From an uncultured Nitrososphaeraceae archaeon (GTDB taxonomy: Archaea > Thermoproteota > Nitrososphaeria > Nitrososphaerales > Nitrososphaeraceae): a stretch of DNA of 64,000 nucleotides. Made by a program: the position numbers and the translations under genes. Each line of letters starts with the position of its first letter. Position 1 is the stretch's first letter. This document shows, piece by piece, positions 1-64,000 of this stretch. The notes under the pieces are model-generated. The model worked only from the letters and a program-made list of their open reading frames with translations. It was not told the origin of the DNA and did no database searches. The stretch lies in NCBI GenBank assembly GCA_963729045.1, contig CAVSMN010000008.1, forward strand, positions 36,444 to 100,443, in the 5' to 3' direction.

Positions 1-1
1 C

Positions 2-409
2 GAATATGGCAACAATGTATTAACTCAACAACAACAACAACAAAATAATCAAACATCAATACCACATAATGCAAAAGGACACGAGTCTCATCAAGTAATT
101 ATATTCCAAAATTCTAGTGATGGTTTAAAATATACAGGAATGGTTACGTTCAGTCTTTCAAAGCCTGCAGATGTTATTTCATTTGATGAGATTACGGACG
201 GGCAGCCTACAAACGCAACCAAAAAGATTTGGGAAGTCGGAGACAAGAAATTTGTACCCAGCACACTTTTAAAAAATGTAACTGAGGGATCTATAAGCTT
301 TAATGGAAGCGGCATACAAGCACACAGTACTTCAGGAGATAGATATACCGGTTCCTTTACTCTCAATGATGCCCCTATTAGCAACAATAATAGTAGTGGG
401 ATTCAATAG
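2..409 (+). CDS. Hypothetical protein, 5'-truncated by window edge (probably secreted)
   Basis: Frame of ORF 140..409 is open back to base 2 (EYGNNVLTQQQQQQNNQTSIPHNAKGHESHQV...). Confidence 0.6.
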   Translation, partial: EYGNNVLTQQQQQQNNQTSIPHNAKGHESHQVIIFQNSSDGLKYTGMVTFSLSKPADVISFDEITDGQPTNATKKIWEVGDKKFVPSTLLKNVTEGSISFNGSGIQAHSTSGDRYTGSFTLNDAPISNNNSSGIQ

Positions 410-444
410 ACTTTATCGTAATAATACATAATAAATACTAAATA

Positions 445-475
445 GGAAGCCGCCCGCTTAGGGCGGAGCTATCAT
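445..475 (+). other. GC-rich hairpin (terminator or IS200/IS605-type end relic)
   Basis: GAAG-CCGCCC-GCTTA-GGGCGG-AGCTATCA, 40 bp after a stop codon. Confidence 0.4.
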
Positions 476-825
476 CTTCCGCAGTCCATATCATATGAAG
501 AACCAGTAATATATACTATATCAACCCTCGGATTGGTTTTTACTGCCTTAAAACAATTTTGTCTTATAAATAAATTACAACATATATAGAATATATTTGG
601 ATAATTATAGATAATTTTGTGTCTCAAAGGACACATATTACTTTCTTTGAAAATTAAAATCAAATAGATAAATGAAAAGAATATATTATTTATTCTTCAA
701 TAATACCTAATGCAATTGGATTTAAAAGCGTCGAACTGATTCAAACTGAACTATGGAAATTTCAACGATCAAGGATTACTAATTGTAAACCAACGACTTT
801 ACCAAATGAGATAAAATAGGTTGGA

Positions 826-1071
826 CTATATTCTAACCCATGTCATCATGCATTTAACCAAAAACCTGTGACAATGATTTTCATCTTTGCAATGGCAGAG
901 GAGTGTAACGGTGTCATATTTTGATAATATGTCAGAGCGTTGGGACGGAGGTTGCTGTTGTTGATGTTGCTCTTCATGATTTGTATCGGAATTATTAGTC
1001 CTATCAAGCGAAGCCAAGTTATCTAAGGCCTTTAATGCTAAAGGATTGTTTAGTATTTCCAATATGTCCAT
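826..1071 (-). pseudogene. DUF488-like protein C-terminal fragment
   Basis: VTLLCHCKDENHCHRFLV resembles the DUF488 TLLC...CHR motif; N-terminal part appears disrupted. Confidence 0.4.
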
Positions 1072-1406
1072 ACGAGAGTATTCATACTTCTTCTTACCCT
1101 CATGCTAATTGTGAAGGATGAGCATGAATGAGGGACTCCCATTACCTATGCTGTCCAATAAGCGGATGAAGAGGTGTTATCATTTACGTTCGCAACTAGT
1201 GAAGGTGACATGGTAAATATTGTTGTAATTCAGGCGCCGCTCTTATCGGCGCCAAAGTCTATGGATAGGCCATCATGCTAATGGACGACTTGATGCAAAG
1301 TTAATGATAAGCAACAATCCTTTCAGACAGAAGAATAAACATGACCTTTCTGTTATTGACAGAATAGAGGAACGAATGCATTCTTTGTTGTCAGACATAA
1401 GAAGTA

Positions 1407-1688
1407 TCATTGTTCCTCTAATGGCTCCCTCGAATATTTTACCTTAAGAACCAACATACAAATATTTAATGATGCTCCAATGGAGTTGCCAATAACAATA
1501 ACAATATCTGCTCTTCCAATTCCATAAATAACCCATAGAGAAAGACCAGCAATCAAGACAAGAAGAAAACGAATCGATACATCCTCCGTATCTTTTGTGT
1601 TTAATGCTTTTTTAATCTGCGGGACCGTACTTGCAACTGTGAACACAGTGGCCAAAAGGCCGATGAATGTTATTAGAAGATCTACCAT
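1407..1688 (-). CDS. SemiSWEET / PQ-loop (MtN3) family transporter
   Basis: 93 aa, three TM segments, VPQIKK..KDTEDVS and LWVIYG motifs. Confidence 0.85.
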   Translation of the reverse strand: MVDLLITFIGLLATVFTVASTVPQIKKALNTKDTEDVSIRFLLVLIAGLSLWVIYGIGRADIVIVIGNSIGASLNICMLVLKVKYSREPLEEQ

Positions 1689-1933
1689 CTATTTTACGTT
1701 GTATAACTTATCTTTTATTGACTATAATATTTGCTATTTAACTTGAGTAACGCTACACGGCATAAGCATCATATTAACGTTATATCGCCACAAAAGTGCG
1801 ATTCAATTATCAATAGAACGTATCATAAAGGACAAATATTGTCTTGAAGCCCACCGAGAGAGCAAATCTTTAGACCTCGAATAATAAAATCCCATACACG
1901 ACGCTTTTTAAAGTATCGTAAACATTCAAGATT

Positions 1934-2365
1934 GTGAGAGGATATCAAAAACTTACAATAATAACAGCAGCATTAGGATTAGTAATCCCTTTTATCGGAC
2001 TTTTCTTGTATTTTTTTATCAATAGTGTCATAGGAATTCCTATTCTAGGTCTATTTTTAGGAGGAGCTTTACTTGTTGCCATTGCAATCATAGCAATAAA
2101 TATTGGTGCAATCGTAACAGCTTTTAAAGTTAAAAACACAAAGATTGTTGGTATAACTTTAATCGCTTGCGGAATATTGCTATTTTTGGTTATCCAATTT
2201 TTTGCCATCCCAAGTCTAGTATTATATATAATAGCAGGAGTTCTTGCGTTGAGGGAAAAAAATTCAACAAATGTAAAGGCAACCTTTTCCTGTGAAACAT
2301 GTGGACAAACTTTTGACTCAATACAGGATTTAAAGGAACATTCTAGCATCACACACTATAAGTAA
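1934..2365 (+). CDS. Membrane protein with C-terminal C2H2 zinc finger
   Basis: Four hydrophobic segments then FSCETCGQTFDSIQDLKEHSSITH. Confidence 0.75.
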   Translation: MRGYQKLTIITAALGLVIPFIGLFLYFFINSVIGIPILGLFLGGALLVAIAIIAINIGAIVTAFKVKNTKIVGITLIACGILLFLVIQFFAIPSLVLYIIAGVLALREKNSTNVKATFSCETCGQTFDSIQDLKEHSSITHYK

Positions 2366-2544
2366 TTACTAAACACTCTATTGCTATAGCCAATAGGAAG
2401 ACTCTTCTATTATTGAAATTTCTCCTCTTAACAACACAATGTTTGGTATTCTTTGTTGTGATAACGGAATTGAAAAAGATAATAAGTATATAGATATTTA
2501 CAAACAGAGTAAAAATTAATTGGTAAGAAGATAGATTGAATATT

Positions 2545-2900
2545 AATTACTAATACTATATTAAGTTTTGTCATTCTAAATGGCATGGTAAGAATATCTC
2601 TGTCTTTTATTACTGTTATTTCTAATGTTGCTGTAGGGTAAATATTATTTTGGTGTTGTTGTGACTAATACAATTTTTTGGTTTGGCTTTTCATTATGTA
2701 TTATTTTAACAACATCTAGTATAGAAGGATTACGCAGATGAGTATCAAGTATTATGGCGTCATATGGACTATTCTTTTTCTTAATATCAAGAAAGCAGTC
2801 CAAGGTTTTTTCAGAACTGCTTGCTATTTCGATATTTATAAATAATAAAGATAAATAAGATTCAAAGCATTTAAATTAACTAGTTTTCAGATTCTGTAAT
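2545..2900 (-). pseudogene. Response-regulator receiver domain relic
   Basis: Manual minus-strand translation: PYDAIILDTHLRNPSILDVVKIIHNEKPNQKIVLVTT and DILTMPFRMTKL, broken by a stop/frameshift; boundaries approximate. Confidence 0.5.
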
Positions 2901-3399
2901 CAAAATTTGTATTTTCTCTAATTCTTTTTCTTCTGAAGATTGAGAATATTATATTTGTTTATTTTGAGGGGTTTTGACACGCATTATATATCAACTGGAA
3001 TAGAATAATAGAGTCACCATAACTTATATCATCATGTTTTAATTAATTTTTAAAATTTTTAATCATTTAAGATGATTTACTAAAAAACCAAATCAGATAA
3101 AATATGGAAATGGATTTGTTTAAAGTTATATGGTTGACTTTAAGTAATGATTTTAATGGTGATGTAGATATTCAATAATGCTTTATAACTTAGATAAGTT
3201 AAAAGAGGATTATGTAACTGTATGGTTTCTTTATTTAAATGTAGTTATTGTAATGAGATGAAAAGTTTTACAGATAAAGATGTAACATTTAAAGAAAATA
3301 TATGTATTTATTGCGGAAATGAGAAAAAGAAGAATAAGTTAGTAAAAAATAATTAAAAAAGTTAAGATATTAAGATGTAGGATAATTGTAGATATTAAT

Positions 3400-3870
3400 G
3401 TATAGATATATTATACTATAATATAATTGATTTACTTTTATTATATTGAAACTACTGATTTTGTTATTTAGATATATTGAGAAAGGTATCTTTATTCTTT
3501 TTTGAGATATATTTTACATTTGTTATCACTTATTTATTCATATATTTGAGAATTCTCTTTCCCATAAACTCATATCTTATTGATAGATAATAATAGCAGC
3601 AAATTTGTAGGCTCTATCTTTACTAAAAGCAGTAAACTTGACATAGATTAACTGTTTTAACTCTTCTTTTTTGAGAAACTAGTTTATGTTTTTTTCAAGT
3701 TCAGGTAGTTGTTGATTGTAGTAGATTTTTACTTTAGTTATAATTTCTTTGGTATGAAGAATTATTTAATATTTTTTTATGTAATAATAAAAAAAAATTA
3801 TTGTAAATATAGCCTAGGAAGCACTAACAGTTTGTATCTTATACATGTATGAATTTAACTGACTACTTAT
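3400..3870 (-). pseudogene. Possible heavily decayed radical SAM gene
   Basis: Minus strand reads QTVSAS* followed by a decayed stretch where RGCxxxCxxC would lie, then FTAFSKDRAYKFA and KRILKYMNK; cysteines are not intact, so support is weak. Confidence 0.25.
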
Positions 3871-4049
3871 CAATAATAAATTGAATATAGAGAGAGATGG
3901 TTAAGTATTTTGTAAATGCTTGAGGATTATTAGCTTTAGCACAGAGTAAACAACTCACAAAACACTAGATTGGATTATAAGGGTATGACTATTTATAGAA
4001 ATTATTTTAAGTTTGATACACTTATTTTATAATAAAAAAAGAGTGGCTG

Positions 4050-5257
4050 AAGATTTTAAAATATTAATGGTTTGTAATTGTATATATCTTTATGCAGGGA
4101 GGTGTTGGTAGCTATATGTACAATTTGGTTAAATCATTGCATTTAAAAGGCTTAGAGGGCATAGTAGTATCTGGTTCAGCAGGTTCGGGAGAGCATAAGG
4201 GAATCTCACTTAATAATTACAATAATTGAGAACTATTATAGAAATTTATAAAAGAGATTGAGTGGGATATAGTACATATATAACATGAGTTTGGATTATA
4301 TGGTTTTTTTCTGAATATTTTACTCTCTTACAAAGCATAGATAGAACTTGATGAATTCTACAATAAATGTAAAACTCCTATAGTAACTACTTTTCATATA
4401 TCCATGTATAGTAGACAATGGATAAGATTGATAAATATAAAAGAAAGAGGTAAAGACAAAGATTTTCTAAGGCTTTATTCACTTTACAAAATATGGCGAC
4501 ACTTTATTAATTATTCTTCTATGCATAGGATTAACAAGTATTTTATGTCTAAGAGAGTTTTATGGATTAGTTCTCTCAAATTATATGAAAGAACTAATTA
4601 TAGAAAGAAAATACTATATCATAAATAGTACAACACATTTTGATAGTGATACAAGAAGAAATGAAGAAAGAAAGAGATTGCATATTTCACAAAAAGGAAG
4701 ATTTGTTTTAGATTAAGGATTTATCACTAATATTAAAGGATGGGATATAATAAGAAAAATAAAAATGTGTAGGGTTGGGAGATATGTAGTAAACTATTCA
4801 AAGAACTTTTATAACAACGAAAAAAATGGATTTTGAATTTCAAGATGATAAAAGAATCAATTTAAATAAAAGGTATCTCTCAGAAGAAGAACTTTCATTA
4901 TTGTTTTTTTTTTGTGACGCAGTTTTATTACCATACAAGGTATGCTCTGGTTCTGGCATCATGTATGATGGAACAAGAGATGGAAAAACATTTGTGGGTT
5001 CGTATATGGAATTTTTTTAAGAGTATTTATCAATTAATTTTGACATTGTAACAAAGATAAATATGAGGAGTTTTGAGCAAGTTTTCGTTCAAATGGATAG
5101 GAATTATCTTTTTTTTAAATATAGAATTGAAGAGTTTAGAAAAAACTTAATTTGGCACAATATAGCAAAACAACATATCTCTATATACAAAATCATAACA
5201 AGAGTAGAATTGACAGAATCGCTTTTAGCTGTCGAAATAATTCGTAAAACTCAATAA
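4050..5257 (+). pseudogene. GT4 family glycosyltransferase, fragmented
   Basis: Fragments GGVGSY, VHI*HEFGLYG, IVTTFH, YLSEEEL..FFFCDAVLLPYKVCSGSG, LIWHNIAKQHISIY across several frames. Confidence 0.75.
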
Positions 5258-5353
5258 GTGATATAAAAATAAAAATGGATTATATAATATTTCCATACTA
5301 TTTTGTCATAGTGCATTTAGAACACGGTTTATTGCAAATGCAGGAATTTGAAA

Positions 5354-7170
5354 ATGAGTAGAAAAAATATACTTGTTCTTGGAATAAATGATGGACATGA
5401 CGCTGGAGATGCTTTGGTTTAAAACGGGCAGGTAATAATTGCTGTCCATGAAGAGCAGATAAACAATGATAAAGGTTTCAGAGGAATACATGAAAAGGCT
5501 ATTCCAAAGGTTTTTGACATTTCTCATACAAATCCATCAGATTTAAATTTGATTGCCTTGGCTAGTTACTATCCACCAGGAGGAGAAAATCTAAAAGCAT
5601 TATCGACCAAGTCATTGATACGACTCAGCCCATTACTCCATTCGGATTCTTTTATCAAATTTTACTTAAGGTATATCAAAAACAAAAGGAACTTTGAAAA
5701 GTTTGAAAAAATTTTTAAAAGTTTAGGAATAAATCCTAACCAGATTGAAACAACAATAATTGAACATCAACTTGCTCATGCTTCTGCTGCATATAGAAGT
5801 TCTCCATTTGGATATAGCAAAGAAGATATACTAATTGTCACTGCTGATGGTTCAGGCGACGGATTATCTTCATCTGTAAACATAGGTATTACGAATAAAA
5901 CGGACAGCAGCGTGGTCCTACAAAAGGAAACTATAGGAGATATAAAAAGAATTGCTTCTTCATCCTATTACGATTCGATAGGCAATGCATTTTATACAGA
6001 AATAACAAAATATTTGGGACTAAAACCATGGGAACATGAAAGTAAGGTGATGGGTCTAGCACCATACGATAAACCAGAATACTGTATAGACAAAAAGAGG
6101 AAAATGATAAAAATAAATGCATCTCATAATCTAAGAATTAAAAACACCATAGGTCCCTTTGGATAGGAGGGTCTGCGATACAATGTAGATTAAGTAAATT
6201 ATTGCAGAATCAAAGATTTGATAATGTTGTTGCTGCTGCACAACAACATCTCGAAGAGTTGATGAAAAAATGGGTTAGTAATGCTGTTAAAAAAACAGGT
6301 ATCAGGAAAATTGTTTGTGCAGGTGGAATTTTTTTGAATGTAAAAATGAATATGATTCTAAGAAAGTTTTTGCAAAGTTTTTCCTCTAGCAATGATGAAA
6401 ATGGAATGATTTTTGTATATCCTGCTCCTGACGATAGCGGGCTTCCAGTCAGATGTGATATGGAAGGGTATTATCAGTATTGTAAAAGAGACGGAAAGGA
6501 ACCATTAAGTGTTAAGGTTGAACATACCTACTATAGACATTCCAATAGCAACGATGAGATTAAAGACATAATAAAAAAATGCAATGAAAAAAGTAATAAC
6601 TTTAATTCTAATGGTATCAATGGTAAGTTCAATTACGATTACTATGATGACATTGATGGTATGGCGGGTGAACTTCTTTCAAAGGGTAAAGTTCTTGCTA
6701 GGTGTACAAGTGGTGGTGAATGGGGTCTCTGAGCTCTTGGAAATAGGTCTATTATTGCAGATCCTCAAGATAGTAATACGATACACAAAATTAACTTTGC
6801 TATCAAACAGAGGGATTTTTGGATGTCTTTTGCTCAGTCTATGCTGTATGAAAGAAGCTAGTATTAGATTGTTGATCTCTAATATGCACCATACATGATA
6901 ATGGCATTTGATTTGACAGAAAAGGGACAGATACTCTTACCAGCTGCGATACCTCCATATGATAAGACTTGTCGATCTCATAATATCAAAAAGCAATGCC
7001 ATAGAGGCTATTACAAAATCATTAAAACATTAGAAAAAATAACAGGGATTGCATCTGTCTTAAATATTTCATTTAATCTACATGTATATCCTATTTTGGA
7101 TTCCCCTGATGTAAAACTTTGGACTTTGGAGAACTCAAGGTTAGACGGACTTTTTTTGGATACTATTTAG
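5354..7170 (+). pseudogene. Carbamoyltransferase (NodU/CmcH family), fragmented
   Basis: LGINDGHDA, EHQLAHASAAY, ADGSGDG, HESKVMGLA, AGGIFLNVKMN, PAPDDSG, EWGL*ALGNRSIIADP, LNISFNLH; several stops and frameshifts. Confidence 0.9.
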
Positions 7171-7501
7171 TCACCAATTCATAATATTTGTAAAGAATTG
7201 ATAAATAAAGTCTTACTAGTCTCTATATCAAATGTATAAACATAAAATAAGAAAGTTGATGTTAATTTACTAAGTACTTTTCTGTCATTATAGATATAAT
7301 CATCTCATTTAAAGATGAATTTGAGCAGAAAAACTATGGTTACAAACTTTCTGATGTAAATCTTAAATAGAATCAGATTAATGATTTTATTAGTTCTCTA
7401 ATGTGTAAATTCCAGCAAGATCTCATATATATCAAGTAGTAAATAATCTGACATACTTTTATTGGTCGGATTTGATCTATCTCATCTTAGTGTGAGATAG
7501 T

Positions 7502-7783
7502 ATGAATTCATATTATAATGATGATGTGGATGCTGGCTATGTCAAATTCACTGATAATAGAATAGTAAAAACAGAACCTATAAGCAAAAATATCTATGTT
7601 GATTTGGATAAAAACAACAAGCTAGTAGGAGTAGAGGTATTAGGTATGAAAAATAATGTCAGACATAATGTCATGGGTAGACAGATAGAGAATAGTTTAT
7701 CTAATTTAGAATCTGATAGATTCAAAGAATTTGCCATTGATGAATATATTATAGAATTAAAGAATAAATTTGGAAAGTTTTAG
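7502..7783 (+). CDS. DUF2283 domain protein
   Basis: YNDDVDAGYVKF...IYVDLDKNNKLVGVEVL pattern. Confidence 0.75.
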   Translation: MNSYYNDDVDAGYVKFTDNRIVKTEPISKNIYVDLDKNNKLVGVEVLGMKNNVRHNVMGRQIENSLSNLESDRFKEFAIDEYIIELKNKFGKF

Positions 7784-7880
7784 TAAAACAGAACAGGATT
7801 AGATAGGAAATAATTTACTTATTCATTACCTCTCTAAATTACTACATGCTAATTTATATACGAAGAAATATCCTCAGAAT

Positions 7881-8334
7881 TTAAAAATAAAAATATGAAA
7901 AATTAACCTGTTCACTAGTGCTATTGGCTGTTCCTATGGTTGTTTGATTGAATGGGACAGTGGTCTTATTCGCTATAACGGTGGTTGCGGGTCCAGTTTT
8001 TGGTACCATTGTCTTATTCTCTATATTAGATAGATTTCCAGTTTGAGAAGATATAGTCTGGTTTTGCAGTGGTTGTAATTGAGATTGATCTTTTACTGGC
8101 TCAGATGTTTGATTAACAGTTACTGTTGTTTGTTCTACTTGGACTGTAGTTTGATTTGCAATAACCGTTTGAGGACTAACAGAAATGCTTGCCATCGTCT
8201 GATTTTCAGGAATGACTACTGATGATGATTGGTTTTGGCTTGGATATTGATTTTGAGCAAGTTCTGGTTCGTCATTCACTACAGATGAAATTAATAATGG
8301 AACGAGAGATTAGGAATATGAATGTATTTCTCAT
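7881..8334 (-). pseudogene. Secreted N/Q/T-rich protein with frameshifted signal peptide
   Basis: ORF 7881..8279 is rich in NQT motifs; upstream ATG near 8334 (MRNTFIFLI) is out of frame. Confidence 0.5.
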
Positions 8335-8462
8335 GGTTAGTTTGTGACAAACATTGCTTAAATACATAGCCAATACATAGTAATCCAGAAGAAACTATAA
8401 ACTATAATCTATAATGAAATATTGAGAAAATAGAGAAAGCATGATTAATTTATCTTTCTCTT

Positions 8463-9095
8463 CTAATATTTTGACTGATGATCTTTTTGAGTTGATAATA
8501 ATGTATCGTCGCTATCTCTTTCAATTCTCTCATATGCTGATACATTTCTTTTTCCTATTTCTGCAAGATATTTTGATTGTTTCTTTGTGTTATCAACTAC
8601 GTGTTTAAATACTTCAATATTAGAAAATGCCATATCATTAAAAATTCTACTCATTGCTATGGTATTTTCTGCATAATTATTTACTAATTTTGTAGTATAT
8701 TTCTGGTATTCTTCTAAAGTAATCTTGGTTATCCAATAATTGGTTATTTACATTGTATATATAAGGGGCAGATACTGATTGAAAAGAATCGATTGTTTGT
8801 TTTTGATATTCAAGATAACTTTCTGCAATATCTTTAGTAGCTTGAAGTGTTTGTTCTTGAACTTGATTAACAGTTTCAGTATAACGTGGAATCTGATTTC
8901 TTGCTTCTCTGATACTTTCATCTATATCTTTTTTTTGACTCATCAAAAGCTTGTTCAAGTGATTCGGTGTTTTGTTCTACAACTCTATTATATAATCTTT
9001 GATTATTTTGGTAAATATCTTGTTGATTATCGGATATTATTGTTAACTAAAGATGAAGTATGGTCATTAATTTCTTTTTTATCGTTTTTAGACAT
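8463..9095 (-). pseudogene. Conserved Nitrososphaerales-type helical hypothetical protein, fragmented
   Basis: ORFs 8677..8958 and 8463..8654 plus ATG at 9095 are collinear; SIREARNQIPRYTETVNQVQEQTLQATKDIAESYLEYQK. Confidence 0.55.
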
Positions 9096-9473
9096 TTCGT
9101 ATTAATTATTTAGTTTCTATACTATATAAATACAGGTATCAATTGGTTTTTAATACCAAGTAAGAACTTTATTCATCAGTAAACGAGTCATATTTATCAA
9201 ATCTTAATATTAACTAGATTCATGACTACCACGGAACTTTATCCTCACGGATAGCATAAATAATCAGATATAATGGATGAGGATAGTTCATAAAAAATAA
9301 TATCCAAAAGTAGGAAAAGTTTTATTCAATAATTATTTAGAAACGATATATCTATTACTAAACTCAAGGACTAGATCGTCTTTAACATTACTTACCTAAA
9401 TAGATGATCTCAATAACAATTCTATAATCTTCGTCTTTAAGCAAAGTATGAAAAGTGAATGTGAAGAAAGGAT

Positions 9474-9642
9474 ATTATAAAATATTGCAGAATAGTCTTA
9501 ACAAACTCTAATATTTATTATTTGTATTATCATATGTACATCAAATATTGACTATGCGAAACAACAGGTCAAATCAAATGTCATCAAATTCCGGATGTTA
9601 CCAATAGTAGATCAATATTTGTTATTCATTCAAACTTTTTTG
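9474..9642 (+). repeat. ~165-bp non-coding duplication, copy 1 (copy 2 at 31105-31270; short third copy 29651-29678)
   Basis: Near-identical TATAAAATATTGCAGAA...CCGGATGTTACCAATAGTAGATCAATATTTGTTATTCATTCAAAC. Confidence 0.9.
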
Positions 9643-9823
9643 TTGACAGTATTTTAAATCAAACTATTAAAAAGTAGTTTCTTTCTAATGTTAGATTAGT
9701 TTATGCTCCAATTTGTAGATAACCATATCAAGAAGGATTTTCCAATAGAATATCTAGATATTTGTTATCTAATGGATTTTGTTTTAGACAAAGTTAAATA
9801 GCAATAGAAAAATAAAAATCGTA

Positions 9824-10198
9824 ATGTCTTCTTCTGCTCGTTCCATCATCGTAATTGATGACGAGATAGAACTTGCATCTCTTTTTAAGACATTTTTAGA
9901 AAATGAGGGGTATGATGTTGTTTCTTTCACCGATCCTACATTGGCTCTAGAATATTTCAAGGAAACTTCTGATAAACATTCTTTGATAATAACTGACTTA
10001 AGAATGCCAGGTTTATGTGGAATCGATCTTGCAAAAAATATACGGAAAAGTAATAATAATATCAAAATATTCCTGATGACCGCTTTTGAAACACACAGTT
10101 TACAAGATGATGAGGACTTTAAAACCGCAAGAATTGATAGACTAATTCAAAAACCCGTTCGTTTTTCTGATCTAAGGGAATGGATAAAAAATGCTTAA
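9824..10198 (+). CDS. Single-domain response regulator (receiver)
   Basis: IVIDDE, IITDLRMPGLCG, FLMTAF, IQKP. Confidence 0.92.
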   Translation: MSSSARSIIVIDDEIELASLFKTFLENEGYDVVSFTDPTLALEYFKETSDKHSLIITDLRMPGLCGIDLAKNIRKSNNNIKIFLMTAFETHSLQDDEDFKTARIDRLIQKPVRFSDLREWIKNA

Positions 10199-10286
10199 AA
10201 ATTGATGATAGTTGGCTTTCTTAATCATTTTATACAGATTAATCGTAAAATATAATTAGTTTTGTAACATTTTATTAAAACACTTT

Positions 10287-10889
10287 TTATATCTTTATTG
10301 CGAACTCATGATGATCCAATAACTTTAGTTTTTGTTCTTCTGATAACTTATTAAAATCTTTTTGATGATATAAACACACTCTCTTTAAATCTATATCATA
10401 TTTTGAAGGCAAAGCCAACTCATAATTTACAAGATCCTCTTCACGATGTTTAAAAGGAAATGCGCCCGTATCAGTTAAAATCGAAACACCAGCCTTTCCC
10501 ATTGTCTTGGCAGATTCTACTAAATTTTTATTGAAATTATTATCAGATTCTGGAGAATCATGGTCTGAATATTTCTTTAATGAATCGACAATTATTAGTG
10601 ATTTTTCTTCTTTTTCCCACTTTTCTATGTCTATTGATATCTCACCCTCCGATAGAGACTTTCTGACAGAATCTTCAGTTTCATAAAATGGTGCTAGTTG
10701 AATAACTTCGTTTCTTTCCTCAACCCTTTTTTTTACATAATAAGAATAAAACTTTCTTAGTATATCCAAATTCGGATAAACAATTAACTTATGAGTCCAA
10801 TCATTTGATTCTGATATAGTATCTGATGCATTTTCTAAATGCATTATTAATAATATCATCCTCAAAGGACACTTCGTAATACCCACCAT
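10287..10889 (-). CDS. MEDS-domain (sensory) protein; true start possibly ~10843
   Basis: HKLIVYPNL...CLYHQKDF; paralog of 29699..30337. Confidence 0.75.
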   Translation of the reverse strand: MVGITKCPLRMILLIMHLENASDTISESNDWTHKLIVYPNLDILRKFYSYYVKKRVEERNEVIQLAPFYETEDSVRKSLSEGEISIDIEKWEKEEKSLIIVDSLKKYSDHDSPESDNNFNKNLVESAKTMGKAGVSILTDTGAFPFKHREEDLVNYELALPSKYDIDLKRVCLYHQKDFNKLSEEQKLKLLDHHEFAIKI

Positions 10890-11194
10890 TGTTTATCGAT
10901 AAAAGTTTAATACCTTGGGTTAATAACAGGTGGTCCCTCTCTTAACAAGTTAAGAACAGTTACTATGACACGGCAAAATGCTGAGCCATAATAGGGACAG
11001 AAATGTTCAAAATGCAATTGTGATTTTGGCTCAAATGCAATAATGCCCTAATTCAATAGACGCCAAAAGCATCTTGTGATGACCTATATTTTAAATTATA
11101 AAAGACAAAATTATAACTAGTGAATATAAACAAATTCCATTCTTTTCATACTAGCAATTATCAAAAAGTTGATCATAGTTTATCTTTTAAAGAT

Positions 11195-11237
11195 GAATTC
11201 ATGATTTTACGGCATGGGTTCGAGTCCCACTCCAGGT
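11195..11237 (+). repeat. Family A site A1 (tRNA T-arm-like att site)
   Basis: GAATTCATGATTTTACGGCATGGGTTCGAGTCCCACTCCAGG. Confidence 0.8.
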
Positions 11238-11278
11238 TCACTTAGTATTTCAGACGACTATCCATATTCCGAAGTATA

Positions 11279-11314
11279 AACCCATGACTACCTGGCATGT
11301 AAACAAATCCCATC
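11279..11314 (+). repeat. Family B site B1
   Basis: AACCCATGACTACCTGGCATGTAAACAAATCCCATC. Confidence 0.8.
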
Positions 11315-11340
11315 ACCTCCTTAAATTAATAAGTTTATTA

Positions 11341-11389
11341 GTTGGATCCGCGATTATACGGTAAGGATTCGAGTCCCAAAACTTCATCT
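11341..11389 (+). repeat. Family A site A2
   Basis: GTTGGATCCGCGATTATACGGTAAGGATTCGAGTCCCAAAACTTCATCT. Confidence 0.8.
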
Positions 11390-11497
11390 ACTTAATTTTT
11401 CGGTGTATTTTTTGTGTTAATGATTTATTCATGTAGCTTTCTCTTTCAATTTAACAGATAAATAATTTGTAATTTATTCATAGATGATAACGGCTTC

Positions 11498-11686
11498 ATG
11501 AAAATGGTAAAAGCAAATGACGTCCATATTGAAGTAGCGTCATTAGAAGATATAAAAGAAATATTTACCGGATACAAAAGTATTAAAAATATTTACCTGT
11601 ACCAAAAACATGGTTATCATGAATTTAAAAGACTGTCCTTAGATGATTCGCCTGTAATGATATTTTTGGAGAAAAATGTAAGCTAG
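11498..11686 (+). pseudogene. GNAT acetyltransferase relic (internal deletion)
   Basis: N-terminal IEVASLED joined directly to C-terminal FTGYKSIKNIYLYQKHGYHEF. Confidence 0.55.
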
Positions 11687-11688
11687 AA

Positions 11689-13200
11689 ATGAAAAAATCA
11701 TCTTTTTCGTCTTGGAAGCTCCTTTTGATTTTGAGCTCTATCTCCATTTTGGTAATGTATGTAGAAACAATGTTATTACCTGCAATCCCAGACATCATTA
11801 GAGAGTTTAATATTTCTTATAGTATGTCCTCTTGGATATTTGCATCATTTGTAATATCTGCATTGATTTCTACAACCATAGTGTCAAAGCTATCCGATTT
11901 GTACGGACGGAAACTTATTCTTTTGACAGTATTAGTAATTTATACAGTGGGAATTCTTGGTGGTTCTTTAGCTAATGATATTTTTTGGTTAATCTTTTTC
12001 CGTATAATACAAGGTATTGGGATGTCTGTATTTCCCCTAGTTTTTGCAATTATCCAAATTGAAATTCCAAAAGACAAAATAGCTATAAGTCAAGGAACAC
12101 TGGCATCTATGTTTGCTTTCGGAGGAGTATTAGGATTAATGATTGGGGGAAATATTACACATAATTTTGGATGGCACATGACCTTCTTATCTATACTTCC
12201 GTTTACAATTATTGTAACCATCGTGATAAAGTATTTTGTCAAAATAAAAGATAAATCTCCCGTTGTGAAGGAAGCCAACAAATGGGAGTTATCTAATGAT
12301 ATTACAAATCTCAGCTCAAATCATAGGTATACAAAATCCCATAAAGTAGTTTCAAATTTTGATATTAAAGGAACCATCACCCTTGCTGTTACTATCATAT
12401 CATTTATTTCAGCACTAACATTGGTTCAATCAGAAAATAATGAAAGTGTGAAATCAGGTATATCAATTTCGACCTTATTGTTCGCATTGAGCGGTGTATC
12501 ACTGTTTGTTTTCATATTGCTCGAACGAAAAGTATCTGTTCCTCTAATTAATCTTCAATTGCTAAAATTAAAACCGATATTTCTAACAAACATCATCATA
12601 CTTATCTGGGGAATAGCTACATTTACCATTTTTCAAACTATACCAGTGCTTGTGAGGACTCCTCAGCCAATAGGTTTTGGGGGAAGTGCTTTAGATGTTG
12701 TCTACCTAACACTTCCATTTTCCATCATGTCATTGATATTTGGACCTACATCTGGTTTCATAATATCAAAAATTGGATCATTTAGGGTAATTATAGCAGG
12801 ATCAATAATAGCAACGATTGGATTTGGCAGTATTTTATTACTTTATAATAACCTTGTATGGACCGCGATAAGTCTCGCAATAATAGGTTCGGGATTATCT
12901 TTGTTAAATGTAGGTCAAATAAACATAAACACTGCTTCTACACCCATCAAATTCATAGGGATATCTTTTGGAGTAAATACATTATTTAGATTTATAGGCT
13001 CTGCTATAGGACCAGCTCTTGCAGGAATGTTAATGCAAATAAATCAAACACCTTTAAAAGTAGATGTTGCCACCAATATGACTAATTTTCCCTCATCTAA
13101 TTCATTTATGCAAATATTTCTTTGTATGACGCTGTTGTGTATTATTTCCGTGATACTATCTATTATGCTAAAAAAAGATGAATCTAAAGAAAGAGCTTAA
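11689..13200 (+). CDS. MFS transporter, DHA2 (EmrB/QacA-like)
   Basis: 503 aa, about 14 TM, SKLSDLYGRK motif A, RIIQGIG. Confidence 0.92.
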   Translation: MKKSSFSSWKLLLILSSISILVMYVETMLLPAIPDIIREFNISYSMSSWIFASFVISALISTTIVSKLSDLYGRKLILLTVLVIYTVGILGGSLANDIFWLIFFRIIQGIGMSVFPLVFAIIQIEIPKDKIAISQGTLASMFAFGGVLGLMIGGNITHNFGWHMTFLSILPFTIIVTIVIKYFVKIKDKSPVVKEANKWELSNDITNLSSNHRYTKSHKVVSNFDIKGTITLAVTIISFISALTLVQSENNESVKSGISISTLLFALSGVSLFVFILLERKVSVPLINLQLLKLKPIFLTNIIILIWGIATFTIFQTIPVLVRTPQPIGFGGSALDVVYLTLPFSIMSLIFGPTSGFIISKIGSFRVIIAGSIIATIGFGSILLLYNNLVWTAISLAIIGSGLSLLNVGQININTASTPIKFIGISFGVNTLFRFIGSAIGPALAGMLMQINQTPLKVDVATNMTNFPSSNSFMQIFLCMTLLCIISVILSIMLKKDESKERA

Positions 13201-13302
13201 CAAAGAGGGTTGTCATAAGAGATGAACAATTCTAGGCGGAAAAATCAAGATTCACTGTTTCAAATGTATATGGAAGTAGCTAAATTAGCATATGGAAATC
13301 AA

Positions 13303-13416
13303 TGGAAACCCGTGAAATCAAGAGACGAGTTCAAATTCCATTCCCTCCATTTGATGGGTTGTTTAACAGAAATAGATTCCCTGTTTTTATATCAGAGTTT
13401 CGAATTCCTCTCTTGG
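13303..13416 (+). repeat. Degenerate family A sites (A3a 13303-13350, A3b 13374-13416)
   Basis: GGAAACCCGTG...GACGAGTTCAAATTCCA; AGATTCCCTGTTTTTATATCAGAGTTTCGAATTCC matches the left arm of A4. Confidence 0.55.
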
Positions 13417-13658
13417 TTACGAAGTTTTCCTAATTAATACGCAAATCCGCTTAAAGGCTACACTTTAAACCAAATATTACAATTGGGCGCCGCATTGGTT
13501 GCTGTTCTTTTTATGATCATCCATAAATTGAAACAAGTTAGTCAGGCTAGTGAGGTTACAAGAAGGAGCATAGCGGGTTCAGACCCGAAACCTCGCATAT
13601 TTAATGTGCTTAAAACATGCGAATTGTTGACAAAAACCTTATCTATGTATGATTTTAT

Positions 13659-14888
13659 TTGGAGTATAAAGGGTTACTCAATACGGACTTGCAATCACAA
13701 AAATACTCATTCATAGCTTTTGCTTCAGCTAGTATTATTTTTGTGTTGTTATTGATATTAAACCCCTGTTCGCCCTTTCATGAGGCTTTTGCTGCACCGC
13801 CTGCGTTTGATCAAGTCTTAATTTATGATAAAAATATCAGCGATCAGAAAAACGACTGGGTTCAAACCTATGGTAATGATAGTGCTAATTTAAGGTCCGA
13901 CCCTGCAGACCTACTGGCAGTGGATTATTTTAGTGATGGAAAAACTCTAGATACTACATTTTGGGTGAAATCAAATTCGGAAAATGCTTCTGTATACGAT
14001 CAACCTTTCAAAAAGATTAGGTATGGTGTGCTTATTGCCATTGTTTCCTTGCCTCAAAATTCAGGATATAACGGAGCCAATTTCAACTATTATGTTGAAG
14101 CAGCTAATGGAAAATGGAGTGAATATCTTTACCAGTTATCATCAACAGGTACTTCTGCGCTTATAGAATCCAAGATAAACTATACTGAACCTTTCGATAA
14201 TCCCAAAATAGGGCCAGGATATGTCAAACTGCTATTGAACCTGGATTCTATAAATTCCCCAAGCAATTACGGCTTATCTTTTTATACAGCAGAATCCTTC
14301 AAGTCAAGCGAAGTCAGGGATTTCACAAGCTGGGTTGCTGTTCCTCCACCTGTCATAGACATATTAACACATCCCGAGAGTATAGTCATAAGACAAGGAG
14401 AAAAGAAAATAGTACCGACTGAGATAGAGACACCCCTCTCTAGTAATGTTACTAGTATAACTTTTGAACATGGCACTAATTTCAGCTCTAACGGCTTAAG
14501 TGTATCTGCCCAAAGAATCCAGCCCCCATTATTTGAGGTAGAGGTTTCTCCACAATCACCAGTAGGTGTGTATACTGTACCTTTTGAGGCTTCAATGTTA
14601 GTACAAACAACATCGTCGACAGCGCCTATGTTTAATGAAACAGTAACTGGAATTGTGGACCCAGAGTTTCAAGTGTCCAAAAAGTATCCAACTACCGGCG
14701 ATATAATAGGTAAAGGTAATTTAACAATAGAGGTACTACCGCCACTAACTGTTAATGAGGGATTTATGGCCTTTTGGAATACATACGGGACTGCAATAGT
14801 GATTCTCGGCAGTGGGGCAGCTGGAGTCTTTGCGACATTTTTTATTGATTATATGAAAAGTCTGAAAAGCAAAAGGAAACACAAATAG
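13659..14888 (+). CDS. Secreted/membrane-anchored hypothetical protein
   Basis: 409 aa, N-terminal hydrophobic segment, beta-rich body, C-terminal TM plus basic tail. Confidence 0.8.
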   Translation: MEYKGLLNTDLQSQKYSFIAFASASIIFVLLLILNPCSPFHEAFAAPPAFDQVLIYDKNISDQKNDWVQTYGNDSANLRSDPADLLAVDYFSDGKTLDTTFWVKSNSENASVYDQPFKKIRYGVLIAIVSLPQNSGYNGANFNYYVEAANGKWSEYLYQLSSTGTSALIESKINYTEPFDNPKIGPGYVKLLLNLDSINSPSNYGLSFYTAESFKSSEVRDFTSWVAVPPPVIDILTHPESIVIRQGEKKIVPTEIETPLSSNVTSITFEHGTNFSSNGLSVSAQRIQPPLFEVEVSPQSPVGVYTVPFEASMLVQTTSSTAPMFNETVTGIVDPEFQVSKKYPTTGDIIGKGNLTIEVLPPLTVNEGFMAFWNTYGTAIVILGSGAAGVFATFFIDYMKSLKSKRKHK

Positions 14889-15121
14889 ACACAAATCCAT
14901 TAGTAACCTAACTCGAGGGGACCATAATATCTGGATGATTTGCTGAATGCAACCTTATGTTTAAGGTCGATTGGAATAACCCTCTTTCCTTCCTTGGACA
15001 AGAATCTGAAGAGCCAAGTACATTATTTTGGATTTAATTTGTTTTCTGTTTTCTTTCGTGCTCCTGATGGTCACCTTACAGAATATTTGGACATGCTAAA
15101 TGAAGAGCCAAAGCCCTTCTC

Positions 15122-15460
15122 TTGGGAATAGTAGTGTCTATGAATATTTATTTGATAAAAAATTTAAACCTGAAAATAGGTAAATCATTGATTTCAGGTT
15201 CATTTTTAGGAATTGTAACTAGCACTTGTGTTAGTTGTTCATCTATTGGGTTTATAACCATTTCAACCTTCGGTGGAGCAGGTAGAGTGGCTACAGCGTT
15301 TCTTACAAATTATCAAATACCATTACGATTACTCTCCATCGGTATAATGATTGGTTCAGGTTTCCTTATTGGAATATATATCGTATCAAGAACTATAGGA
15401 ATTCCTCAAATAGGGATAGAACGTGTTGGTCCATTCGATCTAATTACCAATTTATTTTAA
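15122..15460 (+). pseudogene. Membrane protein fragment(s) with CxxC
   Basis: STCVSCSSIGF within hydrophobic segments; lacks a convincing N-terminus. Confidence 0.45.
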
Positions 15461-15557
15461 GTGGGAATAGTCGCAAGTTCTTTGTATCTTATTAAGGTCA
15501 AAAGACAATGAACAACCTGTCAAAATTAAGGTTTATGATAGTTTATGATTATGATAT

Positions 15558-15590
15558 GAACCCACGACTACCTGACATGACAAATCCAAT
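15558..15590 (+). repeat. Family B site B2
   Basis: GAACCCACGACTACCTGACATGACAAATCCAAT. Confidence 0.75.
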
Positions 15591-15623
15591 TCTTTCTCAT
15601 TTCTAATCTAGCCTTCAATAATT

Positions 15624-15672
15624 AGATTCCCTGTTTTTATAGCAAGGCTTCGAGTCCCCCAACTTCGTCTGG
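15624..15672 (+). repeat. Family A site A4
   Basis: AGATTCCCTGTTTTTATAGCAAGGCTTCGAGTCCCCCAACTTCGTCTGG; the next ~45 bp also match those after A7. Confidence 0.8.
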
Positions 15673-15909
15673 TTTTGTATTGTTCAACTTATCAAGTTCT
15701 TGTTTCTTAAGAAAAAAATTTACTCTACTTAGGTATAACAGATCGAATGTAATTATCCCACTTTTTACATTGGATCGGACTTATATATCTAAGAATCATG
15801 TACCCTGTAGATATCGTATAGATATAAGATAGATAGTAAAAAAGAAGTTCATTTTTCTGCTAAAAAACTTGCAACTGATGAAATAGTTTGGTATACTATT
15901 TTCTAATAT

Positions 15910-16356
15910 ATGAGACTTGGATCAACTGTATTGGCTGTTGCTTTGGTACTATTTGGTCTCTTGGCTATATACAGTTTATCGATATCAGATTTGTTATCCA
16001 AGGTTAATTCCTTTGTTTATAACGATCATGAAAAACCCGAAATACACTACTATGCAGATAGAATGTCTACCGCCCAGGAACCATTAGATAATACTCTGGT
16101 AGAAATCGTAAAGAGTTTTAAGAATTCTTCGGGATTTTACAAAATAAATGGAACTTTAGAAAATCAAGGTGCAATAATTCTTTCAGATATCCAAGTTATA
16201 AAATATTATAAAGTTCCTTCAGTGAATGATACTACTTTGATATGCTATGAGCAAAATATTGTAAATTGCCAGTACAAGTTAAATGATCCTCAGTTACCTT
16301 CCAAAGGTTTTTTCTTAATGATGCCGCCAGCACCACCAGAAATAAACATCAATTAG
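15910..16356 (+). CDS. Hypothetical protein with N-terminal TM/signal
   Basis: 148-aa ORF, hydrophobic N-terminus. Confidence 0.65.
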   Translation: MRLGSTVLAVALVLFGLLAIYSLSISDLLSKVNSFVYNDHEKPEIHYYADRMSTAQEPLDNTLVEIVKSFKNSSGFYKINGTLENQGAIILSDIQVIKYYKVPSVNDTTLICYEQNIVNCQYKLNDPQLPSKGFFLMMPPAPPEININ

Positions 16357-16449
16357 ACTTGATGACTTTATCATTTCATAAAAAAATGAGATCGTATGCT
16401 TTATAGATTAACATATCTATCTTAAAGTCTAATAAATATGCTAGATTAG

Positions 16450-16779
16450 TTGCCTAATCCTCCTCATACACAATCACAATTCCTTTATCTAACGACTAAA
16501 GGATGGAAATCAGGAAAATTACATAAAATAGAAATTTGGTTTGTTGAGCAAAATAAGAAATATTATGTTTTATCAGAGTATAAAAAGAAAGTACACTGGG
16601 TTCAGAATATCCTTCACGATCCTACCATATCTTTTCATGTAGATAATCAATCATTCCACGGTTATGGACGGGTAATTGAAGATGCTGTAGAGACAGATTT
16701 GATTAATAGAATTTCACAGATGATGGATAAGAAATACGGATGGAGCGATGGATTAATAGTGGAATTATGTTCTTCATGA
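16450..16779 (+). CDS. Deazaflavin (F420)-dependent nitroreductase-like / split-barrel protein
   Basis: LYLTTKGWKSG..HKIEIWF, HWVQNILHDP. Confidence 0.75.
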   Translation: MPNPPHTQSQFLYLTTKGWKSGKLHKIEIWFVEQNKKYYVLSEYKKKVHWVQNILHDPTISFHVDNQSFHGYGRVIEDAVETDLINRISQMMDKKYGWSDGLIVELCSS

Positions 16780-17008
16780 GTTAAATACAATATATACATA
16801 TTGACATAATCTTTTTTCAACCATAGTTCAAAATATTTAGAATTTATTAACTAGAACCAAAGTATTTGAATGGAGATTCTCATTAAGAACTTCGATCATG
16901 GTAACGAAAAAAATCTTTTCTTCTTTATTTTATCTAACAGAATATCTAGTATTCTTAATGTAATTGCTATAAAAAGATTTATAATTTCATCAAGTCTAAG
17001 TCAGGCTA

Positions 17009-18715
17009 TTGTATATTGTTTCTAAAACGATACAATTCTTTTCAATCATTGTAATTTTGTCAGTTTCTTTGGTTTCTCTTTTCCCCCTGACAACTTCATA
17101 CCTCGAAGGATCCGATTCATGGAATACAGGCTTTGCTTTTGCTCAACTTACTAATAACAATATTATCCAGATTGTAAGCACTTCTACCTTTACAGATGAC
17201 TTTGGTAATTTTCATGTTATAGGTGAGGTAAATAACACATCAATAGACCCCCAAACAAATATCATAATTACTGCACTTTTATCTGATACAAACAACAATG
17301 TTTTAGTTGGAAATCACTCTGCATTCTCGTCAATATCGAACTCTTAGACAAACCGAACTATCTCCATTTGATATAGTAATACAGGATCCTCAGATATTAG
17401 GCAAGTTTAACTTTATGGAATTTTCTACTACTTCGCAACCTGCAATAGAGAAACCAGCAAACCTTGTATTAAATGGAACAAGTGCCTTTTTAGACAATAT
17501 TGGAAACCCTCACATCACTGGTAATATAATCAACCAAGGACAGTCACCTGAACAATTCTTAAATCTAGTTGCAACATTCTATGATAATTCAAGTCTAGGA
17601 GTTGTAGGGACTCAAAGTTTTGGCCTAAATGTTGGCAACTTATCTCAAAATCAGATGACACCATTTGATATCACTATCTTAGATAACAAGACAAAATCTC
17701 AAGGCAAGTTCTATTCCCTAAACATGGATTCTACTCAAAGTTCAATGAGCTTTTCCAACCAATACAAAGTTTCTTTTTAATAATGATGGTTTTGGGGGTG
17801 AGAATGGTACAGATTCATTGATAGTGGTGGATTATTTGTCTACAACTCCCACTACCGTTTAAGTGATAATCAGGGGATAGTAAACGATGACACTGGCCAA
17901 TCATACTCATGGATCTAGTAATGGTAATTCTGGTAGCATCGTCAGGAAATGACTTAGAAATAAGACATTGATGAGCAGAAACTTATAAGTCGGATATCAA
18001 TGACCTATAATGACTTTGATGGTGACAATAGATGGCAGGAGGATTGTGAAGTCTATGAGGGTGATTTGATAATAAAGGACGTTTAGCAAGGTGAGTGAAC
18101 ATTAAATGTGTAAATATTCAGATGGAAACAATTGTGACGGTTGGAATCAACGACTTTTAAAGTAATTAAGAATCTTGATGAACTGATGGCACGGCAAGTC
18201 AGGACAGTGCAAGATACGGAAGATAATAACACACATTGATAATGACAACCAGGAAAAAGTGATGATTTGGACTGTGGAGACATCGGGGATACAAATATCC
18301 CAGTTGGCAGCGATGACCCGAATAATCTTGACGCTGATGGTGACGGGATAGGATGCGGAAAAATGCGAGTGATACCCAAACAATAATGATGAGAATATAC
18401 AACAATGAAAACACAGCGATGAAAGTAATCCATGTACAGGATCGGAGAAGCTAATAGTATCGGATTCTACAAGTAATGGAGACAATGATGCAAATGATGA
18501 CTGGAACGATCAGAAAATAGATGAAGTGACCTCAGTGAATACGAGCGACAAGTGAGGAACGGTGAGGACTAATGCTGACGGCAAAAGGATGTAAATGAAA
18601 GCGAGAACATAATGATAATGAAGGTATCGAAGACAGAATCACAATTCTGAGGAATCAGATAACAAGAAGCAATGATAGTGACGATGAACCAGAAAGTGAA
18701 GAAAACGACAATTAA
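17009..18715 (+). pseudogene. Secreted FxLYD-domain protein with Excalibur-like motif and acidic tail, copy 1 (many indels)
   Basis: FHVIGEVNN, LVATFYDN, DPNNLDADGDGIGC in shifting frames; paralog of 42069..43436. Confidence 0.75.
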
Positions 18716-18802
18716 ACTGGATAATAACCGAGTTTAAGGGATGCCCAAGGAATCCCATCGTCATGGTCTATTAGTTATTGTATCCTCAGCAATGCAATCG
18801 AT

Positions 18803-18840
18803 AATTATAGTCAAATTTGAACCATATCCCCACGCGCCCA
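18803..18840 (+). repeat. Family C site C1
   Basis: AATTATAGTCAAATTTGAACCATATCCCCACGCGCCCA. Confidence 0.7.
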
Positions 18841-18935
18841 AACTCAGTGATCTCTGAAATGGTAAATATACAATGACTCGATTGGGTTCGCGTTACATTT
18901 GTGTCGGACAAATGAACTGTTAAATTTCTTTCTAC

Positions 18936-19403
18936 TTGACTATTATTTTTTCAAAATCAAATCTTTATTTGCTCCGGAAAATTATATTTAAATCAAGAAT
19001 AACAATAGGATATATGGCTCTTTCTGAATCATTTGTAAACCAGCATGTGAAAAATTGGATTGATGGCTGGAATAACCACGATATAAAAACAGTATTATCT
19101 ATGTATTCGGAAAATATTGAATTCTCTAGCCCTAAAGTCAAAGTTGTATTTCCAGATCGCACCTCATCAAAAATATCTAACCAAAAAGAATTAGAGGAAT
19201 ATTGGTCAAAAGCCTTGAAAAATAACTTTCCTTCACTGAATTTTACGCCCAAAGAAGTATTGATACAAGAAAACAAGATTCTACTTGAATACTATGCAAC
19301 ATTGGATGGTAAACATAGAACATCTGTTATTGAGAAATTTGAATTTCAAGATGGATTGATTACAAAGTCCAGTGTATTTTATGGTTCTGAGGAAACTATT
19401 TGA
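18936..19403 (+). CDS. SnoaL-like / NTF2-fold protein (likely start ATG 19014)
   Basis: WIDGWNNHDIKTVLSMYSENIEFSSP. Confidence 0.85.
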   Translation: MTIIFSKSNLYLLRKIIFKSRITIGYMALSESFVNQHVKNWIDGWNNHDIKTVLSMYSENIEFSSPKVKVVFPDRTSSKISNQKELEEYWSKALKNNFPSLNFTPKEVLIQENKILLEYYATLDGKHRTSVIEKFEFQDGLITKSSVFYGSEETI

Positions 19404-19504
19404 TGGTGTAACAATACAATCAAATCCTAATATGTCTCAATTAGATGATTCACCACAAGCGTCAGGTTTAAAGTTAAAAAATAACTCAGCCTGACAATAG
19501 AATA

Positions 19505-20266
19505 TCAACTATCGATACTTCCTACCCTGAGGTTTAGATCCCATTTTACTAGTTTTATTTCATCATCCTTTCCCCACAAATTCTTCAAATCTTCTTTGAC
19601 TACACTCAATGGGTCGCATTTATTTTCCGCATAGAATCTTTTTACTGCTGACCACGTTTGCATGTAATCAAAAAGATTATTAAGATTCCAGTCTACTTTT
19701 ATCTCAAATTTGGGAACCTCAATTTCCTTAAAAGGGAACGGTATTGTTTTGTATTCTTCTTTTACAAATTTGACTTCTTTTGGCCAATAGTTTCCGAGAA
19801 TATCTCCGCCAACATTGAGTCTTTCACTTATTTTGTCAATTTCAGGGCTAATTTTTTGCATTCCATAGGCCCATACTGCTATTATTCCACTACTTCGGCT
19901 TACTCGTCTGGCTTCTCGATAAAACATCTCAAAGTCAAACCAGTGAACTGCCATCGCTACAGTGATTAGGTTAACAGAGTTGTTTTGGATATTGGGTTTC
20001 TCTGCAGGAAACACCTCATAGTTGATGTTGTCCCGATCAAATGCGTTATCAATTTGATTCTTGCTTGCATCGCTTGCTATCACCTTTTTAAAGTATTTGC
20101 AAAGGCTTATGGCGGCCTGTCCGTTTCCTGTCGCACAATCCCAAGCCAGATCCTTAACAGGAGTAATCTCATTTAGAAATTTAAAAAGATCCTCTGGATA
20201 TTTTGGTCTAGCATAAGAATATTCTCTGGATTTTGAGGAAAAATGGTTGACAGTACCTGGTGTCAT
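19505..20266 (-). CDS. Class I SAM-dependent methyltransferase
   Basis: YSYARPKYP, AWDCATGNGQAA, AVHWFD. Confidence 0.92.
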   Translation of the reverse strand: MTPGTVNHFSSKSREYSYARPKYPEDLFKFLNEITPVKDLAWDCATGNGQAAISLCKYFKKVIASDASKNQIDNAFDRDNINYEVFPAEKPNIQNNSVNLITVAMAVHWFDFEMFYREARRVSRSSGIIAVWAYGMQKISPEIDKISERLNVGGDILGNYWPKEVKFVKEEYKTIPFPFKEIEVPKFEIKVDWNLNNLFDYMQTWSAVKRFYAENKCDPLSVVKEDLKNLWGKDDEIKLVKWDLNLRVGSIDS

Positions 20267-20630
20267 GCATTTAATTTATTTTATTTATCAAAAAACCTTT
20301 TTGTCTAGGATTGATCATTGTGAAATAGATTCCTTTGATATTTATCCTCCATAATTTTCAATAAATAACCGTCCGAATCGTCCAATCGTCCTATAATACT
20401 TGACACAGTAAAGAAATGAGCACAATTGTGCTAAATAACCGAATATTTGCAATTGACGATACTATTGAGTTTCCAGATAACCGTCAATGATTTAATGGTG
20501 CCGGATTAGACAAGAGGCGCTCTGTATTGAAATTTGATGTATGTTGCTTTCTCTTAAATCATTAGATCTTTGTAATGGTTGACTTTGATTTTGTTTACAT
20601 ATGAATGTACCGGCCATCACTTTTAACGTT

Positions 20631-20668
20631 GATTATATTCAACCTTGAATCACATCCCCACGGATGTA
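20631..20668 (+). repeat. Family C site C2
   Basis: GATTATATTCAACCTTGAATCACATCCCCACGGATGTA. Confidence 0.8.
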
Positions 20669-20691
20669 TTTAGCATTATGTGAAGAGAAAC

Positions 20692-21177
20692 TTAATCAAA
20701 AATGAATCTCCAGTTATAATTACTTTCTAACAAATGAACTATAACTGGATCAAACTGTATAGACTTTTTAAAATCCTCCATCGTGGATGTTCCTAGTTCT
20801 CTGAAAAAGTTTTCCAATCCTGCAGGAGTGTATGTTACAAGTAGTTTGCCCTGATCATTTCCAATTTTTCTATAAGAATGACTTTTATCTTTTTCAAATC
20901 TTAACACCGTATCCTTATTTCCTTCTAGAGTTTCTTTTCCGTATCTAAAGGAAAAATTGCCTTCAATCACGTGCATTACCAATGCTTCGTTTCCGTGCTT
21001 GTGTAAAGGTACTTCTGACTCTTCACCTGGAGGAAAGGTAATTTCAATTATCGAATATTTATTTTGAGTCTGATTTCCAGATACAAGAATTTTATAAATT
21101 ATTCCATTTAGAATATATTGTTCAATCGATTTGTAGTCTTGGGAAAAGACTTCATTATCCTTTTCATCGCTCATCAT
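20692..21177 (-). CDS. Cupin domain protein, copy 1
   Basis: PLHKHGNEALVMHVIEG...HSYR...PAGLENFF. Confidence 0.88.
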   Translation of the reverse strand: MMSDEKDNEVFSQDYKSIEQYILNGIIYKILVSGNQTQNKYSIIEITFPPGEESEVPLHKHGNEALVMHVIEGNFSFRYGKETLEGNKDTVLRFEKDKSHSYRKIGNDQGKLLVTYTPAGLENFFRELGTSTMEDFKKSIQFDPVIVHLLESNYNWRFIFD

Positions 21178-21383
21178 TAATCATTACTTATTAGGGTAAA
21201 TTTATTAATATTTAAATAATTTCCAAATCCTTGATTAACACCACTTAAATTATTAGAATGTATGCATGCTACTGCTACAATTCAAATAATTTGTATGGGT
21301 GAAACTGACAGATTATTAAACAGGCCATAAAGTCTTATAAGAATTCAAGCACGATGATTTATTTTTCAATGGATATAATACCC

Positions 21384-21423
21384 GATTATATTCAATCTTG
21401 AACCGTATCCCCACAGATGTATT
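21384..21423 (+). repeat. Family C site C3
   Basis: GATTATATTCAATCTTGAACCGTATCCCCACAGATGTATT. Confidence 0.8.
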
Positions 21424-21581
21424 CAAGCAAAGAAATTCAGAAATTGGCTAGAGTTCTACTCTGTATTATTATTGACCATATATGATACATCTGATCTGAT
21501 GTATTTCGTAGTTTTTGAGTTATTAATTTTTCCAATTATGGAGAGCACTTGTCGCAGCATAATGTACACTCATTATGTCCA

Positions 21582-22841
21582 TTATTTGACATAAAGAACA
21601 CTTGTGGAATTAGGCTTTAATTGATCAATGGTAATTATTGTCTTGTCCTGCTCGTCATAAACCACATCTTCTTTTACTAACTGTAGTACCTTGTCTACTT
21701 TAAAAGAGATTTCTTCAATCAACTCATTGCCTGATTTTATAGTTATCTTTTGACCTGTAATTGCAATATTAATTTTTTTTATCTTTCTTATTCGTTGGTA
21801 TAAATCGAAGAAAGTTGTCTTCCATGAAAAGGGAATTTTATTGAACAGATGTAAAATTTGATTCCACTGTTCAAACAAGTTTTTTCTAGTAATAGAATCA
21901 TGATTCCAATCATAAAAATAATGATGATAGTGGTTTAGAATACCTAGAGGTGTTCTTTGAACCATGGAATAAGAGATGGTATTGGATATCCATTTTACAA
22001 ATGTTTGTGAAGATTCTTGTTCTTTTTCTGCATTTTTATTGGAATTTGATATAGGATTTATTTTTAGCCTTCTAGGGATATATAGCATTATTCCCTGACT
22101 ATGCTTGTTATTATAGTAATCGACATTAGACATGATAAAGGGAATAATAAATCCCACATTGGCAAATTTTTTTAAAAGTTTACTTGCAAAATATTTTTTA
22201 AAATAACTGGGAACGTATGATGATCTAAAAAATCTATGGTAGTTTGATTGTCCATAGATAGGAATCATGCCAAGACTTGATAGGAGATTTAGATTGTGCG
22301 TAGAAAAGTCATCAAATGGAGGAACAAACAAAACTGGATTAATATCAAAGGATTTTCTTATTATATCCCTTCCAATATTTACATAGGATTCAAAGCCTAT
22401 CTTGTTGTTCTTTTCATAACCATCAGTATTTAGTGACCTGTAATAATGAGTAAATGTATCTTTTATAGTTCTGTTTATATCTTCACTCTTTCCGTCAATC
22501 TGCTGACTAAACTCTCCTCGACCATCAATTAAATCATGAGTTACACCATGTTGAATAATCTCAATCTTACTGTGTCTGATCTTTTCTTTTAAAAATGTGC
22601 ATAATTCTTCATTGTTCTCAATGGAATGATGTTCTGGAGAGTTCCTGAAATCAGGTGGGACACAAGCATCATTAATTGTCTTTTGATAAGGTATCACAGA
22701 TAGACTTACTTTGAATTGATTATTCCATGCGTTAGAATATATTGATTCGAGCATATTGCTTTTTGTAAAAAAATTAGTATCATCATCTCGAATTAAAATA
22801 GGAATTTTACCGTTGGGTCCTAGTAGTGGAGTAATCGTCAT
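21582..22841 (-). CDS. DUF2334 / polysaccharide deacetylase-like protein
   Basis: LIRDDD, SLSVIP, EIIQHGVTH, GEF, LFVPPF. Confidence 0.8.
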   Translation of the reverse strand: MTITPLLGPNGKIPILIRDDDTNFFTKSNMLESIYSNAWNNQFKVSLSVIPYQKTINDACVPPDFRNSPEHHSIENNEELCTFLKEKIRHSKIEIIQHGVTHDLIDGRGEFSQQIDGKSEDINRTIKDTFTHYYRSLNTDGYEKNNKIGFESYVNIGRDIIRKSFDINPVLFVPPFDDFSTHNLNLLSSLGMIPIYGQSNYHRFFRSSYVPSYFKKYFASKLLKKFANVGFIIPFIMSNVDYYNNKHSQGIMLYIPRRLKINPISNSNKNAEKEQESSQTFVKWISNTISYSMVQRTPLGILNHYHHYFYDWNHDSITRKNLFEQWNQILHLFNKIPFSWKTTFFDLYQRIRKIKKINIAITGQKITIKSGNELIEEISFKVDKVLQLVKEDVVYDEQDKTIITIDQLKPNSTSVLYVK

Positions 22842-23069
22842 CTATTGCTAAAGAAATCATTAATGCTTTTAAATCGTCCATTATCATCATACTCTAATGG
22901 ACCATGTTTATATCAGATAATCATATCATATCATCAGTTTTTGAGGGCTATCTATTTTTACTTCCTACAAGTTGCTGAAATAAATTAAAAATGAATAGTT
23001 AAGGAAATGACATATCTCATAAATCAATATGTCTAGTATGCGATGTTAAATTAAGGAATTTTTAAAAAA

Positions 23070-23345
23070 ATGAATTCTAATCATGTAAAGCGAATTGATT
23101 TCACTAAATCGGTAGAATATGATGATAAGGAGGATGTTTATTATGTGAAATCGGTTACTTCAGGAGAGAGATATAAGGTTAATAAATTAAAGGATAATAA
23201 CCATTGGTTTTGCACATGTAAAGGATATTTGTATTCGGCTGGAAACCCCAAGAAATGCAAACATACTCAAAGAATTAGAGTTATTGATCAGTTGTATAAA
23301 AAATATGCTGATAAGATTACAAACTTCGAATTAAAAGATAGATAA
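23070..23345 (+). CDS. SWIM zinc-finger protein
   Basis: WFCTCKGY...KCKH. Confidence 0.75.
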   Translation: MNSNHVKRIDFTKSVEYDDKEDVYYVKSVTSGERYKVNKLKDNNHWFCTCKGYLYSAGNPKKCKHTQRIRVIDQLYKKYADKITNFELKDR

Positions 23346-23428
23346 TTGATCTTCATTAATGTGAACGTTATAGACGTCTATTAATTTTTTATATGGAGAT
23401 TCTGCCTCGGTTACATAACTAAACCTTA

Positions 23429-23624
23429 CAAAAGATCTATAGTTGATTCATGATTTAGATAGGTATTGTTTTTTTGCACAGGATTATAATCAACCTTGAA
23501 CCGTATCCCCACGGGCCCGGACCTTGAAAGATCTATAGTTAATTCATGATTTAGATAGACATTGTTTTTTTGCACAGGATTATATTCAACCTTGAACCGT
23601 ATCCCCACAGGGCCCGGACCTTGA
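23429..23624 (+). repeat. Tandem duplication of a ~96-bp unit, each ending in a family C site (C4, C5)
   Basis: 2x AAAGATCTATAGTT..TTCATGATTTAGATAG...GCACAGGATTATA.TCAACCTTGAACCGTATCCCCAC(A)GGGCCCGGACCTTGA. Confidence 0.92.
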
Positions 23625-23660
23625 TTAGTCAACCAGTTGAAAGAGTAGGAGGCTTTTTTT

Positions 23661-23710
23661 GTTGGAACCCACGTCAGAAAGACGTAGATCCGAGTCCCAC
23701 TCCCGGCGCC
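23661..23710 (+). repeat. Family A site A5 with tRNA-Ser-like 3' end (att-like)
   Basis: GTTGGAACCCACGTCAGAAAGACGTAGATCCGAGTCCCACTCCCGGCGCC; no D or anticodon arm upstream. Confidence 0.85.
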
Positions 23711-23773
23711 TAAAACAGGGAATCATACCATATTTTTATATAATTTGACGAATATCATCAAGTTATTAGTAAA

Positions 23774-24022
23774 TTGTCAGATGTGGTCGATCAAATAACT
23801 TTAGGATTATCTAGACCTTATTTTCGTAACATCCTAAAGAAATTACGTGAAAACAACCAAGAAAATGCATACACAATATGTAAACATATTCTAACTGAAC
23901 AAGCCGAATTTAATATCAAGAATAGCACAAAGGAGGGAAAATTAGGATATTGGTACGGCTCTCAAACTTTTTTGACGATAGAAAAAGATACCAAGACATG
24001 ATCAAAGAAGATATTTTTTTTA
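23774..24022 (+). pseudogene. Truncated N-terminus of a Nitrososphaerales-type tyrosine integrase
   Basis: DQITLGLSRPYFRNILKKLRENNQENAYTICKHILTEQAEFNIKNSTKEG then, after a frameshift, KIRILVRLSNFFDDRKRYQDMIKEDI; recognised from recall of the family, catalytic domain absent. Confidence 0.6.
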
Positions 24023-24194
24023 TATTGATTGACTGATTGTGCCAATATTTGTCTATATTATGAAATACTTACAGGTATAAAAATACTAAATTTCAAAAAG
24101 AAAGTTTGTTTATTCTCATATTGAAATGGTAACTTTTCGTTGGTCAACTTTAAAATGTATTTTTTTAGTTCGGTTTTCATTTGTTTTTATAAAA

Positions 24195-25792
24195 TTATTT
24201 TTTTAAAGGTAAACTAAAACTAAATGTAGCACCATTACCGTCCCTATTGTTTTCAGCCCAAATCTTTCCGCCATGAGCTTCTATTATGCTTTTTGATATA
24301 TACAAACCCAAACCAGTTCCAATAAATGAATTTGAAACAAATTTTTTAAATAAATATGGCATTATTTCCAGATCAATTCCTAATCCTGTATCTATTACGG
24401 CAATTACGACTTCGCTATTATTTTTTTTCTCCATTGTTACAGCTATCGATCCTTTTGTTGTAAACTTTATTGCATTATTTACAAGATTTGACAATACTTG
24501 AGTTATTCTATTTTTGTCTCCTTTTACAACTACGTGACCCTTTGGTGACATCTTTAATTTACCATCGTCATTTTCTTTATTGTTAAAGTCATTTTTACAT
24601 ACAAATAATACATTTTCTTTCTTTTTTTCCATATCTATTGTACAATCATTTATTGTATTTGATATGACGTCAAGAAGATCAAATTCTCCTATGTCAAGCT
24701 TCAATTCATTACTTTCAATTTTAGTTACATCTAGAATATCGTCGGTCAGTTTTTGTAACCTTCTTGCATTTCTATATATGATTGACACACCACGTTCTAT
24801 TTCTTTCATATCAACATGTTTTTTATTTTGAAAATCTCCATTAAGCATTCCTGAAAGCCCGATAATTGGTTGAATCGGTGTTCTCAATTCGTGAGCAGAA
24901 ATGTTTAAGAATTGATCTTTCATCTTTTCTGCTTCTTTGACTTTTATATATTGATTTCGTATAAGAGCATTGCTTTTTTTTAAATTCTTGGTATAGTGTA
25001 TACTAGATAAAGCAAGTGCTATGATGTTGACAAAATATCCCGCATCTTTAATCACATGAGCTAGGTTATGCGCAGTATCAAAAGAAACGGCAGAAAAAGA
25101 CATTATGATTTGAGCGAATATGTCAATTATGAGATAAATAAGAATACCTTTATAAAGAACGTCTTTTTTTAGGTAAAGTCGTTTTTTATAGAAAAAGAAC
25201 AAAGCAAGGACAAACAATATCAGAGGTGGAATCTCATAGGGCCTATGAACGGAGTAATCATCTAAAACAGAGGCAGGAAAGACCAAAAATAGTGAGCTCA
25301 AAGCAATACTAGATGCCAATACACCTAAAATTATTATATATAGAATGGAGTTGTCTATTATATTTTTTTTAGATTTTTAGAGGGGTTGATCTTTTGATCA
25401 GTATCATACTGTTTATCAAGATTGACAAGGTCTTCTTCTTCTTCTTTAGATGTGTATGAATATTTCACTACTGCAATTAAGAGCATAGCGCTGAGAAAAA
25501 ATCTTCCTGCAAACCATGTTTGAGGAATGAAATACTTCAAGAAATCAATATTTTCAATTAGTGTTATTGATACTATTACGTGTAACATATCAATTAATCC
25601 GCTAATTAGAAATCCGATACCAACAAAAAGGCTAAAATTGTCCTTTAAAACTCTTGCACGCAGAATATAATAGAAAGCTAATGCTGAAACTAAAATAACT
25701 GCAAATAATTCAATATAAAAATGATGGATTTCTGATGCCACCCACAAAAAAGGATCAAAAGATATGATAGTTAGTATTATGAGAGGTATCAT
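24195..25792 (-). pseudogene. Membrane sensor histidine kinase (MASE3-like N-terminus), split by one frameshift
   Basis: SAHELRTPIQP, QVLSNLVNNAIKF, DTGLGI, GTGLGL; adding one A to the A8 tract at ~25363-25370 joins ORFs 25358..25792 and 24195..25319. Confidence 0.85.
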
Positions 25793-25892
25793 AGGTAAGA
25801 GCGTAAATTTGACTAATACTCTAAAGAATACTGAATTATTGTTATGGAATAAACTTTTATGAATCGTTATAAACAGAACTTATTTCTATTGA

Positions 25893-27071
25893 TCAATCAT
25901 TTATTATTGATTTTATTTTTAATATGAAATCTTCTGGTTCTATGGGCTTTCTAATGATCTCTTTCATGTTTATTCCAGGAACCGACTCTATTAATTCGTG
26001 TACAACATCCAGTGCTGATATCAATAAAATTTTCGCATAGGGATTTATTGCTCTTAGTTTATGATAAAGCTGAATACCATTTATTCCAGGCATTCGAATG
26101 TCCATCAGAATCAAATTATAAAAGTAAGGGCTTTTCTCTGTAAAATGTGTAAAAGCTTCAATTGAATTTGAAAAAGCCTTGACTTTATAACCTTGTCTAT
26201 TTAAAAGGGTAGTAAAGGTGTAAAGAATATCTTCTTCATCGTCTATTATTAGAATATTGATAATGGTGTTAGCAATAGGTTTTGATAAATTATTTTTCTT
26301 TAGTGTATTTTGTATTTCTCTGTAGTCAAGTATAGTTTTATTCCTTTGAATTTCATCTAGTATACTTACAGAATACAAACAATCAAAATTTTTAACGGAT
26401 TTGATGTTATTAAAGCCATTATTTTGTAGATTTACCTTATGTATAGCATAGTTGTTAATGAATTGAGATTTACTAACTCTATAATATAGTTTTTCCCCAA
26501 TCCACAATTCTTTTGAAGACACAAAATTATTCATTTTTGAACATTCATTAATAACTGATCCAAACAAGTCAACTTCATTAGAATTATCAGACATTGCTAT
26601 TTCCACCTCTCCATAATCCATACAGATTCTATAATTGATAGGCTGCAATTCATTCTCGCATAACTGACTATCTAGTATACTACTGGATGAAAGCATTCTC
26701 ATTCCACATTCAAATACTTCATGAAAGGCCGGCTCGTTGGTTTCGTCACAAGTTTTGGGAAAATAGAAAAACAGACTATCCCCAATATTTTTAATAACCT
26801 TTCCATTGCAATTATTGATTACAGATGACATTGTATTAAGAAATAACGAATAATATTTTCTCAATTTAGGTGGACTAGATATTTTTGAGGTTTCATTAGT
26901 TGAATTAACAATATCAATAATGCCTATACAATATTGCTGAGTATAGTTAATGAATTTTATTTGATCATTATCATCTGTAAGATTAGCATTTGTAAGATTA
27001 TCAGGTCTTGATCTAACATAATTATAGGCATCTTTATCATAATCTATACGATTAGAACTTAATACTTCCAA
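25893..27071 (-). CDS. Class III adenylate/guanylate cyclase with C-terminal receiver domain
   Basis: IGIIDIVNST, KNIGDSL, DLFGSVINECSK; then ILIIDDE, LMDIRMPG, RKP. Confidence 0.88.
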   Translation of the reverse strand: MEVLSSNRIDYDKDAYNYVRSRPDNLTNANLTDDNDQIKFINYTQQYCIGIIDIVNSTNETSKISSPPKLRKYYSLFLNTMSSVINNCNGKVIKNIGDSLFFYFPKTCDETNEPAFHEVFECGMRMLSSSSILDSQLCENELQPINYRICMDYGEVEIAMSDNSNEVDLFGSVINECSKMNNFVSSKELWIGEKLYYRVSKSQFINNYAIHKVNLQNNGFNNIKSVKNFDCLYSVSILDEIQRNKTILDYREIQNTLKKNNLSKPIANTIINILIIDDEEDILYTFTTLLNRQGYKVKAFSNSIEAFTHFTEKSPYFYNLILMDIRMPGINGIQLYHKLRAINPYAKILLISALDVVHELIESVPGINMKEIIRKPIEPEDFILKIKSIIND

Positions 27072-27423
27072 TTATCTGCAAATCCTACTATATATCACAC
27101 GGAACTGCTATATATTGTTACATATTGTTATTTGTTCACAATAACAAACTAAGGATTTGTAATTAAATTGTAGTAGTCTTGGGCTCCAGCAATACAATCT
27201 CACACAAACTGATATATTTTTTAACTTTAGTTTATCATGTATTTTCTAAAATTTTCGATTATAAGTTGAAGTCATCGTTATTTCTACCCTGGCATTCCTG
27301 TATTCTAAGAATAATTTTGATTTAGTATCAATATATCTGAATTTGGATGGAGTGACCATCATCATGTCCACTAAGAAGACCTAATTCTTGAATCATTCTT
27401 TCAAATTGTAAAATTTGAAGTAT

Positions 27424-27476
27424 CGAATTTGGAACCCCGTCTGAAAGCCGTAGATTCGAGTCCCAACTTCGTCTGT
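27424..27476 (+). repeat. Family A site A6
   Basis: CGAATTTGGAACCCCGTCTGAAAGCCGTAGATTCGAGTCCCAACTTCGTCTGT. Confidence 0.88.
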
Positions 27477-27481
27477 GTTTG

Positions 27482-28348
27482 TTATTTATCCATGGTTGTA
27501 TTCAATCCCACATTGAACATGCCACTATATCCGCCATCGGACTTTGATACATTAAGCATTAGGTGATTTCCAGTGTTATTTTTTATTAAACCATCAGTAG
27601 AAGGTCCTGTAAAAATGAAATCTTGCTCATTTGTCATAGGAACAGGTCCATGGTTGCTATATGGTGGTTGTAAATGTACTTCTTTATTAATTGAATCGGG
27701 AAGATACAACTGGGAAGTCCATTCAAAGGTTTTCTCGGGACCTTCAAAATCCCTTATTTTTAAGTGAATGTGTATTGCTCTATTTTCATACCATCCTGGA
27801 TAGATTGTTTCAAACTTTGCAGTTCCATTTTCATCAGTAATCTGATATCCACGAAGATATACCAATCCTTGTGTTCCATCTTCCTCTACTCCAGAATAAA
27901 GACCTTGAGAATTTGCTTCCCAAAGGTCCATTTTAGCACCACTAAAAGGAACACAAGTTCCCTTTCCATCTCCATCGGTGTCATCAACTCTATATACGTT
28001 GAATGTTATGTTCAAAGGAATACCCTCCTGTATTGAACCATCAGATGGTTCAGAACGTAGATCAGAACGGTTTGGCATATTGTCAACGAAATATGGACCT
28101 TCAATCTGTTGAGGTGTACCTTCAACTTCGATTAAGGAAGGTGTTAGCGTACAAGTTTTGTTTGTCGATGTGGCTTTTTGTTGTTGAGGTAGTTCTTCAA
28201 ATGGCGGTGGGGAAGTAGGCGGCAATCGTTCAGGAGAAGAGGAAATTTGAGCAAAAGATTGTTGATTGATAACAGTATTAAATTCGAGAGGTATAGTAAA
28301 TATGAAGACAATAGTTAATAGTAACATCAATTTTTTGTATATATTCAT
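27482..28348 (-). CDS. Secreted intradiol ring-cleavage dioxygenase-like protein
   Basis: Signal peptide; EGPYF, DLWEANSQGLYSG, LRGYQITD, TIYPGWYENRAIHIH. Confidence 0.88.
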   Translation of the reverse strand: MNIYKKLMLLLTIVFIFTIPLEFNTVINQQSFAQISSSPERLPPTSPPPFEELPQQQKATSTNKTCTLTPSLIEVEGTPQQIEGPYFVDNMPNRSDLRSEPSDGSIQEGIPLNITFNVYRVDDTDGDGKGTCVPFSGAKMDLWEANSQGLYSGVEEDGTQGLVYLRGYQITDENGTAKFETIYPGWYENRAIHIHLKIRDFEGPEKTFEWTSQLYLPDSINKEVHLQPPYSNHGPVPMTNEQDFIFTGPSTDGLIKNNTGNHLMLNVSKSDGGYSGMFNVGLNTTMDK

Positions 28349-28498
28349 TTAAAGTACTTACTTCTTATAGTATTTATAACACATAGTTTCGTAGCATTTT
28401 TCTAATCTTTAACAAAACTCGTCATCTAATGGATTGATTTACTTGATTGATATATGTCTAATAAATTCGTCAATCAAAATTAATCACACAATAAGTTT

Positions 28499-28536
28499 AA
28501 CCCATGACTACCTAACACGCAAACAAATCCCATCTC
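28499..28536 (+). repeat. Family B site B3
   Basis: AACCCATGACTACCTAACACGCAAACAAATCCCATCTC. Confidence 0.8.
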
Positions 28537-28628
28537 GTTCCTATTTCTCCTTTGCCTCGTTTGAGGATCCAGACGGAAACGGCTGGCTGCTTCAAGAGAT
28601 CCAGACGCGGTTTCCTGGTCGAGAGTAG
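28536..28628 (+). pseudogene. VOC/glyoxalase C-terminal fragment
   Basis: RSYFSFASFEDPDGNGWLLQEIQTRFPGRE*; begins directly at site B3. Confidence 0.7.
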
Positions 28629-28860
28629 AATAGGACTATCAGAGGATCTACATTAAATTTATTATCAATATGACTGGACCAACACCTTTCTATTTACTTT
28701 AATGTGTGCTCTTTGATGAGAGAGTGATGGAGACTGTACAACGGGCGCAACCAAATTTTTGCCCGGCTAAATGTTAGCCCAATCCCGATAAATAAAATTT
28801 GTTCCTTGAAAGTTAACTAATGAATACTTGATTAATTCTGTATCCTCATCGAAATAGTAT

Positions 28861-29379
28861 TTACGAAAAAGAATTGAAAAAGTCGATAAACGGTTTTAGT
28901 ATATTGTCTGTTTGTGATGGAGGCATAGAATGAGGAATGAGTAAATCAAAAGAACTAACCGTAAAAGGAGTAGTATTTTTATATAATTGCAAAATTATTC
29001 TATGTTCTCCGTCATCTGGAAAAATATAATCGACAGAAAATTGTCCATCAATTACAGGCAAGAGTTTATTTTCAAATTTATATAATCGTCCATCATGGTC
29101 TGTTATAGTAACTCTAGTATTCAGGTCCTCAAAAGGTTTGGAGTTATTAAGAGAGGTCACTTCAAATAATATTTTTGTAGTTTCGTCGATAACTGGGACT
29201 ATTGGCATAAGTTGTACGGTTACATTCAAATTATTCCGTTCGCTTATCCAACTATCGTTTTTAACGATTGACGGATTAGTATCATTTAAAGAAAAAGCAT
29301 TAGAATTATATTCAGAAAACGCAAGTAATATAGAAAAAAAAGAAGAAACTATTATTATTAATTTTCTGCACATCTGCAT
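28861..29379 (-). CDS. Secreted hypothetical protein (Ig-like/YtkA-like)
   Basis: Signal peptide; FSVDYIFPDDGEHRIILQ. Confidence 0.7.
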   Translation of the reverse strand: MQMCRKLIIIVSSFFSILLAFSEYNSNAFSLNDTNPSIVKNDSWISERNNLNVTVQLMPIVPVIDETTKILFEVTSLNNSKPFEDLNTRVTITDHDGRLYKFENKLLPVIDGQFSVDYIFPDDGEHRIILQLYKNTTPFTVSSFDLLIPHSMPPSQTDNILKPFIDFFNSFS

Positions 29380-29698
29380 ATATTATTTGATAATTCAGAT
29401 TATATAGACATACGCGAGCCAGATGGCTTTCAACTTTCATTTGCCCGGCCTCTCTAGAATACACGATTTAAAGAATTAGATTTAGATGGTCATAGAAAAA
29501 ACTTTAGTATCATTCTAATTTTGACTTTCTCCTATTCAGCAACAACAGTACAAATATGGTTAAATTTACAATCCTAACCCATTTTATTCTGTGTCGTCAA
29601 ACAGAATTATAGAATTACTACCGTTGTTAAATACCTATTATCACACGAGTTCAATATTTGTTATTCATTCAAACTTTTTAAAATAACTTCTTGCAACC

Positions 29699-30337
29699 TT
29701 GGTTAAGTTTATAAAGTTTTTTGGACAAAATAATATAGGTAGGTGTTATTACATATCTGTTGAAAATAATATTATTCAGATGAATGCAGCAAATGCATCC
29801 AATACCATATCAGAATCAGATTATGGGATTCACACATTAGTTGTTTATGAGGACTTAGTAATACTAAGAGAATTTTATTCTCAATATGTAAAAAAAGGGA
29901 TTGAGGAAAGAAATGAAGTTATTCAACTGGCACCTTTTTATGAAACCGAAGATTCTGTGCGAAAAATACTTTCTGAAGGACTCACATCCATAGATATAGA
30001 AAAATGGGAAAAGGCCGAAAAATCATTAATAATCGTCGATTCATTAAAGAAATACATAGGTAACGTATCACCAGACTCTGATTATAATTATAACAAAACC
30101 TTGGTTGAGTATGCTAAGTCGAAGGGGAAATCAGGTGTATCAATCATAGCCGATAAAGGTACCTTTCCTTTTAAACATCGCATAGACGACCTTGTAAATT
30201 TTGAGTTATCTCTTCCTTCTAAATACGATATTGAGTTGAAGAGGATATGCGTATATCATCAAAAAGATTTTAATAGATTGTCGGAGGAGCAAAAGCAAAA
30301 GTTACTAAATCATCACTTAATTGCAGTAAAAATATGA
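29699..30337 (+). CDS. MEDS-domain protein, paralog of 10287..10889 (likely start ~29780)
   Basis: Shared EERNEVIQLAPFYETEDSVRK...SLIIVDSLKKY...FPFKHR. Confidence 0.75.
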   Translation: MVKFIKFFGQNNIGRCYYISVENNIIQMNAANASNTISESDYGIHTLVVYEDLVILREFYSQYVKKGIEERNEVIQLAPFYETEDSVRKILSEGLTSIDIEKWEKAEKSLIIVDSLKKYIGNVSPDSDYNYNKTLVEYAKSKGKSGVSIIADKGTFPFKHRIDDLVNFELSLPSKYDIELKRICVYHQKDFNRLSEEQKQKLLNHHLIAVKI

Positions 30338-30344
30338 ATCAGCA

Positions 30345-30727
30345 TGTTCACTTTTTCCAAGCATCGTTTATCATTTCTCGTAGGTCAGAAAAACGAACAG
30401 GTTTTTGAATTAGTCGGTCAATTCTTGCATTTTTAAAGTCTTCTCTATCTTCCAAATCTTTACATCAAAAGCAGTCATCAAGAAAATTTTTATTTTATTG
30501 TCAAATTCCCTTACCTTCATGGCAAGGTCGATCCCACATATACCTGGCATTCTCAAGTCTGTTATTATCAATGAATGTTTATCCGAAGTTTTCTTATAAT
30601 ACTCCAAAGCCAATACCGGGTCGGTGAAAGAGACTACATCATACCCTTGATTTTTCAAAAATGCTTTGAACAGAGATGCAAGTTCTGGTTCGTCATCCAC
30701 TACGATGATGGAACGAGAGATTGACAT
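30345..30727 (-). pseudogene. Response regulator receiver, frameshifted near 30460; paralog of 9824..10198
   Basis: IVVDDE, ITDLRMPG, FLMTAF; C-terminus ARIDRLIQKPVRFSDLRE in another frame. Confidence 0.8.
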
Positions 30728-31007
30728 TTCGTATTAATTTTTTTAAGTAGTATTATTTAAGTTTGTTGTAGTCAAAGATAAAACTAACAGATTAAGAAGT
30801 GGTCATAACATTTTTTTAGATTCAATTACATATACTCGGGGTGTTTGATTTCTTAAAACTTAACTTATCCAATCATTTGTTTTGATTATTGTATTTTAGT
30901 ATATTCTAAATGCGACCTAAATTTAGTAATTATAAAGAAATAATCATGAGGAGTGATAAAATCAAAGTCTACTCCTCATATATCCTAACACCTAAGCGAT
31001 AATTATC

Positions 31008-31057
31008 GTTGGAACCCACGTCCGAAAGACGTAGATTCGAGCCCCAACTTCGTCTGG
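31008..31057 (+). repeat. Family A site A7
   Basis: GTTGGAACCCACGTCCGAAAGACGTAGATTCGAGCCCCAACTTCGTCTGG. Confidence 0.88.
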
Positions 31058-31104
31058 TTTTTTATTGTTCAACTTAAGTTCCTGTTCCTTAAGAAAAAAA
31101 GTTA

Positions 31105-31270
31105 CTATAAAATATTGCAGAACGGTCTTAACAAACTCTAATATTTATTATTCATATTATTGTATGTACATCAAATATTGACTATTCAAAGCTACAGGTC
31201 GAATCGAATGGCATCAGTTACCGGATGTTACCAATAGTAGATCAATATTTGTTATTCATTCAAACCTTTT
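31105..31270 (+). repeat. ~165-bp duplication, copy 2 (downstream flank and last codons of the aquaporin)
   Basis: Matches 9474-9642. Confidence 0.9.
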
Positions 31271-31949
31271 TTCTACAGATTAATGCAATCATTGCAGTAC
31301 CCACAAATGTTGCTGTCCAGTATAACCATAGATCAGTCCATACACCAGATAATAACGCTGGTGCCAAAGAACGTGCAGGGTTCATTGACAATCCAGATAT
31401 AAAAGTCAAAAACAAAATATCTAGTCCAACAATACCTCCGATAGCGATACCGCTGAATCCCTTCAAACCTTTTGTATAAACTACAGTCAATATCACTGCC
31501 ATTAATAGAGCTGATGCCAAAACTTCTGTTCCAAATATTAGAGGTAAAGGATATGAATAGTTAGGAGAGTTAGCTCCTAGACTTGCCTCATTACCTATTA
31601 CTATACTCACAAAAAGACTTGCTAGAAAAGCACCAACTATCTCCGCCAAAAGATACAAAACTAGTAGCTTTTTTGTGATGTGCTTTGTGATTAAAAATCC
31701 AACAGATACAGCAGGGTTAAAATGAGCCATAGAGATTTTTCCAAAAAGATATACACCTATTGCAACGCCCACAAAAGGAGCAAATGCAACAAATGGTAGT
31801 CCAAGAATACCATTTAACTTTGCATTAATAACTACCGAACCTGTAGCTAAAACAACAACGACAAACGTTCCCACCAGTTCTGCGATAAACCTTTTTTGAT
31901 TAGTAGATAGCTTGCTAACTACAGATTCAAAAGTAGATTCCTTTGACAT
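31260..31949 (-). CDS. MIP/aquaporin family channel (probable arsenite efflux)
   Basis: AHFNPAVS and SMNPARS motifs; in operon with arsC and arsM. Confidence 0.92.
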   Translation of the reverse strand: MSKESTFESVVSKLSTNQKRFIAELVGTFVVVVLATGSVVINAKLNGILGLPFVAFAPFVGVAIGVYLFGKISMAHFNPAVSVGFLITKHITKKLLVLYLLAEIVGAFLASLFVSIVIGNEASLGANSPNYSYPLPLIFGTEVLASALLMAVILTVVYTKGLKGFSGIAIGGIVGLDILFLTFISGLSMNPARSLAPALLSGVWTDLWLYWTATFVGTAMIALICRKKV

Positions 31950-32009
31950 GATTATTTACTAGGAGTTACTTGGATTCACTTTAACTGAACGAAATAAAGT
32001 GCTATTATC

Positions 32010-32462
32010 TTAAATTGGAATTTTATTGTCTCTGGCAGAGTCAATTATTTCCAATACTCTTTTTTCAATTTCATCTCTTATTTGTCTCACTTTCTCTATC
32101 GGCTTGTCTTTTGGATCTTCAATACCCCAGTCTATAACTTTTGGTAAAAATAATGCAGGACAGTATTTATCGTCCATACAACCCATATTGATTATGGTTG
32201 TTGCATTTCGCATCATATCTTCTGTCAAATCTTTAGGCTTTTGACTGCTGATGTCTATTCCAACCTCTTTCATAACATCTACTGCAATCGGATTAATTTG
32301 AGAAGTTGGAACTGTACCTGCACTAACCGTTTCGTAGCCTTTTGGTGCATACTTTCTAAAGAAACTTTCTGCCATCTGACTTCTCCCCGCGTTTTGAACG
32401 CATACAAAGAGGATAGTTTTTTTTGTATTATCGGAGGATTTTTTGCCAAATGAAAATTTCAT
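32010..32462 (-). CDS. arsC: Arsenate reductase (LMW-PTP/thioredoxin type)
   Basis: FVCVQNAGRSQMAE, SAGT, MGC...CP, WGIEDP. Confidence 0.92.
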   Translation of the reverse strand: MKFSFGKKSSDNTKKTILFVCVQNAGRSQMAESFFRKYAPKGYETVSAGTVPTSQINPIAVDVMKEVGIDISSQKPKDLTEDMMRNATTIINMGCMDDKYCPALFLPKVIDWGIEDPKDKPIEKVRQIRDEIEKRVLEIIDSARDNKIPI

Positions 32463-32488
32463 CTATATCACTTCTCTTGCTAACCGTC

Positions 32489-33295
32489 TTACTTTTTAAC
32501 AGCCTTGATGGAGATACTAGTAATTTGTCTTTTTTCTTGATTTTCTTGTTCTTTGCCTTCATCTAACTCCATATATAATTTCTCTTCTAGTATCTCAATG
32601 TTGGTAAATCCAGCTTTTTTAATACTATCAATGTAGTTTTCTTTTGTTAATGCACCATCAATACAACTGCACCAATTATCCGTATTAACAGAATCTAGAT
32701 CTATTTCCTTAGAAGTAACTAGATCTGATATAACCATTTTTCCTTTTCCTTCTGATTTAAGGATTCGGTAAATTTCTTTGAACGTATTTTCCTTATTTGT
32801 TGTTAGATTAATAACGCAGTTGCTAATAACTAAGTCAACAAAATTATCTTCAACAGGTATTCTTTGTTCAATATCTCCCTGTCTGAACTCGACGTTGGTA
32901 TATCCATGTTTTTCAGCATTTTCTCTTGCTTTGTTGAGCATATTTTTTGTCATATCAATTCCAATGACTTTTCCGCTTTCTTTTACCAAATTGGCTGCAA
33001 GAAATACGTCAATCCCTGCTCCTGAACCTAAGTCGACTACGTTATCACCTTCATTAATATCTGCAAATCTAGTGGGATTTCCACATCCTACTCCTAATAC
33101 AGAAGTTTCAGGAATCAACTTTAGTTTATCTGAATCATACCCCACAGTCTTTGATGATTCAAATGGAGAAAGTATAATTTCAGATGTACCGCAGCAGTCC
33201 TTAGAGGGCATACAACAAGAATTAGAATTTCCGTCTAGTGCAATCTTTCCATATTGTTCTTTAATCTTCTCCTTTAATTGTAATTGTTTATCCAT
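32489..33295 (-). CDS. arsM: Arsenite S-adenosylmethionine methyltransferase
   Basis: N-terminal CC pairs, LGVGCGNP, VDLGSGAGID, ISNCVINL, WCSCIDGA. Confidence 0.9.
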   Translation of the reverse strand: MDKQLQLKEKIKEQYGKIALDGNSNSCCMPSKDCCGTSEIILSPFESSKTVGYDSDKLKLIPETSVLGVGCGNPTRFADINEGDNVVDLGSGAGIDVFLAANLVKESGKVIGIDMTKNMLNKARENAEKHGYTNVEFRQGDIEQRIPVEDNFVDLVISNCVINLTTNKENTFKEIYRILKSEGKGKMVISDLVTSKEIDLDSVNTDNWCSCIDGALTKENYIDSIKKAGFTNIEILEEKLYMELDEGKEQENQEKRQITSISIKAVKK

Positions 33296-33352
33296 AGATA
33301 TAGGTTTACAAAGGAAACTATTTAAATTGGTAAGAGTAAAATGGTAAAGTAA

Positions 33353-33778
33353 GTGAAGTCAAGGAAACTAAAGGGAGACATACTGAATAAAGCCACATTG
33401 GAATCAAGTAAATTACCTATCCTCAAGGAAAATAATTCTTGTAATTTCTATGGTTATGATGTGGAAAATCTAATGAAAGAAACATCTGAATTAAGAAAGA
33501 TAATTACTAAGAGAGGGACGTTAGAAATATTGATTCCTCTTTGCTGTTCTACTGACCCAGTCAGATACTTGACATTTAGAAAGTCAATGAAAGGTTTCAG
33601 CAGTAAGACTCTCACAATACGATTAAAGGAGTTGGAAAAAAGTGGTATCTTAAACAGACAATCCTTTAATGAGATTCCTCCCAGAGTGGAATACCGGTTA
33701 ACTCCGAAAGGTCAAGAACTTGTGGAATCTATAATTAATTTACTTCAATGGATGCGAAAATGGTCCGTAAACAATTAA
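33353..33778 (+). CDS. HxlR-family winged-helix regulator, divergent from the ars genes
   Basis: SSKTLTIRLKELE...EIPPRVEYRLTPKG; contains a CC pair. Confidence 0.88.
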   Translation: MKSRKLKGDILNKATLESSKLPILKENNSCNFYGYDVENLMKETSELRKIITKRGTLEILIPLCCSTDPVRYLTFRKSMKGFSSKTLTIRLKELEKSGILNRQSFNEIPPRVEYRLTPKGQELVESIINLLQWMRKWSVNN

Positions 33779-33785
33779 TCAATAG

Positions 33786-35382
33786 ATCTCTTGCGTAATT
33801 AATCCAAACAGCTTTTATGAAAAGATGTGTGAATATATCGCAATTTCTGTAAATTATTTTAAAGATAATACAAGAAGAAAAATCAAACGAATATTTGTCT
33901 TGCAAATGAGGTTGAATATGTTGTTGACCGTTTGATTTGCTTATAAATGGAACCGTGTATAGATATATTAAGGAAAATTAATTAAGGGTTTGTGTCTCAA
34001 GTGACACAGGTTAATTTTTCTCATATATGCAAATTTTCCTACTACCGATAATAAAATTCAATCCAATCACCCGATTGTGCACTAATATTAGATAATATAT
34101 TAACCAAGTTATATAAAGATATAAAGATAAAAGGGAATCTGCATTAGTTGCAGGGTTTTTATAATATCAAAAAATTAGGTTGATGTTTTATAATCATTTG
34201 ACCGATATTTAACACGGCTCATAATTCTTGCTGGTTTTTATTAAAATTCCTAATTATCTTACAAAATTGAGTTAATCAGATCTTACATAGTTAGCCAAAC
34301 AGCTTTATGTCCTTATATCTTTTAGATAAGCCTGTCCTTCCTTTCTTCCTTCCTTTGCTATCGTATGGTATGAAAGGTTATCCACAAAACCATTACTTAC
34401 TTTTCAAATCGTTCACTGGTCTTTTAATCAAACAGTTTGATGACATCTATCAAACGATAGAATCAAAATACCAAACATGATAAAACGTCTTCTGTCTCGT
34501 AGAAAAGATAGAAAAAGAGATAGAAAGAGAGAAAGATCAGGAGGGGACAGGGAGGAAGGCAGTTTAAGCTAGACATAAAAAACAGGTTTGTTATGATTTT
34601 GGTTTACTATAACTATACATAACCTATACCTTGACCTTGACCTGACTTTGACCGGATACCTGTTTGATTTAAACCAGAGTAACGTATGTAGAGACATTCA
34701 AAAGATTGATGGCTTGATAAGACAGTGTACCCATTCCTCAAAAACTATCAGATGACCAAAAGATTGAACAGACCAGAGGAGGAAGTTGAAGCAGTACTTT
34801 CCAGGCTTTATGGCTTTAGACTGTACAGAGCAAGAAATACCAAGACCAAAGGACAGGATGAGAAGAAAAATATACTACTCTGGCAAGAAGAAAAAACATA
34901 CAGTAAAGAATCTACACAGTAAACGAACTCGGTCTTAATCTACAAATCAAAACATAAGCTAGGTAGGTAGGTAGGTAGGAGACATGATTACAAAATATAC
35001 AAGAAGAATCATCCTGTTATCCCAAAAGATGTTATTAATACATTTGATCTAGGATTCCTGGGCTGGGAGTACAAAAAGACTATCCAAAACAAAACCTCTT
35101 TACCGATAAGAAAGAAAGAAAAGAATCAAAAGGATCTAACAGAAGAGGAAAAGGAATACAACAAAGATCTCTAAAAGAAGGATAATAGTAGTCGAACATA
35201 CCATCTGCAGGATAAAAAAGTACAGGATGATGAATGATGTGTTTAGGAATAGATTAAGAAAGTACGATAAGACATCGGACATAGTATCAGGACTGGTAAA
35301 CTATAGGATAATGAATTCGTTAGGCTAGTTGGACGATATTGGATAGGAGACGGAGCTAGCCAGTTTTAATTACGCAAGAGAT
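33786..35382 (+). mobile_element. IS5-family-like insertion sequence, decayed
   Basis: Perfect 17-bp inverted ends ATCTCTTGCGTAATTAA (33786-33802) / TTAATTACGCAAGAGAT (35366-35382) around transposase fragments. Confidence 0.85.
34345..35325 (+). pseudogene. DDE transposase (IS5-like, DDE_Tnp_4 type), fragmented
   Basis: LLFKSFTGL, LFDLNQSNVCRDI, DCTEQEIPRPK, YYSGKKKKHTVK, DLGFLG, VEHTICRIKKYRMMNDVFRNRL. Confidence 0.85.
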
Positions 35383-35497
35383 TGAATATACGATACTGCG
35401 GAATGAGATTTATGTATTAAATACTAAGTTTTAACAGCTAATCGATCTACTTTGTAAAATGAATAGCTGAGTCCCGTCAAACAAACGGTCCTATATT

Positions 35498-36070
35498 CTA
35501 GTAAGGTGTTTGTCCCGGAACGTTGCCCGGCGGGTTATAGCGACATACTAGAAAGTCCATTTGACCACTACTGGCGAATCCACAACCAATCTCTTGGGTG
35601 TTCTTCCAGACCATTGCAGTGTAATGGCCGATACCTGGCCCGGAACGTTGTCCGGAGTTATATTTCGCCTTTTCGTCAGCCCACAATTGGGCAAGTTCCC
35701 CTGGTGAATTGAAATCCGCGACCCCAGACGCAATGTTCTCGTTTTTGGCACCGTGTGGAGTAGTATCGCATACGGGCTTGGGTGGTACTAGCTCGGCTCG
35801 CGCGGGATCACATACAAGTCCGAGCGTCGTCAAATGATTCGCCCAACTTTGGGCGTCGGCTGCAAGACTGCTGCTCCACGTTAGCGGTGGAACTCTAACG
35901 GCATCGCGCTCATCGTTATGGATATTCAGCATGTCATTTTCGAGATCCGTATTTGACTGTGCGTATGAAAGCTGCACCACCGACGATAACACTGTCAAGA
36001 GCGTCGTTATAACAAAAATCAATATTATTTCTTTAGATACTTTATGATACATAATTTGTAATTGATTCAT
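35498..36070 (-). CDS. Secreted CAP/SCP (PR-1-like) protein
   Basis: HNDER..V.VPPLTWS, ENIA, GHYTAMVW, IGCG, VCRYNPPGN. Confidence 0.92.
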   Translation of the reverse strand: MNQLQIMYHKVSKEIILIFVITTLLTVLSSVVQLSYAQSNTDLENDMLNIHNDERDAVRVPPLTWSSSLAADAQSWANHLTTLGLVCDPARAELVPPKPVCDTTPHGAKNENIASGVADFNSPGELAQLWADEKAKYNSGQRSGPGIGHYTAMVWKNTQEIGCGFASSGQMDFLVCRYNPPGNVPGQTPY

Positions 36071-36690
36071 GATGATTATTTATTTTTCGATCAGTTTACA
36101 TATAAAAGATATTTGCAGAGGATCTGTATGACAAGATTGTCCGATCCTGAAACCAAAGAAACTTGGAAGCAACATCATGGAGTTCCCAAGTTTAAAACTG
36201 ATGATAAGTTAGAACGAATAGACTATTTACTACGAACATGTCAAGAACAGTGGATGAACAGTGGATGAATAATGCAAGCGAAGGAGCTTGTAGATTTTTG
36301 CACCTAGTGTGGATGATTATATGAGGTTATTCATATGAGCGAGTAAACAAAGATCATGATAAAACTCACTCGACTGGTTTACCGACATTATGAGAAGGGA
36401 AAATGCAATTCGTCCATCATGTGTGCAAAATATTCGTCCATTTAAAAAATAGAGTACAGTATGAGTGCATACTTGCATTTACTCCTAATTAGTACTGTTA
36501 GAAGATATCAAGGGTTCACCAGTGATCGGGTCTCTACTACGGTTCAGAGCGGCCCCCAACCTTTCAAGAGAAGTAAATCCTATGGATAGATCTTTGAGGC
36601 TTTATGGAAAATTGATGTTGTCCTGACTGGAAATTGTCTTGACCACATATCATTTTTTTAAATTCAGAAGTTAAATGATCTATTTTATTG

Positions 36691-36739
36691 TAAGACTACA
36701 TGTCTGAAAGACGGAGATTCTAGTCTCAACGTCATTTGG
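36691..36739 (+). repeat. Family A site A8 (degenerate)
   Basis: TAAGACTACATGTCTGAAAGACGGAGATTCTAGTCTCAACGTCATTTGG. Confidence 0.7.
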
Positions 36740-36781
36740 TCTATTTATCATTGAAATATGGAACTGTTGTTGTTATTTGTA

Positions 36782-37765
36782 TTAGTGACTGTTGATAGAA
36801 TCGATCTTTAGAACTGTTGCCAATACCAACTTAGTAACTGCAGTTAAATAGTTCCAATTTATAAATTCCGGCAGGTCCGAGGATGAATGATAGCGTGGAT
36901 TTTTTTTCGGATCTGCAGATCCATCGTAAGCACCTATTACTACATGTCCACTTGCTTCGAAAGGTTCATAGTCACTGTCATATATGGAATCCAAATGGAA
37001 TTTAAGATTAACCTCTGAGGCTAAATCTTTCATAACTTCTCCAAACACTATAGATTTAAGATCGTTTTCTCTAACCTTGTTGTGATTCAGATCCATATTA
37101 TCATCTCTTTCAATGATTACAGTATTATCTGCAAAAAATGGATACCCAATCATGTCAAGGTTAATTAGTCTATACAAATCCATCTTGTTATTTTCGATGT
37201 ATTTCGCGTAGCTTTTGGATCCCAATAGCCCCTGTTCTTCTCCAGAGAAAAGAACGAATTGGAGAGAATGTTGAAGGTTCTCATTTGCTAAAACTCTTGC
37301 TATTTCGATGATGGCGCTTACGCCACTAGCGTTATCATTTGCTCCCGGAGCACGACTATTTGAATCTCCCTTATTCTCCATAATACAATCATAATGAGCG
37401 CAAATGATAATCAATTTTTTATCAAAACCATTCTTATTGCATATTATGTTTCTAAGTCTAAACTCTTTATCATCAATGGTTGATTTAAAGGAATGATAAA
37501 AAGAATCCTTGTAACCTGATCCTCTAAATTGATTCATTATCCAATCACTAGCGTCATTCAAGAGAGGTGATTTTGAATGTCTAGTATGAAATTTAGATAA
37601 GCTGGTCAGATTTTGTCTTAACTTATCGGTATTCACTTGATCTAATACTGAACGGGTATGTGTTTCGATCCTATCAGCGGTTATTTTTTGATTACCACTA
37701 AATGGCTTTTTAGCAAGCATTCTGTTGCTTTCTACTGAAAGACGAATCGATACTTGAATATTCAC
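36782..37765 (-). CDS. M28 family metallopeptidase (N-terminus possibly frameshifted from ATG ~37917)
   Basis: CAHYD, PGANDNASG, FSGEEQGLLGS, NLDMIG, SDYEPF, YHSSSD. Confidence 0.9.
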   Translation of the reverse strand: MNIQVSIRLSVESNRMLAKKPFSGNQKITADRIETHTRSVLDQVNTDKLRQNLTSLSKFHTRHSKSPLLNDASDWIMNQFRGSGYKDSFYHSFKSTIDDKEFRLRNIICNKNGFDKKLIIICAHYDCIMENKGDSNSRAPGANDNASGVSAIIEIARVLANENLQHSLQFVLFSGEEQGLLGSKSYAKYIENNKMDLYRLINLDMIGYPFFADNTVIIERDDNMDLNHNKVRENDLKSIVFGEVMKDLASEVNLKFHLDSIYDSDYEPFEASGHVVIGAYDGSADPKKNPRYHSSSDLPEFINWNYLTAVTKLVLATVLKIDSINSH

Positions 37766-38023
37766 TCATTTCAAAAGCTTCCAATGCAATTATTACGTAT
37801 ATATTCGAATACCATACAGAATATCCTAGTAGAACGTTGGTAATGAATCTTCACTAACTCGATTGCTTTTAAAGCGAGTTCAATTAAATGGTTTTTGGGT
37901 TTGTTTACCAATCTCATACTAATACAATAGTGAAAGGTATTATTTAAATTTATAGAACTAGAGATTTGTTAATGGATAAAGATCATTGTATTTTTTGCAT
38001 AATTAAATATTGGGTTTAAGTAT

Positions 38024-38070
38024 CGAAGTTGGACCCCAAGTCTGAAAAACAGAGATTCGAGTCCCAGCCC
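38024..38070 (+). repeat. Family A site A9
   Basis: CGAAGTTGGACCCCAAGTCTGAAAAACAGAGATTCGAGTCCCAGCCC. Confidence 0.8.
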
Positions 38071-38101
38071 TATCTTTTTTTCGTTTTGTAAATAGAGAAA
38101 C

Positions 38102-38586
38102 TTAATCAAAAATAAATCTCCAGTTGTAATTGCTTTCTAACAAATGAACTTTAATTGGATCAAACTCTATAGACTTTCTATTATCATCAATCTTGGAAAG
38201 TCCTAATTCTCTAAAAAAGTTTTCCAATCCTCCTGGAGCATATGTTACAAGTAGTTTGCCCTGATCATTTCCAATTTTTCTATAAGAATGACTTTTATCT
38301 TTTTCAAATCTTAACACCGTATCCTTATTTCCTTTTAAGGTTTCTTTTCCGCATCTAAAGAGAAAATTGCCTTCAATCACGTGCATTACCAATGCTTCGT
38401 TTCCGTGCTTGTGTAAAGGTACTTCTGACTCTTCACCTGGAGGAAAGGTAATTTCAATTATCGAATATTATTCTCAGTTTGATTGCCAGATACAAGAATT
38501 TTAAAGATTATCCCATTAAGATTATATTGCCTATTTAATTTGTTGTAGTCTTGGGAAAAGGCTTTGATATCCTTTTTATCGCTCAT
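38102..38586 (-). pseudogene. Cupin domain protein, copy 2 (frameshift near 38470)
   Basis: Long stretches identical at DNA level to 20692..21177. Confidence 0.88.
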
Positions 38587-38735
38587 CACTCATCATTTAC
38601 TTATTTGGGAACATTAATATTTAAATAATTGTAGAATCTTACAACTAGGTTCAGAAAATTTTGTAGTCTGTAGAACTCAAGAAGATATATATAGACTCAT
38701 GCTTTTAGAATTGACTGAACTTTTTGGTGTGTACT

Positions 38736-38924
38736 TTATGAATGAACACTAATTCCACACTTGGTGCAACTGGATATTTCAGATTCAGAACATATCATAG
38801 TATTTACGTCGAATTTTACCTTTGCATTTTGACGGATTTGGATTTTGTATAATTTCTGACACCTAATGCAATTGAGAAATAATGTGAAATACCCCTTTTC
38901 CTCCCCCACTTCTTTAATTTTCAT
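38736..38924 (-). CDS. Small putative zinc-binding protein
   Basis: CIRC...CTKC in 62 aa. Confidence 0.45.
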   Translation of the reverse strand: MKIKEVGEEKGYFTLFLNCIRCQKLYKIQIRQNAKVKFDVNTMICSESEISSCTKCGISVHS

Positions 38925-39406
38925 TATACGATTAATTATGTCTATTACTTTTTTGACATTGATTTGTTATGTAGATAGAGTAGGAGTAATAATATCAACA
39001 TTTTTTCTCGAGACTTTGGACCTGCAAATATGGAACGTAAAAGATAAACTACCTTTCTTTGTTTAGAATCAAGGCAAATTCAAGGATCAGATTGAGGACG
39101 AGTTTAAAGAGATATCAATTGGAGAAATAACTCCACTTATATGAAAGGAACTAATATTCATTTCAACAGCAACTTATTATTCACCAGATCTTTTGTCAAC
39201 TTGTTATCTTTAGCAAAGATTTGTAATTTGTCTCTATATCACAAATCATAATATTATCTCAAGACTAAGAGATACCAAAACAATACAATGGCACGTTAAT
39301 ATTCCAATTATTTCAAGCATTTGATATATGTTTCAAAATAAGACTAATTTGAAATTGAATTGAATACTTAAATATACTTTTATACTGCTTTAGGAATTGT
39401 ATCTGA

Positions 39407-40809
39407 TTGGAAAAATTGCAACTATACAGTTTTCTTTTTAACAATAGGAAATTATCCATAATTACTGCAGCTGTTATAGTCGTTCTAATAATATTAAATC
39501 TACTAACTACCCGCCAAATCATTTACTTGAGTAATGCGGGCGAGATTGCTCTTTTTACACTTACAACAGTCTTTGGGTACGGCATTGGATCTTTAATCCT
39601 TTTGGGCTTTACCAGGCATATTACCAAGGATCTCTTAGAGAGGTCACTTTTGATGCGAATAATGCATATAATGGTTAGCGTTATTCAGTTTTCATTATTT
39701 GGAATTTTGCTCTTTATACTGTATACTAACATCACAAACTGTCCAGAATACTTTACTGTATGTAGTGGGACTGAACATCTTGTTATCGCCTTTAATGCAA
39801 TAGCATCCTTGACAACTGCCGCAATAATGGGAATAATTAGCTTTAAATTTTTTACATGGTATAAATTACATAAAAGAAACTTTGTGGTATTATTTTATGG
39901 TCTAGCAGCAACAGCACTTGCACTGTCTATATCAGGAGATGCTTTTGACAAGTTGATCCTTGTTCAAATAGTGAAGGAAGAATCCGCAGAAGGTGCAATT
40001 CCGACGGCCTCTTTTATTTACAAGGTTTTTGATGAATACGATGGTGCAATAATGTATAAAATAGTAAATCCTGATTACACTACGCTTTACTTAGTACCAA
40101 ATTCAAGTTTGGCCCTGTACAATCAAATTATTTATCTTACTTCATTAAGTCCATATATTCTGACTTGGATTGGAACTGCATTCTTGCTCGGTTACTACTA
40201 CAAGAAAACTCACAAGCTTGATTTCAAATTCTGGATAATCTTGGCTGCTCCCTTAGTCTTATATCTCATAGGTAGCGGATTAATATTTTCCCTGCCGGCA
40301 GATTTTCCATACAAATATTATTTTAGGTTGATATTTCGTGCAGGCACTATAGCAAGTAGTCTCCTATTTGGACTGGCATTTTATTTAGTTACTAAAAATT
40401 TAAAATCCCAGAAAGTCAAAGATTATTTGACAATTGCAGCTATGGGAATAACTGCAATTGGCATAGCAAACGAGATCTCTGCATTGCAACCGACCTATGG
40501 TGTAGCCGGTCATTCCTTGGTGTTATTATCCTCCTATTTATTTAGCATTGGATTGTATGCTTCCGCAATATCTTCTCTCATGATAACGATCTAAGGAGAT
40601 CTGTTAGAAAATCGATGTTAGAGCTTGTTCATGATATAGGAACTGCGCAGATGGAAGAAGAGATACAAAAGGCAAGAAACATAGTAATGAAAAAGGCTCA
40701 TGAACGTGAGATAGAAATGCAACGTCAAACCGGTGTTTCCCCCTCAATACAGGAGGCTGAAATTAAGAAATATCTAGAGGAGGTCATTGATGAAATCAAA
40801 ACTAAATGA
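39407..40809 (+). pseudogene. Polytopic membrane protein (thaumarchaeal sensor-like), frameshift near 40580
   Basis: ORFs 39407..40594 and 40615..40809 are collinear; SAIS..HDNDLRRSVRKSMLELVHDIGTAQME. Confidence 0.7.
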
Positions 40810-40959
40810 AAATCTAGTCCCATAGTAGACTTTCTGTAACTTACAAAGTGGGAATTAGAATTCTAAATATTAATGATATATGAATTCTTTCTAAAGTAAT
40901 GTATTAAGGATTTCCATTTCAATTAAAATCAATTTTTTATTAACACTAATGCTTTTTTT

Positions 40960-41010
40960 GTAAGCCACCATGTCTGAAAGACAGAGATTCGGGTCTCCCA
41001 ACTTCGTCTT
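40960..41010 (+). repeat. Family A site A10
   Basis: GTAAGCCACCATGTCTGAAAGACAGAGATTCGGGTCTCCCAACTTCGTCTT. Confidence 0.8.
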
Positions 41011-41196
41011 GCTTTATTTTTATCTCTTACAGTATTTTCAAGTTCTTATTCTTCCAAGAAAAAAAGATAGGAGAATACCTAGCCTTTTTGATGGAAACAG
41101 AAGTTCCCATATTAAGCTATTTCTCATATATACCACTTACTCTTTAGGAACTCATGGCATTATCCAAAGTAACTACTTCACTTTTTGTCAGAACTG

Positions 41197-41658
41197 TCAT
41201 TCTTTTTTGTACGAAATTTTTGGGAAAATCTCTCGTTTTAGTACATCTCTTTCTATAGATAATCTGCCAGGTCCCGATAATAACAGACTAATTGAAATAA
41301 ACATCAATAACAAATCAACTTCGAAACCACCTTGTCCCATAAAACCATTGTCTGCTTTCACTATAAGGACAGCACAAATCATTTCTATAGTAAAAAGAAT
41401 CGCGGTTATTCTTGTAAGTAGTCCAACTATTAATAATACTCCTCCTATTACTTCTAGTAGCCCTATTAGTAGAGCTAAATCTGCAGGAATACCAACGGAA
41501 GCAAAGAAGCCTTGTGTGCCTTGTAAATTTTCAAATTTTGGTAAACCATGGATTATAAAGGCAATTCCAGCCATTATTCTTATAGGCAAAGGAGCGAACG
41601 CAGAAATTTTTTCTAAATGCATCACTAAAAAAGGAAAATCATCCTTTTTATATTTCAT
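41197..41658 (-). CDS. DoxX family membrane protein
   Basis: RIMAGIAFIIHGLPKF, EVIGGVLLIVGLLTR, GPGRLSIE. Confidence 0.92.
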   Translation of the reverse strand: MKYKKDDFPFLVMHLEKISAFAPLPIRIMAGIAFIIHGLPKFENLQGTQGFFASVGIPADLALLIGLLEVIGGVLLIVGLLTRITAILFTIEMICAVLIVKADNGFMGQGGFEVDLLLMFISISLLLSGPGRLSIERDVLKREIFPKISYKKE

Positions 41659-42068
41659 TAATTTTATTATTTCAGAATCCCCACTAAGTGACTAAGTTCT
41701 GCTGACAGGAGAAAATTATTTTTGAAAAATGATTAGGTTTTTCAAATAATTCTCGGACACATCTCTCGATATCATCAACAAATATCTTGTAGTTTGTATT
41801 GAATTCCCTAAAAGAATCGCGGGACCAATTAATATTTTTGATTAGTATTTTGTATTTCATTCTGGAAATTGTTTTGATAAGATAAATCATTCACCAAAAT
41901 CAAAATAAAGAAGTTGCTAAGTTACTAGATTTACATCCGGAATTAGGATGGCTTATAGTCTTGAATGGGAAACTATTTTTGTTTCATTTATTCAATAAAA
42001 TTTTCTTTTACTATAATTGTAATTGTAATGAAAAGATTTATAATTTCAACAAGTCGACATCAGACTAT

Positions 42069-43436
42069 CCTATATTGCTTCTAAAGCATTACAATTATTT
42101 TCAATCATTGTAATTTTGATGGTATCTCTGCCTTCCATGTCTTCATCAACGAACATTTATCCAGGAGTTGATTTGGGAATGTAGATTCTATATTTGCTCA
42201 ATCTTTTGCTAAATAATAATGACATAATTCAATTTACAAGCACATCAATTTTCATAGATGACTTGGGTGATTTTCATGTTATAGGAAGTAAACAATACCT
42301 CATTTGATCCTCAAACAAATATTGTAATTACAACAATTTTGTCCAATACAACAAACAATACTATACTAGGCAATCATTCTGCTTTCTCATTAATAGGTAC
42401 CCTGAGACATGGAGAATCCTCTCCATTTGATATATTGATACATGACCATCAAATAGTAGGAAAATTTAACTTTATTGAATTCTCTACTAGTTCTCAACCT
42501 GCAATAGAAAAACCGTGAAATCTTATTTTAAACGGTAGTAGTCCCTTCTTTGACAATGTTGGTAATCCTCATATCACAGGCAATATAATTAACAAAGGAC
42601 AATTCCCAGAACAATTCTTAAATCTTGTTGCAACATTTTATGACGACTCTAGTCTTGGTATAGTTGGAACTCAAGGTTTTGGACTAAATGTTGCTAATTT
42701 GTCTCAGAATCAAATGGCTCCATTTGATATCATCATTACCGACAATAAGACTAAATCCCAAGCTGCATTCTATTCACTTAACGTAGATTCAACTCAAAAT
42801 TCTATGAGTCCTCCATTTAATCCCAAGTTTACATTTGATAATGGTGGAACTACAACTGAACAATTTATTACTGGTGGATTGTTTGTTACTCCTTCTCCTT
42901 TTCCTTTGGTAAATAATAATCAAGGGTCTAACGATAACGATAACGATAACGATAAAGATGAAAACTCGGGGTCAAGTGGTAGCAACGGTCGAGGACATAG
43001 TAATGGCAATGATTTAAACTATGAGGACATTGACGATAGAAACTTCCCGGTTGGAGGTAATGATCCAAATAACCTTGATGCTGATGGCGATGGCATTGGT
43101 TGTGAAACTAATGAAGGGAATGATAACCAAACAAATAATGATGATGAACAACAACCAGAACAAACAACAAATCCACGAAATGATCCTAAGTATGATTCAA
43201 TTGACTGGCAAGATGATAACCCAGATAAGAACCTGACAATCGAAGTGATGGATGAAATTTTAGAAGAGCAACAAAGTGAAGAACAGGAAAATTCGGGAAA
43301 TGATATACAACAAGAGCAGGATACGTCCAACAATGGAAGTGATGATGGCGGAGAATCTACCGATGAAACTGCAAATGAAGAAAACGATGATGAATCAGAT
43401 AGTAATGAGGAGGAGGAGGAGGAGGAAAATAATTAG
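42069..43436 (+). pseudogene. Secreted FxLYD-domain protein with Excalibur-like motif and acidic tail, copy 2
   Basis: Homologous to 17009..18715 including upstream AAAAGATTTATAATTTCA; frameshifts and a TGA before intact ORF 42699..43436. Confidence 0.78.
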
Positions 43437-43542
43437 TGATCACTATTGATGTAAGATGAAACTAAACTAGACAAGTAGATGTTGTAGAATAACCCTACTT
43501 ATTTTTTGTATATTTATATATCGAATATAATAATAATCAGTA

Positions 43543-44202
43543 TTGCATCATTTCTTATTTTATGAGACAATATTTATTTTTCTAGTTTTTTTGGGAACTA
43601 TTACCTTTTCAAATCAAGTCTGGGCGACTTCCCCAAATTCTGATTTAGTTACCACTTCTTCGTCAAACTTTAGTGGAACAGTAACAAAAGTCATAGATGG
43701 AGATACTCTTGATGTAACGACAACAGAGGGAGAAACAATAACAGTAAGGCTTGCATTAATAGATGCACCAGAAACAGATGAATCAGGATTTGATGAGGCA
43801 AAAAATTTCATGACAGAACAATGTTTGGATAAGAATTCAGAGGTAGATCCAGATAATAATCAAGGACTTACCTATGGTCGAACAGTTGCAGTTGTATATT
43901 GTGACGGTGTTAACGTTAATGAAGCGATACTAGATAATGGTTTTGCTGATGTTTATCAAGATTTCTGTGATGTATCTGAATTTGCTGATTCAAATTGGGC
44001 ACAAGAGCATGGCTGTTCATCAAACAGTAGTAATAAAGATAATGATGACAATGTAGAGTCTAGTGGTATCAATAATAATCAATTGGATAATGATGGTAAG
44101 GATTTAGATTGTAAGGACTTTGATGAGAAGAACATCCCGGTTGGAGGCAATGATCCAAATAACCTTGATGCTGATGGCGATGGCATAGGTTGCGAAGGAT
44201 AA
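43543..44202 (+). CDS. Secreted thermonuclease (SNase) with C-terminal Excalibur-like motif
   Basis: KVIDGDTL, VRLALIDAPE, YGRTVA, VNEAILDNGFA; DPNNLDADGDGIGCE. Confidence 0.92.
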   Translation: MHHFLFYETIFIFLVFLGTITFSNQVWATSPNSDLVTTSSSNFSGTVTKVIDGDTLDVTTTEGETITVRLALIDAPETDESGFDEAKNFMTEQCLDKNSEVDPDNNQGLTYGRTVAVVYCDGVNVNEAILDNGFADVYQDFCDVSEFADSNWAQEHGCSSNSSNKDNDDNVESSGINNNQLDNDGKDLDCKDFDEKNIPVGGNDPNNLDADGDGIGCEG

Positions 44203-44495
44203 TGGTACACCAACTGTGAATGATGGAAAGTGCAATAACTAACGATAACCTGAAAACGATATGACCTCGCATTCGATTATTCTAAATCTCTTAAATTTTT
44301 TATTTATTAAAGACAAGTGCATCATATTGATATTGCTATAATTTTTTCATAAAATTATATAGCATATGTTGGCCCGCAAATCTTATGATGATTGGTCCAT
44401 ATCAAGAAACACTCATTCCATTTCTTCTGTCATTGGTCCACTGAACCATTCATAGAAGTAATTCTATACTCTAAAAAAGGAGGAAGAAGGAGAGG

Positions 44496-45140
44496 TTATT
44501 TAAAAGGTAATGGCTTGAGTGTGACGGTTAGAGTACACGACTGAGACTCTCCTGGAAATATCCTATTTTCACATGATGAGGAGCCTAAATCCATGGCATA
44601 ATTCTCAAGCAAGTAGGATAAATATACATATATTTTCCCTGGTGCCTGAACGGTATATTTTACACCATTTTCAGAATGTTTTGCACAAGCAGGAACAGCA
44701 GATATTTCTTTATTGCTTACTATCAATTCAGACCCTACACAAACACCAACATTTTGTACATATCGATAATTATCATCACTAATTCCTTTAAAGATGGTAG
44801 AAATAGTCAAGTATGCATCTCCACTTTCTACAAAGTCTTCATCAGGAAGCGGTTCCTCAACTATCACCATGTCATCATTAGGTTTTTCCAATATTGATTT
44901 GTCCTTCACAAAGGGACTCTGTTCCTCTTCGTTTGGCTCTTTGACTATCACCATGTCATCATTAGGTTTTTCCAATATTGATTTGTCCTTTATCAAAGAA
45001 GTTTCCTTCTCATCTTGAGCGAAAACTTTTTGAAGTTTATTATCTAGGTCTAAATTGATTGAAGTTGTTGAAAGAGTAACCAATAAAGCAGTAAAAACAA
45101 GAAACTGAAAAATCAGAGATTTTTTATTAACCATTATCAT
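44496..45140 (-). CDS. Secreted hypothetical protein with internal duplication
   Basis: Signal peptide; 2x KDKSILEKPNDDMVIVxEP. Confidence 0.75.
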   Translation of the reverse strand: MIMVNKKSLIFQFLVFTALLVTLSTTSINLDLDNKLQKVFAQDEKETSLIKDKSILEKPNDDMVIVKEPNEEEQSPFVKDKSILEKPNDDMVIVEEPLPDEDFVESGDAYLTISTIFKGISDDNYRYVQNVGVCVGSELIVSNKEISAVPACAKHSENGVKYTVQAPGKIYVYLSYLLENYAMDLGSSSCENRIFPGESQSCTLTVTLKPLPFK

Positions 45141-45238
45141 ATTTTGATTCTACTTCCATTGCTATAAAGGCTTTTTCTATAACATAAGATCAGTTGATGA
45201 AATTATTTTATATATCCATATGAGTTGATAAGAAGTGT

Positions 45239-46153
45239 ATGACAATTAAAAATTGTAAAGAGCACTTTATTTTGTTAATTGCATTAGTATTAACAGCTAG
45301 TTGGATATTAGGTTCGTATGTCGAATTTAGCATATTCACAAACGATAGGAGGCGTCGATTTAAGTAAAATTCCAGGATTGCAAAATTTAACCGGATTCAA
45401 TAATGTACCTACAGCTGATAATGGACAGGGTACAGAGGAAGGACAGGGTACAAATAATGTGCCTACAGCTGATAATGGACAGGGTACAGAAGAAGGAAGG
45501 ACAGGGTACAGGACAGAAGAAGGACAGGTACAGAGGAAGGACAGGGTACAAGAAGAAGGACAGGTACAGAAGAAGGACAGGGTACAAATAATGTACCTAC
45601 ATTGGACGATGCTTCTGATGAACCAAAATCCAATCAAATAAAGATATCATTTACAGGAACAGTGACACAGATGGACGATAGATCAAATCTATTATATGGC
45701 AATGTGAAGGTCGGAACTCCAATAACTGGTGAATACACTTACAGACTTCCAACAAAGGATACAAATACAGATCAGACTGTGGGAGATTATCCACATGACA
45801 GAAAGGCATTTGGAATAACGGTCAATGTAGGGGGATTTGTTTTTAAAACCGATCCCAAGAATGTCAATTTCTTAGTTGAACTTGTGAACCGGGACACAGA
45901 TCACTATTTGTTAAGAAGTTACAATAATCTTCCACTATCTGATACAATCCCAATTGAGCATATCTCTTGGCAATTAGATGATGAAACAGGAAATGCACTT
46001 TCTAATGACTCATTAAAGTCAGCTCCAATTCCTCCCATTCTGCAAAACTGGAAAGATCCGTATGGCCTGACAATAACCGGTGGAGCTGATCGCGATCCTA
46101 CTCAATCCTTCTTTGTACGGGCTCATATAGATTCAGTAAATTTGATTTCTTAA
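45239..46153 (+). pseudogene. Secreted protein with GQGTEE tandem repeats, frameshifted
   Basis: ATG 45239 signal peptide, ORF 45318.., repeat tract, then globular domain ORF 45602..46153. Confidence 0.65.
45399..45600 (+). repeat. Nested tandem repeats (18-bp GGACAGGGTACAGARGAA within 54-bp units)
   Basis: About 9 GGACAGG(G)TACA units and 3 AATAATGTRCCTAC units. Confidence 0.9.
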
Positions 46154-46241
46154 AGGATTGCTTAACAAACATCATGTCATTTTTTTATTTATTTTGTGCC
46201 GATTTCTCGGTTCTATAGTTGGTTTGCTTAATATACGGACA

Positions 46242-46296
46242 TTGAACCTCAGTTCGAGAGACGTAGATTCATTCCGTTTCCCCCTCCTCCACCCAA
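46242..46296 (+). repeat. Family A site A11 (degenerate)
   Basis: TTGAACCTCAGTTCGAGAGACGTAGATTCATTCC..., CCTCCTCC tail like A13. Confidence 0.5.
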
Positions 46297-46487
46297 CTAT
46301 GTTTGAGTTCCTCTTTGATCACAGAACGGTCGACACAAAATTACAAATGGCATATCTATTCGCCCACTCACTAAGCAGAGCTACAACTAGTTTGAAAGGT
46401 TCATGCTGTTTTGATATACAGTCACAGCACCATCGTACATAATTTTATTGAATTCTTTACCATCATTTATTTTCATACTTTTTCTTC

Positions 46488-46943
46488 TCAAGATTGAATC
46501 AACTGTTTCAGTTCCTTGGTTAGAGCATCTATCTTTTCAGGATTTCCCAAGTACTGGGCTCTTGTGTTCTGAAAAGAGGTAAATTTCCACCCTTGATCAG
46601 TCTTAACTGCAACAATAGTATGTATAGAATTTCTTTCATGGTTAATGCTATTACTACCTCTCTCAATCGTTCCGCTTATTCCTACAACGATAGCGACAGT
46701 GGGTATGGGGAATCTTATGTGCTTAACCTTTCCGACCAAGCGGGTGCCTCTTACAAATTTGTCAAATAGCATTGCATGGAACGTTATTATTTGCTGCTTT
46801 CCTTCCAAATAGGTTCCATCAAACCCAATAAAATCAGCATCTTCTGAATAGGGTTCTGCAAACTTTGCGGCATCACCGATATTCCATCCACATATCTTTT
46901 TTTGGTAAAGTTGTTGTATTTCTTTTGAGTCAGTCTCAGGCAT
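46488..46943 (-). CDS. SgcJ/EcaC-like NTF2-fold protein (DUF4440)
   Basis: WNIGDAAKFAEPYSEDADFIGFDG...WKFTSFQNT. Confidence 0.85.
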   Translation of the reverse strand: MPETDSKEIQQLYQKKICGWNIGDAAKFAEPYSEDADFIGFDGTYLEGKQQIITFHAMLFDKFVRGTRLVGKVKHIRFPIPTVAIVVGISGTIERGSNSINHERNSIHTIVAVKTDQGWKFTSFQNTRAQYLGNPEKIDALTKELKQLIQS

Positions 46944-47292
46944 CTTTCGTCACCGCCCCAAAATTTTGGCTTTTGTGCAGTTGGGATTCAACGATCATTT
47001 TGTCATTTGGCTTTAGGAGAAGCTTGACACCTTTTTGATCTTGTCTGCCTCCAACAATCAGCTTAGTTTGATCACTCGAATTGATTATGCTATCTACAAA
47101 TAGTTCGATAGATTCAACCCTAAACCCTTCGAACCAAGTCGAAAGATCGTCAATATCTATTTCAAACAGGTCAAAAAATTTCTTGTCCTTGTAATGTGAA
47201 AGATCTTGCGGCAAGTGCACATCTTGTTCTTTAAGTCTTGGAAAAACCAGTTGGATTTTCTTTGTTACTTTCGATTTATTTTCCATAGCCAT
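46936..47292 (-). CDS. Hypothetical protein
   Basis: 118-aa ORF overlapping the start of the downstream gene (operon-like). Confidence 0.7.
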   Translation of the reverse strand: MAMENKSKVTKKIQLVFPRLKEQDVHLPQDLSHYKDKKFFDLFEIDIDDLSTWFEGFRVESIELFVDSIINSSDQTKLIVGGRQDQKGVKLLLKPNDKMIVESQLHKSQNFGAVTKDA

Positions 47293-47385
47293 ATTACATA
47301 TTACTCAAAATATAAATGTTTTAGTTTTTGAGTATTTTAGAAGTTAAACATATATGATAAAGGATATCAACACAATCATAGAATA

Positions 47386-47895
47386 ATGAAGAAGGATATT
47401 GACTACACCCGTCAAAACCTGATAGAACTTTTGCATAAGCAATTTCGTGAACTTAGCAGCCGGACCGTCCTGTTCCACCATTGGATAAGTGAATTATTGG
47501 GCCTTAACACAATAGACCACAAGTGCCTAGACATAATAGTCAAATCAGATTCCCCACTGACGGGTGCACATCTAGCCAATATCACGGGCCTATCAAGCGG
47601 TGCTATAACCGGAGTGATCGATAGGTTAGAGAAGCGTGGATACGTTATCAGGGACAGAGATCTGAAGGACCGTCGACTGGTATATGTAAAGCCGATTATG
47701 TCTAGGATTGAAAAGGAGGTTTTCCCCGTCTTTAATTCTCTCCACGAGATAATGACAAAGGTTTATTCAAATTACTCCAACAATGAGCTGGAGTCTATGC
47801 TCGATGCTACTACCAAAATTAATCAGATAATGAACGAGAGAACCAAAGAGATAATGGAAAAGATATCACAAAGAAAAACCACAAAAAAAGGGTAA
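47386..47895 (+). CDS. MarR family regulator
   Basis: LANITGLSSGAITGVIDRLEKRGYV.R..D..DRR. Confidence 0.92.
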   Translation: MKKDIDYTRQNLIELLHKQFRELSSRTVLFHHWISELLGLNTIDHKCLDIIVKSDSPLTGAHLANITGLSSGAITGVIDRLEKRGYVIRDRDLKDRRLVYVKPIMSRIEKEVFPVFNSLHEIMTKVYSNYSNNELESMLDATTKINQIMNERTKEIMEKISQRKTTKKG

Positions 47896-48234
47896 ACAAT
47901 TTAGAATAAAAAACCATTAAAAATATAAAACTTGTTACTTGAGTTGGAAAAAGATTAACTTATGATTTAAGCCATTCTGCCGTTACAAAAAAATGTGAAT
48001 AACCGATAACATATTGAAATAATTTTTTAATTTATTATCACATTTTTTTATAAAGAATTAGCAGATTTGGAAAAATTTTGTCACGACAATATATCCATGA
48101 ACATATGACATATTAGATAAATCCGACTATGATGTATGTATGAATGTGTGAGTGGGTGGACTCGTGTCCAAACAGCCCTAGTCAATTTTACCTATTGAAT
48201 ATGAAATTCTCACTTGTTAGGTCTTAAATGTAGA

Positions 48235-48705
48235 TTACTCATTATTCATTCTCCCATTTACCTCAGTCCCAACAAAATTCTCAAGTCTTTTGACATACCA
48301 ATCCCAACCCTCATTGTGTTCATCATATTGTAATCTATCTGCATTTGTAAACCCGCTATGGACTAAAGTTAATCTCGTTTTATCCTTGTCTATCTGATCT
48401 AGTTTCCAAGTAACAATGGTTTCCTTACTGTAATCAGGTTTTGTTGTAAAGTTCCAAGTATAAGATAGCTCTTTATTTGGGATGATACTAATGATTGTTC
48501 CAATAACATCGTGATCTTTTTTTTCTTTAGTGACTTCCTTTGAAAATCTAAAAAATATTTTTCCCCCGACTCGTGGTTCTACGGTCGCCATGTTGGGAAA
48601 CCACTGAGTCAGTTGCTCAGGATCGATTAGAGATGAAAATACTTTGTCCACTGATGCATTTATTACTATTTCTTTTTTAATAATGTCATAATTTTTATCA
48701 TTCAT
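48235..48705 (-). CDS. SRPBCC/AHSA1 domain protein
   Basis: INASVDKVF..LIDPEQLTQWF, TRLTLVHSGF, HNEGWDWY. Confidence 0.9.
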   Translation of the reverse strand: MNDKNYDIIKKEIVINASVDKVFSSLIDPEQLTQWFPNMATVEPRVGGKIFFRFSKEVTKEKKDHDVIGTIISIIPNKELSYTWNFTTKPDYSKETIVTWKLDQIDKDKTRLTLVHSGFTNADRLQYDEHNEGWDWYVKRLENFVGTEVNGRMNNE

Positions 48706-49028
48706 TTCTTTTCCTTTTCCTTTTCCTTATCACTTTTTTCCTCTACAAGCACTTTAAGATCTTCGAGACTTTGTCCCCACATTTTATCAAAAAAATCTTT
48801 TATTTCCATAGTTGTTTTAGGATTAATTGAATATCTTTTTTTCTGTCCTTCTCTAGTTTCCTTTATTAGATCTGCATCCTTTAAGATTCTTAAATTGGTA
48901 GATACAGCAGCCAACGTTGTATCAAAATGCTTGGCTATCTCCGTAGGATACATTTCGTGTTCTCTTAGAAGCAATAAAATACGCCTTCTATTATCTTCCG
49001 CCAATGCTTTCCAAAGCGACCCTGCCAT
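48702..49028 (-). CDS. ArsR/SmtB family regulator
   Basis: WKALAEDNRRRILLLL, AVSTNLRILKDADLI; typical ArsR-SRPBCC pair. Confidence 0.9.
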   Translation of the reverse strand: MAGSLWKALAEDNRRRILLLLREHEMYPTEIAKHFDTTLAAVSTNLRILKDADLIKETREGQKKRYSINPKTTMEIKDFFDKMWGQSLEDLKVLVEEKSDKEKEKEKK

Positions 49029-49093
49029 TACTATAATAAAATAGTTATATAGTTATTTAAATCTTTAAATATTGTCTATCATATCTATATTCA

Positions 49094-49861
49094 ATGTCAA
49101 TAAAAGAACAAAAAGAGAAAAATGATAAGAAAGAGAAGTATGTTTCTGATAATCATAAAATAGTTTCACAAAGTGAATGGATGGAGGCTCGTAAAGATCT
49201 GCTAGCAAAAGAAAAAGAATTTACCATTTTGCGTGATCAACTTAATCAAGAGAGACGAGATCTACCATGGGTTCAAGTTAATAAAGAGTATGTCTTTGAT
49301 GGGCCAGATGGAAAACAAACTTTGTCAGAACTTTTTGATGGAAGAAGTCAACTAGTAGTCTATCATTTTATGTTTGGTCCAAGCTGGGATGCAGGATGTC
49401 CAAGCTGTTCCTTTTGGGCCGACAACTTCAATAAAATAATTATACACCTGAATCAAAGAGATGTGACTATGATTGCCGTATCACGTGCTCCATACAACAA
49501 GATAACTGCCTACCAAAAGCGGATGGGCTGGGATTTTAATTGGGTCTCTTCTTATGATAGTGATTTTAATTTCGACTACCACGTATCTTTCACGCAGGAA
49601 GAATTAGCAAAGAAAGAGGCGTTTTATAATTATGTTGCACAAGACATAGGTGTTTCAGAGAAGGAAGGAGTCAGTGTATTTTTTAAGGATCCTGCAGGTC
49701 ATATTTTTCACACCTATTCAACCTATGCGCGTGGTATAGATATGTTAAATGTAGCATATAACTATCTTGACTTGGTTCCCAAGGGTCGAGATGAGAGAGG
49801 TCACGAATTTCTGCAATATTGGGTTCGTCGTCATGATGAATATGGTAAATATGGTAAATAG
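49094..49861 (+). CDS. DUF899 thioredoxin-like protein
   Basis: LFDGRSQLVVYHFMFGP, GCPSCS, HTYSTYARG, LDLVPKGRDE. Confidence 0.92.
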   Translation: MSIKEQKEKNDKKEKYVSDNHKIVSQSEWMEARKDLLAKEKEFTILRDQLNQERRDLPWVQVNKEYVFDGPDGKQTLSELFDGRSQLVVYHFMFGPSWDAGCPSCSFWADNFNKIIIHLNQRDVTMIAVSRAPYNKITAYQKRMGWDFNWVSSYDSDFNFDYHVSFTQEELAKKEAFYNYVAQDIGVSEKEGVSVFFKDPAGHIFHTYSTYARGIDMLNVAYNYLDLVPKGRDERGHEFLQYWVRRHDEYGKYGK

Positions 49862-49970
49862 CTACCACCTATCCTTATTTCTATTTATTCATACTCTAAT
49901 GCGATATTGTCAAGTAGTTCTGGTCCGTGAATGCAAGAAAGGAGTTTAAATCCCATCTTCGCTATATTAG

Positions 49971-51437
49971 TTAACGGTTAATGATCTGACGGAGAGATTG
50001 TATCAGTTGAGAGAGAGTTCCATTATTGGACTTTGCACTAGAATTATTAACATCTTTAAGATTGTCAAGCATTCCACTTTTATTATTTGAACTATTAAAA
50101 TCATTTGAAAGGGGATTGACATTAGCTGGGCTAGTATCTTCATTATCTAGCAAGGATAAAGTACTATTAATCAGACTTGGTGCCTGCTTGACAAACACTA
50201 CTCCTTTCAAACTAGCATCATTTTTATCAAAGTAATCAAAACGTCCAGGTTGAGTAAAGTTGTAAGAAAACTTATCACCGGTATTCATATAGTCAGAATC
50301 AAAAAGTGGAATTCCAACTCTACCCGTCGTGATGCCGTTATTTACGAAAGTATTATTGTTAATGGAAGTAACAGTATGTACGGATGAATGATTGTTGGTC
50401 CATACGACGATAGTGCCGATATCAACAACAATTTCATTTGGTACAAAGTTTACCGTTCCAAAGAAGCCGTTCTTCTCAGCCGCTTTTATTTGAATATCTA
50501 CTGCTTTATCTTTTTTCAACTGGGCATTTTCACTACCTCTAGTATCGTTAATTTGGGAACTTTCATGAAGCTGACCTCCTGTTGATAAGTTCGCCTCTCC
50601 ACCCTTTGAAGCAGACTCGGTTGTATTGTTTTTTTGTCCAATTTGACTATTAGTTAAATTATTTGGTACAATCGGGTTAGAACTGGTCGAATTAGACCCT
50701 GTAGAAGCTGAAGTGGTGGTTTTGTTTGTGCCTGTTATAGATTCTTCTAATCCAATTGTAGATGTATTGAGATTTGTAACTAAAGGTGGCGCTAGGCCTT
50801 CATCATAGGACGCGGGTAAGAGCAACTTGAATGAGTTGATCATTTGCTCTACAACAGGAAAGTATCTATCAAATTTTTCCTCTTGTCCAACGTAAGTAAC
50901 AAAATATGCAGTATTGTTTAACAAAATTCCAGTTTCAAAGTTTTTAAGTGTAATCGGTTCTTGACCATCTTCGCCACTGAGAACTTCGGTAAAAGTCAGA
51001 GAATAAGCAGGTTGACTCGAAAGAGAGTCAGAAGTTGAAGATTCAATTAATGTAAAGTTATTGGCGATATCTTTGTAAGTGTTGATCGCTTCTGCTAAAT
51101 ACTCATTTAGGTCGACTTCAGAGAAAATTCCATCGTCCCTATTTATCGTTACGTATTCAATGTAAGTATCATTGTAGGTTTCAAACGGCGATACAAACTC
51201 TGCGATAAGGTTGACTCTGTCTTCAGGCGTTATGTCTGTTTCATTCACTGACCAGGTTGATGGATAATTCATTGATACATTGTCATCGTAATTAAAATAA
51301 TGATACATCTGTGTGGTCTGAACACCACTTACGTTTCCTTGATTTTGTCCCAGTATATAATTATCAGTAAGAGAGGGTATCAACAATAGAATTGATGGAA
51401 TTAATGTTAAACAAATTAAATTACGATAAGTAATCAA
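49971..51437 (-). CDS. Secreted PsbP-like + cupredoxin-fold protein
   Basis: Signal peptide; SMNYPSTW...VEQMINSF; FVPNEIVVDIGTIVVWTN...HTVTS...FSYNFTQPGRFDYF. Confidence 0.8.
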   Translation of the reverse strand: MITYRNLICLTLIPSILLLIPSLTDNYILGQNQGNVSGVQTTQMYHYFNYDDNVSMNYPSTWSVNETDITPEDRVNLIAEFVSPFETYNDTYIEYVTINRDDGIFSEVDLNEYLAEAINTYKDIANNFTLIESSTSDSLSSQPAYSLTFTEVLSGEDGQEPITLKNFETGILLNNTAYFVTYVGQEEKFDRYFPVVEQMINSFKLLLPASYDEGLAPPLVTNLNTSTIGLEESITGTNKTTTSASTGSNSTSSNPIVPNNLTNSQIGQKNNTTESASKGGEANLSTGGQLHESSQINDTRGSENAQLKKDKAVDIQIKAAEKNGFFGTVNFVPNEIVVDIGTIVVWTNNHSSVHTVTSINNNTFVNNGITTGRVGIPLFDSDYMNTGDKFSYNFTQPGRFDYFDKNDASLKGVVFVKQAPSLINSTLSLLDNEDTSPANVNPLSNDFNSSNNKSGMLDNLKDVNNSSAKSNNGTLSQLIQSLRQIINR

Positions 51438-51542
51438 ATATTTCCCTATATTGCAAATAACTGTCTGATTGAAAAACCTTGCGCGAATATTCGAGAATAA
51501 TTAGAAAAATAATATTTTAGTTCGTTTTAATTTACCTTAAGG

Positions 51543-52019
51543 TTACTTTGACATCTTTGCAAAAGCCTCCTCTGCAGCCTTTTTCATTTCTTCTGTGGTA
51601 AGATCTTTTATGTGCGTCATTATTGACCATCGATGTCCAAAAGGATCCTCAATGCTTCCAAGTCTATCTCCCCAAAATTGATCTGTTACTGGATCTAACA
51701 CCTTTGCTCCTTCAGATACTGCAAGATTAAACGTTTTATCTACGTCCTCAACATACAAAACCAAAGAAACGGGGCTTCCCCCAATTGTGGTAGGCGAAAG
51801 GAACTTCATCTCTAAAAACTCGTCTCCTAGCATAATCAATGAATCTCCTATTTCGAGTTCAGCATGAGCAACTTTCTTTCCATCAGGCATCATCATACAT
51901 GCTCGTTGGTTAGCTCCAAATACCTTTTTATAATACTCGATAGCCTTTAACCCATCGTTTACAATCAAAGCGGGTGTGACGGAATGATATCCATCGGGAA
52001 TTTTTTTTACTTCAGTCAT
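51543..52019 (-). CDS. VOC/glyoxalase (PhnB-like) protein
   Basis: IPDGYHSVTP, HAELEIGDS, DQFWGDR.G...DPFGHRW. Confidence 0.92.
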   Translation of the reverse strand: MTEVKKIPDGYHSVTPALIVNDGLKAIEYYKKVFGANQRACMMMPDGKKVAHAELEIGDSLIMLGDEFLEMKFLSPTTIGGSPVSLVLYVEDVDKTFNLAVSEGAKVLDPVTDQFWGDRLGSIEDPFGHRWSIMTHIKDLTTEEMKKAAEEAFAKMSK

Positions 52020-52370
52020 AGACCCTATTGATAGATAGTAGAATTTATTTTATCTAGGTACCTGCATTTTGAAAATGATTATAAAATATCCCCCCTATTG
52101 TTGATAAATATTCTATGATTTGTGATTATAGCATTTTGTGCTGGTCATTTCTATGAGTTAATTTTCTATAGACTTGTAATTCAAATATGAATCCGAATTT
52201 TGCATTCACGACTTCATATTACATTCTCCTCATTTTTATCAAATTCATAAAGAACTAGATTTCTTGTTTTAGAACAAGACTCTATGGTTGCAAAAACGTC
52301 ATAGTTAACATGGTTGCAAGAACTAACGAAATGATATAGGATATAAGGATAAATGTAATATCACTAACAT

Positions 52371-52739
52371 ATGAATAAAATGAAATGCAAGAAAGAAATG
52401 CGTGTAGTTTTTGGAATCTTATTTGTTTTTGGGATGGTATTGATAGTAGCAAAAGGTACGTTGGATTCAGTGTATGGTCAGACAAATTCAACAATGAACC
52501 AAACCAGCACTCCGCCCACTACTAACACTAATACTACTACTACTCCAGCAATAACAACATCCGCAGAAGAAGAAGCAACTGAATCAATAAAAGGAGCAAT
52601 AACTGAGACTGGATCATTCCTACGTAACGTTACGGAAAAAATAGCTACGTCAAAGTCAGCAGGAGCAATTCTTAATGAAACTTCAGAAGTATTAGGTAAC
52701 GCCTATGTTGAAGCTAAAAAATTCTTTAGCCTCAACTAA
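52371..52739 (+). CDS. Secreted T/N-rich hypothetical protein
   Basis: Hydrophobic N-terminus, low-complexity linker. Confidence 0.65.
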   Translation: MNKMKCKKEMRVVFGILFVFGMVLIVAKGTLDSVYGQTNSTMNQTSTPPTTNTNTTTTPAITTSAEEEATESIKGAITETGSFLRNVTEKIATSKSAGAILNETSEVLGNAYVEAKKFFSLN

Positions 52740-52891
52740 CTAGTTGACCTCATACTAACTAGTAGTACTATTCACACCCCGAAACAAGGAATTATTTAAT
52801 TTGGGATAAATCTAAATTCGGGATATTCAAATTTTTCCCCAAGTTACAATCTTGTAGACATAAAATTAATAAAACAGCCATCATGGTCACA

Positions 52892-52930
52892 GAAAAGCCA
52901 CAATTATGCGGTATGGATTAATCTCACTCT
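52892..52930 (+). repeat. Family A site A12 (degenerate)
   Basis: CAATTATGCGGTATGGATTAATCTCACTC versus A14 GATTATATGGTATGGATTCGAGTCTCACTC. Confidence 0.5.
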
Positions 52931-53167
52931 TAATTAAGATCGAGCAAAAGTTTGACACTTAAACAAAGGTTCGATTTTGGTTCTAAATAAATAATGTCAT
53001 CTTTTGTCCTAACTGCCTTTAATCTTATGATGCAATAATAGTTTAATAACTTAAATCCCAAAGGTAGCTGGTACTTTTGATGTTATATAAATTGCTATAT
53101 ATTGGTCATCATTATCAATCAAGTCCATTATTTACTAAATCTATAAATAGTTACGGTCATAATTTAA

Positions 53168-53468
53168 TTGATGGAATCATTACACATTGGAAATGATAAA
53201 AAATTCAATACTTTGGTACAAGGAATGTCGATCATGCTGTTACCTCTTCTATTTATGACTACAACAGGGACTCTTACTACAGTAAATGCAAGTAGTGATG
53301 ATAGCGCAAGTTGTTACGAACGTGGAATAATCGATGGTGAAGATCATCCATTTAATCAAAGAACATACGATAACTGTAGAGATCAGGTACTATCAAGGCT
53401 TTATTGAAGGGTGCATGTCAGTAGACGGCAATTCAAGAGATTTATGTGAAAGCGCCACAGACGCTTAA
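53168..53468 (+). pseudogene. Small secreted Cys-containing protein, frameshift near 53383
   Basis: CYERGIIDGEDHPFNQRTYDNC then YYQGFIEGCMSVDGNSRDLCESATDA in another frame. Confidence 0.6.
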
Positions 53469-53770
53469 TACTTCATTTAAAATTTAATATTATAGAATTA
53501 TTAAATTATTACAATAAATCTAAATTATTCTAATACATCAAAAGAACCAAATTAACTATGATGTAATTTAATCGTAGAAGAATAAAAATAAGCCAAAATA
53601 ATGATTTAAAAATAGTAGTAACTGTTAGGGTAGAAACTAGTGAATGTTAAGCATATTATTTTCATAATTTTGTTTTAATATTTATATGCCAGTTAAGATT
53701 TTTCCAATACACACAATAGTCTTTTAACATTGTCGGATGTTTGTTCAGAAATAAATTACTACTTTGGATT

Positions 53771-53808
53771 AATGCATGATTACCTGTCACGTAGATAAAT
53801 CTCATCTC
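53771..53808 (+). repeat. Family B site B4
   Basis: AATGCATGATTACCTGTCACGTAGATAAATCTCATCTC. Confidence 0.6.
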
Positions 53809-53857
53809 ATCTCTCATCCTCTTCTCAAATAATGATCTAACTCTTAATACTAGGATG

Positions 53858-53925
53858 TCGATAGAACCCACGCCTTAAAGACACAGATTCCAATCCCATC
53901 TCCTCCTCCCATCCAATAACTTCGT
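53858..53925 (+). repeat. Family A site A13
   Basis: TCGATAGAACCCACGCCTTAAAGACACAGATTCCAATCCCA...AACTTCGT. Confidence 0.65.
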
Positions 53926-54001
53926 GTTTTGACCAAAGGGTGAAGTTAACAAAAAAGCGATATGCTTAAATTCTACGAAATGATATTGATATTGTTGAGT
54001 A

Positions 54002-56437
54002 TTGACTATCAAAGACAATACCGAGAAGGAAAAACCAGGAAAAAGGCATGGAGATGAAGAGAATAAAAAGTCGTCTTACCGATTAATCAAGGAAGATAAA
54101 AATCATAATTCTAATAATCAACATAGCGCTTGTTACGACAAAAATCTCAAAGCTATTAGAAGTGATAAAGATAAAAATAACAATAACTCAATTGGGGAGA
54201 AAACAGTGGTTGTCTATGGCGAGGATAAAACTACGGAATTAATTGTACATACACTGAATAATGCGAAAGATAGGTGGGATAATTACGCTGATTCCCAAGG
54301 GCCTACAGTAGCAATGGGTGTGGAAAAATTGAGGAAAGGCATGAGACATGCATATGAAAGGGGAGTCAAAATCAAATACATTTCTGAGATTACAAAACAC
54401 AATATCAATTATTGTAAAGAACTGATGAAAATAGCTGAGGTGCGTCATGTGGACAATGCGAAAGGGGGTATGGCAGTAAGCGAAAGTGAATATATTGCTA
54501 CAGCTAAATTACAAGAAGCCAAACCTGTGTCCCACCTTATCCATAGTAACGTAATGGAAATAGTGGAGCAGCAGCAGTATGTTTTTAAGAGTCTTTGGGC
54601 CAATGCCATACCCGCAATACAAAGGATTAGGGAGATCGAGGATGGTCATGAGAGAATAGAAACAAGGGTTCTTGATGACCAGGATGAAATAAACGATAAG
54701 ATAAGGTCTTTGAGTAAAGATGGTGAAGAAATACTAATTTGCTCAGATACCGGCTTGCTAAAAATAGTACATGATTGTTTTTTTTCAGTATACCAGGAAA
54801 TAATGGAAAAGTATGACAAGGGTTATCACAAGGGTGTAAGGTGGATCACAGACTTGAGTCGTAGAGAGGACGCCAACGTAGCCAAGTTATTCATGGACAT
54901 TGGCATTAAAATAAGAAGTATTAGAAACCTGCCTCCACCAAACTTCCTAGTAACTGACCGAGTCTTTTTCTCAAACTCTGAAAAAATTGATCACAATCAA
55001 GATAGAAAAACCATTAAGCAGATGTTTACAACAAATGACGTCCTATACATCAACCAGTACAAACTAACATTTGAGGAACTGTGGGAAAATGGCATAGATG
55101 CTATAGACATAATAGAGGACACAGAAAGGGGACTTGATACTGAAAGAGTGGATATCATCTCAAGGTCAAACAACGCGGAAACCGCATATCTTGATCTGCT
55201 GAGATCATCAAATAAAGAGATAATGCTAATACTTCCAACTGTAAACGCGTTTCTAAGGCAGTGGAAACTAGGGGTGTTTGAATTGATAACCCAAGCAGCA
55301 GTGAACAGAAATGTAAAGATACGAATGCTGATCCCTAACAACGAGAAGACAGAGAAATTTGTTGAAAGATTGAAAAAACAAAGTTTGTTGATATACAACA
55401 CAAGTAATAATGACAACAATAACAGCAAGAAAGTTCAGATAAGGCCCACCCAAACTTTAACTGAAACAGGATCCACCATTCTTATAGTCGACAAGAAGGT
55501 ATCACTTGTAATGGAACTAAAGGATGATTCCAAAGAAAAGTTTCATGAAGCCATAGGGATATCGACATATTCAAACAGCAAAGCGGGTGTTTTATCTTAT
55601 GTTTCAATATTTGAGAACTTGTGGAATCAAACCGAAATATATCAGCAGCTAAAAAAAAGTGAAGAGTTGCAGCAAGACTTTATTCGGATTGCTGCTCATG
55701 AATTAAGGAGCCCTATACAACCAATACTGGCAATTTCTGAAATGCTCAAATCAAATGTAAACTCAAAGGAATTAGGAAACTCTCAACAGATTCAGGTGAA
55801 CAGAGAAGAGATAAATGACTATATTGATGCTATTATAAGAAATGCAAAAAAATTGGTATCATTAACAAATAGTATTCTAGATATTACCAGAATAGAAACA
55901 AACTCCTTGACTCTTAGGAAAGAGACCGTTGATCTAAGACTGTTTTTGCTAGAACAGGTGATGGAATACGAAAATCAATATACTAGTAAAATGGAACCTA
56001 TGGACCTGCATAATATAACAAATTGTGACAGATACAAAACTCGCATGGTTTATTCACAATTAAACAATAACATAATTCACGATTCTCTTTTGGTCAAACT
56101 GGACAAGTCAAGGATCGCACAAGTTATTTGCAATTTATTGGATAATGCATTTAAGTTTACAAATGATGGTGACACTATAAATATTATATTAGATATAGAA
56201 TTCATAAATGACCAAAAATGTGTGGTTATATCCATAAGGGACAGCGGGAAAGGCATTGACAGGGAGATACTACCTAAGTTGTTTACCAAATTTACAACCA
56301 TGTCAGAAAAAGGAATTGGCCTTGGATTATACATCACAAAGAGTATCATAGAAGCCCATAGTGGAAGGATTTGGGCAAGGAATAATGAGAATGGAACAGG
56401 TGCCACCTTTTCGTTCACCTTACCATGCGATCCATAA
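54002..56437 (+). CDS. Cytoplasmic sensor histidine kinase (repeated thaumarchaeal N-terminal modules)
   Basis: AAHELRSPIQP, QVICNLLDNAFKF, DSGKGI, GIGLGL; three repeated modules ending in F..LW.N. Confidence 0.92.
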   Translation: MTIKDNTEKEKPGKRHGDEENKKSSYRLIKEDKNHNSNNQHSACYDKNLKAIRSDKDKNNNNSIGEKTVVVYGEDKTTELIVHTLNNAKDRWDNYADSQGPTVAMGVEKLRKGMRHAYERGVKIKYISEITKHNINYCKELMKIAEVRHVDNAKGGMAVSESEYIATAKLQEAKPVSHLIHSNVMEIVEQQQYVFKSLWANAIPAIQRIREIEDGHERIETRVLDDQDEINDKIRSLSKDGEEILICSDTGLLKIVHDCFFSVYQEIMEKYDKGYHKGVRWITDLSRREDANVAKLFMDIGIKIRSIRNLPPPNFLVTDRVFFSNSEKIDHNQDRKTIKQMFTTNDVLYINQYKLTFEELWENGIDAIDIIEDTERGLDTERVDIISRSNNAETAYLDLLRSSNKEIMLILPTVNAFLRQWKLGVFELITQAAVNRNVKIRMLIPNNEKTEKFVERLKKQSLLIYNTSNNDNNNSKKVQIRPTQTLTETGSTILIVDKKVSLVMELKDDSKEKFHEAIGISTYSNSKAGVLSYVSIFENLWNQTEIYQQLKKSEELQQDFIRIAAHELRSPIQPILAISEMLKSNVNSKELGNSQQIQVNREEINDYIDAIIRNAKKLVSLTNSILDITRIETNSLTLRKETVDLRLFLLEQVMEYENQYTSKMEPMDLHNITNCDRYKTRMVYSQLNNNIIHDSLLVKLDKSRIAQVICNLLDNAFKFTNDGDTINIILDIEFINDQKCVVISIRDSGKGIDREILPKLFTKFTTMSEKGIGLGLYITKSIIEAHSGRIWARNNENGTGATFSFTLPCDP

Positions 56438-56918
56438 TATAAGGATCCATCACTGGAATCTTGGCGACAACGACAACCCTACTATCACAATGAACTTAAC
56501 CTCATGAGCTTTGTTATTTTTGCTTATAAGATGGATTCATAGTGATACCAAATTGGATGGATGTTTGGATCCTTCTTATCATCTAATGTTTCGATGTGCA
56601 TCTGAAGGATGCTTTAATCCAAATAATCCTCTAACTGTCTCTCTGTCATGGGCTTTCCGAAGCCAAGACTTGTATTTAGAATTTTCATAGATAATATTTT
56701 ATTATTATTAAATATTTGAAGATAGCAGTAACGCTTTAGGATGCATTCAATACGTAAACCATATACCATTTATATTGATTATAAGTTGACGTCATGATTA
56801 TTCCTATTATTTATTGAAAGTATTAGAAGATTATGATAAAACTAGTATGGCAATTCATATTTACCAAGCTAAGAACTACTACTTTGTTTAAATAATATTC
56901 ATATTTGATGTATATCAG

Positions 56919-57944
56919 ATGCAAGTAGGAATTGACAGTTTTGCAGCTTTTCATGTTGATACCAAGAAATCAATAAGTTCATCCGAACGCTTGCAAAGAT
57001 TGGTTGAACAAATTGAATATGCAGATCAAATTGGGTTGGACGTATTTGGAGTAGGCGAACATCACCGTCATGGATTCCTTGATTCTGCTCCAGCTGTCAT
57101 CCTAGGAGCGGCCTCAGCACGAACTAAACATATACGCCTTACCAGTGCAGTAACGGTATTGAGTGCAGCCGATCCCGTAAGGATATTCCAAGAATTCGCA
57201 ACTTTGGATCTTTTGTCTCAAGGTAGGGCGGAGATGGTAGTGGGCCGCGGCTCATTCATCGAGGCATTCCCATTGTTTGGCCTGAAGTTGGATGACTACG
57301 ATACCCTTTTTTCAGAGAAGCTCGAATTGCTGTTAAAGATTCGTGAAAATGAGCATGTCCATTGGTCTGGCAAATATCGACCTGCTCTGACTGGACAGGG
57401 AATCTATCCAAGGCCCTTGCAGAATCCTCTGCCGATATGGATAGGTGTTGGTGGAACTCCGGAATCTTTTGTTAGAGCTGGTTTACTTGGATTACCTCTG
57501 ATGGTCGCAATCATCGGCGGCCAAACACCCAGTTTCAAACCATTAATAGATCTATATAGAGAGGCAGGAAAAAGGGCAGGCCATTTACCACATCAGCTTA
57601 ACGTAGGTATACATTCGCTGGGTTATGTGGCAGAGAGCACTCAAGAGGCAGTTGATGACTTTTTTCCGGGCTATGCACATAGCATGAACGAAATAGGAAA
57701 GGAACGTGGATGGCCTCCAATAACTCGTAGGGATTTTGAAGCCCAGCGGGGCCCCAACGGAGCGCTCCTCATAGGCAATCCGGAAGAAGTTACAGAGAAA
57801 ATTATTAGACACAGTCAAGCGCTCGGTGGTATATCCCGAGTTACTTTCATGATGAATCCGGCATCATTACCTCACGAAAAGCTTATGCGAGCTACGGAAT
57901 TAATAGGTTCCCGAGTAGCTCCGGTCCTACACAAACTCGGTTAA
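56919..57944 (+). CDS. LLM-class flavin-dependent oxidoreductase (luciferase-like)
   Basis: FGVGEHHR, RLTSAVTVLS..DPVR.FQEFATLDLLS.GRAE, WIGVGGTPES. Confidence 0.93.
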   Translation: MQVGIDSFAAFHVDTKKSISSSERLQRLVEQIEYADQIGLDVFGVGEHHRHGFLDSAPAVILGAASARTKHIRLTSAVTVLSAADPVRIFQEFATLDLLSQGRAEMVVGRGSFIEAFPLFGLKLDDYDTLFSEKLELLLKIRENEHVHWSGKYRPALTGQGIYPRPLQNPLPIWIGVGGTPESFVRAGLLGLPLMVAIIGGQTPSFKPLIDLYREAGKRAGHLPHQLNVGIHSLGYVAESTQEAVDDFFPGYAHSMNEIGKERGWPPITRRDFEAQRGPNGALLIGNPEEVTEKIIRHSQALGGISRVTFMMNPASLPHEKLMRATELIGSRVAPVLHKLG

Positions 57945-58378
57945 ATCGATTTACAGCATGTTTAAGATACACATTTCAGAAAATAGCTACTTATTATCGT
58001 ATTAGAAAATATTGTTCTTTGCAAACACCACCAGAAGTCGATCATAAAACAGACGGAAAGTTAAGAAAATAAGAGAAACATAAAAGCGATCACTTGATAG
58101 CAACCATCTTAATGTTAGAGAAGATAAGGAAATCAAATCTTGCATAAAATAAGAAAAGGAAAAGGAAAAAAAAATATGAGTTACAGAGAAAATTATTGAA
58201 GAATTACTAAAAATTATAGTTAAATGAATATTGAAAATAAGAGATCTTTTAAAAATCCATCTTTTCTAAACTTGGTAAAGAGGATTAGGATGTTAGAATC
58301 ACTAGCATTCTAAGCTTTAACAGTGACTCCATTGCATCAATTCCTAATAATCCTACTGCAGTATCTTTTAGATCCATG

Positions 58379-58675
58379 TTATGGATTCTTTCTAGAATAC
58401 CAGCCAGTACAGGCGTGCTTTGTCCTCAACTGATTAATACTTTCTTCAACTATTTGGTCAAGATTCTTATCCTCCCCTATGAATGCCAATCTCGTAGCGT
58501 GAGTCTTCAATAGAGTCCTTACAGGATCAACTACTACGAATACGCTAAGGACTTCTTTCAAATCCATGTCCGGAATTCTTTCTAAAATGGCAGTAAAAAT
58601 TGGGTACTTTGTCCTCAACTCATCACTCTGTTCCTTAACCTTCTGAGGGCTGGCATTTTCATTTGAACTAGTCAT
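58379..58675 (-). CDS. Hypothetical protein (possibly C-terminally disrupted, internal duplication)
   Basis: 98-aa ORF with repeated LRTK; a MDLKD.A segment follows the stop. Confidence 0.45.
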   Translation of the reverse strand: MTSSNENASPQKVKEQSDELRTKYPIFTAILERIPDMDLKEVLSVFVVVDPVRTLLKTHATRLAFIGEDKNLDQIVEESINQLRTKHACTGWYSRKNP

Positions 58676-58737
58676 AAGTCACAATCTCCAATCATGGTAT
58701 TTTAAGCTTACTTCTATTGCTATAAGATTGTAGTTTC

Positions 58738-59020
58738 ATGAAATCGGTGATGTTTCTAATTCATCCGAGTTCAAAGACATATGAGGTCTCTTGGTGTTGT
58801 ACCTTGTTATGAATACATCAAAGGATTCAAAGTACATCATATTTGATTGAAATGTCTCGTAGAATCTTTCTATCCTACCATTTGTTTGAGGATGATGTAC
58901 TCTTTCCAAATGTGTTTGATCTTTCTACTGACTGAAATGTATCTATTGCAACTGCTTTAATTTCGCCGGAATTGGCATAGAACTTACCACCCTCCATTGA
59001 TGACGGGAACTCGACCATAG
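58738..59020 (-). mobile_element. IS481/IS3-like transposase (rve) C-terminal relic
   Basis: Manual translation HHPQTNGRIERFYETFQSN...YNTKRPHMSL. Confidence 0.75.
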
Positions 59021-59108
59021 TTTTTTATCTCAAATATGGTAATTAGAAATTGTGCAGCGACATGTTCACAACGACGGATAAATATAAATAGAATGGTAGA
59101 CATTATTT

Positions 59109-59639
59109 ATGAGATTCCAGATGCAATTTTATAAAACAAAACAATGTATTATTCTACCTGTATTAGCCACAATCATCACTTTTACCCTCCTAAGTTTACC
59201 GGGGTTAGGGAACCAATATGCAAACTCCCAATCTAATGAAACAAACTCGACCTCAAATACTACAAGTACTGGCGTTGAGCTGAAAGATATACTTCCCTCG
59301 CCTTTACATTTAAAGTCTGGCAGCAAATTTCAAATTATTGCAACAGTTGTTAATGATTCACCAAATAAGATAACATTTACTGCAGGAGTATGCGATTCAC
59401 CTATATCTGCACAATTTCTCAAAAATGTTGTAATAAGATATATGCAGGGCTGTACTGCAACTTCACCTCCTTTCGAATTACAATCTGGAGAAGAAGTTAC
59501 TGTAGCGGGACCATCTTCTGGCACAATTTATCAAGCATTAGCAGCTGGACAAACAACAGCGAGCGCCACTTTTTATTACCAGACTGAGAATGGACAGGCC
59601 GCAAACATTACACAACCGTTTGTATTCACAATAGGTTAG
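59109..59639 (+). CDS. Secreted hypothetical protein
   Basis: Signal peptide, beta-rich domain with two Cys. Confidence 0.75.
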   Translation: MRFQMQFYKTKQCIILPVLATIITFTLLSLPGLGNQYANSQSNETNSTSNTTSTGVELKDILPSPLHLKSGSKFQIIATVVNDSPNKITFTAGVCDSPISAQFLKNVVIRYMQGCTATSPPFELQSGEEVTVAGPSSGTIYQALAAGQTTASATFYYQTENGQAANITQPFVFTIG

Positions 59640-60044
59640 CATTACCGTCTAAATCCTTTTTTCTATATCTTTGTGGCTTCGCCATGACCTACTGACTCGC
59701 AAAGTTCTTACTCGATAGAAGTAAAACCGACTGTTGTTCCGTACCAATGATCCCAAGTGTACCTGCACCTCGTGTATTCGTCTAACTTTCCCTGCAATCG
59801 AGTACCACATTCGTTAAAATGCTCTTGTCAAACACATTATGTGAAATCTATAATCATAAAATTGGAAATTACGACTAGTTTTTCGATAGGCTAAGAAGAA
59901 AAAACAGGTTTGATTGGATCTACTTACCATTAACTAATGTTATTCTATATTATTTCGGTTGTAAATGCGCTAAAATTTACAAAATATATTCTTTCTAATC
60001 TTTGAAAATTAAGTCAGTTCGGATCCAGAGGTAATTCTAATTTA

Positions 60045-60105
60045 TGAATCTGTGATTATATGGTATGGATTCGAGTCTCACTCCCGAGGCTTAAAACAGG
60101 AATCA
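60045..60105 (+). repeat. Family A site A14 with tRNA-like 3' arm
   Basis: TGAATCTGTGATTATATGGTATGGATTCGAGTCTCACTCCCGAGGCTTAAAACAGGAATCA; downstream flank shared with A5. Confidence 0.8.
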
Positions 60106-60191
60106 CAGAAATAGTATAAAATACATATTTCGTTTCTGCATCTATGCTTGTTTACATACTTGTTGGTTAAATATTGGTATTAACAACATCA

Positions 60192-61343
60192 TCAATAATT
60201 TTTTACATACAACAATGGTTCTCTATAATTATCTCTATCACTTGTAAAGTAACCATGGCCTTTTCCATCACATGTTGTTGATGATGTTGATCCACTGCTT
60301 AATAACGCATTGCGTACTTCTGAAGGTGAAGCACCAGGATGAGAGGCCTCATATAATGCAGCTGCTCCGGCAACATGTGGTGAGGCCATGCTTGTTCCAC
60401 TCATTGTCGCATATGAGTTCCCTTTGTAAGTAGAATATATCTTGGTTCCAGGTGCTGCCATATCTACAACTGCACCATAATTGCTGAAACTTGCCAGTGT
60501 GTCATCCCTTCCAAAACCCGTGCTAGGACCCGTTCCTCCACATTTGCCATCACTATCTCCAATGGCTGAAACAGCTATAACATTGGGATTATTGGCAGGG
60601 GAGAATGTAGAAGCATCTTTTCCCGAATTTCCCGAAGCTACTACAAACGTGATTCCAGCCTTTACAGCATTGTTTATTGCAGTATCAAACGCAGAAGATT
60701 TACATTCGCAACCAAGACTAAGATTAGCAACCTCTATTTGACTTGCGTATTGTCTAATATAGTCAATACCTTTTATTATTGTCGATAAGGCTCCTGAACC
60801 GTTTTTATCCAACACCTTGATTGCCCACAGTTTTGCTCCAGGTGCTACTCCAACTACTCCTATGGAATTGTCTTTGGCTGCTGCAATTCCTGCAACATGG
60901 GTCCCATGACCGTTATCATCATTTCCTGACGACGTACCTGAGACAAAGGATTTCTGGTGATAGATGTTTAGATCAGAATGGCTAGTATGTATTCCACTAT
61001 CCAGGATGGCTATGTCTGTATTGATGGCTCCACCACCATTCCCTGACTTTGTAGAGCTTAGGTCGCCATCAACCCTATTGACTCCACTTGGCAGTGTTTG
61101 AGCAAATGCTTTAACTGTCTTGTCTTTTTCGATATAATCTACAAATGGGCTTTGTTCAAGCACCTCGATAACTCTTTCATTTGGAACGCTAATTGTAAAT
61201 CCATTTAATACATCTTCATAAATATGGAGTATTTCAGTTCCCTCAATATTTACCTTTTTTGCAACCTCAGAAAGAATGTCACGCAAATTCAAGGCATCAT
61301 CATTTAGAACCACAATGTATTGGCCCGGTATTACCTGTCCCAT
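60192..61343 (-). CDS. Subtilisin-like S8 serine protease with I9 propeptide
   Basis: IAILDSGI, NGHGTHVAG, SGTSMASPHVAG; IPGQYIVVL propeptide. Confidence 0.95.
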   Translation of the reverse strand: MGQVIPGQYIVVLNDDALNLRDILSEVAKKVNIEGTEILHIYEDVLNGFTISVPNERVIEVLEQSPFVDYIEKDKTVKAFAQTLPSGVNRVDGDLSSTKSGNGGGAINTDIAILDSGIHTSHSDLNIYHQKSFVSGTSSGNDDNGHGTHVAGIAAAKDNSIGVVGVAPGAKLWAIKVLDKNGSGALSTIIKGIDYIRQYASQIEVANLSLGCECKSSAFDTAINNAVKAGITFVVASGNSGKDASTFSPANNPNVIAVSAIGDSDGKCGGTGPSTGFGRDDTLASFSNYGAVVDMAAPGTKIYSTYKGNSYATMSGTSMASPHVAGAAALYEASHPGASPSEVRNALLSSGSTSSTTCDGKGHGYFTSDRDNYREPLLYVKNY

Positions 61344-61915
61344 TTTGGATGTTGAGGAAGAAGGTGGTGGAGATGGGAGGAGGATGATGGTGACAAAGAA
61401 TTAGATAAAACATCAGAGTTAGGCAATTTATCCAGGATAGAGGTAAGAATGCTGGGAGTTGTTGCTGTTGTTCCTTTATCTTTTTCGTTTCCAGAGCCCG
61501 AGTTGCCTATCCCATCTATTGCATCATCAGAATAGACTGCATAATCATTAATTTTGCTTTCATCATTATTTTTTGAATCTACGGACTTTTCATTCAAAGT
61601 CTTTTCATGAGCATCTTTGTTACCAGTTTTAGAATCTGAATTGCCTACATCATTATTGTCTTTTGTATTTAGACCTGGAATCATGTCGTATAATTCTTTT
61701 AAATTGTTATTCTCTTTGTTGTTAATATCGCCATAAAAATTTTCATTATTGTTAAATTTATTATCATTATTAAAATCAAGAAAAGGAAGATCAGGAATAC
61801 CACCACTTTGTGCATAGGATATCGGCGTAGAAATAGATGACAAGAATCCCATTGTCATTATAAAAAAAGTTACAATCAATTTTGTAATAATATTATGTTT
61901 TTTATTCACAAACAC
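61331..61915 (-). CDS. Signal peptide plus N/D-rich region; probably the frameshifted N-terminus of the S8 protease
   Basis: Overlaps the protease start; alternative frame near 61380 reads PSPPPSSSTSKMGQV. Confidence 0.6.
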   Translation of the reverse strand: MFVNKKHNIITKLIVTFFIMTMGFLSSISTPISYAQSGGIPDLPFLDFNNDNKFNNNENFYGDINNKENNNLKELYDMIPGLNTKDNNDVGNSDSKTGNKDAHEKTLNEKSVDSKNNDESKINDYAVYSDDAIDGIGNSGSGNEKDKGTTATTPSILTSILDKLPNSDVLSNSLSPSSSSHLHHLLPQHPKWDR

Positions 61916-62304
61916 AAAATAATCATTTGGGCTAAAAGAAATGTCAAGATATCTTACTAAAGAATTCTTTCTATTTTAATAGTAGAAAATCATATAAACT
62001 AAAACAGCGAATCATACGAAATTTTTGTATAATTTAACTAATCATCTTTATATTTGTAGATGTCTAATCAATAGACTAGATAACTACAAGCTTATCAAAA
62101 CTAGTATATATGAAATTCATGCAAACAAAGACTATTCGATCGGTCTGGTTAACTGTTCTTTTTTATTTCGATAAGCACATCAAAGATAAGGATCTTTATA
62201 GAAAGCCGCAATCACAATTTTTCCTACCCAAGGCGTATCACGACAAAAAAAATAAAGCTAATTTATGGAAAAAAAGGAAATTCAAGTCCCTTATCTGCCG
62301 ATTC

Positions 62305-62520
62305 TTAGGAATGTTCCACCCCAAAGGCTATCTTTACCGTAGAATGATATTCAGTTATTTTTCCCGTATTTGGATCCACCCTAGCTGTCATATCGGTTAA
62401 CTCAATTCCAGTTATACCGTGAATTGTTTTTGTCGCTTCAGTTAATGCTACCTGAGCAGCATCCTCCCAGCTCTTGTCCGATGAGCCTACTATTTCTATT
62501 ATTTTTGCTACATGTGTCAT
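62305..62520 (-). CDS. Dodecin family flavin-binding protein
   Basis: VAKIIEIVGSSDKSWEDAAQVAL.EA.KT...ITEYHSTVKIAF. Confidence 0.9.
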   Translation of the reverse strand: MTHVAKIIEIVGSSDKSWEDAAQVALTEATKTIHGITGIELTDMTARVDPNTGKITEYHSTVKIAFGVEHS

Positions 62521-62777
62521 GTTTCAAATTAAAGAATATATGTTAAATAGGTAATCTAGTAACATGGTTTACGTAGGTAAATTGACCTTTATTTTGATAA
62601 TTCAAATCAAAAATTTGCTTAATAGTTATAAAAAAAAATTAAAACAGGTTAAGATTTTAAATGAGATGATTACGGATGAATGATGAAGTTTACTTAGTTA
62701 GAAGACTGAGAATTTTGATATATTAAATTTATTTTCAAATTAATATAGTCTTAAAAATAATAATAAAAAAAAGGATA

Positions 62778-63726
62778 TTAGTCTTGTGCTAACGCATTAT
62801 TCCCGCTATTTACTTGATTTTGGAAACTAGCGTTGTTACAAGAAACAGTTGCATCTTCACCTGAAACACATTGGGAATTCTGTTCACTGTCTTGATCTTG
62901 GCCTATACCTTGGTCAGCATCATTACCGTCATTGCCATTATTACCGTTTCCGCCTCTTGAGCAGCTGCATTGTTTCCATCATTATCCTGGTTTTGGACAC
63001 TTACGTTGTTACAAGAATTACCCAGACTACCACCAGATACACATTGGGAATTCTGTTTTGACGATTGAGATTGGCCTATACCTTGGTCAGCATCATTGCC
63101 GTCATTGCCATTATCACCGTTTCCGCCTCTTGGGCCAGCTGCATTGTTTCCATCATTATCCTGGTTTTGGACACTTACGTTGTTACAAGAGTCATTTGTA
63201 TCGTCACCTGAAACACATTGGGAGTTTTGACTTGAAGATTGAGATTGGCCTATACCTTGGTCAGCGTCATTGCCGTCATTGTCATTATCACCGTTTCCAC
63301 CTCTTGGGCAGCTGCATTGTTTCCATCATTATCCTGGTTTTGGACACTTACGTTGTTACAAGAGTCATTTGTATCATCACCTGAAACACATTGGGAGTTT
63401 TGACTAGACGATTGAGATTGGCCTATGCCTTGTGAAGCACTGTTTCCATTGCCGTTATTGCCATTATTGCGTTAATCATCTTCGTCGATAGTTTTAGAAC
63501 CAAAATCACCATCATAATCGTCATCATAGTGTGCTCTTAGGTTCTTGTCACATGCTTCTTCATTATCTTCATAGTAATCTTCGTCATCCTTACATTGACC
63601 AATATCCACTCCATAGTGTGCGAATGCGTTTTGAAAATTGGATGTTGTAGGACCAAGCGTAATTAATGTAGCAAATACTGCTACAACTAATACTGCAGTT
63701 AATTTTGTGTTATTTGACTTTAACAT
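62778..63726 (-). pseudogene. Secreted N/Q/S/G-rich tandem-repeat protein, apparent frameshifts
   Basis: Signal peptide (ORF 63472..63726) then four units like GNSASQGIGQSQSSSQNSQCVSGDDTNDSCNNVSVQNQDNDGNNAAAQ. Confidence 0.75.
62800..63460 (-). repeat. Tandem repeat, ~174-bp unit, about 4 copies
   Basis: CACATTGGG anchors at 62867, 63040, 63214, 63387 (spacing 173, 174, 173). Confidence 0.92.
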
Positions 63727-64000
63727 TCTATTCTTGTCTTCTTTAGTAATAATATATGATATAATAATTTTTGAATATACTTTGCAAATTTAGTTCTATT
63801 AAAAAAATTTGTAATAGTTTTCTATAAAGTTCTTATACTACTCATTTGGAATAGTTGTGTTTATATTTGTCTAAACATTCGGCAAGATTCTTCAATTAAA
63901 GATGAATAAATTTTTTAGTTAACCTAATCCTACTCTGAATAGTAACAATATCAATGTAGATGTGGACATAATAATTCCCTAGATTTGTTGGTAGATTGGA

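Follow-up and report, generated by a model that had tools for sequence, protein, structure and literature searches.

The accessory-gene island of this soil ammonia-oxidising archaeon is best read as a set of decayed tyrosine-integrase elements that integrated serially into an upstream tRNA-Ser(CGA) gene (probability of about 85%). The stretch analysed (64,000 nt, hereafter the window) would make up the body of an island in the genome of a Ca. Nitrosocosmicus. The integrase would cross over inside an 11-bp core, and every new integration would rebuild the tRNA using the element's own right arm, displace older material downstream, and leave an internal junction made of one element's left arm, the core, and the next element's right arm. 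The repeated sites of the window would be such internal P-core-P' junctions, all co-oriented because each takes over the orientation of the tRNA. The integrase would later have been lost from most elements, with an 85-aa stub as the remaining trace, and the remainder would be accessory-gene blocks with an att site on either side. Blocks would have been permuted, duplicated, and removed in different species by recombination between sites and by ordinary deletions. Site anatomy, the tRNA anchor, the integrase association, and breakpoints at the core are observed here; we infer the order of events, as well as integrase rather than homologous recombination as the maker of the exchanges. Tandem accretion of decayed integrative elements is of a known kind; its scale here is unusual, and it includes right arms that cannot restore a tRNA.

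The predicted two-intron tRNA-Ser(CGA) gene was located on the same contig (C8:35554-35706, +), 738 bp upstream of window position 1. Its acceptor stem is a perfect 7 bp, its T arm is intact, and its anticodon loop carries CGA. Once the two introns had been removed in silico, tRNA-Ser(cga) was the commonest ARAGORN result (994 of 1945 calls among 26520 variants), a call that depends on our own intron parse. ARAGORN in default and intron modes missed the gene at C8:35554-35706, and with a lowered threshold mis-parsed it as an intron-bearing tRNA (7-bp acceptor stem and T arm); Rfam gave no tRNA at the orthologue in the complete genome G032. The contig is collinear with the core genome of G032 over C8:5585-35708 (91-94%), and this collinearity halts exactly at the 3' end of tRNA-Ser(CGA). 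An intact target gene at one end, followed by repeats that copy its 3' part in the same orientation, is a feature of accretion arrays. No site was detected with the covariance model in the first 11 kb past the gene, which counts against accretion.

Sites were searched for with a core motif and a covariance model. The motif (RGATTCGAGTCCCA, up to 2 mismatches) gave 10 matches in the window, all on the + strand, with 0.58 expected, and none of 100 shuffles reached that number. The covariance model was trained on 11 site copies and run unfiltered over the whole window. All training copies were found again, as was an untrained copy (13372-13425, E 6e-4), all on the + strand; the single minus-strand match at E <0.1 overlapped the copy at 53861. 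Twelve of the 15 positions listed in the original prediction were supported, all 12 on the + strand, whereas 13303, 46242, and 52892 had no covariance-model match at E ≤ 5 in the window and were judged by eye to be degenerate or of another type. The site repeat was present in 31 of the 34 genomes of the genus. In the archaeon's own genome, 13 matches other than tRNA genes fell in C8 (11 strong, all +, and 2 weak, one per strand) and 5 outside it; four of the latter lay no more than 5 kb from the end of a contig (C9, C16 twice, C5), and the remaining one was weak and internal to C10. All 16 matches in G032 were on a single strand within 65 kb. Genome-wide scatter in random orientation was thus absent from both genomes, and the anticipated clustering of co-oriented copies beside tRNA-Ser was confirmed in the archaeon's own.

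A T-arm origin had been suggested for the sites. They are indeed tRNA-derived, but the likeness extends beyond the T arm alone and covers the entire 3' half of a class-II tRNA, from the 3' strand of the anticodon stem to that of the acceptor stem. The claim that they are hairpins was not supported: RNAalifold on the 11 copies returned 0 pairs and no consensus structure. The variable-arm-like stem was paired in 71% of cells, with covariation that was not significant, and the T arm in 9% (3 positions, set a few columns off the true T stem). Overall, 48% of cells in the named tRNA-like stems were paired, which was not above shuffles.

Each site consists of a tRNA-like left arm, the 11-bp T-loop core TTCGAGTCCCA (the T loop plus the 3' strand of the T stem), and a right arm. 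Arms were typed in 59 sites from 6 genomes. They fell into discrete types, at least four on the left (I-IV, plus the genuine tRNA) and at least four on the right (a-d), found in the combinations I+a, I+b, I+c, I+d, II+a, II+b, III+a, III+b, IV+a, and IV+c. The type b right arm is the exact 3' end of tRNA-Ser(CGA). Type a right arms match no tRNA of the archaeon's own genome and are unable to restore tRNA-Ser, so elements carrying them could not have entered via the functional tRNA gene itself, and accretion needs the extra assumption of integration into internal sites.

Breakpoints were compared with an ungapped walk in 1225 pairs from 50 sites. Only the downstream flank was common to 19 pairs, and homology stopped at -6 to +3 of the core start in 8 of these; of the others, 4 had the same left-arm type and 7 were indel artefacts of the ungapped walk. 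Where only the upstream flank was common (27 pairs), homology stopped at +7 to +10 in 16. Homology between genomes thus changes over at the core, both in the pair comparison and in direct junction alignments. Synteny breaks between relatives fall at the sites, as had been anticipated, and the chimeric internal att sites exchanged at a common core are those of an accretion array.

All features described in this paragraph and the next lie on the + strand. The att-site relic at 11192-11245 (covariance model, 47.4 bits) has a type II-like left arm, the core, and a tRNA-Ser-like (b-like) right arm. The hybrid att site at 11341-11396 (type II left arm, core, type a right arm; covariance model and arm sequences) comes before the MFS block and has an orthologous site with this block in G004:C5. 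A possible site of another type, with a TTCAAAT-like core, was seen by eye at 13303-13355, where the model missed it; a left arm resembling it occurs in G004:C31. The degenerate copy at 13372, outside the training set, has a type III left arm and a decayed core. A homology block common with G032 begins at this copy, and 13381-14954 matches G032 at 96%. The hybrid site at 15622-15677 (covariance model, arm sequences) joins a type III left arm and the core to a type a right arm, the conserved part of which is ~80 nt long and matches the right arm of the 31009 site at 87% over 79 nt. At 23662-23715 (covariance model, arms), a type I left arm and the core are followed by the tRNA-Ser(CGA) 3' end (type b) and then by an integrase leader, which matches G002:C137 and G031. 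A relic of this leader with no adjoining site was found at 61999-62042 (86% over 44 nt).

Type I left arms are combined with type a right arms at 27428-27481 (alignments, arm types), 31009-31062 (alignments), and 40961-41016 (covariance model, alignments). The dioxygenase block begins at the core of the 27428 site (homology onset 27453-27455), and in G032 it stands behind a type I and a type III left arm. The 31009 site is followed by an aquaporin, phosphatase, methyltransferase, and HxlR block, which in G004:C5 stands behind a type III left arm, with the switch at TTCGAG. Collinearity with G032 picks up again at the 3' edge of the 40961 site. A type I left arm and a decayed core precede the M28 peptidase block (36691-36744; covariance model, alignments), and 38029-38082 is a hybrid of type I and type d arms (covariance model, alignments). 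The relic at 46242-46295, type I-like and strongly decayed, was recognised by eye, was unmatched by profile and covariance models, and is doubtful. That at 52892-52945, also recognised by eye, has a type II left arm and has lost the core; it is probably real, since the G032 synteny block ends at 52896. Two sites supported by the covariance model are orthologous in G004 and G032: an older one at 53861-53914, with both flanks homologous, and a hybrid at 60043-60096 (type II left arm, tRNA-Ser-like right arm with leader), at the 5' edge of whose copy contig C9 terminates.

The named gene blocks lie between sites as claimed: an M28 peptidase is the sole gene between 36691 and 38024, a kinase and a cyclase lie between 23661 and 27424, and an MFS gene lies between 11341 and 13303. 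Sites just past minus-strand stop codons were likewise found, abutting those at 27482, 36782, and 38102. Blocks hold from 1 to ~10 genes on both strands, and site orientation is independent of the direction of neighbouring genes. The cargo consists of ordinary metabolic and signalling genes, and no other mobile-element hallmarks were seen among the window ORFs (Pfam); both observations count against accretion. Block order varies among the Ca. Nitrosocosmicus genomes G000, G004, G031, and G032, with orientation constant. The tRNA-proximal part (11-41 kb) is permuted and the distal part (41-64 kb) is collinear at ~90%. Several differences between genomes lie away from sites and weigh against accretion: 45148-51333 is missing from G004, and 38776-41015 is missing from G032, with a single edge at a site. 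One metagenome contig (a single contig, 92% likeness) connects 38039 to 40972, the joint lying within an 8-nt left-arm identity, 9-17 nt before the core. One metagenome joint that goes back, from 28534 to 23687 (side of 34), was also seen in a single contig with 92% likeness.

In relatives, a predicted tyrosine recombinase gene of ~450 aa begins 50-250 bp past such sites. Its PF00589 scores were 23.6, 27.3, 31.5, and 30.8 bits (cut-off 27.1), and an Arg in an 'ARP.E(I)L' motif, an 'LRH' motif, and a C-terminal Tyr, assigned by eye in the alignment, are putative catalytic residues. Such adjacencies were found in 13 places in 10 genomes. In G002:C137 the site is followed by the integrase after ~50 bp; in G031 the distance is ~65 bp, and the integrase there follows an intact tRNA-Ser(GCT), itself matched by the site profile. 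In G033:C330 the site runs up to and into the beginning of the integrase frame, and in G002:C44 a site lies ~130 bp upstream of an integrase gene interrupted by one TAG. The family was present in 31 of the 34 genomes of the genus, with many copies and many stubs per genome in relatives. Elsewhere in Nitrososphaerales, 11 of 22 relatives had a tRNA-Ser-like T-loop/3' end within 700 nt upstream, which in 5 of the 11 was part of an intact tRNA-Ser(GCT) (ARAGORN). Single integrations in G032 and G012 run from tRNA-Ser(GCT) through the integrase and 19-21 kb to a 25-bp repeat of tRNA positions 61-85 (T loop to 3' end). Arm and core anatomy, breakpoints at the core, and this adjacency in relatives bear out the proposal that a tyrosine integrase used these tRNA-derived sequences for recombination.

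An intact integrase beside the array, also expected, was found in relatives, as in accretion arrays, but the window has only the 85-aa stub (23774-24027, +; the first ~85 aa of the gene). In tblastn, the stub matched the G002:C137 integrase at 86% (residues 1-57) and 70% (residues 53-85), and it was the only integrase match in C8. Pfam found no integrase among 65 window ORFs, and no intact cognate integrase was found in the archaeon's own assembly (87% complete), which weighs against accretion; integrase activity in this strain is therefore putative.

The internal P-core-P' junctions may still be live substrates, a tentative suggestion. The island would then be an integron-like reservoir without an integron, from which integrase-less cassettes could be excised as circles and re-inserted at any array site, in trans, by tRNA-Ser integrases of resident or incoming elements. 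Such cassettes keep ~100 nt of conserved sequence at their ends. Notable among these ends is the type a right arm, which on this reading could live only inside such arrays because it cannot rebuild a tRNA. If true, this would explain why, across Ca. Nitrosocosmicus, two different tRNA-Ser genes are followed by the same small blocks in differing order. Alternatively, the sites could be passive relics, and homologous recombination between repeated arms could have shuffled, deleted, and duplicated the blocks later. Over 30-100 nt, same-type arms share 80-95% identity, enough for homologous exchange, the 38039-40972 joint lies before the core, and such recombination between tandem integrated archaeal elements is invoked in the part of a review drawn on here (PMC8371274). 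We consider this unlikely: the exchanged arms are of unrelated types with only the 11-bp core in common (for example, types I and III before the same block), and 11 bp of identity is short for homologous recombination and typical of a recombinase core.

An integron-like dedicated platform, in which one host integrase maintains a cassette reservoir and tRNA-like sites act as attC, would account for accessory blocks parted by co-oriented sites, for species differing in block order with constant orientation, for type a arms (~80 nt conserved) before different cargo, and for the G031 integrase and primary site heading an array that holds several of the same blocks. It is nevertheless improbable, and this part of the original prediction is not upheld. 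TIGR02249 (IntI) had no match in the archaeon's own genome at E ≤ 0.01 (assembly 87% complete), the only integrase remnant belongs to a different family, a consensus hairpin and covariation are both absent, and blocks reach ~10 genes on both strands. Site and downstream integrase share a strand, which is the layout of ordinary integrative elements, and the integrase occurs as many copies and stubs rather than as a single platform gene; arrays stand at two different tRNA-Ser genes. Accretion is preferred to an integron because of the intact tRNA at the proximal end, the P-core-P' hybrid junctions, and the integrase leader and stub after a site. A tRNA-derived non-autonomous transposon (MITE/SINE-like) spread within the region would fit a short, repeated, tRNA-like sequence found genus-wide (31 of 34 genomes), but matches cluster in one orientation downstream of tRNA-Ser genes and beside integrase genes, and left and right halves combine independently of each other, unlike the halves of a transposed unit. 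This reading is contradicted by the clustered, co-oriented copies in the own genome and G032, without target-site duplications in junction alignments, and is very improbable. Equally improbable are functional small RNA genes or transcript-processing signals (tRNA-like punctuation): the sequence is tRNA-like and some copies abut stop codons, but no Rfam family matched in the window, the sites lack a consensus fold and covariation (T-arm positions, a few columns off the true stem, pair in 9%), and their orientation is unrelated to that of adjoining genes.

Archaeal integrons were reportedly described in 2022. The array resembles integrons in its co-oriented recombination sites between accessory blocks, its tyrosine recombinase, and an order that varies among relatives. 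Of four integron features, this arrangement of sites is present here, and an IntI-type integrase, folded attC sites, and cassettes of mostly single promoterless ORFs in one orientation are missing. Unlike in integrons, the array grows at a tRNA gene, its sites are double-strand att-type sites with a common core, and its blocks are multi-gene and on both strands. In Sulfolobus, She et al. reportedly described 'gene capture', in which an integrase traps elements at tRNA genes. In that system, relic tRNA-fragment repeats likewise mark old integrations and captured genes stay chromosomal; its attP reportedly lies within the integrase gene, which is split on integration, whereas here the integrase lies beside the site and was lost by deletion.

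Krupovic et al. 2019 (PMC6563490) surveyed mobile elements integrated in thaumarchaeal genomes, cryptic ones in tRNA genes among them, and noted that arrays may form when elements re-use a site. These elements similarly use tyrosine recombinases and the 3'-distal part of tRNA genes, including intron-bearing ones. In the part of that source drawn on here, short att sites (median 17 bp) and tandem casposons are reported, not a multi-site array of integrase-less blocks, and the word Nitrosocosmicus is absent from its main text. The closest likeness is to bacterial tandem accretion of integrative elements and cis-mobilizable elements (CIMEs) of the ICESt1/ICESt3 type, in which tRNA genes or other targets are occupied at their 3' end, as presented in the part of PMC5704250 used for comparison. 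There, too, older elements decay to integrase-less blocks that retain attL and attR, internal att sites are chimeric, and repeats are co-oriented. Unlike those, the present array has no conjugation genes among the window ORFs (Pfam), its host is an archaeon, and its target is a two-intron tRNA-Ser(CGA). It packs at least 12 sites into 49 kb, with blocks down to 0.15-3 kb, and draws on four or more families each of left and right arms, one of the right-arm families being unable to restore the tRNA.

A search of the window with RGATTCGAGTCCCA at up to two mismatches gave 10 matches, all on the + strand (chance expectation 0.58). A profile of 11 copies, run against the own assembly (GCA_963729045.1; 2.85 Mb, 22 contigs), recovered these 11 copies in contig C8 (CAVSMN010000008.1, which holds the window), all on the + strand, together with two extra weak matches in the same contig, one per strand. 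Outside C8, the profile gave five non-tRNA matches, four of them no more than 5 kb from a contig end (C9, C5, and two in C16); C10 carried one weak internal match, and genuine tRNA-Leu and tRNA-Ser genes of the assembly were matched weakly. An unfiltered covariance model run on the window returned the 11 training copies and 13372-13425 (E 6e-4), supporting 12 of the 15 positions listed in the original prediction; 13303, 46242, and 52892 were not recovered. The shared orientation and clustering of the sites were borne out, all supported window copies being on the + strand. Site model matches were obtained in 31 of 34 genomes of the genus Ca. Nitrosocosmicus, and in the complete genome of a relative (G032) all 16 profile matches in a 100-kb stretch were on one strand (605-670 kb).

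The copies look like the 3' half of a class-II tRNA, in which the 3' strand of the anticodon stem is followed by a long variable arm, a T arm (decayed here), and the 3' strand of the acceptor. Anchored at the core, 59 sites from six genomes resolved into a left arm (P), a core, and a right arm (P'), the arms being of discrete types. The left arm (~30 nt) is of type I (GGAACCCACGTCYGAAAGACGTAGA), II (GACTCCACGATTATACGGTATGGA), III (AGATTCCCTGTTTTTATAGCAAGGC), or IV, or that of a genuine tRNA-Ser, and the 11-bp core common to the sites is TTCGAGTCCCA. Right arms of type a consist of AACTTCGTCTGG and then ~60 conserved nt, those of type b of CTCCCGGCGCC and then the TAAAACAGGGAATCA leader; types c and d are further discrete types. 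The types combine in many ways, and the window set comprises I+a, I+b, I+d, II+a, II+b-like, and III+a. Neither RNAalifold nor pair counting on the site copies gave a consensus fold. The variable-arm-like stem was paired in 71% of cells without significant covariation, and three tested pair positions of the T arm were paired in 9%, a rough value with the columns a few positions off the true T stem. The term hairpin, by which the sites had originally been titled, is not supported.

Two further features were observed upstream of left arms. The motif CATGACTACCTGGCATGTAAAC at 11283-11304, with diverged copies at ~15560-15600 and 28499-28534, precedes type II/III left arms by 40-90 nt; no second copy was found at up to three mismatches, the stretches at 15560 and 28499 being more diverged. 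The copy at 28499-28534 is followed by no site in the window and is joined to the core at 23687 in one metagenome contig. A 97-bp tandem duplication at 23431-23625, just upstream of the 23662 site, is present as a single copy in one metagenome contig and may belong to the type I left arm. Part of the duplication (~33 nt) is found again at ~20631 and ~21384 in the window and in contigs C18 and C1.

The 100-kb stretch of G032 is the inverted homologue of the window. Positions 41016-63960 are collinear with it at ~90% identity, with orthologous sites at 53861 and 60043, and the 11-41 kb part is permuted. Two other relatives, G004 (shared blocks 82-96% identical) and G031, carry common blocks in yet different orders, block orientation relative to the sites always being kept. 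The left arm before the aquaporin block is of type I in the window and of type III in G004, and the dioxygenase block occurs at two places within G032, after type I and after type III; in both junction alignments, similarity starts at TTCGAG. For breakpoint comparison, 1225 pairs from 50 sites were compared by an ungapped walk, with positions given relative to the core start. Only the downstream flank was common to 19 pairs (same left-arm type in 4), and homology ended at -6 to +3 in 8 of them; only the upstream flank was common to 27 pairs, with the end at +7 to +10 in 16. Since 1-nt indels break the ungapped walk, 7 of the 19 and 8 of the 27 pairs were counted as artefacts. Both flanks were common to 6 pairs. 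These homology ends confine the exchange point to the 11-bp core. Not all differences between genomes fall at sites; some are plain deletions elsewhere. The permuted blocks and the switching of homology at the core bear out the proposal that the sites are recombination sites splitting the region into exchangeable blocks.

The island cargo includes transporters, sensor kinases, and peptidases. The block at 31260-33778 encodes an aquaglyceroporin-type MIP channel, a low-molecular-weight phosphatase, a SAM methyltransferase, and an HxlR regulator, a set that we take to be reminiscent of arsenic detoxification. The tRNA-proximal part of the island also contains a carbamoyltransferase pseudogene (5549-7170), whose N-terminal, middle, and C-terminal Pfam matches fall in three successive ORFs. 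An insertion specific to G032 (L002:13722 to L003:5593 of the fetched loci; G032:C1, ~633.7-645.6 kb) lies within the array, encodes a ParB-like protein, an APOBEC-like deaminase, and several large proteins of unknown kind, and may represent a defence island or a mobile element in a more complete state.

Neither ARAGORN (default and intron modes) nor Rfam at gathering thresholds reported anything in the window or in the 100 kb of G032. A candidate tRNA gene was recognised through a 30-nt tRNA-Ser-like match, which forms the proximal array edge in both G032 and the own contig (C8:35664-35693), followed by manual intron parsing. C8:5585-35708 is collinear (91-94%) with a core region of G032 that carries ribosomal protein and exosome genes, and homology stops exactly after ...CTCCCGGCGCC. 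The predicted tRNA-Ser(CGA) gene occupies C8:35554-35706 on the + strand (153 nt, ending 738 bp before window position 1). It has a perfect acceptor stem (GCCGGGG/TCCCGGC), an intact T arm, the anticodon loop CTCGAGA, and two insertions read as introns, one in the D-arm region and one after the anticodon loop. ARAGORN missed this gene in default and intron modes, and an Rfam gathering search of the G032 orthologue also gave no tRNA. When the two candidate introns were removed in silico, tRNA-Ser(cga) was the commonest ARAGORN call (994 of 1945 over 26520 variants). On the end of homology, the cloverleaf features, and these calls, the island is anchored at a predicted + strand tRNA-Ser(CGA) gene with two apparent introns, as judged from sequence. 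The type b right arms reproduce the 3' end of this gene at displaced positions, and the same tRNA sequence precedes integrase genes in two relatives (G002 and G033). As tRNA finders miss such a two-intron tRNA-Ser, islands of this kind would look 'orphan' in routine annotation.

A Pfam search of 65 window ORFs gave no integrase. In relatives, weak PF00589 matches were found beside sites, and the fetched loci encode a tyrosine recombinase of ~450 aa. The integrase starts ~50 bp after a site in G002:C137 (contig 137 of that genome) and, in G031, ~65 bp after an intact tRNA-Ser(GCT) that is itself matched by the site profile; downstream of the latter integrase lies a co-oriented array containing several window blocks. 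In G033:C330, the beginning of the integrase frame abuts a site and overlaps with it; the integrase gene of G002:C44, which has a site ~130 bp upstream, is interrupted by one TAG. Members of the family, often N-terminal stubs, were found in 31 of 34 genomes of the genus, and coordinate comparison gave 13 site-integrase adjacencies in 10 genomes. One such stub was detected by tblastn of the own genome at 23774-24027, covering the first ~85 residues (86% identity over residues 1-57, 70% over 53-85); it directly follows the 23662 site and leader and is the sole integrase match in C8. Among 22 integrase relatives elsewhere in Nitrososphaerales, 11 are preceded, within 700 nt, by a T-loop/3' end resembling that of tRNA-Ser, which in 5 is part of an intact tRNA-Ser(GCT). 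Single integrations in G032 and G012 consist of tRNA-Ser(GCT), integrase, 19-21 kb, and a 25-bp repeat of tRNA positions 61-85 (T loop to 3' end). The own assembly (completeness 87%, contamination 0.85%) contained no intact cognate integrase; its tRNA-Ser(GCT) is at the very end of contig C19, and an intact integrase may therefore be unassembled.

The anatomy of the array is that of a tandem accretion of integrative elements. Downstream from the tRNA, the order would be a tRNA-core-P' junction, element n, a P-core-P' junction, element n-1, and onward, each internal junction combining the left arm of one element with the right arm of the next. Arm types would be freely combined because internal junctions join the arms of neighbouring elements, and junctions built from the ends of two elements would account for the ~100 nt conserved to either side of some sites. 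Tandem accretion would likewise explain why all sites point one way and why a type b arm is followed by the leader and the integrase stub. The most recent material would be expected nearest the tRNA, which agrees with a proximal half that is permuted and a distal half that is conserved; site decay showed no clear trend with distance from the tRNA. Integrase loss would leave blocks between attachment (att) sites, and att-flanked blocks devoid of integrase are described in bacteria, in part of PMC5704250, as cis-mobilizable elements. Tandem integration and site re-use by archaeal tyrosine-recombinase elements are described in parts of PMC6563490 and PMC8371274. Several results fit tandem accretion less neatly, including the deletions away from sites and the missing intact integrase noted above. 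Type a right arms have no matching tRNA in the own genome and cannot rebuild tRNA-Ser, so their elements must have entered at internal sites, and the Pfam search of window ORFs found mobile-element hallmark genes in no block except the one holding the stub.

Natural variation was followed in contigs of four soil, sediment, and rhizosphere metagenome runs from four studies, aligned to 22000-41999 at 92% likeness, with contig depth and contig ends left out as evidence. In one contig (depth 2.8, side 69, 8 shared letters), 38039 is connected to 40972, so that exactly the block between two sites is missing; in another (side 34), 28534 is connected back to 23687, which is the core of the 23662 site. 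With one contig each at 92% likeness, these joints are hints only. The joint 31040>39831 was set aside (side only 21), and those at 23512/23610 reflect the 97-bp tandem duplication. A stretch of ~1.6 kb without an ORF of at least 80 aa (33780-35390) is a dispersed repeat, with 94% identical copies at C12:136244-137847 and C7:24120-25730, partial copies in C21 and C9, and contig depth several-fold over its neighbours in the four runs. In the own assembly, C9 carries a copy of 60035-63960 at 92-98% identity, and the contig stops exactly at the 5' edge of this copy. Many contig ends are 92-99% identical to the interiors of other contigs (e.g., C14 start/C6, C16 start/C19, C22/C20, C9 end/C8 end), which suggests strain variants or recent large duplications.

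Tandem accretion at a tRNA gene represents a main route of accessory-gene gain and reshuffling in a widespread genus of soil ammonia-oxidising archaea. With the island, a defined core for recombination and a candidate family of integrases become available for testing; if active, the integrase might serve as an integration tool for these archaea. Integrase-flanked genomic islands of Ca. N. epidermidis are mentioned in PMC13245735, whose main text gives no tRNA or site detail for them. In the literature searched on thaumarchaeal integrated elements and on Nitrosocosmicus genomic islands and integrases (for PMC13245735 and PMC6563490, the main text), this array was not described. The initial filing of the array as integron-like fails, as the searches gave no IntI-type integrase in the own genome, no consensus fold of the copies as in folded attC sites, and, in the window, no series of single-ORF co-oriented cassettes. 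Only the general layout is common to integrons and this array. If integrase-less blocks are still excised and re-inserted in trans at any array site, the island would be a second, independently evolved way of building an integron-like gene reservoir.

Follow-up and report, generated by a model that had tools for sequence, protein, structure and literature searches.

The window, a stretch of 64,000 nucleotides, lies behind a tRNA-Ser gene and contains an array of 14 sites with the core TTCGAGTCCCA, all on the + strand and spread over ~50 kb. The host is an ammonia-oxidising archaeon (AmoA match, E 5e-118) of a genus that may be Nitrosocosmicus, and its genome has intron-bearing tRNAs. The sites are diverged copies of the 3' half of one of these genes, the intron-bearing tRNA-Ser(CGA) located ~750 nt upstream of the window (contig C8:35554-35697, 3' end GTGGG-TTCGAGT-CCCAC-TCCCGGC). 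The 14 repeats of the target 3' end run in the same direction and extend up to 61 kb downstream of the tRNA. ARAGORN does not call the unmodified gene. After in silico removal of ~24-29 nt of the D region, it returns tRNA-Ser(cga) with a 30-nt anticodon-loop intron. With at most one mismatch, the core matches eight times in the window where 0.67 matches are expected and 100 shuffles give four at most, and every match is on the + strand; at two mismatches, the 18 matches against 9.98 expected are near chance. A profile made from the sites finds 12 of them and the tRNA gene itself. The other two, at ~46268 (A11) and ~52917 (A12), are degenerate copies detected by fuzzy motif search alone.

Each site joins a left arm to a right arm through the core. 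The first-pass annotation had described three left-arm types (L1-L3) and two right-arm types (R1, R2) in mixed combinations, and our analysis of the 14 same-strand sites confirms this, with R1 and R2 as the main right arms. Nearest the tRNA, A1 (11189-11243, core 11219-11229) has a degenerate L2 arm and a degenerate R1 arm (CTCCAGGTTC, 3/10 mismatches). A2 (11338-11392, core 11368-11378) has an L2 arm and a degenerate, R2-like arm (AAACTTCATCT) and heads an MFS-transporter unit, and the interval between A1 and A2 is a 150-bp unit without cargo. A3 (13375-13420), a weak profile match (E 0.024), has an L3-like arm and a degenerate core, TTCGAATTCCT, at 13399-13409. A4 (15625-15715, core TTCGAGTCCCC at 15649-15659) combines an L3 arm with an exact R2 arm. 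A5 (23577-23725, core TCCGAGTCCCA at 23689-23699) begins with a ~110-bp conserved L1 module and ends in an exact R1, the tRNA 3' end, with TAAAACAGGGAATCA as its integrase-side flank. A6 (27431-27476, core 27455-27465) carries L1 with a 1-nt deletion and an exact R2 and heads a dioxygenase unit, and A7 (31012-31110, core TTCGAGCCCCA at 31036-31046) carries an exact L1 and an exact R2 and heads an arsenic-resistance unit.

Further along the array, degenerate L1 arms (6-8 mismatches in 25) occur at A8 (36694-36740, core TTCTAGTCTCA at 36718-36728), A9 (38032-38078, exact core at 38056-38066), A10 (40964-41010, core TTCGGGTCTCC at 40988-40998) and A13 (53864-53910, core TTCCAATCCCA at 53888-53898). 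The right arm is a degenerate R2 (ACGTCATTTGG) at A8 and an exact R2 (CAACTTCGTCT) at A10; A9 and A13 have right arms other than R1 and R2, namely R3 (GCCCTATCT) and TCTCCTCCTCCC. A8, A9 and A13 have ortholog sites in the relative G043, where A10 is missing. A11 (46242-46300, profile E 0.38) consists of a very degenerate L1-like GAGAGACGTAGA, TTCATTCCGTT and a C/T-rich arm, and A12 (52895-52935) of a very degenerate L2-like AATTATGCGGTATGG followed by TTAATCTCA, with a doubtful R1. The last site, A14 (60046-60105, core TTCGAGTCTCA at 60070-60080), joins an L2 arm to an R1-like arm (2/10 mismatches) with the flank TTAAAACAGGAATCA. The L2 arms of A1, A2 and A14 have 4-6 mismatches. Two shared flanks claimed earlier are present, TAAAACAGG.AATCA at A5 and A14 and ~45-50 nt after R2 at A4 and A7.

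The sites are intergenic, resemble a tRNA 3' half and have a hairpin in their left arms, as would be expected if they acted as RNA, being tRNA-like processing or termination signals or split-tRNA halves between transcription units. However, L1 does not keep an intact T-stem (GTAGA against CCCAC), nothing acceptor-like is present in R2, and neither ARAGORN nor Rfam gives a tRNA-like RNA in the window. In addition, the sites occupy one strand whereas the flanking genes occupy both. Judged from the sequence, a role as RNA would be extremely improbable.

The 13 units between the sites measure 0.15-8 kb and range from no ORF to about 10, with ORFs on either strand; near-empty units of 76-150 bp occur. 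Their cargo includes arsenic resistance, transporters, a protease and two-component genes. The arsenic-resistance unit behind A7 (31263-33775) encodes an aquaporin, an LMW phosphatase, a methyltransferase and an HxlR regulator. An intact integrase is missing from all 13 units. Behind A5 there is a stump of a tyrosine-integrase gene (23771-24018, + strand) that matches residues ~37-119 of the 491-aa integrase of the relative G001, and the assembled genome shows no other trace of this integrase family. Pfam finds no integrase among the 73 window ORFs, and PF00589 has no match in the genome, whose assembly is 87% complete. When 19 element proteins were searched against the array with tblastn, the stump was the sole match, and the other units showed no primase or integrase remnants. 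Integrase stumps also lie behind two sites of G043. The window further contains an ordinary paralogous duplication, 9463-10865 against 29760-31271.

In two relatives from the same genus this locus holds an intact element. In G001, the tRNA is followed by the 491-aa PF00589 integrase, a primase-polymerase/D5 helicase, other genes and, 14.8 kb downstream, L1-core-R1, the sole site at that locus. The element runs from the tRNA, which stays whole, to a direct copy of the tRNA 3' portion; the 21-bp repeat TTCGAGTCCCACTCCCGGCGC lies at each end. G078 has the same layout with L1-core-R2 at the far end. Both elements are 14-15 kb long, lie between tRNA-Ser and an L1-core site, and encode a ~490-aa tyrosine integrase and a primase-polymerase. 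Three further intact integrase elements lie at tRNA-Ser(GCT) and tRNA-Ser(GGA). The PF00589 integrases of G001, G078 and G080 are 491-499 aa long. At five loci (G001, G078, G001b, G043b and G032b) the integrase ORF is uninterrupted directly behind the tRNA, and since the gene stays whole after integration, the elements are of the non-suicidal type, in contrast to the SSV type. The integrase family has matches in 29 of the 31 genus genomes searched. The site pattern has 121 matches in 29 of 34 genus genomes and none in the reversed control, and L1 with the core occurs in 4 of 61 family genomes, all four within the genus.

Because intact integrase elements lie between tRNA-Ser and an L1-core site in G001 and G078, the sites are best read as attachment-site junctions. 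We consider it highly probable that they arose by repeated integration of genus-specific integrative elements and by recombination between sites. The elements would target the T-arm of tRNA-Ser genes via their ~490-aa tyrosine integrase, and exchange would occur inside the 11 shared bases, which correspond to the T-loop and the 3' strand of the T-stem. We infer both the pairing of this enzyme with the sites and the positions of cleavage. The left arms L1-L4 would be element-side arms, conserved over 45-125 bp, and R1 would be the tRNA 3' end and the integrase-proximal arm. Therefore, every new integration or inter-site exchange would produce a hybrid site, with the left arm of one unit and the right arm of another.

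Homology between copies begins at core base 1 or ends at core base 10-11 far more often than by chance. In G043rc, 39006-39997 and 54380-55375 are 99.6% identical from core base 1 onward, with L1 as the left arm of one and L3 of the other. Also in G043rc, 32457-32557 and 40461-40561 are 98% identical up to core base 10, where R2 and R1 follow. In 101 between-array alignments, counted from core base 1, 10 of the 194 starts lie within -5..0, and 12 of the 199 ends lie within +6..+12. With about 0.25 expected per bin, breaks at the core exceed chance ~40-fold. Another set of breaks, weaker than the first, sits 45-130 nt to the left of the core, where the left-arm modules have their edges, so exchange at the core is not the sole process that shapes the sites. 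Alternatively, the sites could be tRNA pseudogene fragments spread by segmental duplication and homologous recombination, their arm mixtures being ordinary divergence with no site-specific recombination. The very degenerate state of A8, A11, A12 and A13 fits this view, as do ordinary paralogous duplications such as the one noted above. Yet an 11-bp core is too short for homologous exchange, and it is at the edges of this core that the breaks accumulate. Moreover, the sites within an array all point in the same direction, they bound intact integrase elements in relatives, and their arms are conserved modules beside unrelated cargo. We regard an origin by duplication and divergence as very improbable.

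The reassortment of the arms was typed at 44 sites of the fetched loci. The left half of the tRNA is paired with R1 in six of six arrays and with R2 in none. The remaining typed sites comprise L1-R1 (2), L1-R2 (7), L2-R1 (7), L2-R2 (4), L3-R1 (1), L3-R2 (2) and L4-R2 (1), the rest being untypable. Typed by eye, the genus-wide pattern matches give about 7 L1-R1, 11 L1-R2, 22 L2-R1, 8 L2-R2, 13 L3-R1 and 12 L3-R2, counts that are not independent events because the genomes of one genus are kin. All six combinations of L1-L3 with R1-R2 occur across 29 of 34 genus genomes, and arms on the two sides of the core assort almost freely, with a weak association between their types (p 0.19 and 0.05). The first-pass annotation held that arms always switch within the core. 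At well-kept sites the switch does lie inside the 11 bp; the assignments at degenerate sites are looser than it claimed. Its proposal of strand exchange at the T-loop core is supported. The core breakpoints and the six arm combinations, together with the intact elements and the duplicates, support site-specific strand exchange inside the 11-bp core as far as sequence comparison can tell, and the bounds leave 10-11 shared bases, wider than the 7-nt overlap it had in mind.

R2 is the commonest right arm in the window and is not a tRNA end. Core and R2 form an exact 21-mer found at 21 places in 13 of 34 genus genomes, with unrelated sequence right behind, and R2 joins L1, L2, L3 and L4. R2 was not found in the intact elements, and simple accretion does not predict it, since decay of an R1-integrase element does not yield R2. 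These features may suggest an integron-type cassette system, in which purpose-built, integrase-less cassettes headed by R2 and ended by L would recombine at L-core-R2 sites through an integrase acting in trans, behind tRNA-Ser as a gene-capture platform. Each unit would carry one compact site composed of a left arm (45-125 bp), the T-loop core (11 bp) and an 11-nt non-tRNA arm, AACTTCGTCTG. Co-resident integrase-primase elements would insert, excise and reorder the units in trans, and R2 would bar the tRNA and steer units to secondary sites. In line with this, the units carry adaptive cargo without an integrase, and near-empty units exist. G063, G084 and G032 also have the arsenic and MFS units, placed and ordered differently, with the left break of these units exactly at core base 1. 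The 99.6%-identical duplicate of G043 lies in 100 kb without a PF00589 match. In addition, L1-core-R2 is an imperfect palindrome, 8/10 around CGAGTCCC, a score reached by 124-162 of 5000 shuffles (about 0.03). However, the palindrome is limited to L1-R2, as no dyad symmetry appears in the tested tRNA-R1, L1-R1, L2-R1, L2-R2, L3-R2 and L4-R2 sites. No resident platform integrase adjoins the array, and instead of single promoterless ORFs the units have anything from no gene to about 10, on either strand. Copies of one unit have different L arms at their end and differ in the last ~600 nt, which is unexpected if a cassette owned its site. Most of the same facts are explained by decay of larger elements and recombination between sites. 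We consider a dedicated cassette system unlikely, and the same holds for the platform served in trans.

On the favoured reading, repeated integration of integrative elements, this genome has lost the integrase except for the stump behind A5, and the units between sites are now integrase-less cargo of the CIME type. Indirect evidence for excision and integration comes from the breakpoints at the core and from a unit order that differs between genomes. Such units would be mobile only with an integrase supplied from elsewhere, and we infer any present-day mobility in this sense. Because the 87%-complete assembly has no intact cognate integrase, the array in this genome may be wholly static.

Integrons are one-way arrays of units with short recombination sites, a conserved crossover core with variable flanks and adaptive cargo, and the array resembles them in these respects. 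Their hallmarks are an array head made up of an intI-type integrase, attI and a promoter, attC sites that are imperfect palindromes of fixed architecture, and mostly single promoterless ORFs in one orientation. The array has no intI-type integrase or attI, and no recombinase was found beside the tRNA or in the window (the 19.9-kb upstream locus L001 was covered by an Rfam search alone). Nor does it have the attC architecture, dyad symmetry being found only in L1-core-R2, and its units are multi-gene and on both strands.

Archaeal tRNA-targeting elements offer a closer precedent. According to the available text of two surveys, their direct repeats have a median of 17 bp and go down to 8 bp in Thaumarchaeota. 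Integration is known at three sublocations of tRNA genes, the T stem-loop among them, and the surveys also mention arrays that form when one site is used repeatedly (Krupovic et al. 2019, PMC6563490; Badel et al. 2021, PMC8371274). As described there, thaumarchaeal cryptic integrated elements likewise keep the integrase intact when integrated, carry a primase-polymerase gene, use the 3' part of an intron-bearing tRNA and have very short repeats. They differ from the present array, in which 14 sites stand within 50 kb (G043 has about 16 within 65 kb), most units have no integrase, at least four left arms are interchangeable and a non-tRNA right arm recurs. The name Nitrosocosmicus is absent from the main text of PMC6563490.

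The ssrA islands of Dehalococcoides, as far as the available text describes them, stand in tandem within 100 kb downstream of one small-RNA gene and have a ~20-bp repeat of its 3' end, an insertion point in the T-loop and a conserved motif beside each repeat (McMurdie et al. 2011, PMC3146451). An integration module is present in 16 islands and missing from 15, which were read as possible cis-mobilisable elements, and the region has a fixed, syntenic far end. The array shares the stacked units, the repeated 3' end of the target with a conserved motif beside it, the T-loop insertion, the units without an integration module and the syntenic far end. The Dehalococcoides system differs in being bacterial and in using a serine recombinase and a tmRNA target, and an R2-like alternative right arm or a swapped left-arm set is not described in the available text of PMC3146451. 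CIMEs of the ICESt1 type are, in the part of the source available, integrase-less units with an att site on either side that successive site-specific integrations have piled up behind a target, at its 3' end; they can show composite excision patterns and are defined as decayed bacterial ICEs or IMEs (Guedon et al. 2017, PMC5704250). The present array likewise has att-flanked units without an integrase stacked behind the target gene, and units with an integrase occupy the same locus in G001 and G078. Unlike those CIMEs as described, it has no conjugation genes, an archaeal host and R2-headed units that are not derivable from R1-integrase elements by simple deletion. By analogy with ICESt1 and the ssrA islands of Dehalococcoides, the array matches tandem accretion with cis-mobilisable units. 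Gene-capture hotspots of this kind are known, and the lineage in which this one lies is new.

In this genus of soil ammonia oxidisers, the array marks a hotspot of gene capture that is hypervariable, its arsenic-resistance, transporter, protease and two-component genes varying in content and order from genome to genome. About 120 sites in the genus, with at least four left arms, several right arms and an 11-bp crossover core in common, provide a clean natural data set for a thaumarchaeal integrase; none was found among the characterised archaeal tyrosine recombinases in the available text of the 2021 review (PMC8371274). The attachment site is short and modular, which makes a direct in vitro test feasible. 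If the integrase-less units are mobile in trans, nitrifiers would have a way of exchanging genes that annotation pipelines overlook, since the anchor tRNA itself is not called by ARAGORN. If the array should be a cassette-exchange platform, it would be an archaeal functional counterpart of the integron made from a tRNA attachment site, through which genes for arsenic resistance, transport and signalling would spread from one soil ammonia oxidiser to another.

Arrays of like kind, with same-direction repeats behind a tRNA, also occur in G043, G032 and G054. The distal array (window 36535-63960) is colinear with that of G043 at ~90% identity, and the proximal part is rearranged. This pattern suggests that the distal sites A8-A14, common to G043, are old and decayed and that the proximal sites A1-A7 may be turning over. 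Synteny with G001 and G032 resumes ~2.7 kb past A14.

The family-A sites (A1-A14), each built of a left arm (L1-L4), an 11-bp T-loop core and a right arm (R1, R2 or others), are attachment sites of a tyrosine integrase, with crossover in the T-loop core. All of them align with the 3′ half of a tRNA gene, the anchor, located ~750 nt ahead of the window at C8:35554-35697 (5′ GCCGGGG ... 3′ GTGGG-TTCGAGT-CCCAC-TCCCGGC-G). The right arm R1 (CTCCCGGCG) is the acceptor 3′ strand of this tRNA itself. ARAGORN does not call the anchor in its native form; after in silico removal of ~24-29 nt from the D region, it reports tRNA-Ser(cga) with a 30-nt anticodon-loop intron. Because the call appears only once this further stretch is removed, the anchor is a tRNA-Ser(CGA) with two introns. 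Rfam recognises the T-arm alone at this upstream locus, as a tmRNA-like fragment. The source genome (2.85 Mb, 22 contigs, 33-34% G+C) has introns in its tRNA genes and encodes an archaeal AmoA (E 5e-118), and therefore the host is an ammonia-oxidising archaeon.

The motif TTCGAGTCCCA occurs in the window in 8 copies at up to one mismatch, exclusively on the + strand, against 0.67 expected; at two mismatches its count is at chance level. A profile made from the sites recovers 12 of them; two more, very degenerate and located near 46268 and 52917, come from a fuzzy motif search and complete the 14 sites listed in the first-pass annotation. Neither ARAGORN nor Rfam, at gathering threshold and at E up to 10, finds an RNA gene at the sites or in the window. 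The left-arm hairpins were considered as mimics of the tRNA variable arm and rejected, being offset by ~5 nt from the tRNA hairpin and broken in A6. The L1+core motif is found in 4 of the 61 genomes of the family, every one in the genus of the source genome.

Relatives in this genus carry intact elements with an integrase. G001, a complete genome, has a 491-aa tyrosine integrase (PF00589) directly after tRNA-Ser(CGA), followed by a primase-polymerase/D5-type helicase and then by SIR2-like, AAA, subtilase, OLD-TOPRIM and Fic genes. A single L1-core-R1 site is located 14.8 kb downstream of the tRNA, and 21 bp are common to both element ends. The layout recurs in G078 with an integrase, a primase-polymerase and a STAND NTPase, its terminal site being L1-core-R2 instead. 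The anchor tRNA and its upstream flank are common to the source genome, G043 and G001. Other intact integrase elements occupy tRNA-Ser(GCT), in both G001 and G043, and tRNA-Ser(GGA), in G032. In a further relative (G080:C3:180001-236000; fetched loci L019, L033 and L034), the tRNA-Ser(GGA) gene carries the core TTCAAATCCCT, and its last ~35 nt recur 28 kb downstream, preceded by yet another left-arm type; the stretch inside these repeats holds an intact 497-aa integrase reading away from an L2-core-R2 site. Given this use of tRNA-Ser(GGA), the family targets at least three tRNA-Ser isoacceptors. At three loci in the genus, the integrase gene flanks the L arm and is oriented away from the site, a layout that does not fit simply.

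Integrase family matches are present in 29 of the 31 genus genomes searched, many as fragments. The source genome, 13% of which is missing from the assembly, retains a single trace of the family: at window 23771-24018, right after the R1 arm of A5, a stump covers residues ~37-119. When 19 proteins of intact elements were searched against the array, the integrase alone left a trace. No recombinase is found among the 26 unassigned ORFs of the window (NCBIfam, PHROGs), and none is encoded in its units, the DNA between two neighbouring sites (Pfam, NCBIfam, PHROGs). The PF16795-type integrases of the genome were not linked to the array: they are located on other contigs (C15, C6, C17, C11) and have no detectable relation to the G001 integrase. 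L1+core and L2+core gave no match in a viral contig collection in two exact-pattern scans, so no free or viral form of the element was found there. The flank that A5 and A14 had been noted to share is a diverged form of the integrase-proximal arm after R1 in G001 and G043.

The first-pass annotation had claimed that left and right arms are shuffled around the T-loop core and that strand exchange happens there. The observation as a whole is real, and the proposed mechanism is right in kind. Among 44 sites of the fetched loci, the tRNA's own left half is joined to R1 in 6 of 6 cases, and L1, L2 and L3 are each found with R1 and with R2. A genus-wide site pattern search gives 121 matches in 29 of 34 genomes, with 0 in the reversed control. 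Typed by eye, the pairings are approximately L1-R1 7, L1-R2 11, L2-R1 22, L2-R2 8, L3-R1 13, L3-R2 12 and L4-R2 3, in genomes that are kin, so that these counts represent non-independent events. Other right arms also recur in the genus, CTC(T)CATTTAA ~7 times and GCCCTATCT 3 times. The association between left and right types is weak (permutation p 0.19 for the fetched loci and 0.05 for the hand-typed set).

Breakpoints spread along the element, named as refuting in the first-pass annotation, are not what is observed: they are concentrated at the core. The 101 alignments made within ~470 kb of array sequence have 194 starts, of which 10 lie at -5..0 from core base 1, and 199 ends, of which 12 lie at +6..+12; ~0.25 is expected per bin. 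In G043, the homology of a 996-bp duplicate (99.6% identity) begins at core base 1, with L1 as left arm in one copy and L3 in the other; a 101-bp L2 module, duplicated at 98%, loses homology at core base 10, after which one copy has R2 and the other R1. The alignment of the arsenic unit, headed by A7, between the window, G063 and G084 likewise begins at core base 1. These edges bound the exchange only to the 10-11 shared core bases, and no finer. PMC8371274 describes as established, for other integrases, both an overlap of 7 bp and targeting of the T stem-loop. By hand count, the G/A state of core position 6 tracks the right arm or target type, not the left arm: of 9 arms of the tRNA-Ser(GCT) type, 6 have A, and none of 24 exact R2 arms does. 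This hints that the exchange effectively lies to the left of position 6; cores specific to each array would look no different. A further set of homology edges fits less simply: 16 alignments start at -130..-91 and 5 end at -60..-31 from core base 1, and a degenerate site-like box is frequent at such edges. The MFS unit, headed by A2, is 96% identical between the window and G063 until ~45-49 nt ahead of the next core, where L3 then stands in place of L2.

The R2 arm (AACTTCGTCTG) does not fit simply. It is the commonest right arm in the window, is not a tRNA end, and is missing from the intact elements' own arms. It heads integrase-less units only. Exact R2 occurs in 13 of 34 genus genomes, and the arm is almost limited to this genus, being present in 17 of its 33 other genomes and in 2 of 167 genomes from 17 other genera. 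Those two genomes were all that a check for an ancestral single-copy R2 locus outside the genus brought up. R2 might be the own right arm of the elements with an integrase beside the L arm (G080:C3, G063:C30, G063:C21); this is unsupported, as the G063:C30 remnant is headed by an R1-type arm. L1-core-R2 forms an imperfect, weakly significant palindrome, and the other arm pairs are not palindromic. It is the R2-headed units that merit further study.

The phenomenon belongs to a known class. For Thaumarchaeota, PMC6563490 mentions short att sites, tRNA 3′ targets and arrays from site re-use. Bacterial ssrA islands are a close parallel, with a T-loop insertion point and over a dozen repeats in 100 kb as described in PMC3146451, where about half lack integration genes. 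Integrase-less att-flanked units of such kind are defined in PMC5704250 as cis-mobilisable elements. We found no published description of this array: ‘Nitrosocosmicus’ is absent from the main text of PMC6563490, and, in the literature on Nitrosocosmicus with integrases or genomic islands, PMC13245735 mentions integrase-flanked islands in a main text without ‘tRNA’.

Across window 36535-63960 (A8-A14) the sequence runs colinear with that of G043, at ~90% identity; closer to the tRNA, the array is rearranged. In the window, the MFS unit is nearer the tRNA than the arsenic unit, but in G063:C5 it follows the arsenic unit. Two other units, at 13381-14954 just after A3 and at ~15660-16474 after A4, are swapped in order relative to G043. 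We also compared window 21500-41400 with metagenome contigs from four runs (soil, sediment and rhizosphere). In one contig (depth 2.8), 38039 is joined to 40972, so that A9 meets A10 and the 2.9-kb unit is missing; junctions in other contigs link 28534 with 23687 (the A5 core) and 23523 with 31008, and several contigs end at A5 or A10. These junctions hint at variants; as lone low-depth contigs from mixed populations with short sides, they are not counted as evidence.

The source genome may contain a further array of these sites, at tRNA-Ser(GCT). This tRNA lies at the very end of contig C19 (C19:47418-47502). On the minus strand of C16 (119840-124216), an L3-core-CTCCCCGCGC site with an integrase-side flank is accompanied by an L1-R2-like site 4.3 kb further. 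C5 has an L2 site at its start (921-974), and the end of C9 (234414-234479) carries duplicates of both the A14 site and the subtilase gene start. The assembly seems to break at site repeats on these four contigs.

The units at window 23689-33775 are rich in signalling and resistance genes, among them a histidine kinase, a MASE3 sensor, a response-regulator/cyclase fusion, a MEDS-domain protein and a response regulator, together with an arsenic cluster (aquaporin, LMW phosphatase, SAM methyltransferase, HxlR regulator). Window 9463-9641 matches 31093-31271 directly at 88%, and 9788-10865 matches 29760-30766 inverted at 76-78%. These paralogous rearranged segments (9463-10865 and 29760-31271) give the response-regulator and MEDS-domain genes beside A7 a second copy, inverted, in the first unit. 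This first unit after the tRNA also contains a carbamoyltransferase gene in four ORF pieces (5549-7167; Carbam_trans_N, HypF_C_2 and Carbam_trans_C matches), consistent with its decay. The 1.6 kb at 33780-35385, without a long ORF, is likely a decayed insertion sequence, identified by eye only. It lies between ~15-nt terminal inverted repeats (CTCTTGCGTAATTAA at 33788-33802, complement at 35366-35380), exactly where arsenic-unit homology with G063 and G084 ends, and metagenome contig depth over it is 4-15x that of the flanks. A 97-bp tandem duplication (23431-23624, 95% identity) adjoins the left edge of the L1 module of A5, and one metagenome contig is without one of its copies.

Follow-up and report, generated by a model that had tools for sequence, protein, structure and literature searches.

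The C repeat, a 31-bp sequence present in five copies in the window (the whole 64,000-nucleotide stretch of DNA that was analysed), is probably the recombination junction of a tRNA-Lys(UUU) integration system in Ca. Nitrosocosmicus. A Lys docking site in the island of another tRNA probably seeded the nested array which these copies form.

C sites and the tail of tRNA-Lys(UUU)

The C repeats start at positions 18803, 20631, 21384, 23482 and 23578, all on the forward strand, with 5, 3, 1, 1 and 0 mismatches to the 31-mer of the original prediction, respectively. The chance expectation for four copies at no more than three mismatches is 0.00 (100 shuffles). The claim of five co-oriented copies is therefore confirmed, but the last two belong to one 96-bp tandem duplication (23431..23614, forward strand), whose copies align over 88 nt at 93%, so that the independent junctions number four. 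The contigs of three of four runs (X1, X6 and X8, from different studies) skip this duplication.

Each site has the form of an 11-6-11 inverted repeat, as read from the site sequences. The right ends differ after the core at all five sites, as had been claimed. Site 1 (18803..18833) has the tail GCGCCCA; homology to a relative, G043, begins here, and a sister arm family (F) matches its left half, whereas the right half is C-type. Site 2 (20631..20661) ends in GGATGTA. Site 3 (21384..21414) ends in AGATGTA, and homology to G073 stops and homology to G043 begins at this site. Site 4 (23482..23512) ends in GGGCCCG and carries an exact 15-nt tRNA-Lys(UUU) tail at 23505-23519. Site 5 (23578..23608), the second copy of the duplication, ends in AGGGCCCG, its tail having one extra A.

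Matching against the tRNA 3' ends of the genome, a check suggested with the original prediction, identified the GGGCCCG end as the 3'-terminal 15 nt of the host tRNA-Lys(UUU), with 15/15 nt at site 4. At the other C sites, identity with this 3' end is limited to a core of 8-9 nt. A host tRNA 3' end had thus been correctly proposed, while its assignment to an Arg-like tRNA was rejected: Arg-type tails share the last 8 nt only. The near-perfect tail (GGGCCC) is kept at 12 of 338 C sites, and most C tails could not restore the tRNA.

The original prediction had also suggested a genome-wide motif scan and had confined the family to 5 kb. The latter holds for the window alone. In G000, the genome of the window, we found 19 copies at a score of at least 18 (0, 1 and 0 in three shuffles). 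The home array of the family stands behind tRNA-Lys. Two closed relatives carry 37-site arrays spanning 120-140 kb behind tRNA-Lys, together with a tyrosine integrase. The C sites lie downstream of tRNA-Lys and are co-oriented in four of five genomes (37/37 sites in G043, 34/37 in G032), the fifth being split by contigs. The C block in the window is likewise co-oriented, yet it resides in a tRNA-Ser island. No C site falls inside an ORF (0/69), although ORFs cover 57-59%; the median site-to-site gap is 2.2 kb over all site families, with packets of 1-2 genes.

The host is a soil ammonia-oxidising archaeon of the genus Ca. Nitrosocosmicus. We saw the C motif in this genus only, at 0 to 23 copies per genome: it is absent from 3 of 14 genomes of the genus and from all 106 genomes searched in other genera of the family. 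Viral contigs gave no exact match to the degenerate motif.

Flanks, gene packets and nesting in the Ser island

DNA has been gained, lost and reordered with breakpoints at the C sites. Among the 338 sites, 138 pairs share the upstream flank only, 133 the downstream flank only and 28 both, which is 271 one-flank pairs against 28 both-flank pairs. Controls shifted by 200-260 bp reversed this pattern (1-30 one-flank against 55-81 both). The motif is thus tied to indel boundaries, a link whose absence had been named as refuting the original prediction. This test was used in place of a homology-end test, limited to two arm families, which was weak against an intergenic null: of 80 ends, 20 fell at sites, a marginal result for a null mean of 8.3 and maximum of 20. 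The same DNA stands behind the true tRNA-Lys in G000 and behind a C site in L332. Of 43 sites with a D arm, five have their downstream DNA in common with a C site, the join running through the Lys core, and none share upstream DNA.

The packets between the sites of the window occur elsewhere in different orders. Cassette 1 (18834..20630) holds a SnoaL-like gene (18936-19403, forward) and a methyltransferase gene (19505-20266, reverse), and it is 94% identical to G043:215186-213324, where C sites stand at both ends and the neighbours are others. Cassette 2 (20662..21383, reverse) holds a cupin gene (20692-21177). Its paralogues come after Ser-type sites, at window position 38031 and in G043, so the cupin is cargo acquired from the Ser system; its capture junction lies 23 bp outside the core. 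Cassette 3 (21415..23481) combines a DUF2334 gene (21582-22841, reverse) and a small SWIM-like gene (23070-23345, forward). The DUF2334 part is 93% identical to G043:200876-199245, beginning at a C site, and the SWIM part is 89% identical to G000:C18, stopping at a C site. The comparison of blocks among relatives bore out the link to indel boundaries in the original prediction, in that cassette 1 is bounded by C sites in G043 with differing neighbours. The cargo labels of the prediction held for SnoaL, methyltransferase and cupin (SnoaL_2, Methyltransf_11 and Cupin_2 pass the Pfam cut-offs); the ‘deacetylase’ matches only DUF2334 in Pfam, and SWIM stays below the cut-off (E 0.009). Pfam revealed no integrase in the three packets. 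In this respect they resemble CIMEs (cis-mobilizable elements), which are att-flanked, have no genes for integration or transfer, and are mobilised in cis by a neighbouring conjugative element.

The window corresponds to the tRNA-Ser(CGA) island. ARAGORN reported no tRNA in the window and overlooked the intron-bearing tRNA-Ser(CGA) 750 bp upstream, which we recognised by eye. A Ser-type att site from a PWM scan (15624..15659, forward; G000:C8:52067) bounds the segment of the C block upstream. Between it and C site 1 lie 3.1 kb of cargo in which no Lys core occurs. A search of 15660 to 18800 for a left-hand junction lacking the C arm found none. At the other end, an exit linker (23609..23663, forward), made of the Lys tail and about 48 bp, leads into a second Ser-type att site (23664..23725, forward). 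The latter has the exact tRNA-Ser(CGA) tail and a right arm, and from the core on it is 92% identical to the DNA that immediately follows tRNA-Ser in G073, as a displaced tRNA junction. These findings support the claim that the C block is a sub-array of a second specificity, here Lys-type, nested in a Ser-type array.

The exit linker is conserved in the genus. This 55-bp segment connects a Lys site with a Ser site in 12 copies from 6 of 34 genomes, and all copies form one homologous family with the near-perfect tRNA tail. C, D, F and Arg-type left arms precede it, and the arm changes exactly at the core. A reciprocal 22-bp entry linker is present five times, in 4 of 34 genomes and always with a C site immediately after it, and is absent from G000. 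One genome (G130:C92) has an empty 153-bp Ser-C-Ser unit. Overall, a foreign site stands no more than 150 bp upstream of 14 of 38 Ser sites, against 0.56 expected. C sites are also present in the Ser island of G043, and two packets of the window are found in its Lys island.

In G032, G043 and G054, we detected integrases in the elements proximal to tRNA-Lys. In the window, a frameshifted and truncated 5' remnant of an integrase-like gene (23774..24017, forward) follows the second Ser-type site. PF00589 gave no match in G000, and because this model scores these integrases poorly, we used tblastn, which revealed no intact integrase in this assembly (87% complete and possibly with indel errors), all matches being partial, frameshifted or with stops. 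The first site behind the tRNA-proximal element is of C type in G054 and G032 and of other arm types in G001 and G043, so that the C arm cannot be assigned with confidence to any one integrase. Among the joints listed from the contigs of four runs, contigs being prone to drop rare forms, none closes a circle between C sites.

Crossover position, alternative explanations and proposed mechanism

Swaps between C and D sites, or between C sites and the tRNA, place the exchange in the tRNA core. For C-C swaps, spread exchange points give a better fit than any one fixed position, the tRNA core included, under a crude model which takes one pair per cluster and cannot tell spread exchange from faster change at degenerate positions. 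In the strictest set (22 and 20 clusters), the best single C-C crossover is the centre of the palindrome, which exceeds the tRNA core by 14 log units.

The latter result, the chimera-like join of F and C halves in the palindrome region of site 1, and the two 11-nt arms with a 6-nt spacer described for dif (PMC8371274) would all suit a dif-like site at which an Xer-type recombinase of the host acts, comparable to pdif modules or elements that exploit Xer, with the tRNA likeness secondary. We consider this very unlikely, given that dif is single-copy and conserved whereas the C motif varies in copy number and is missing from whole genomes, that the arrays begin at tRNA-Lys, that swaps with D arms and the tRNA are possible in the tRNA core only, and that the spread outperforms every single exchange point. 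A transcription-factor operator regulating adjacent genes would also fit the sites, which are palindromic and without exception intergenic. There is almost no probability left for it, since the sites follow the tRNA in orientation whatever the gene direction (next gene on the same or opposite strand 15/14 and 14/10), and carry a tRNA tail, and the reassortment of flanks at the site largely refutes it. Dozens of co-oriented sites between small packets likewise recall a true integron, with attC sites and IntI, or casposon target-site scars. The attC sites of integrons are single-strand hairpins, and integron genes are co-oriented. Here, however, the gene directions are mixed, only one of three tested C sites folds better than its shuffles, inconsistently across sites, and the 31-bp repeats are direct, unlike the terminal inverted repeats of casposons. 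Neither IntI (TIGR02249) nor Cas1 (PF01867) was found in any of five genomes, and such an origin is highly improbable.

On the other hand, the C sites could be Lys-type att scars in a block that moved whole into the Ser island by homologous or illegitimate recombination, with the linkers as idle fossils of one or two ancient hybrid events. No entry linker is present in the window, the cupin junction shows that illegitimate joins do happen, the single family of exit linkers fits a single origin, and spread C exchange points are expected of homology-driven recombination. We nevertheless hold a whole-block move to be unlikely. Four kinds of left arm, switching exactly at the core, precede the linker, which argues that it was re-used as a recombination partner; it also retains the near-perfect tRNA tail, a rarity among C sites, and both empty and filled forms occur.

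The preferred reading, that C sites are junctions of the tRNA-Lys system, may be described as follows. The palindromic left arm is a putative binding site of one tyrosine-integrase lineage; after it come the tRNA-derived core, ATCCCCACG, and a right end that would belong to the next piece of DNA. Small integrase-less gene packets would join either at the tRNA itself or at one of the array sites, whichever it is, presumably as circular intermediates, with the integrase acting in trans. A Ser-addressed unit would bear a Lys-type site near its end, as the linker, and the Ser system would thus put a Lys docking site in the Ser island. Lys-type packets would then gather there because of this site. 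The data are best read as growth by accretion of cassettes that lack an integrase, nested arrays being seeded by two-address units.

A broader proposal is possible, though we regard it as doubtful: several integron-like gene-capture arrays of Ca. Nitrosocosmicus, each addressed by a tRNA tail, may be served in trans by passing integrases. Cargo-free adaptors (Ser core - Lys site - Ser core) of about 150 bp may have been kept by selection as address converters, and most growth may proceed site-into-site, with the tRNA dispensable. If so, adaptors plant in the array of one system a docking site for a different one, and cargo flows between islands, mobilised by whichever integrase arrives.

If the junction reading is true, it would explain how accessory islands of 100 kb are assembled and reshuffled one gene at a time in an abundant soil nitrifier that has no classical integron, and short two-address linkers would offer a concrete route for cargo between integrase systems. 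Since the genus has cultured strains and candidate integrases, the mechanism is directly testable.

Relation to known systems

Our search of the openly readable literature found no published account of such arrays or linkers in Nitrosocosmicus, although subscription papers and supplements on bioRxiv may bear on this. Thaumarchaeal elements use a tyrosine integrase, and one site can be re-used for tandem arrays (PMC6563490). ThaMY3-E1, a 27.5-kb cryptic integrated element at tRNA-Lys(TTT) with one att pair (Krupovic et al. 2019, PMC6563490), shares the genus and the tRNA with the C sites, and its 18-nt att, read on the other strand, equals the right-hand portion of a C site that has the tRNA tail. 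As far as the available text of that account goes, the dozens of further sites, the integrase-less packets and the nesting of tRNA systems appear here only.

Chromosomal integrons resemble the C arrays in their long series of co-oriented sites and in small accessory packets that change order. They differ in that the arrays here have no IntI, no attC-type hairpin, mixed gene directions and a tRNA-derived core. In Prochlorococcus, tycheposon islands grow behind tRNAs, with scattered partial tRNAs and integrase fragments, and tycheposons also insert beside short tRNA segments elsewhere (bioRxiv 10.1101/2020.12.28.424599). Compared with what the accessible part of that preprint describes, the present case has an archaeal host, different integrases, a conserved arm, regular spacing and shuffled packets that are bounded by sites.

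The tripartite ICEs of Mesorhizobium are large and conjugative, with att sites for, and genes of, three integrases (PMC5882170). ICE3 is alike in having att sites for several integrases on one DNA unit; the units here are 150 bp to a few kb and carry no integrase. In ICE/IME islands, CIMEs, as integrase-less att-flanked units, stack at one tRNA end and are shifted by newcomers, and chimeric att sites between unrelated integrases recombine (PMC5704250). This accretion of integrase-less, att-flanked units behind a tRNA is shared with the C arrays. In contrast to CIMEs as portrayed in the available text of that source, the units here are gene-sized and come in dozens, the linkers join different tRNA targets, and GGGCCC survives at few of the sites.

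C sites and their tRNA-derived core

Five C sites, 31-bp repeats that join a palindromic left arm to a tRNA-derived core, start at 18803, 20631, 21384, 23482 and 23578. All have one orientation, as the original prediction had it, with 5, 3, 1, 1 and 0 mismatches to its 31-mer. No copy appeared in 100 shuffles. A scan of the whole genome (G000) found 19 copies, against 0, 1 and 0 in three shuffles. Sites 4 and 5 belong to a 96-bp tandem duplication, and the five sites therefore represent four independent junctions; contigs of three of four runs, which come from different studies, lack this duplication. The packets between C sites encode SnoaL and a methyltransferase, a cupin, and a DUF2334 protein with a weak SWIM match. 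The predicted SnoaL, methyltransferase and cupin are thus retained, whereas the gene called a deacetylase matches DUF2334.

The site end ATCCCCACGGGCCCG is identical to the 3'-terminal 15 nt of the tRNA-Lys(UUU) found on contig C9. The expectation of a tRNA-derived 3' end holds, but not that of an Arg-like one: the Arg(UCG)-type tail, a name taken from one row of the PMC6563490 supplement, agrees at 12 of 15 nt, including the last 8, and the full 15-nt match to tRNA-Lys(UUU) rules out an Arg-type origin. Of 14 genomes of the same genus, 11 contain the motif; it is absent from the 106 other genomes of the family searched. The genome collection gave 95 matches, and each of the 80 listed bears the name Ca. 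Nitrosocosmicus, Nitrososphaeraceae or Nitrososphaerales in its title. The motif also turned up in at least 139 metagenome stretches; viral contigs yielded none.

In genomes G032, G043, G001 and G054, the C sites follow tRNA-Lys on its downstream side and share its orientation; contig breaks split this region in G073. In the closed genomes, 37 of 37 sites (G043, over 120 kb) and 34 of 37 (G032, over 140 kb) are co-oriented, and the tRNA-proximal element of these Lys arrays carries a tyrosine integrase. No C site lies inside an ORF (0 of 69), and adjoining genes run in both directions. We also notice that C-site pairs 122–126 bp apart in both arrays bound a conserved gene-free unit, whose inverted T-arm-like motif is possibly a further docking site. 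Copies of the tRNA-Gly(CCC) tail, 1–3 kb apart, form arrays at 91703–106100 of contig C13 and 119000–170558 of C10 in G000.

Sites with other left arms (D, F and H) have a core identical to that of C sites. In a tree of 28 integrases, four members of a fully supported clade of eight share one arm, located behind four distinct tRNA tails. In our reading, the arm identifies the integrase lineage, and the address is given by the core. Closely related integrases that share an arm are found behind different tRNA tails in records L036, L057, L114, L116, L127 and L128, which suggests easy target switching.

The C block in the tRNA-Ser island

An intron-bearing tRNA-Ser(CGA) (contig C8, 35552–35690), which was read by eye and missed by ARAGORN, lies 750 bp upstream of the window start. 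This tRNA is the anchor of the window's 12 co-oriented Ser-type sites. C8 and C9 overlap at their ends (2 kb, 97.7%); with this join, tRNA-Lys would lie about 270 kb farther downstream and have the same orientation. The C block therefore lies in the Ser island, among Ser-type sites, and the predicted nesting of a second specificity within the first array is supported. G043 likewise has C sites, two of them, in its Ser island, which aligns collinearly with the window from 36.5 kb on, while two window packets are located in the Lys island of G043. From the Ser site at 23664, 336 bp match, at 92% identity, the stretch immediately behind tRNA-Ser in G073, an integrase start included. By this sequence match the site is a displaced tRNA junction, and the DNA upstream of it would thus have come in through the Ser system.

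Sites of a third family, whose core is Leu-like, lie 65–93 bp before Ser sites in seven adjacent pairs, at 11278, 28498 and 53770 and in the Ser island of G043; this is another stacked pair of addresses. At the contig end (62782–63439), 173–174-bp tandem repeats are observed; G043 and G001 have them in their Ser islands as well. Several genes are broken by frameshifts (5549–7170, 17009–17780, 24195–25792), and at 17748, 17801 and 25370 contigs of two to three runs differ by single bases, which points to errors of assembly or to variants between strains. One Ser-bounded segment (31260–33778) has Pfam matches to the aquaporin and low-molecular-weight phosphatase families, a methyltransferase and an HxlR regulator, a set that we take to resemble an arsenic-handling module.

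Flank reassortment and two-address linkers

A G043 segment that has a C site at both ends and different neighbours matches the SnoaL-methyltransferase packet at 94% identity. The DUF2334 part begins at a C site in both genomes, and cupin homology to G073 stops at site 3. Comparing pairs among 338 C sites, we found 138 sharing the upstream flank only, 133 the downstream flank only and 28 both, against 1–30 one-flank and 55–81 both-flank pairs at shifted control positions. The motif thus marks indel boundaries among relatives, as anticipated. A coarser alignment-end test was marginal (20 of 80 ends; intergenic null mean 8.3, maximum 20). Separately, two window cupin copies (20684–21221, 38094–38630) show 89% identity; the first follows a Lys-type site and the second a Ser-type site.

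The same DNA lies behind tRNA-Lys in G000 and behind a C site in record L332. Downstream DNA is also common to C sites and 5 of 43 D sites. Both cases show that exchange does take place in the tRNA core. For C-C swaps in the strictest set, the log-likelihood is −634.0 with exchange points spread over the repeat, against −675.5 for the best single point, which is the centre of the palindrome, and −689.7 for a point in the core. The tail can restore the acceptor stem in only 12 of the 338 sites, and the commonest tails are GCGCCC (61) and GGATGT (22). These counts suggest that most packets may enter at array sites rather than at the tRNA.

A foreign site lies within 150 bp upstream of 14 of 38 Ser sites (0.56 expected). 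The 55-bp exit linker from site 5 to the Ser site belongs to one family, of which 6 of the 34 genus genomes contain 12 copies (four in G123, two each in G000, G043 and G130, one each in G122 and G124), and which is also found in one metagenome contig, L184. Ten copies were aligned: they keep the linker and a near-perfect tRNA tail but carry different left arms (C, D, F and Arg types), with the switch at the core. The 22-bp entry linker, from Ser core into C site, has five copies in 4 of 34 genomes. One, on contig C92 of G130, is joined to an exit linker as an empty 153-bp unit; the other four lead into a C site and then ordinary downstream DNA. Within 200 bp in G000 (C16, 119860–120040), a Gly-type site in inverted orientation is accompanied by a C site and a Ser site; this arrangement, kept in two genomes, recurs in record L434.

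Mechanism and comparison with known systems

Integrases of passing elements probably act in trans on C and Ser junctions, and Ser-addressed units with a Lys site would seed Lys-type sub-arrays in Ser islands. Several observations count against this mechanism: no intact integrase was found in the G000 assembly, which is 87% complete and may hold indel errors; no circle joint is among those listed for contigs of four runs; the entry linker is absent from G000, the window included; and the site next behind the tRNA-proximal element has a C arm in G054 and G032 but other arms in G001 and G043. The integrase of record L124 is a candidate for the C arm by arm symmetry.

Passive transfer of the block, with the linkers as fossils, is unlikely. 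That the linkers are working adaptors rather than re-used fossils is less likely than not. A dif-like role for the C palindrome is improbable (PMC8371274 covers the form of dif, and also an archaeal integrase that recombines sites with low specificity). An integron array works similarly, but the C array itself is not an integron, and we give an integron or casposon very little credence; an operator function of the palindrome is the least probable reading. Trans-acting integrases with two-address seeding remain the preferred explanation.

PMC6563490 lists, for tRNA-Lys(TTT) of Ca. N. oleophilus, an element of 27.5 kb with an att that corresponds to the right-hand part of a C site; it also mentions tandem re-use of sites in general terms. 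PMC5704250 gives definitions of accretion and CIMEs, a preprint on tycheposons (bioRxiv 10.1101/2020.12.28.424599) reports partial tRNAs scattered through islands, PMC5882170 treats multi-integrase ICEs, and the portion of PMC13245735 at hand describes integrase-flanked islands in the genus without mention of att arrays. Our literature search found no description of these arrays or linkers in Nitrosocosmicus. The C block is a real variant of tRNA-anchored accretion islands, to which it adds nesting via conserved two-address linkers.
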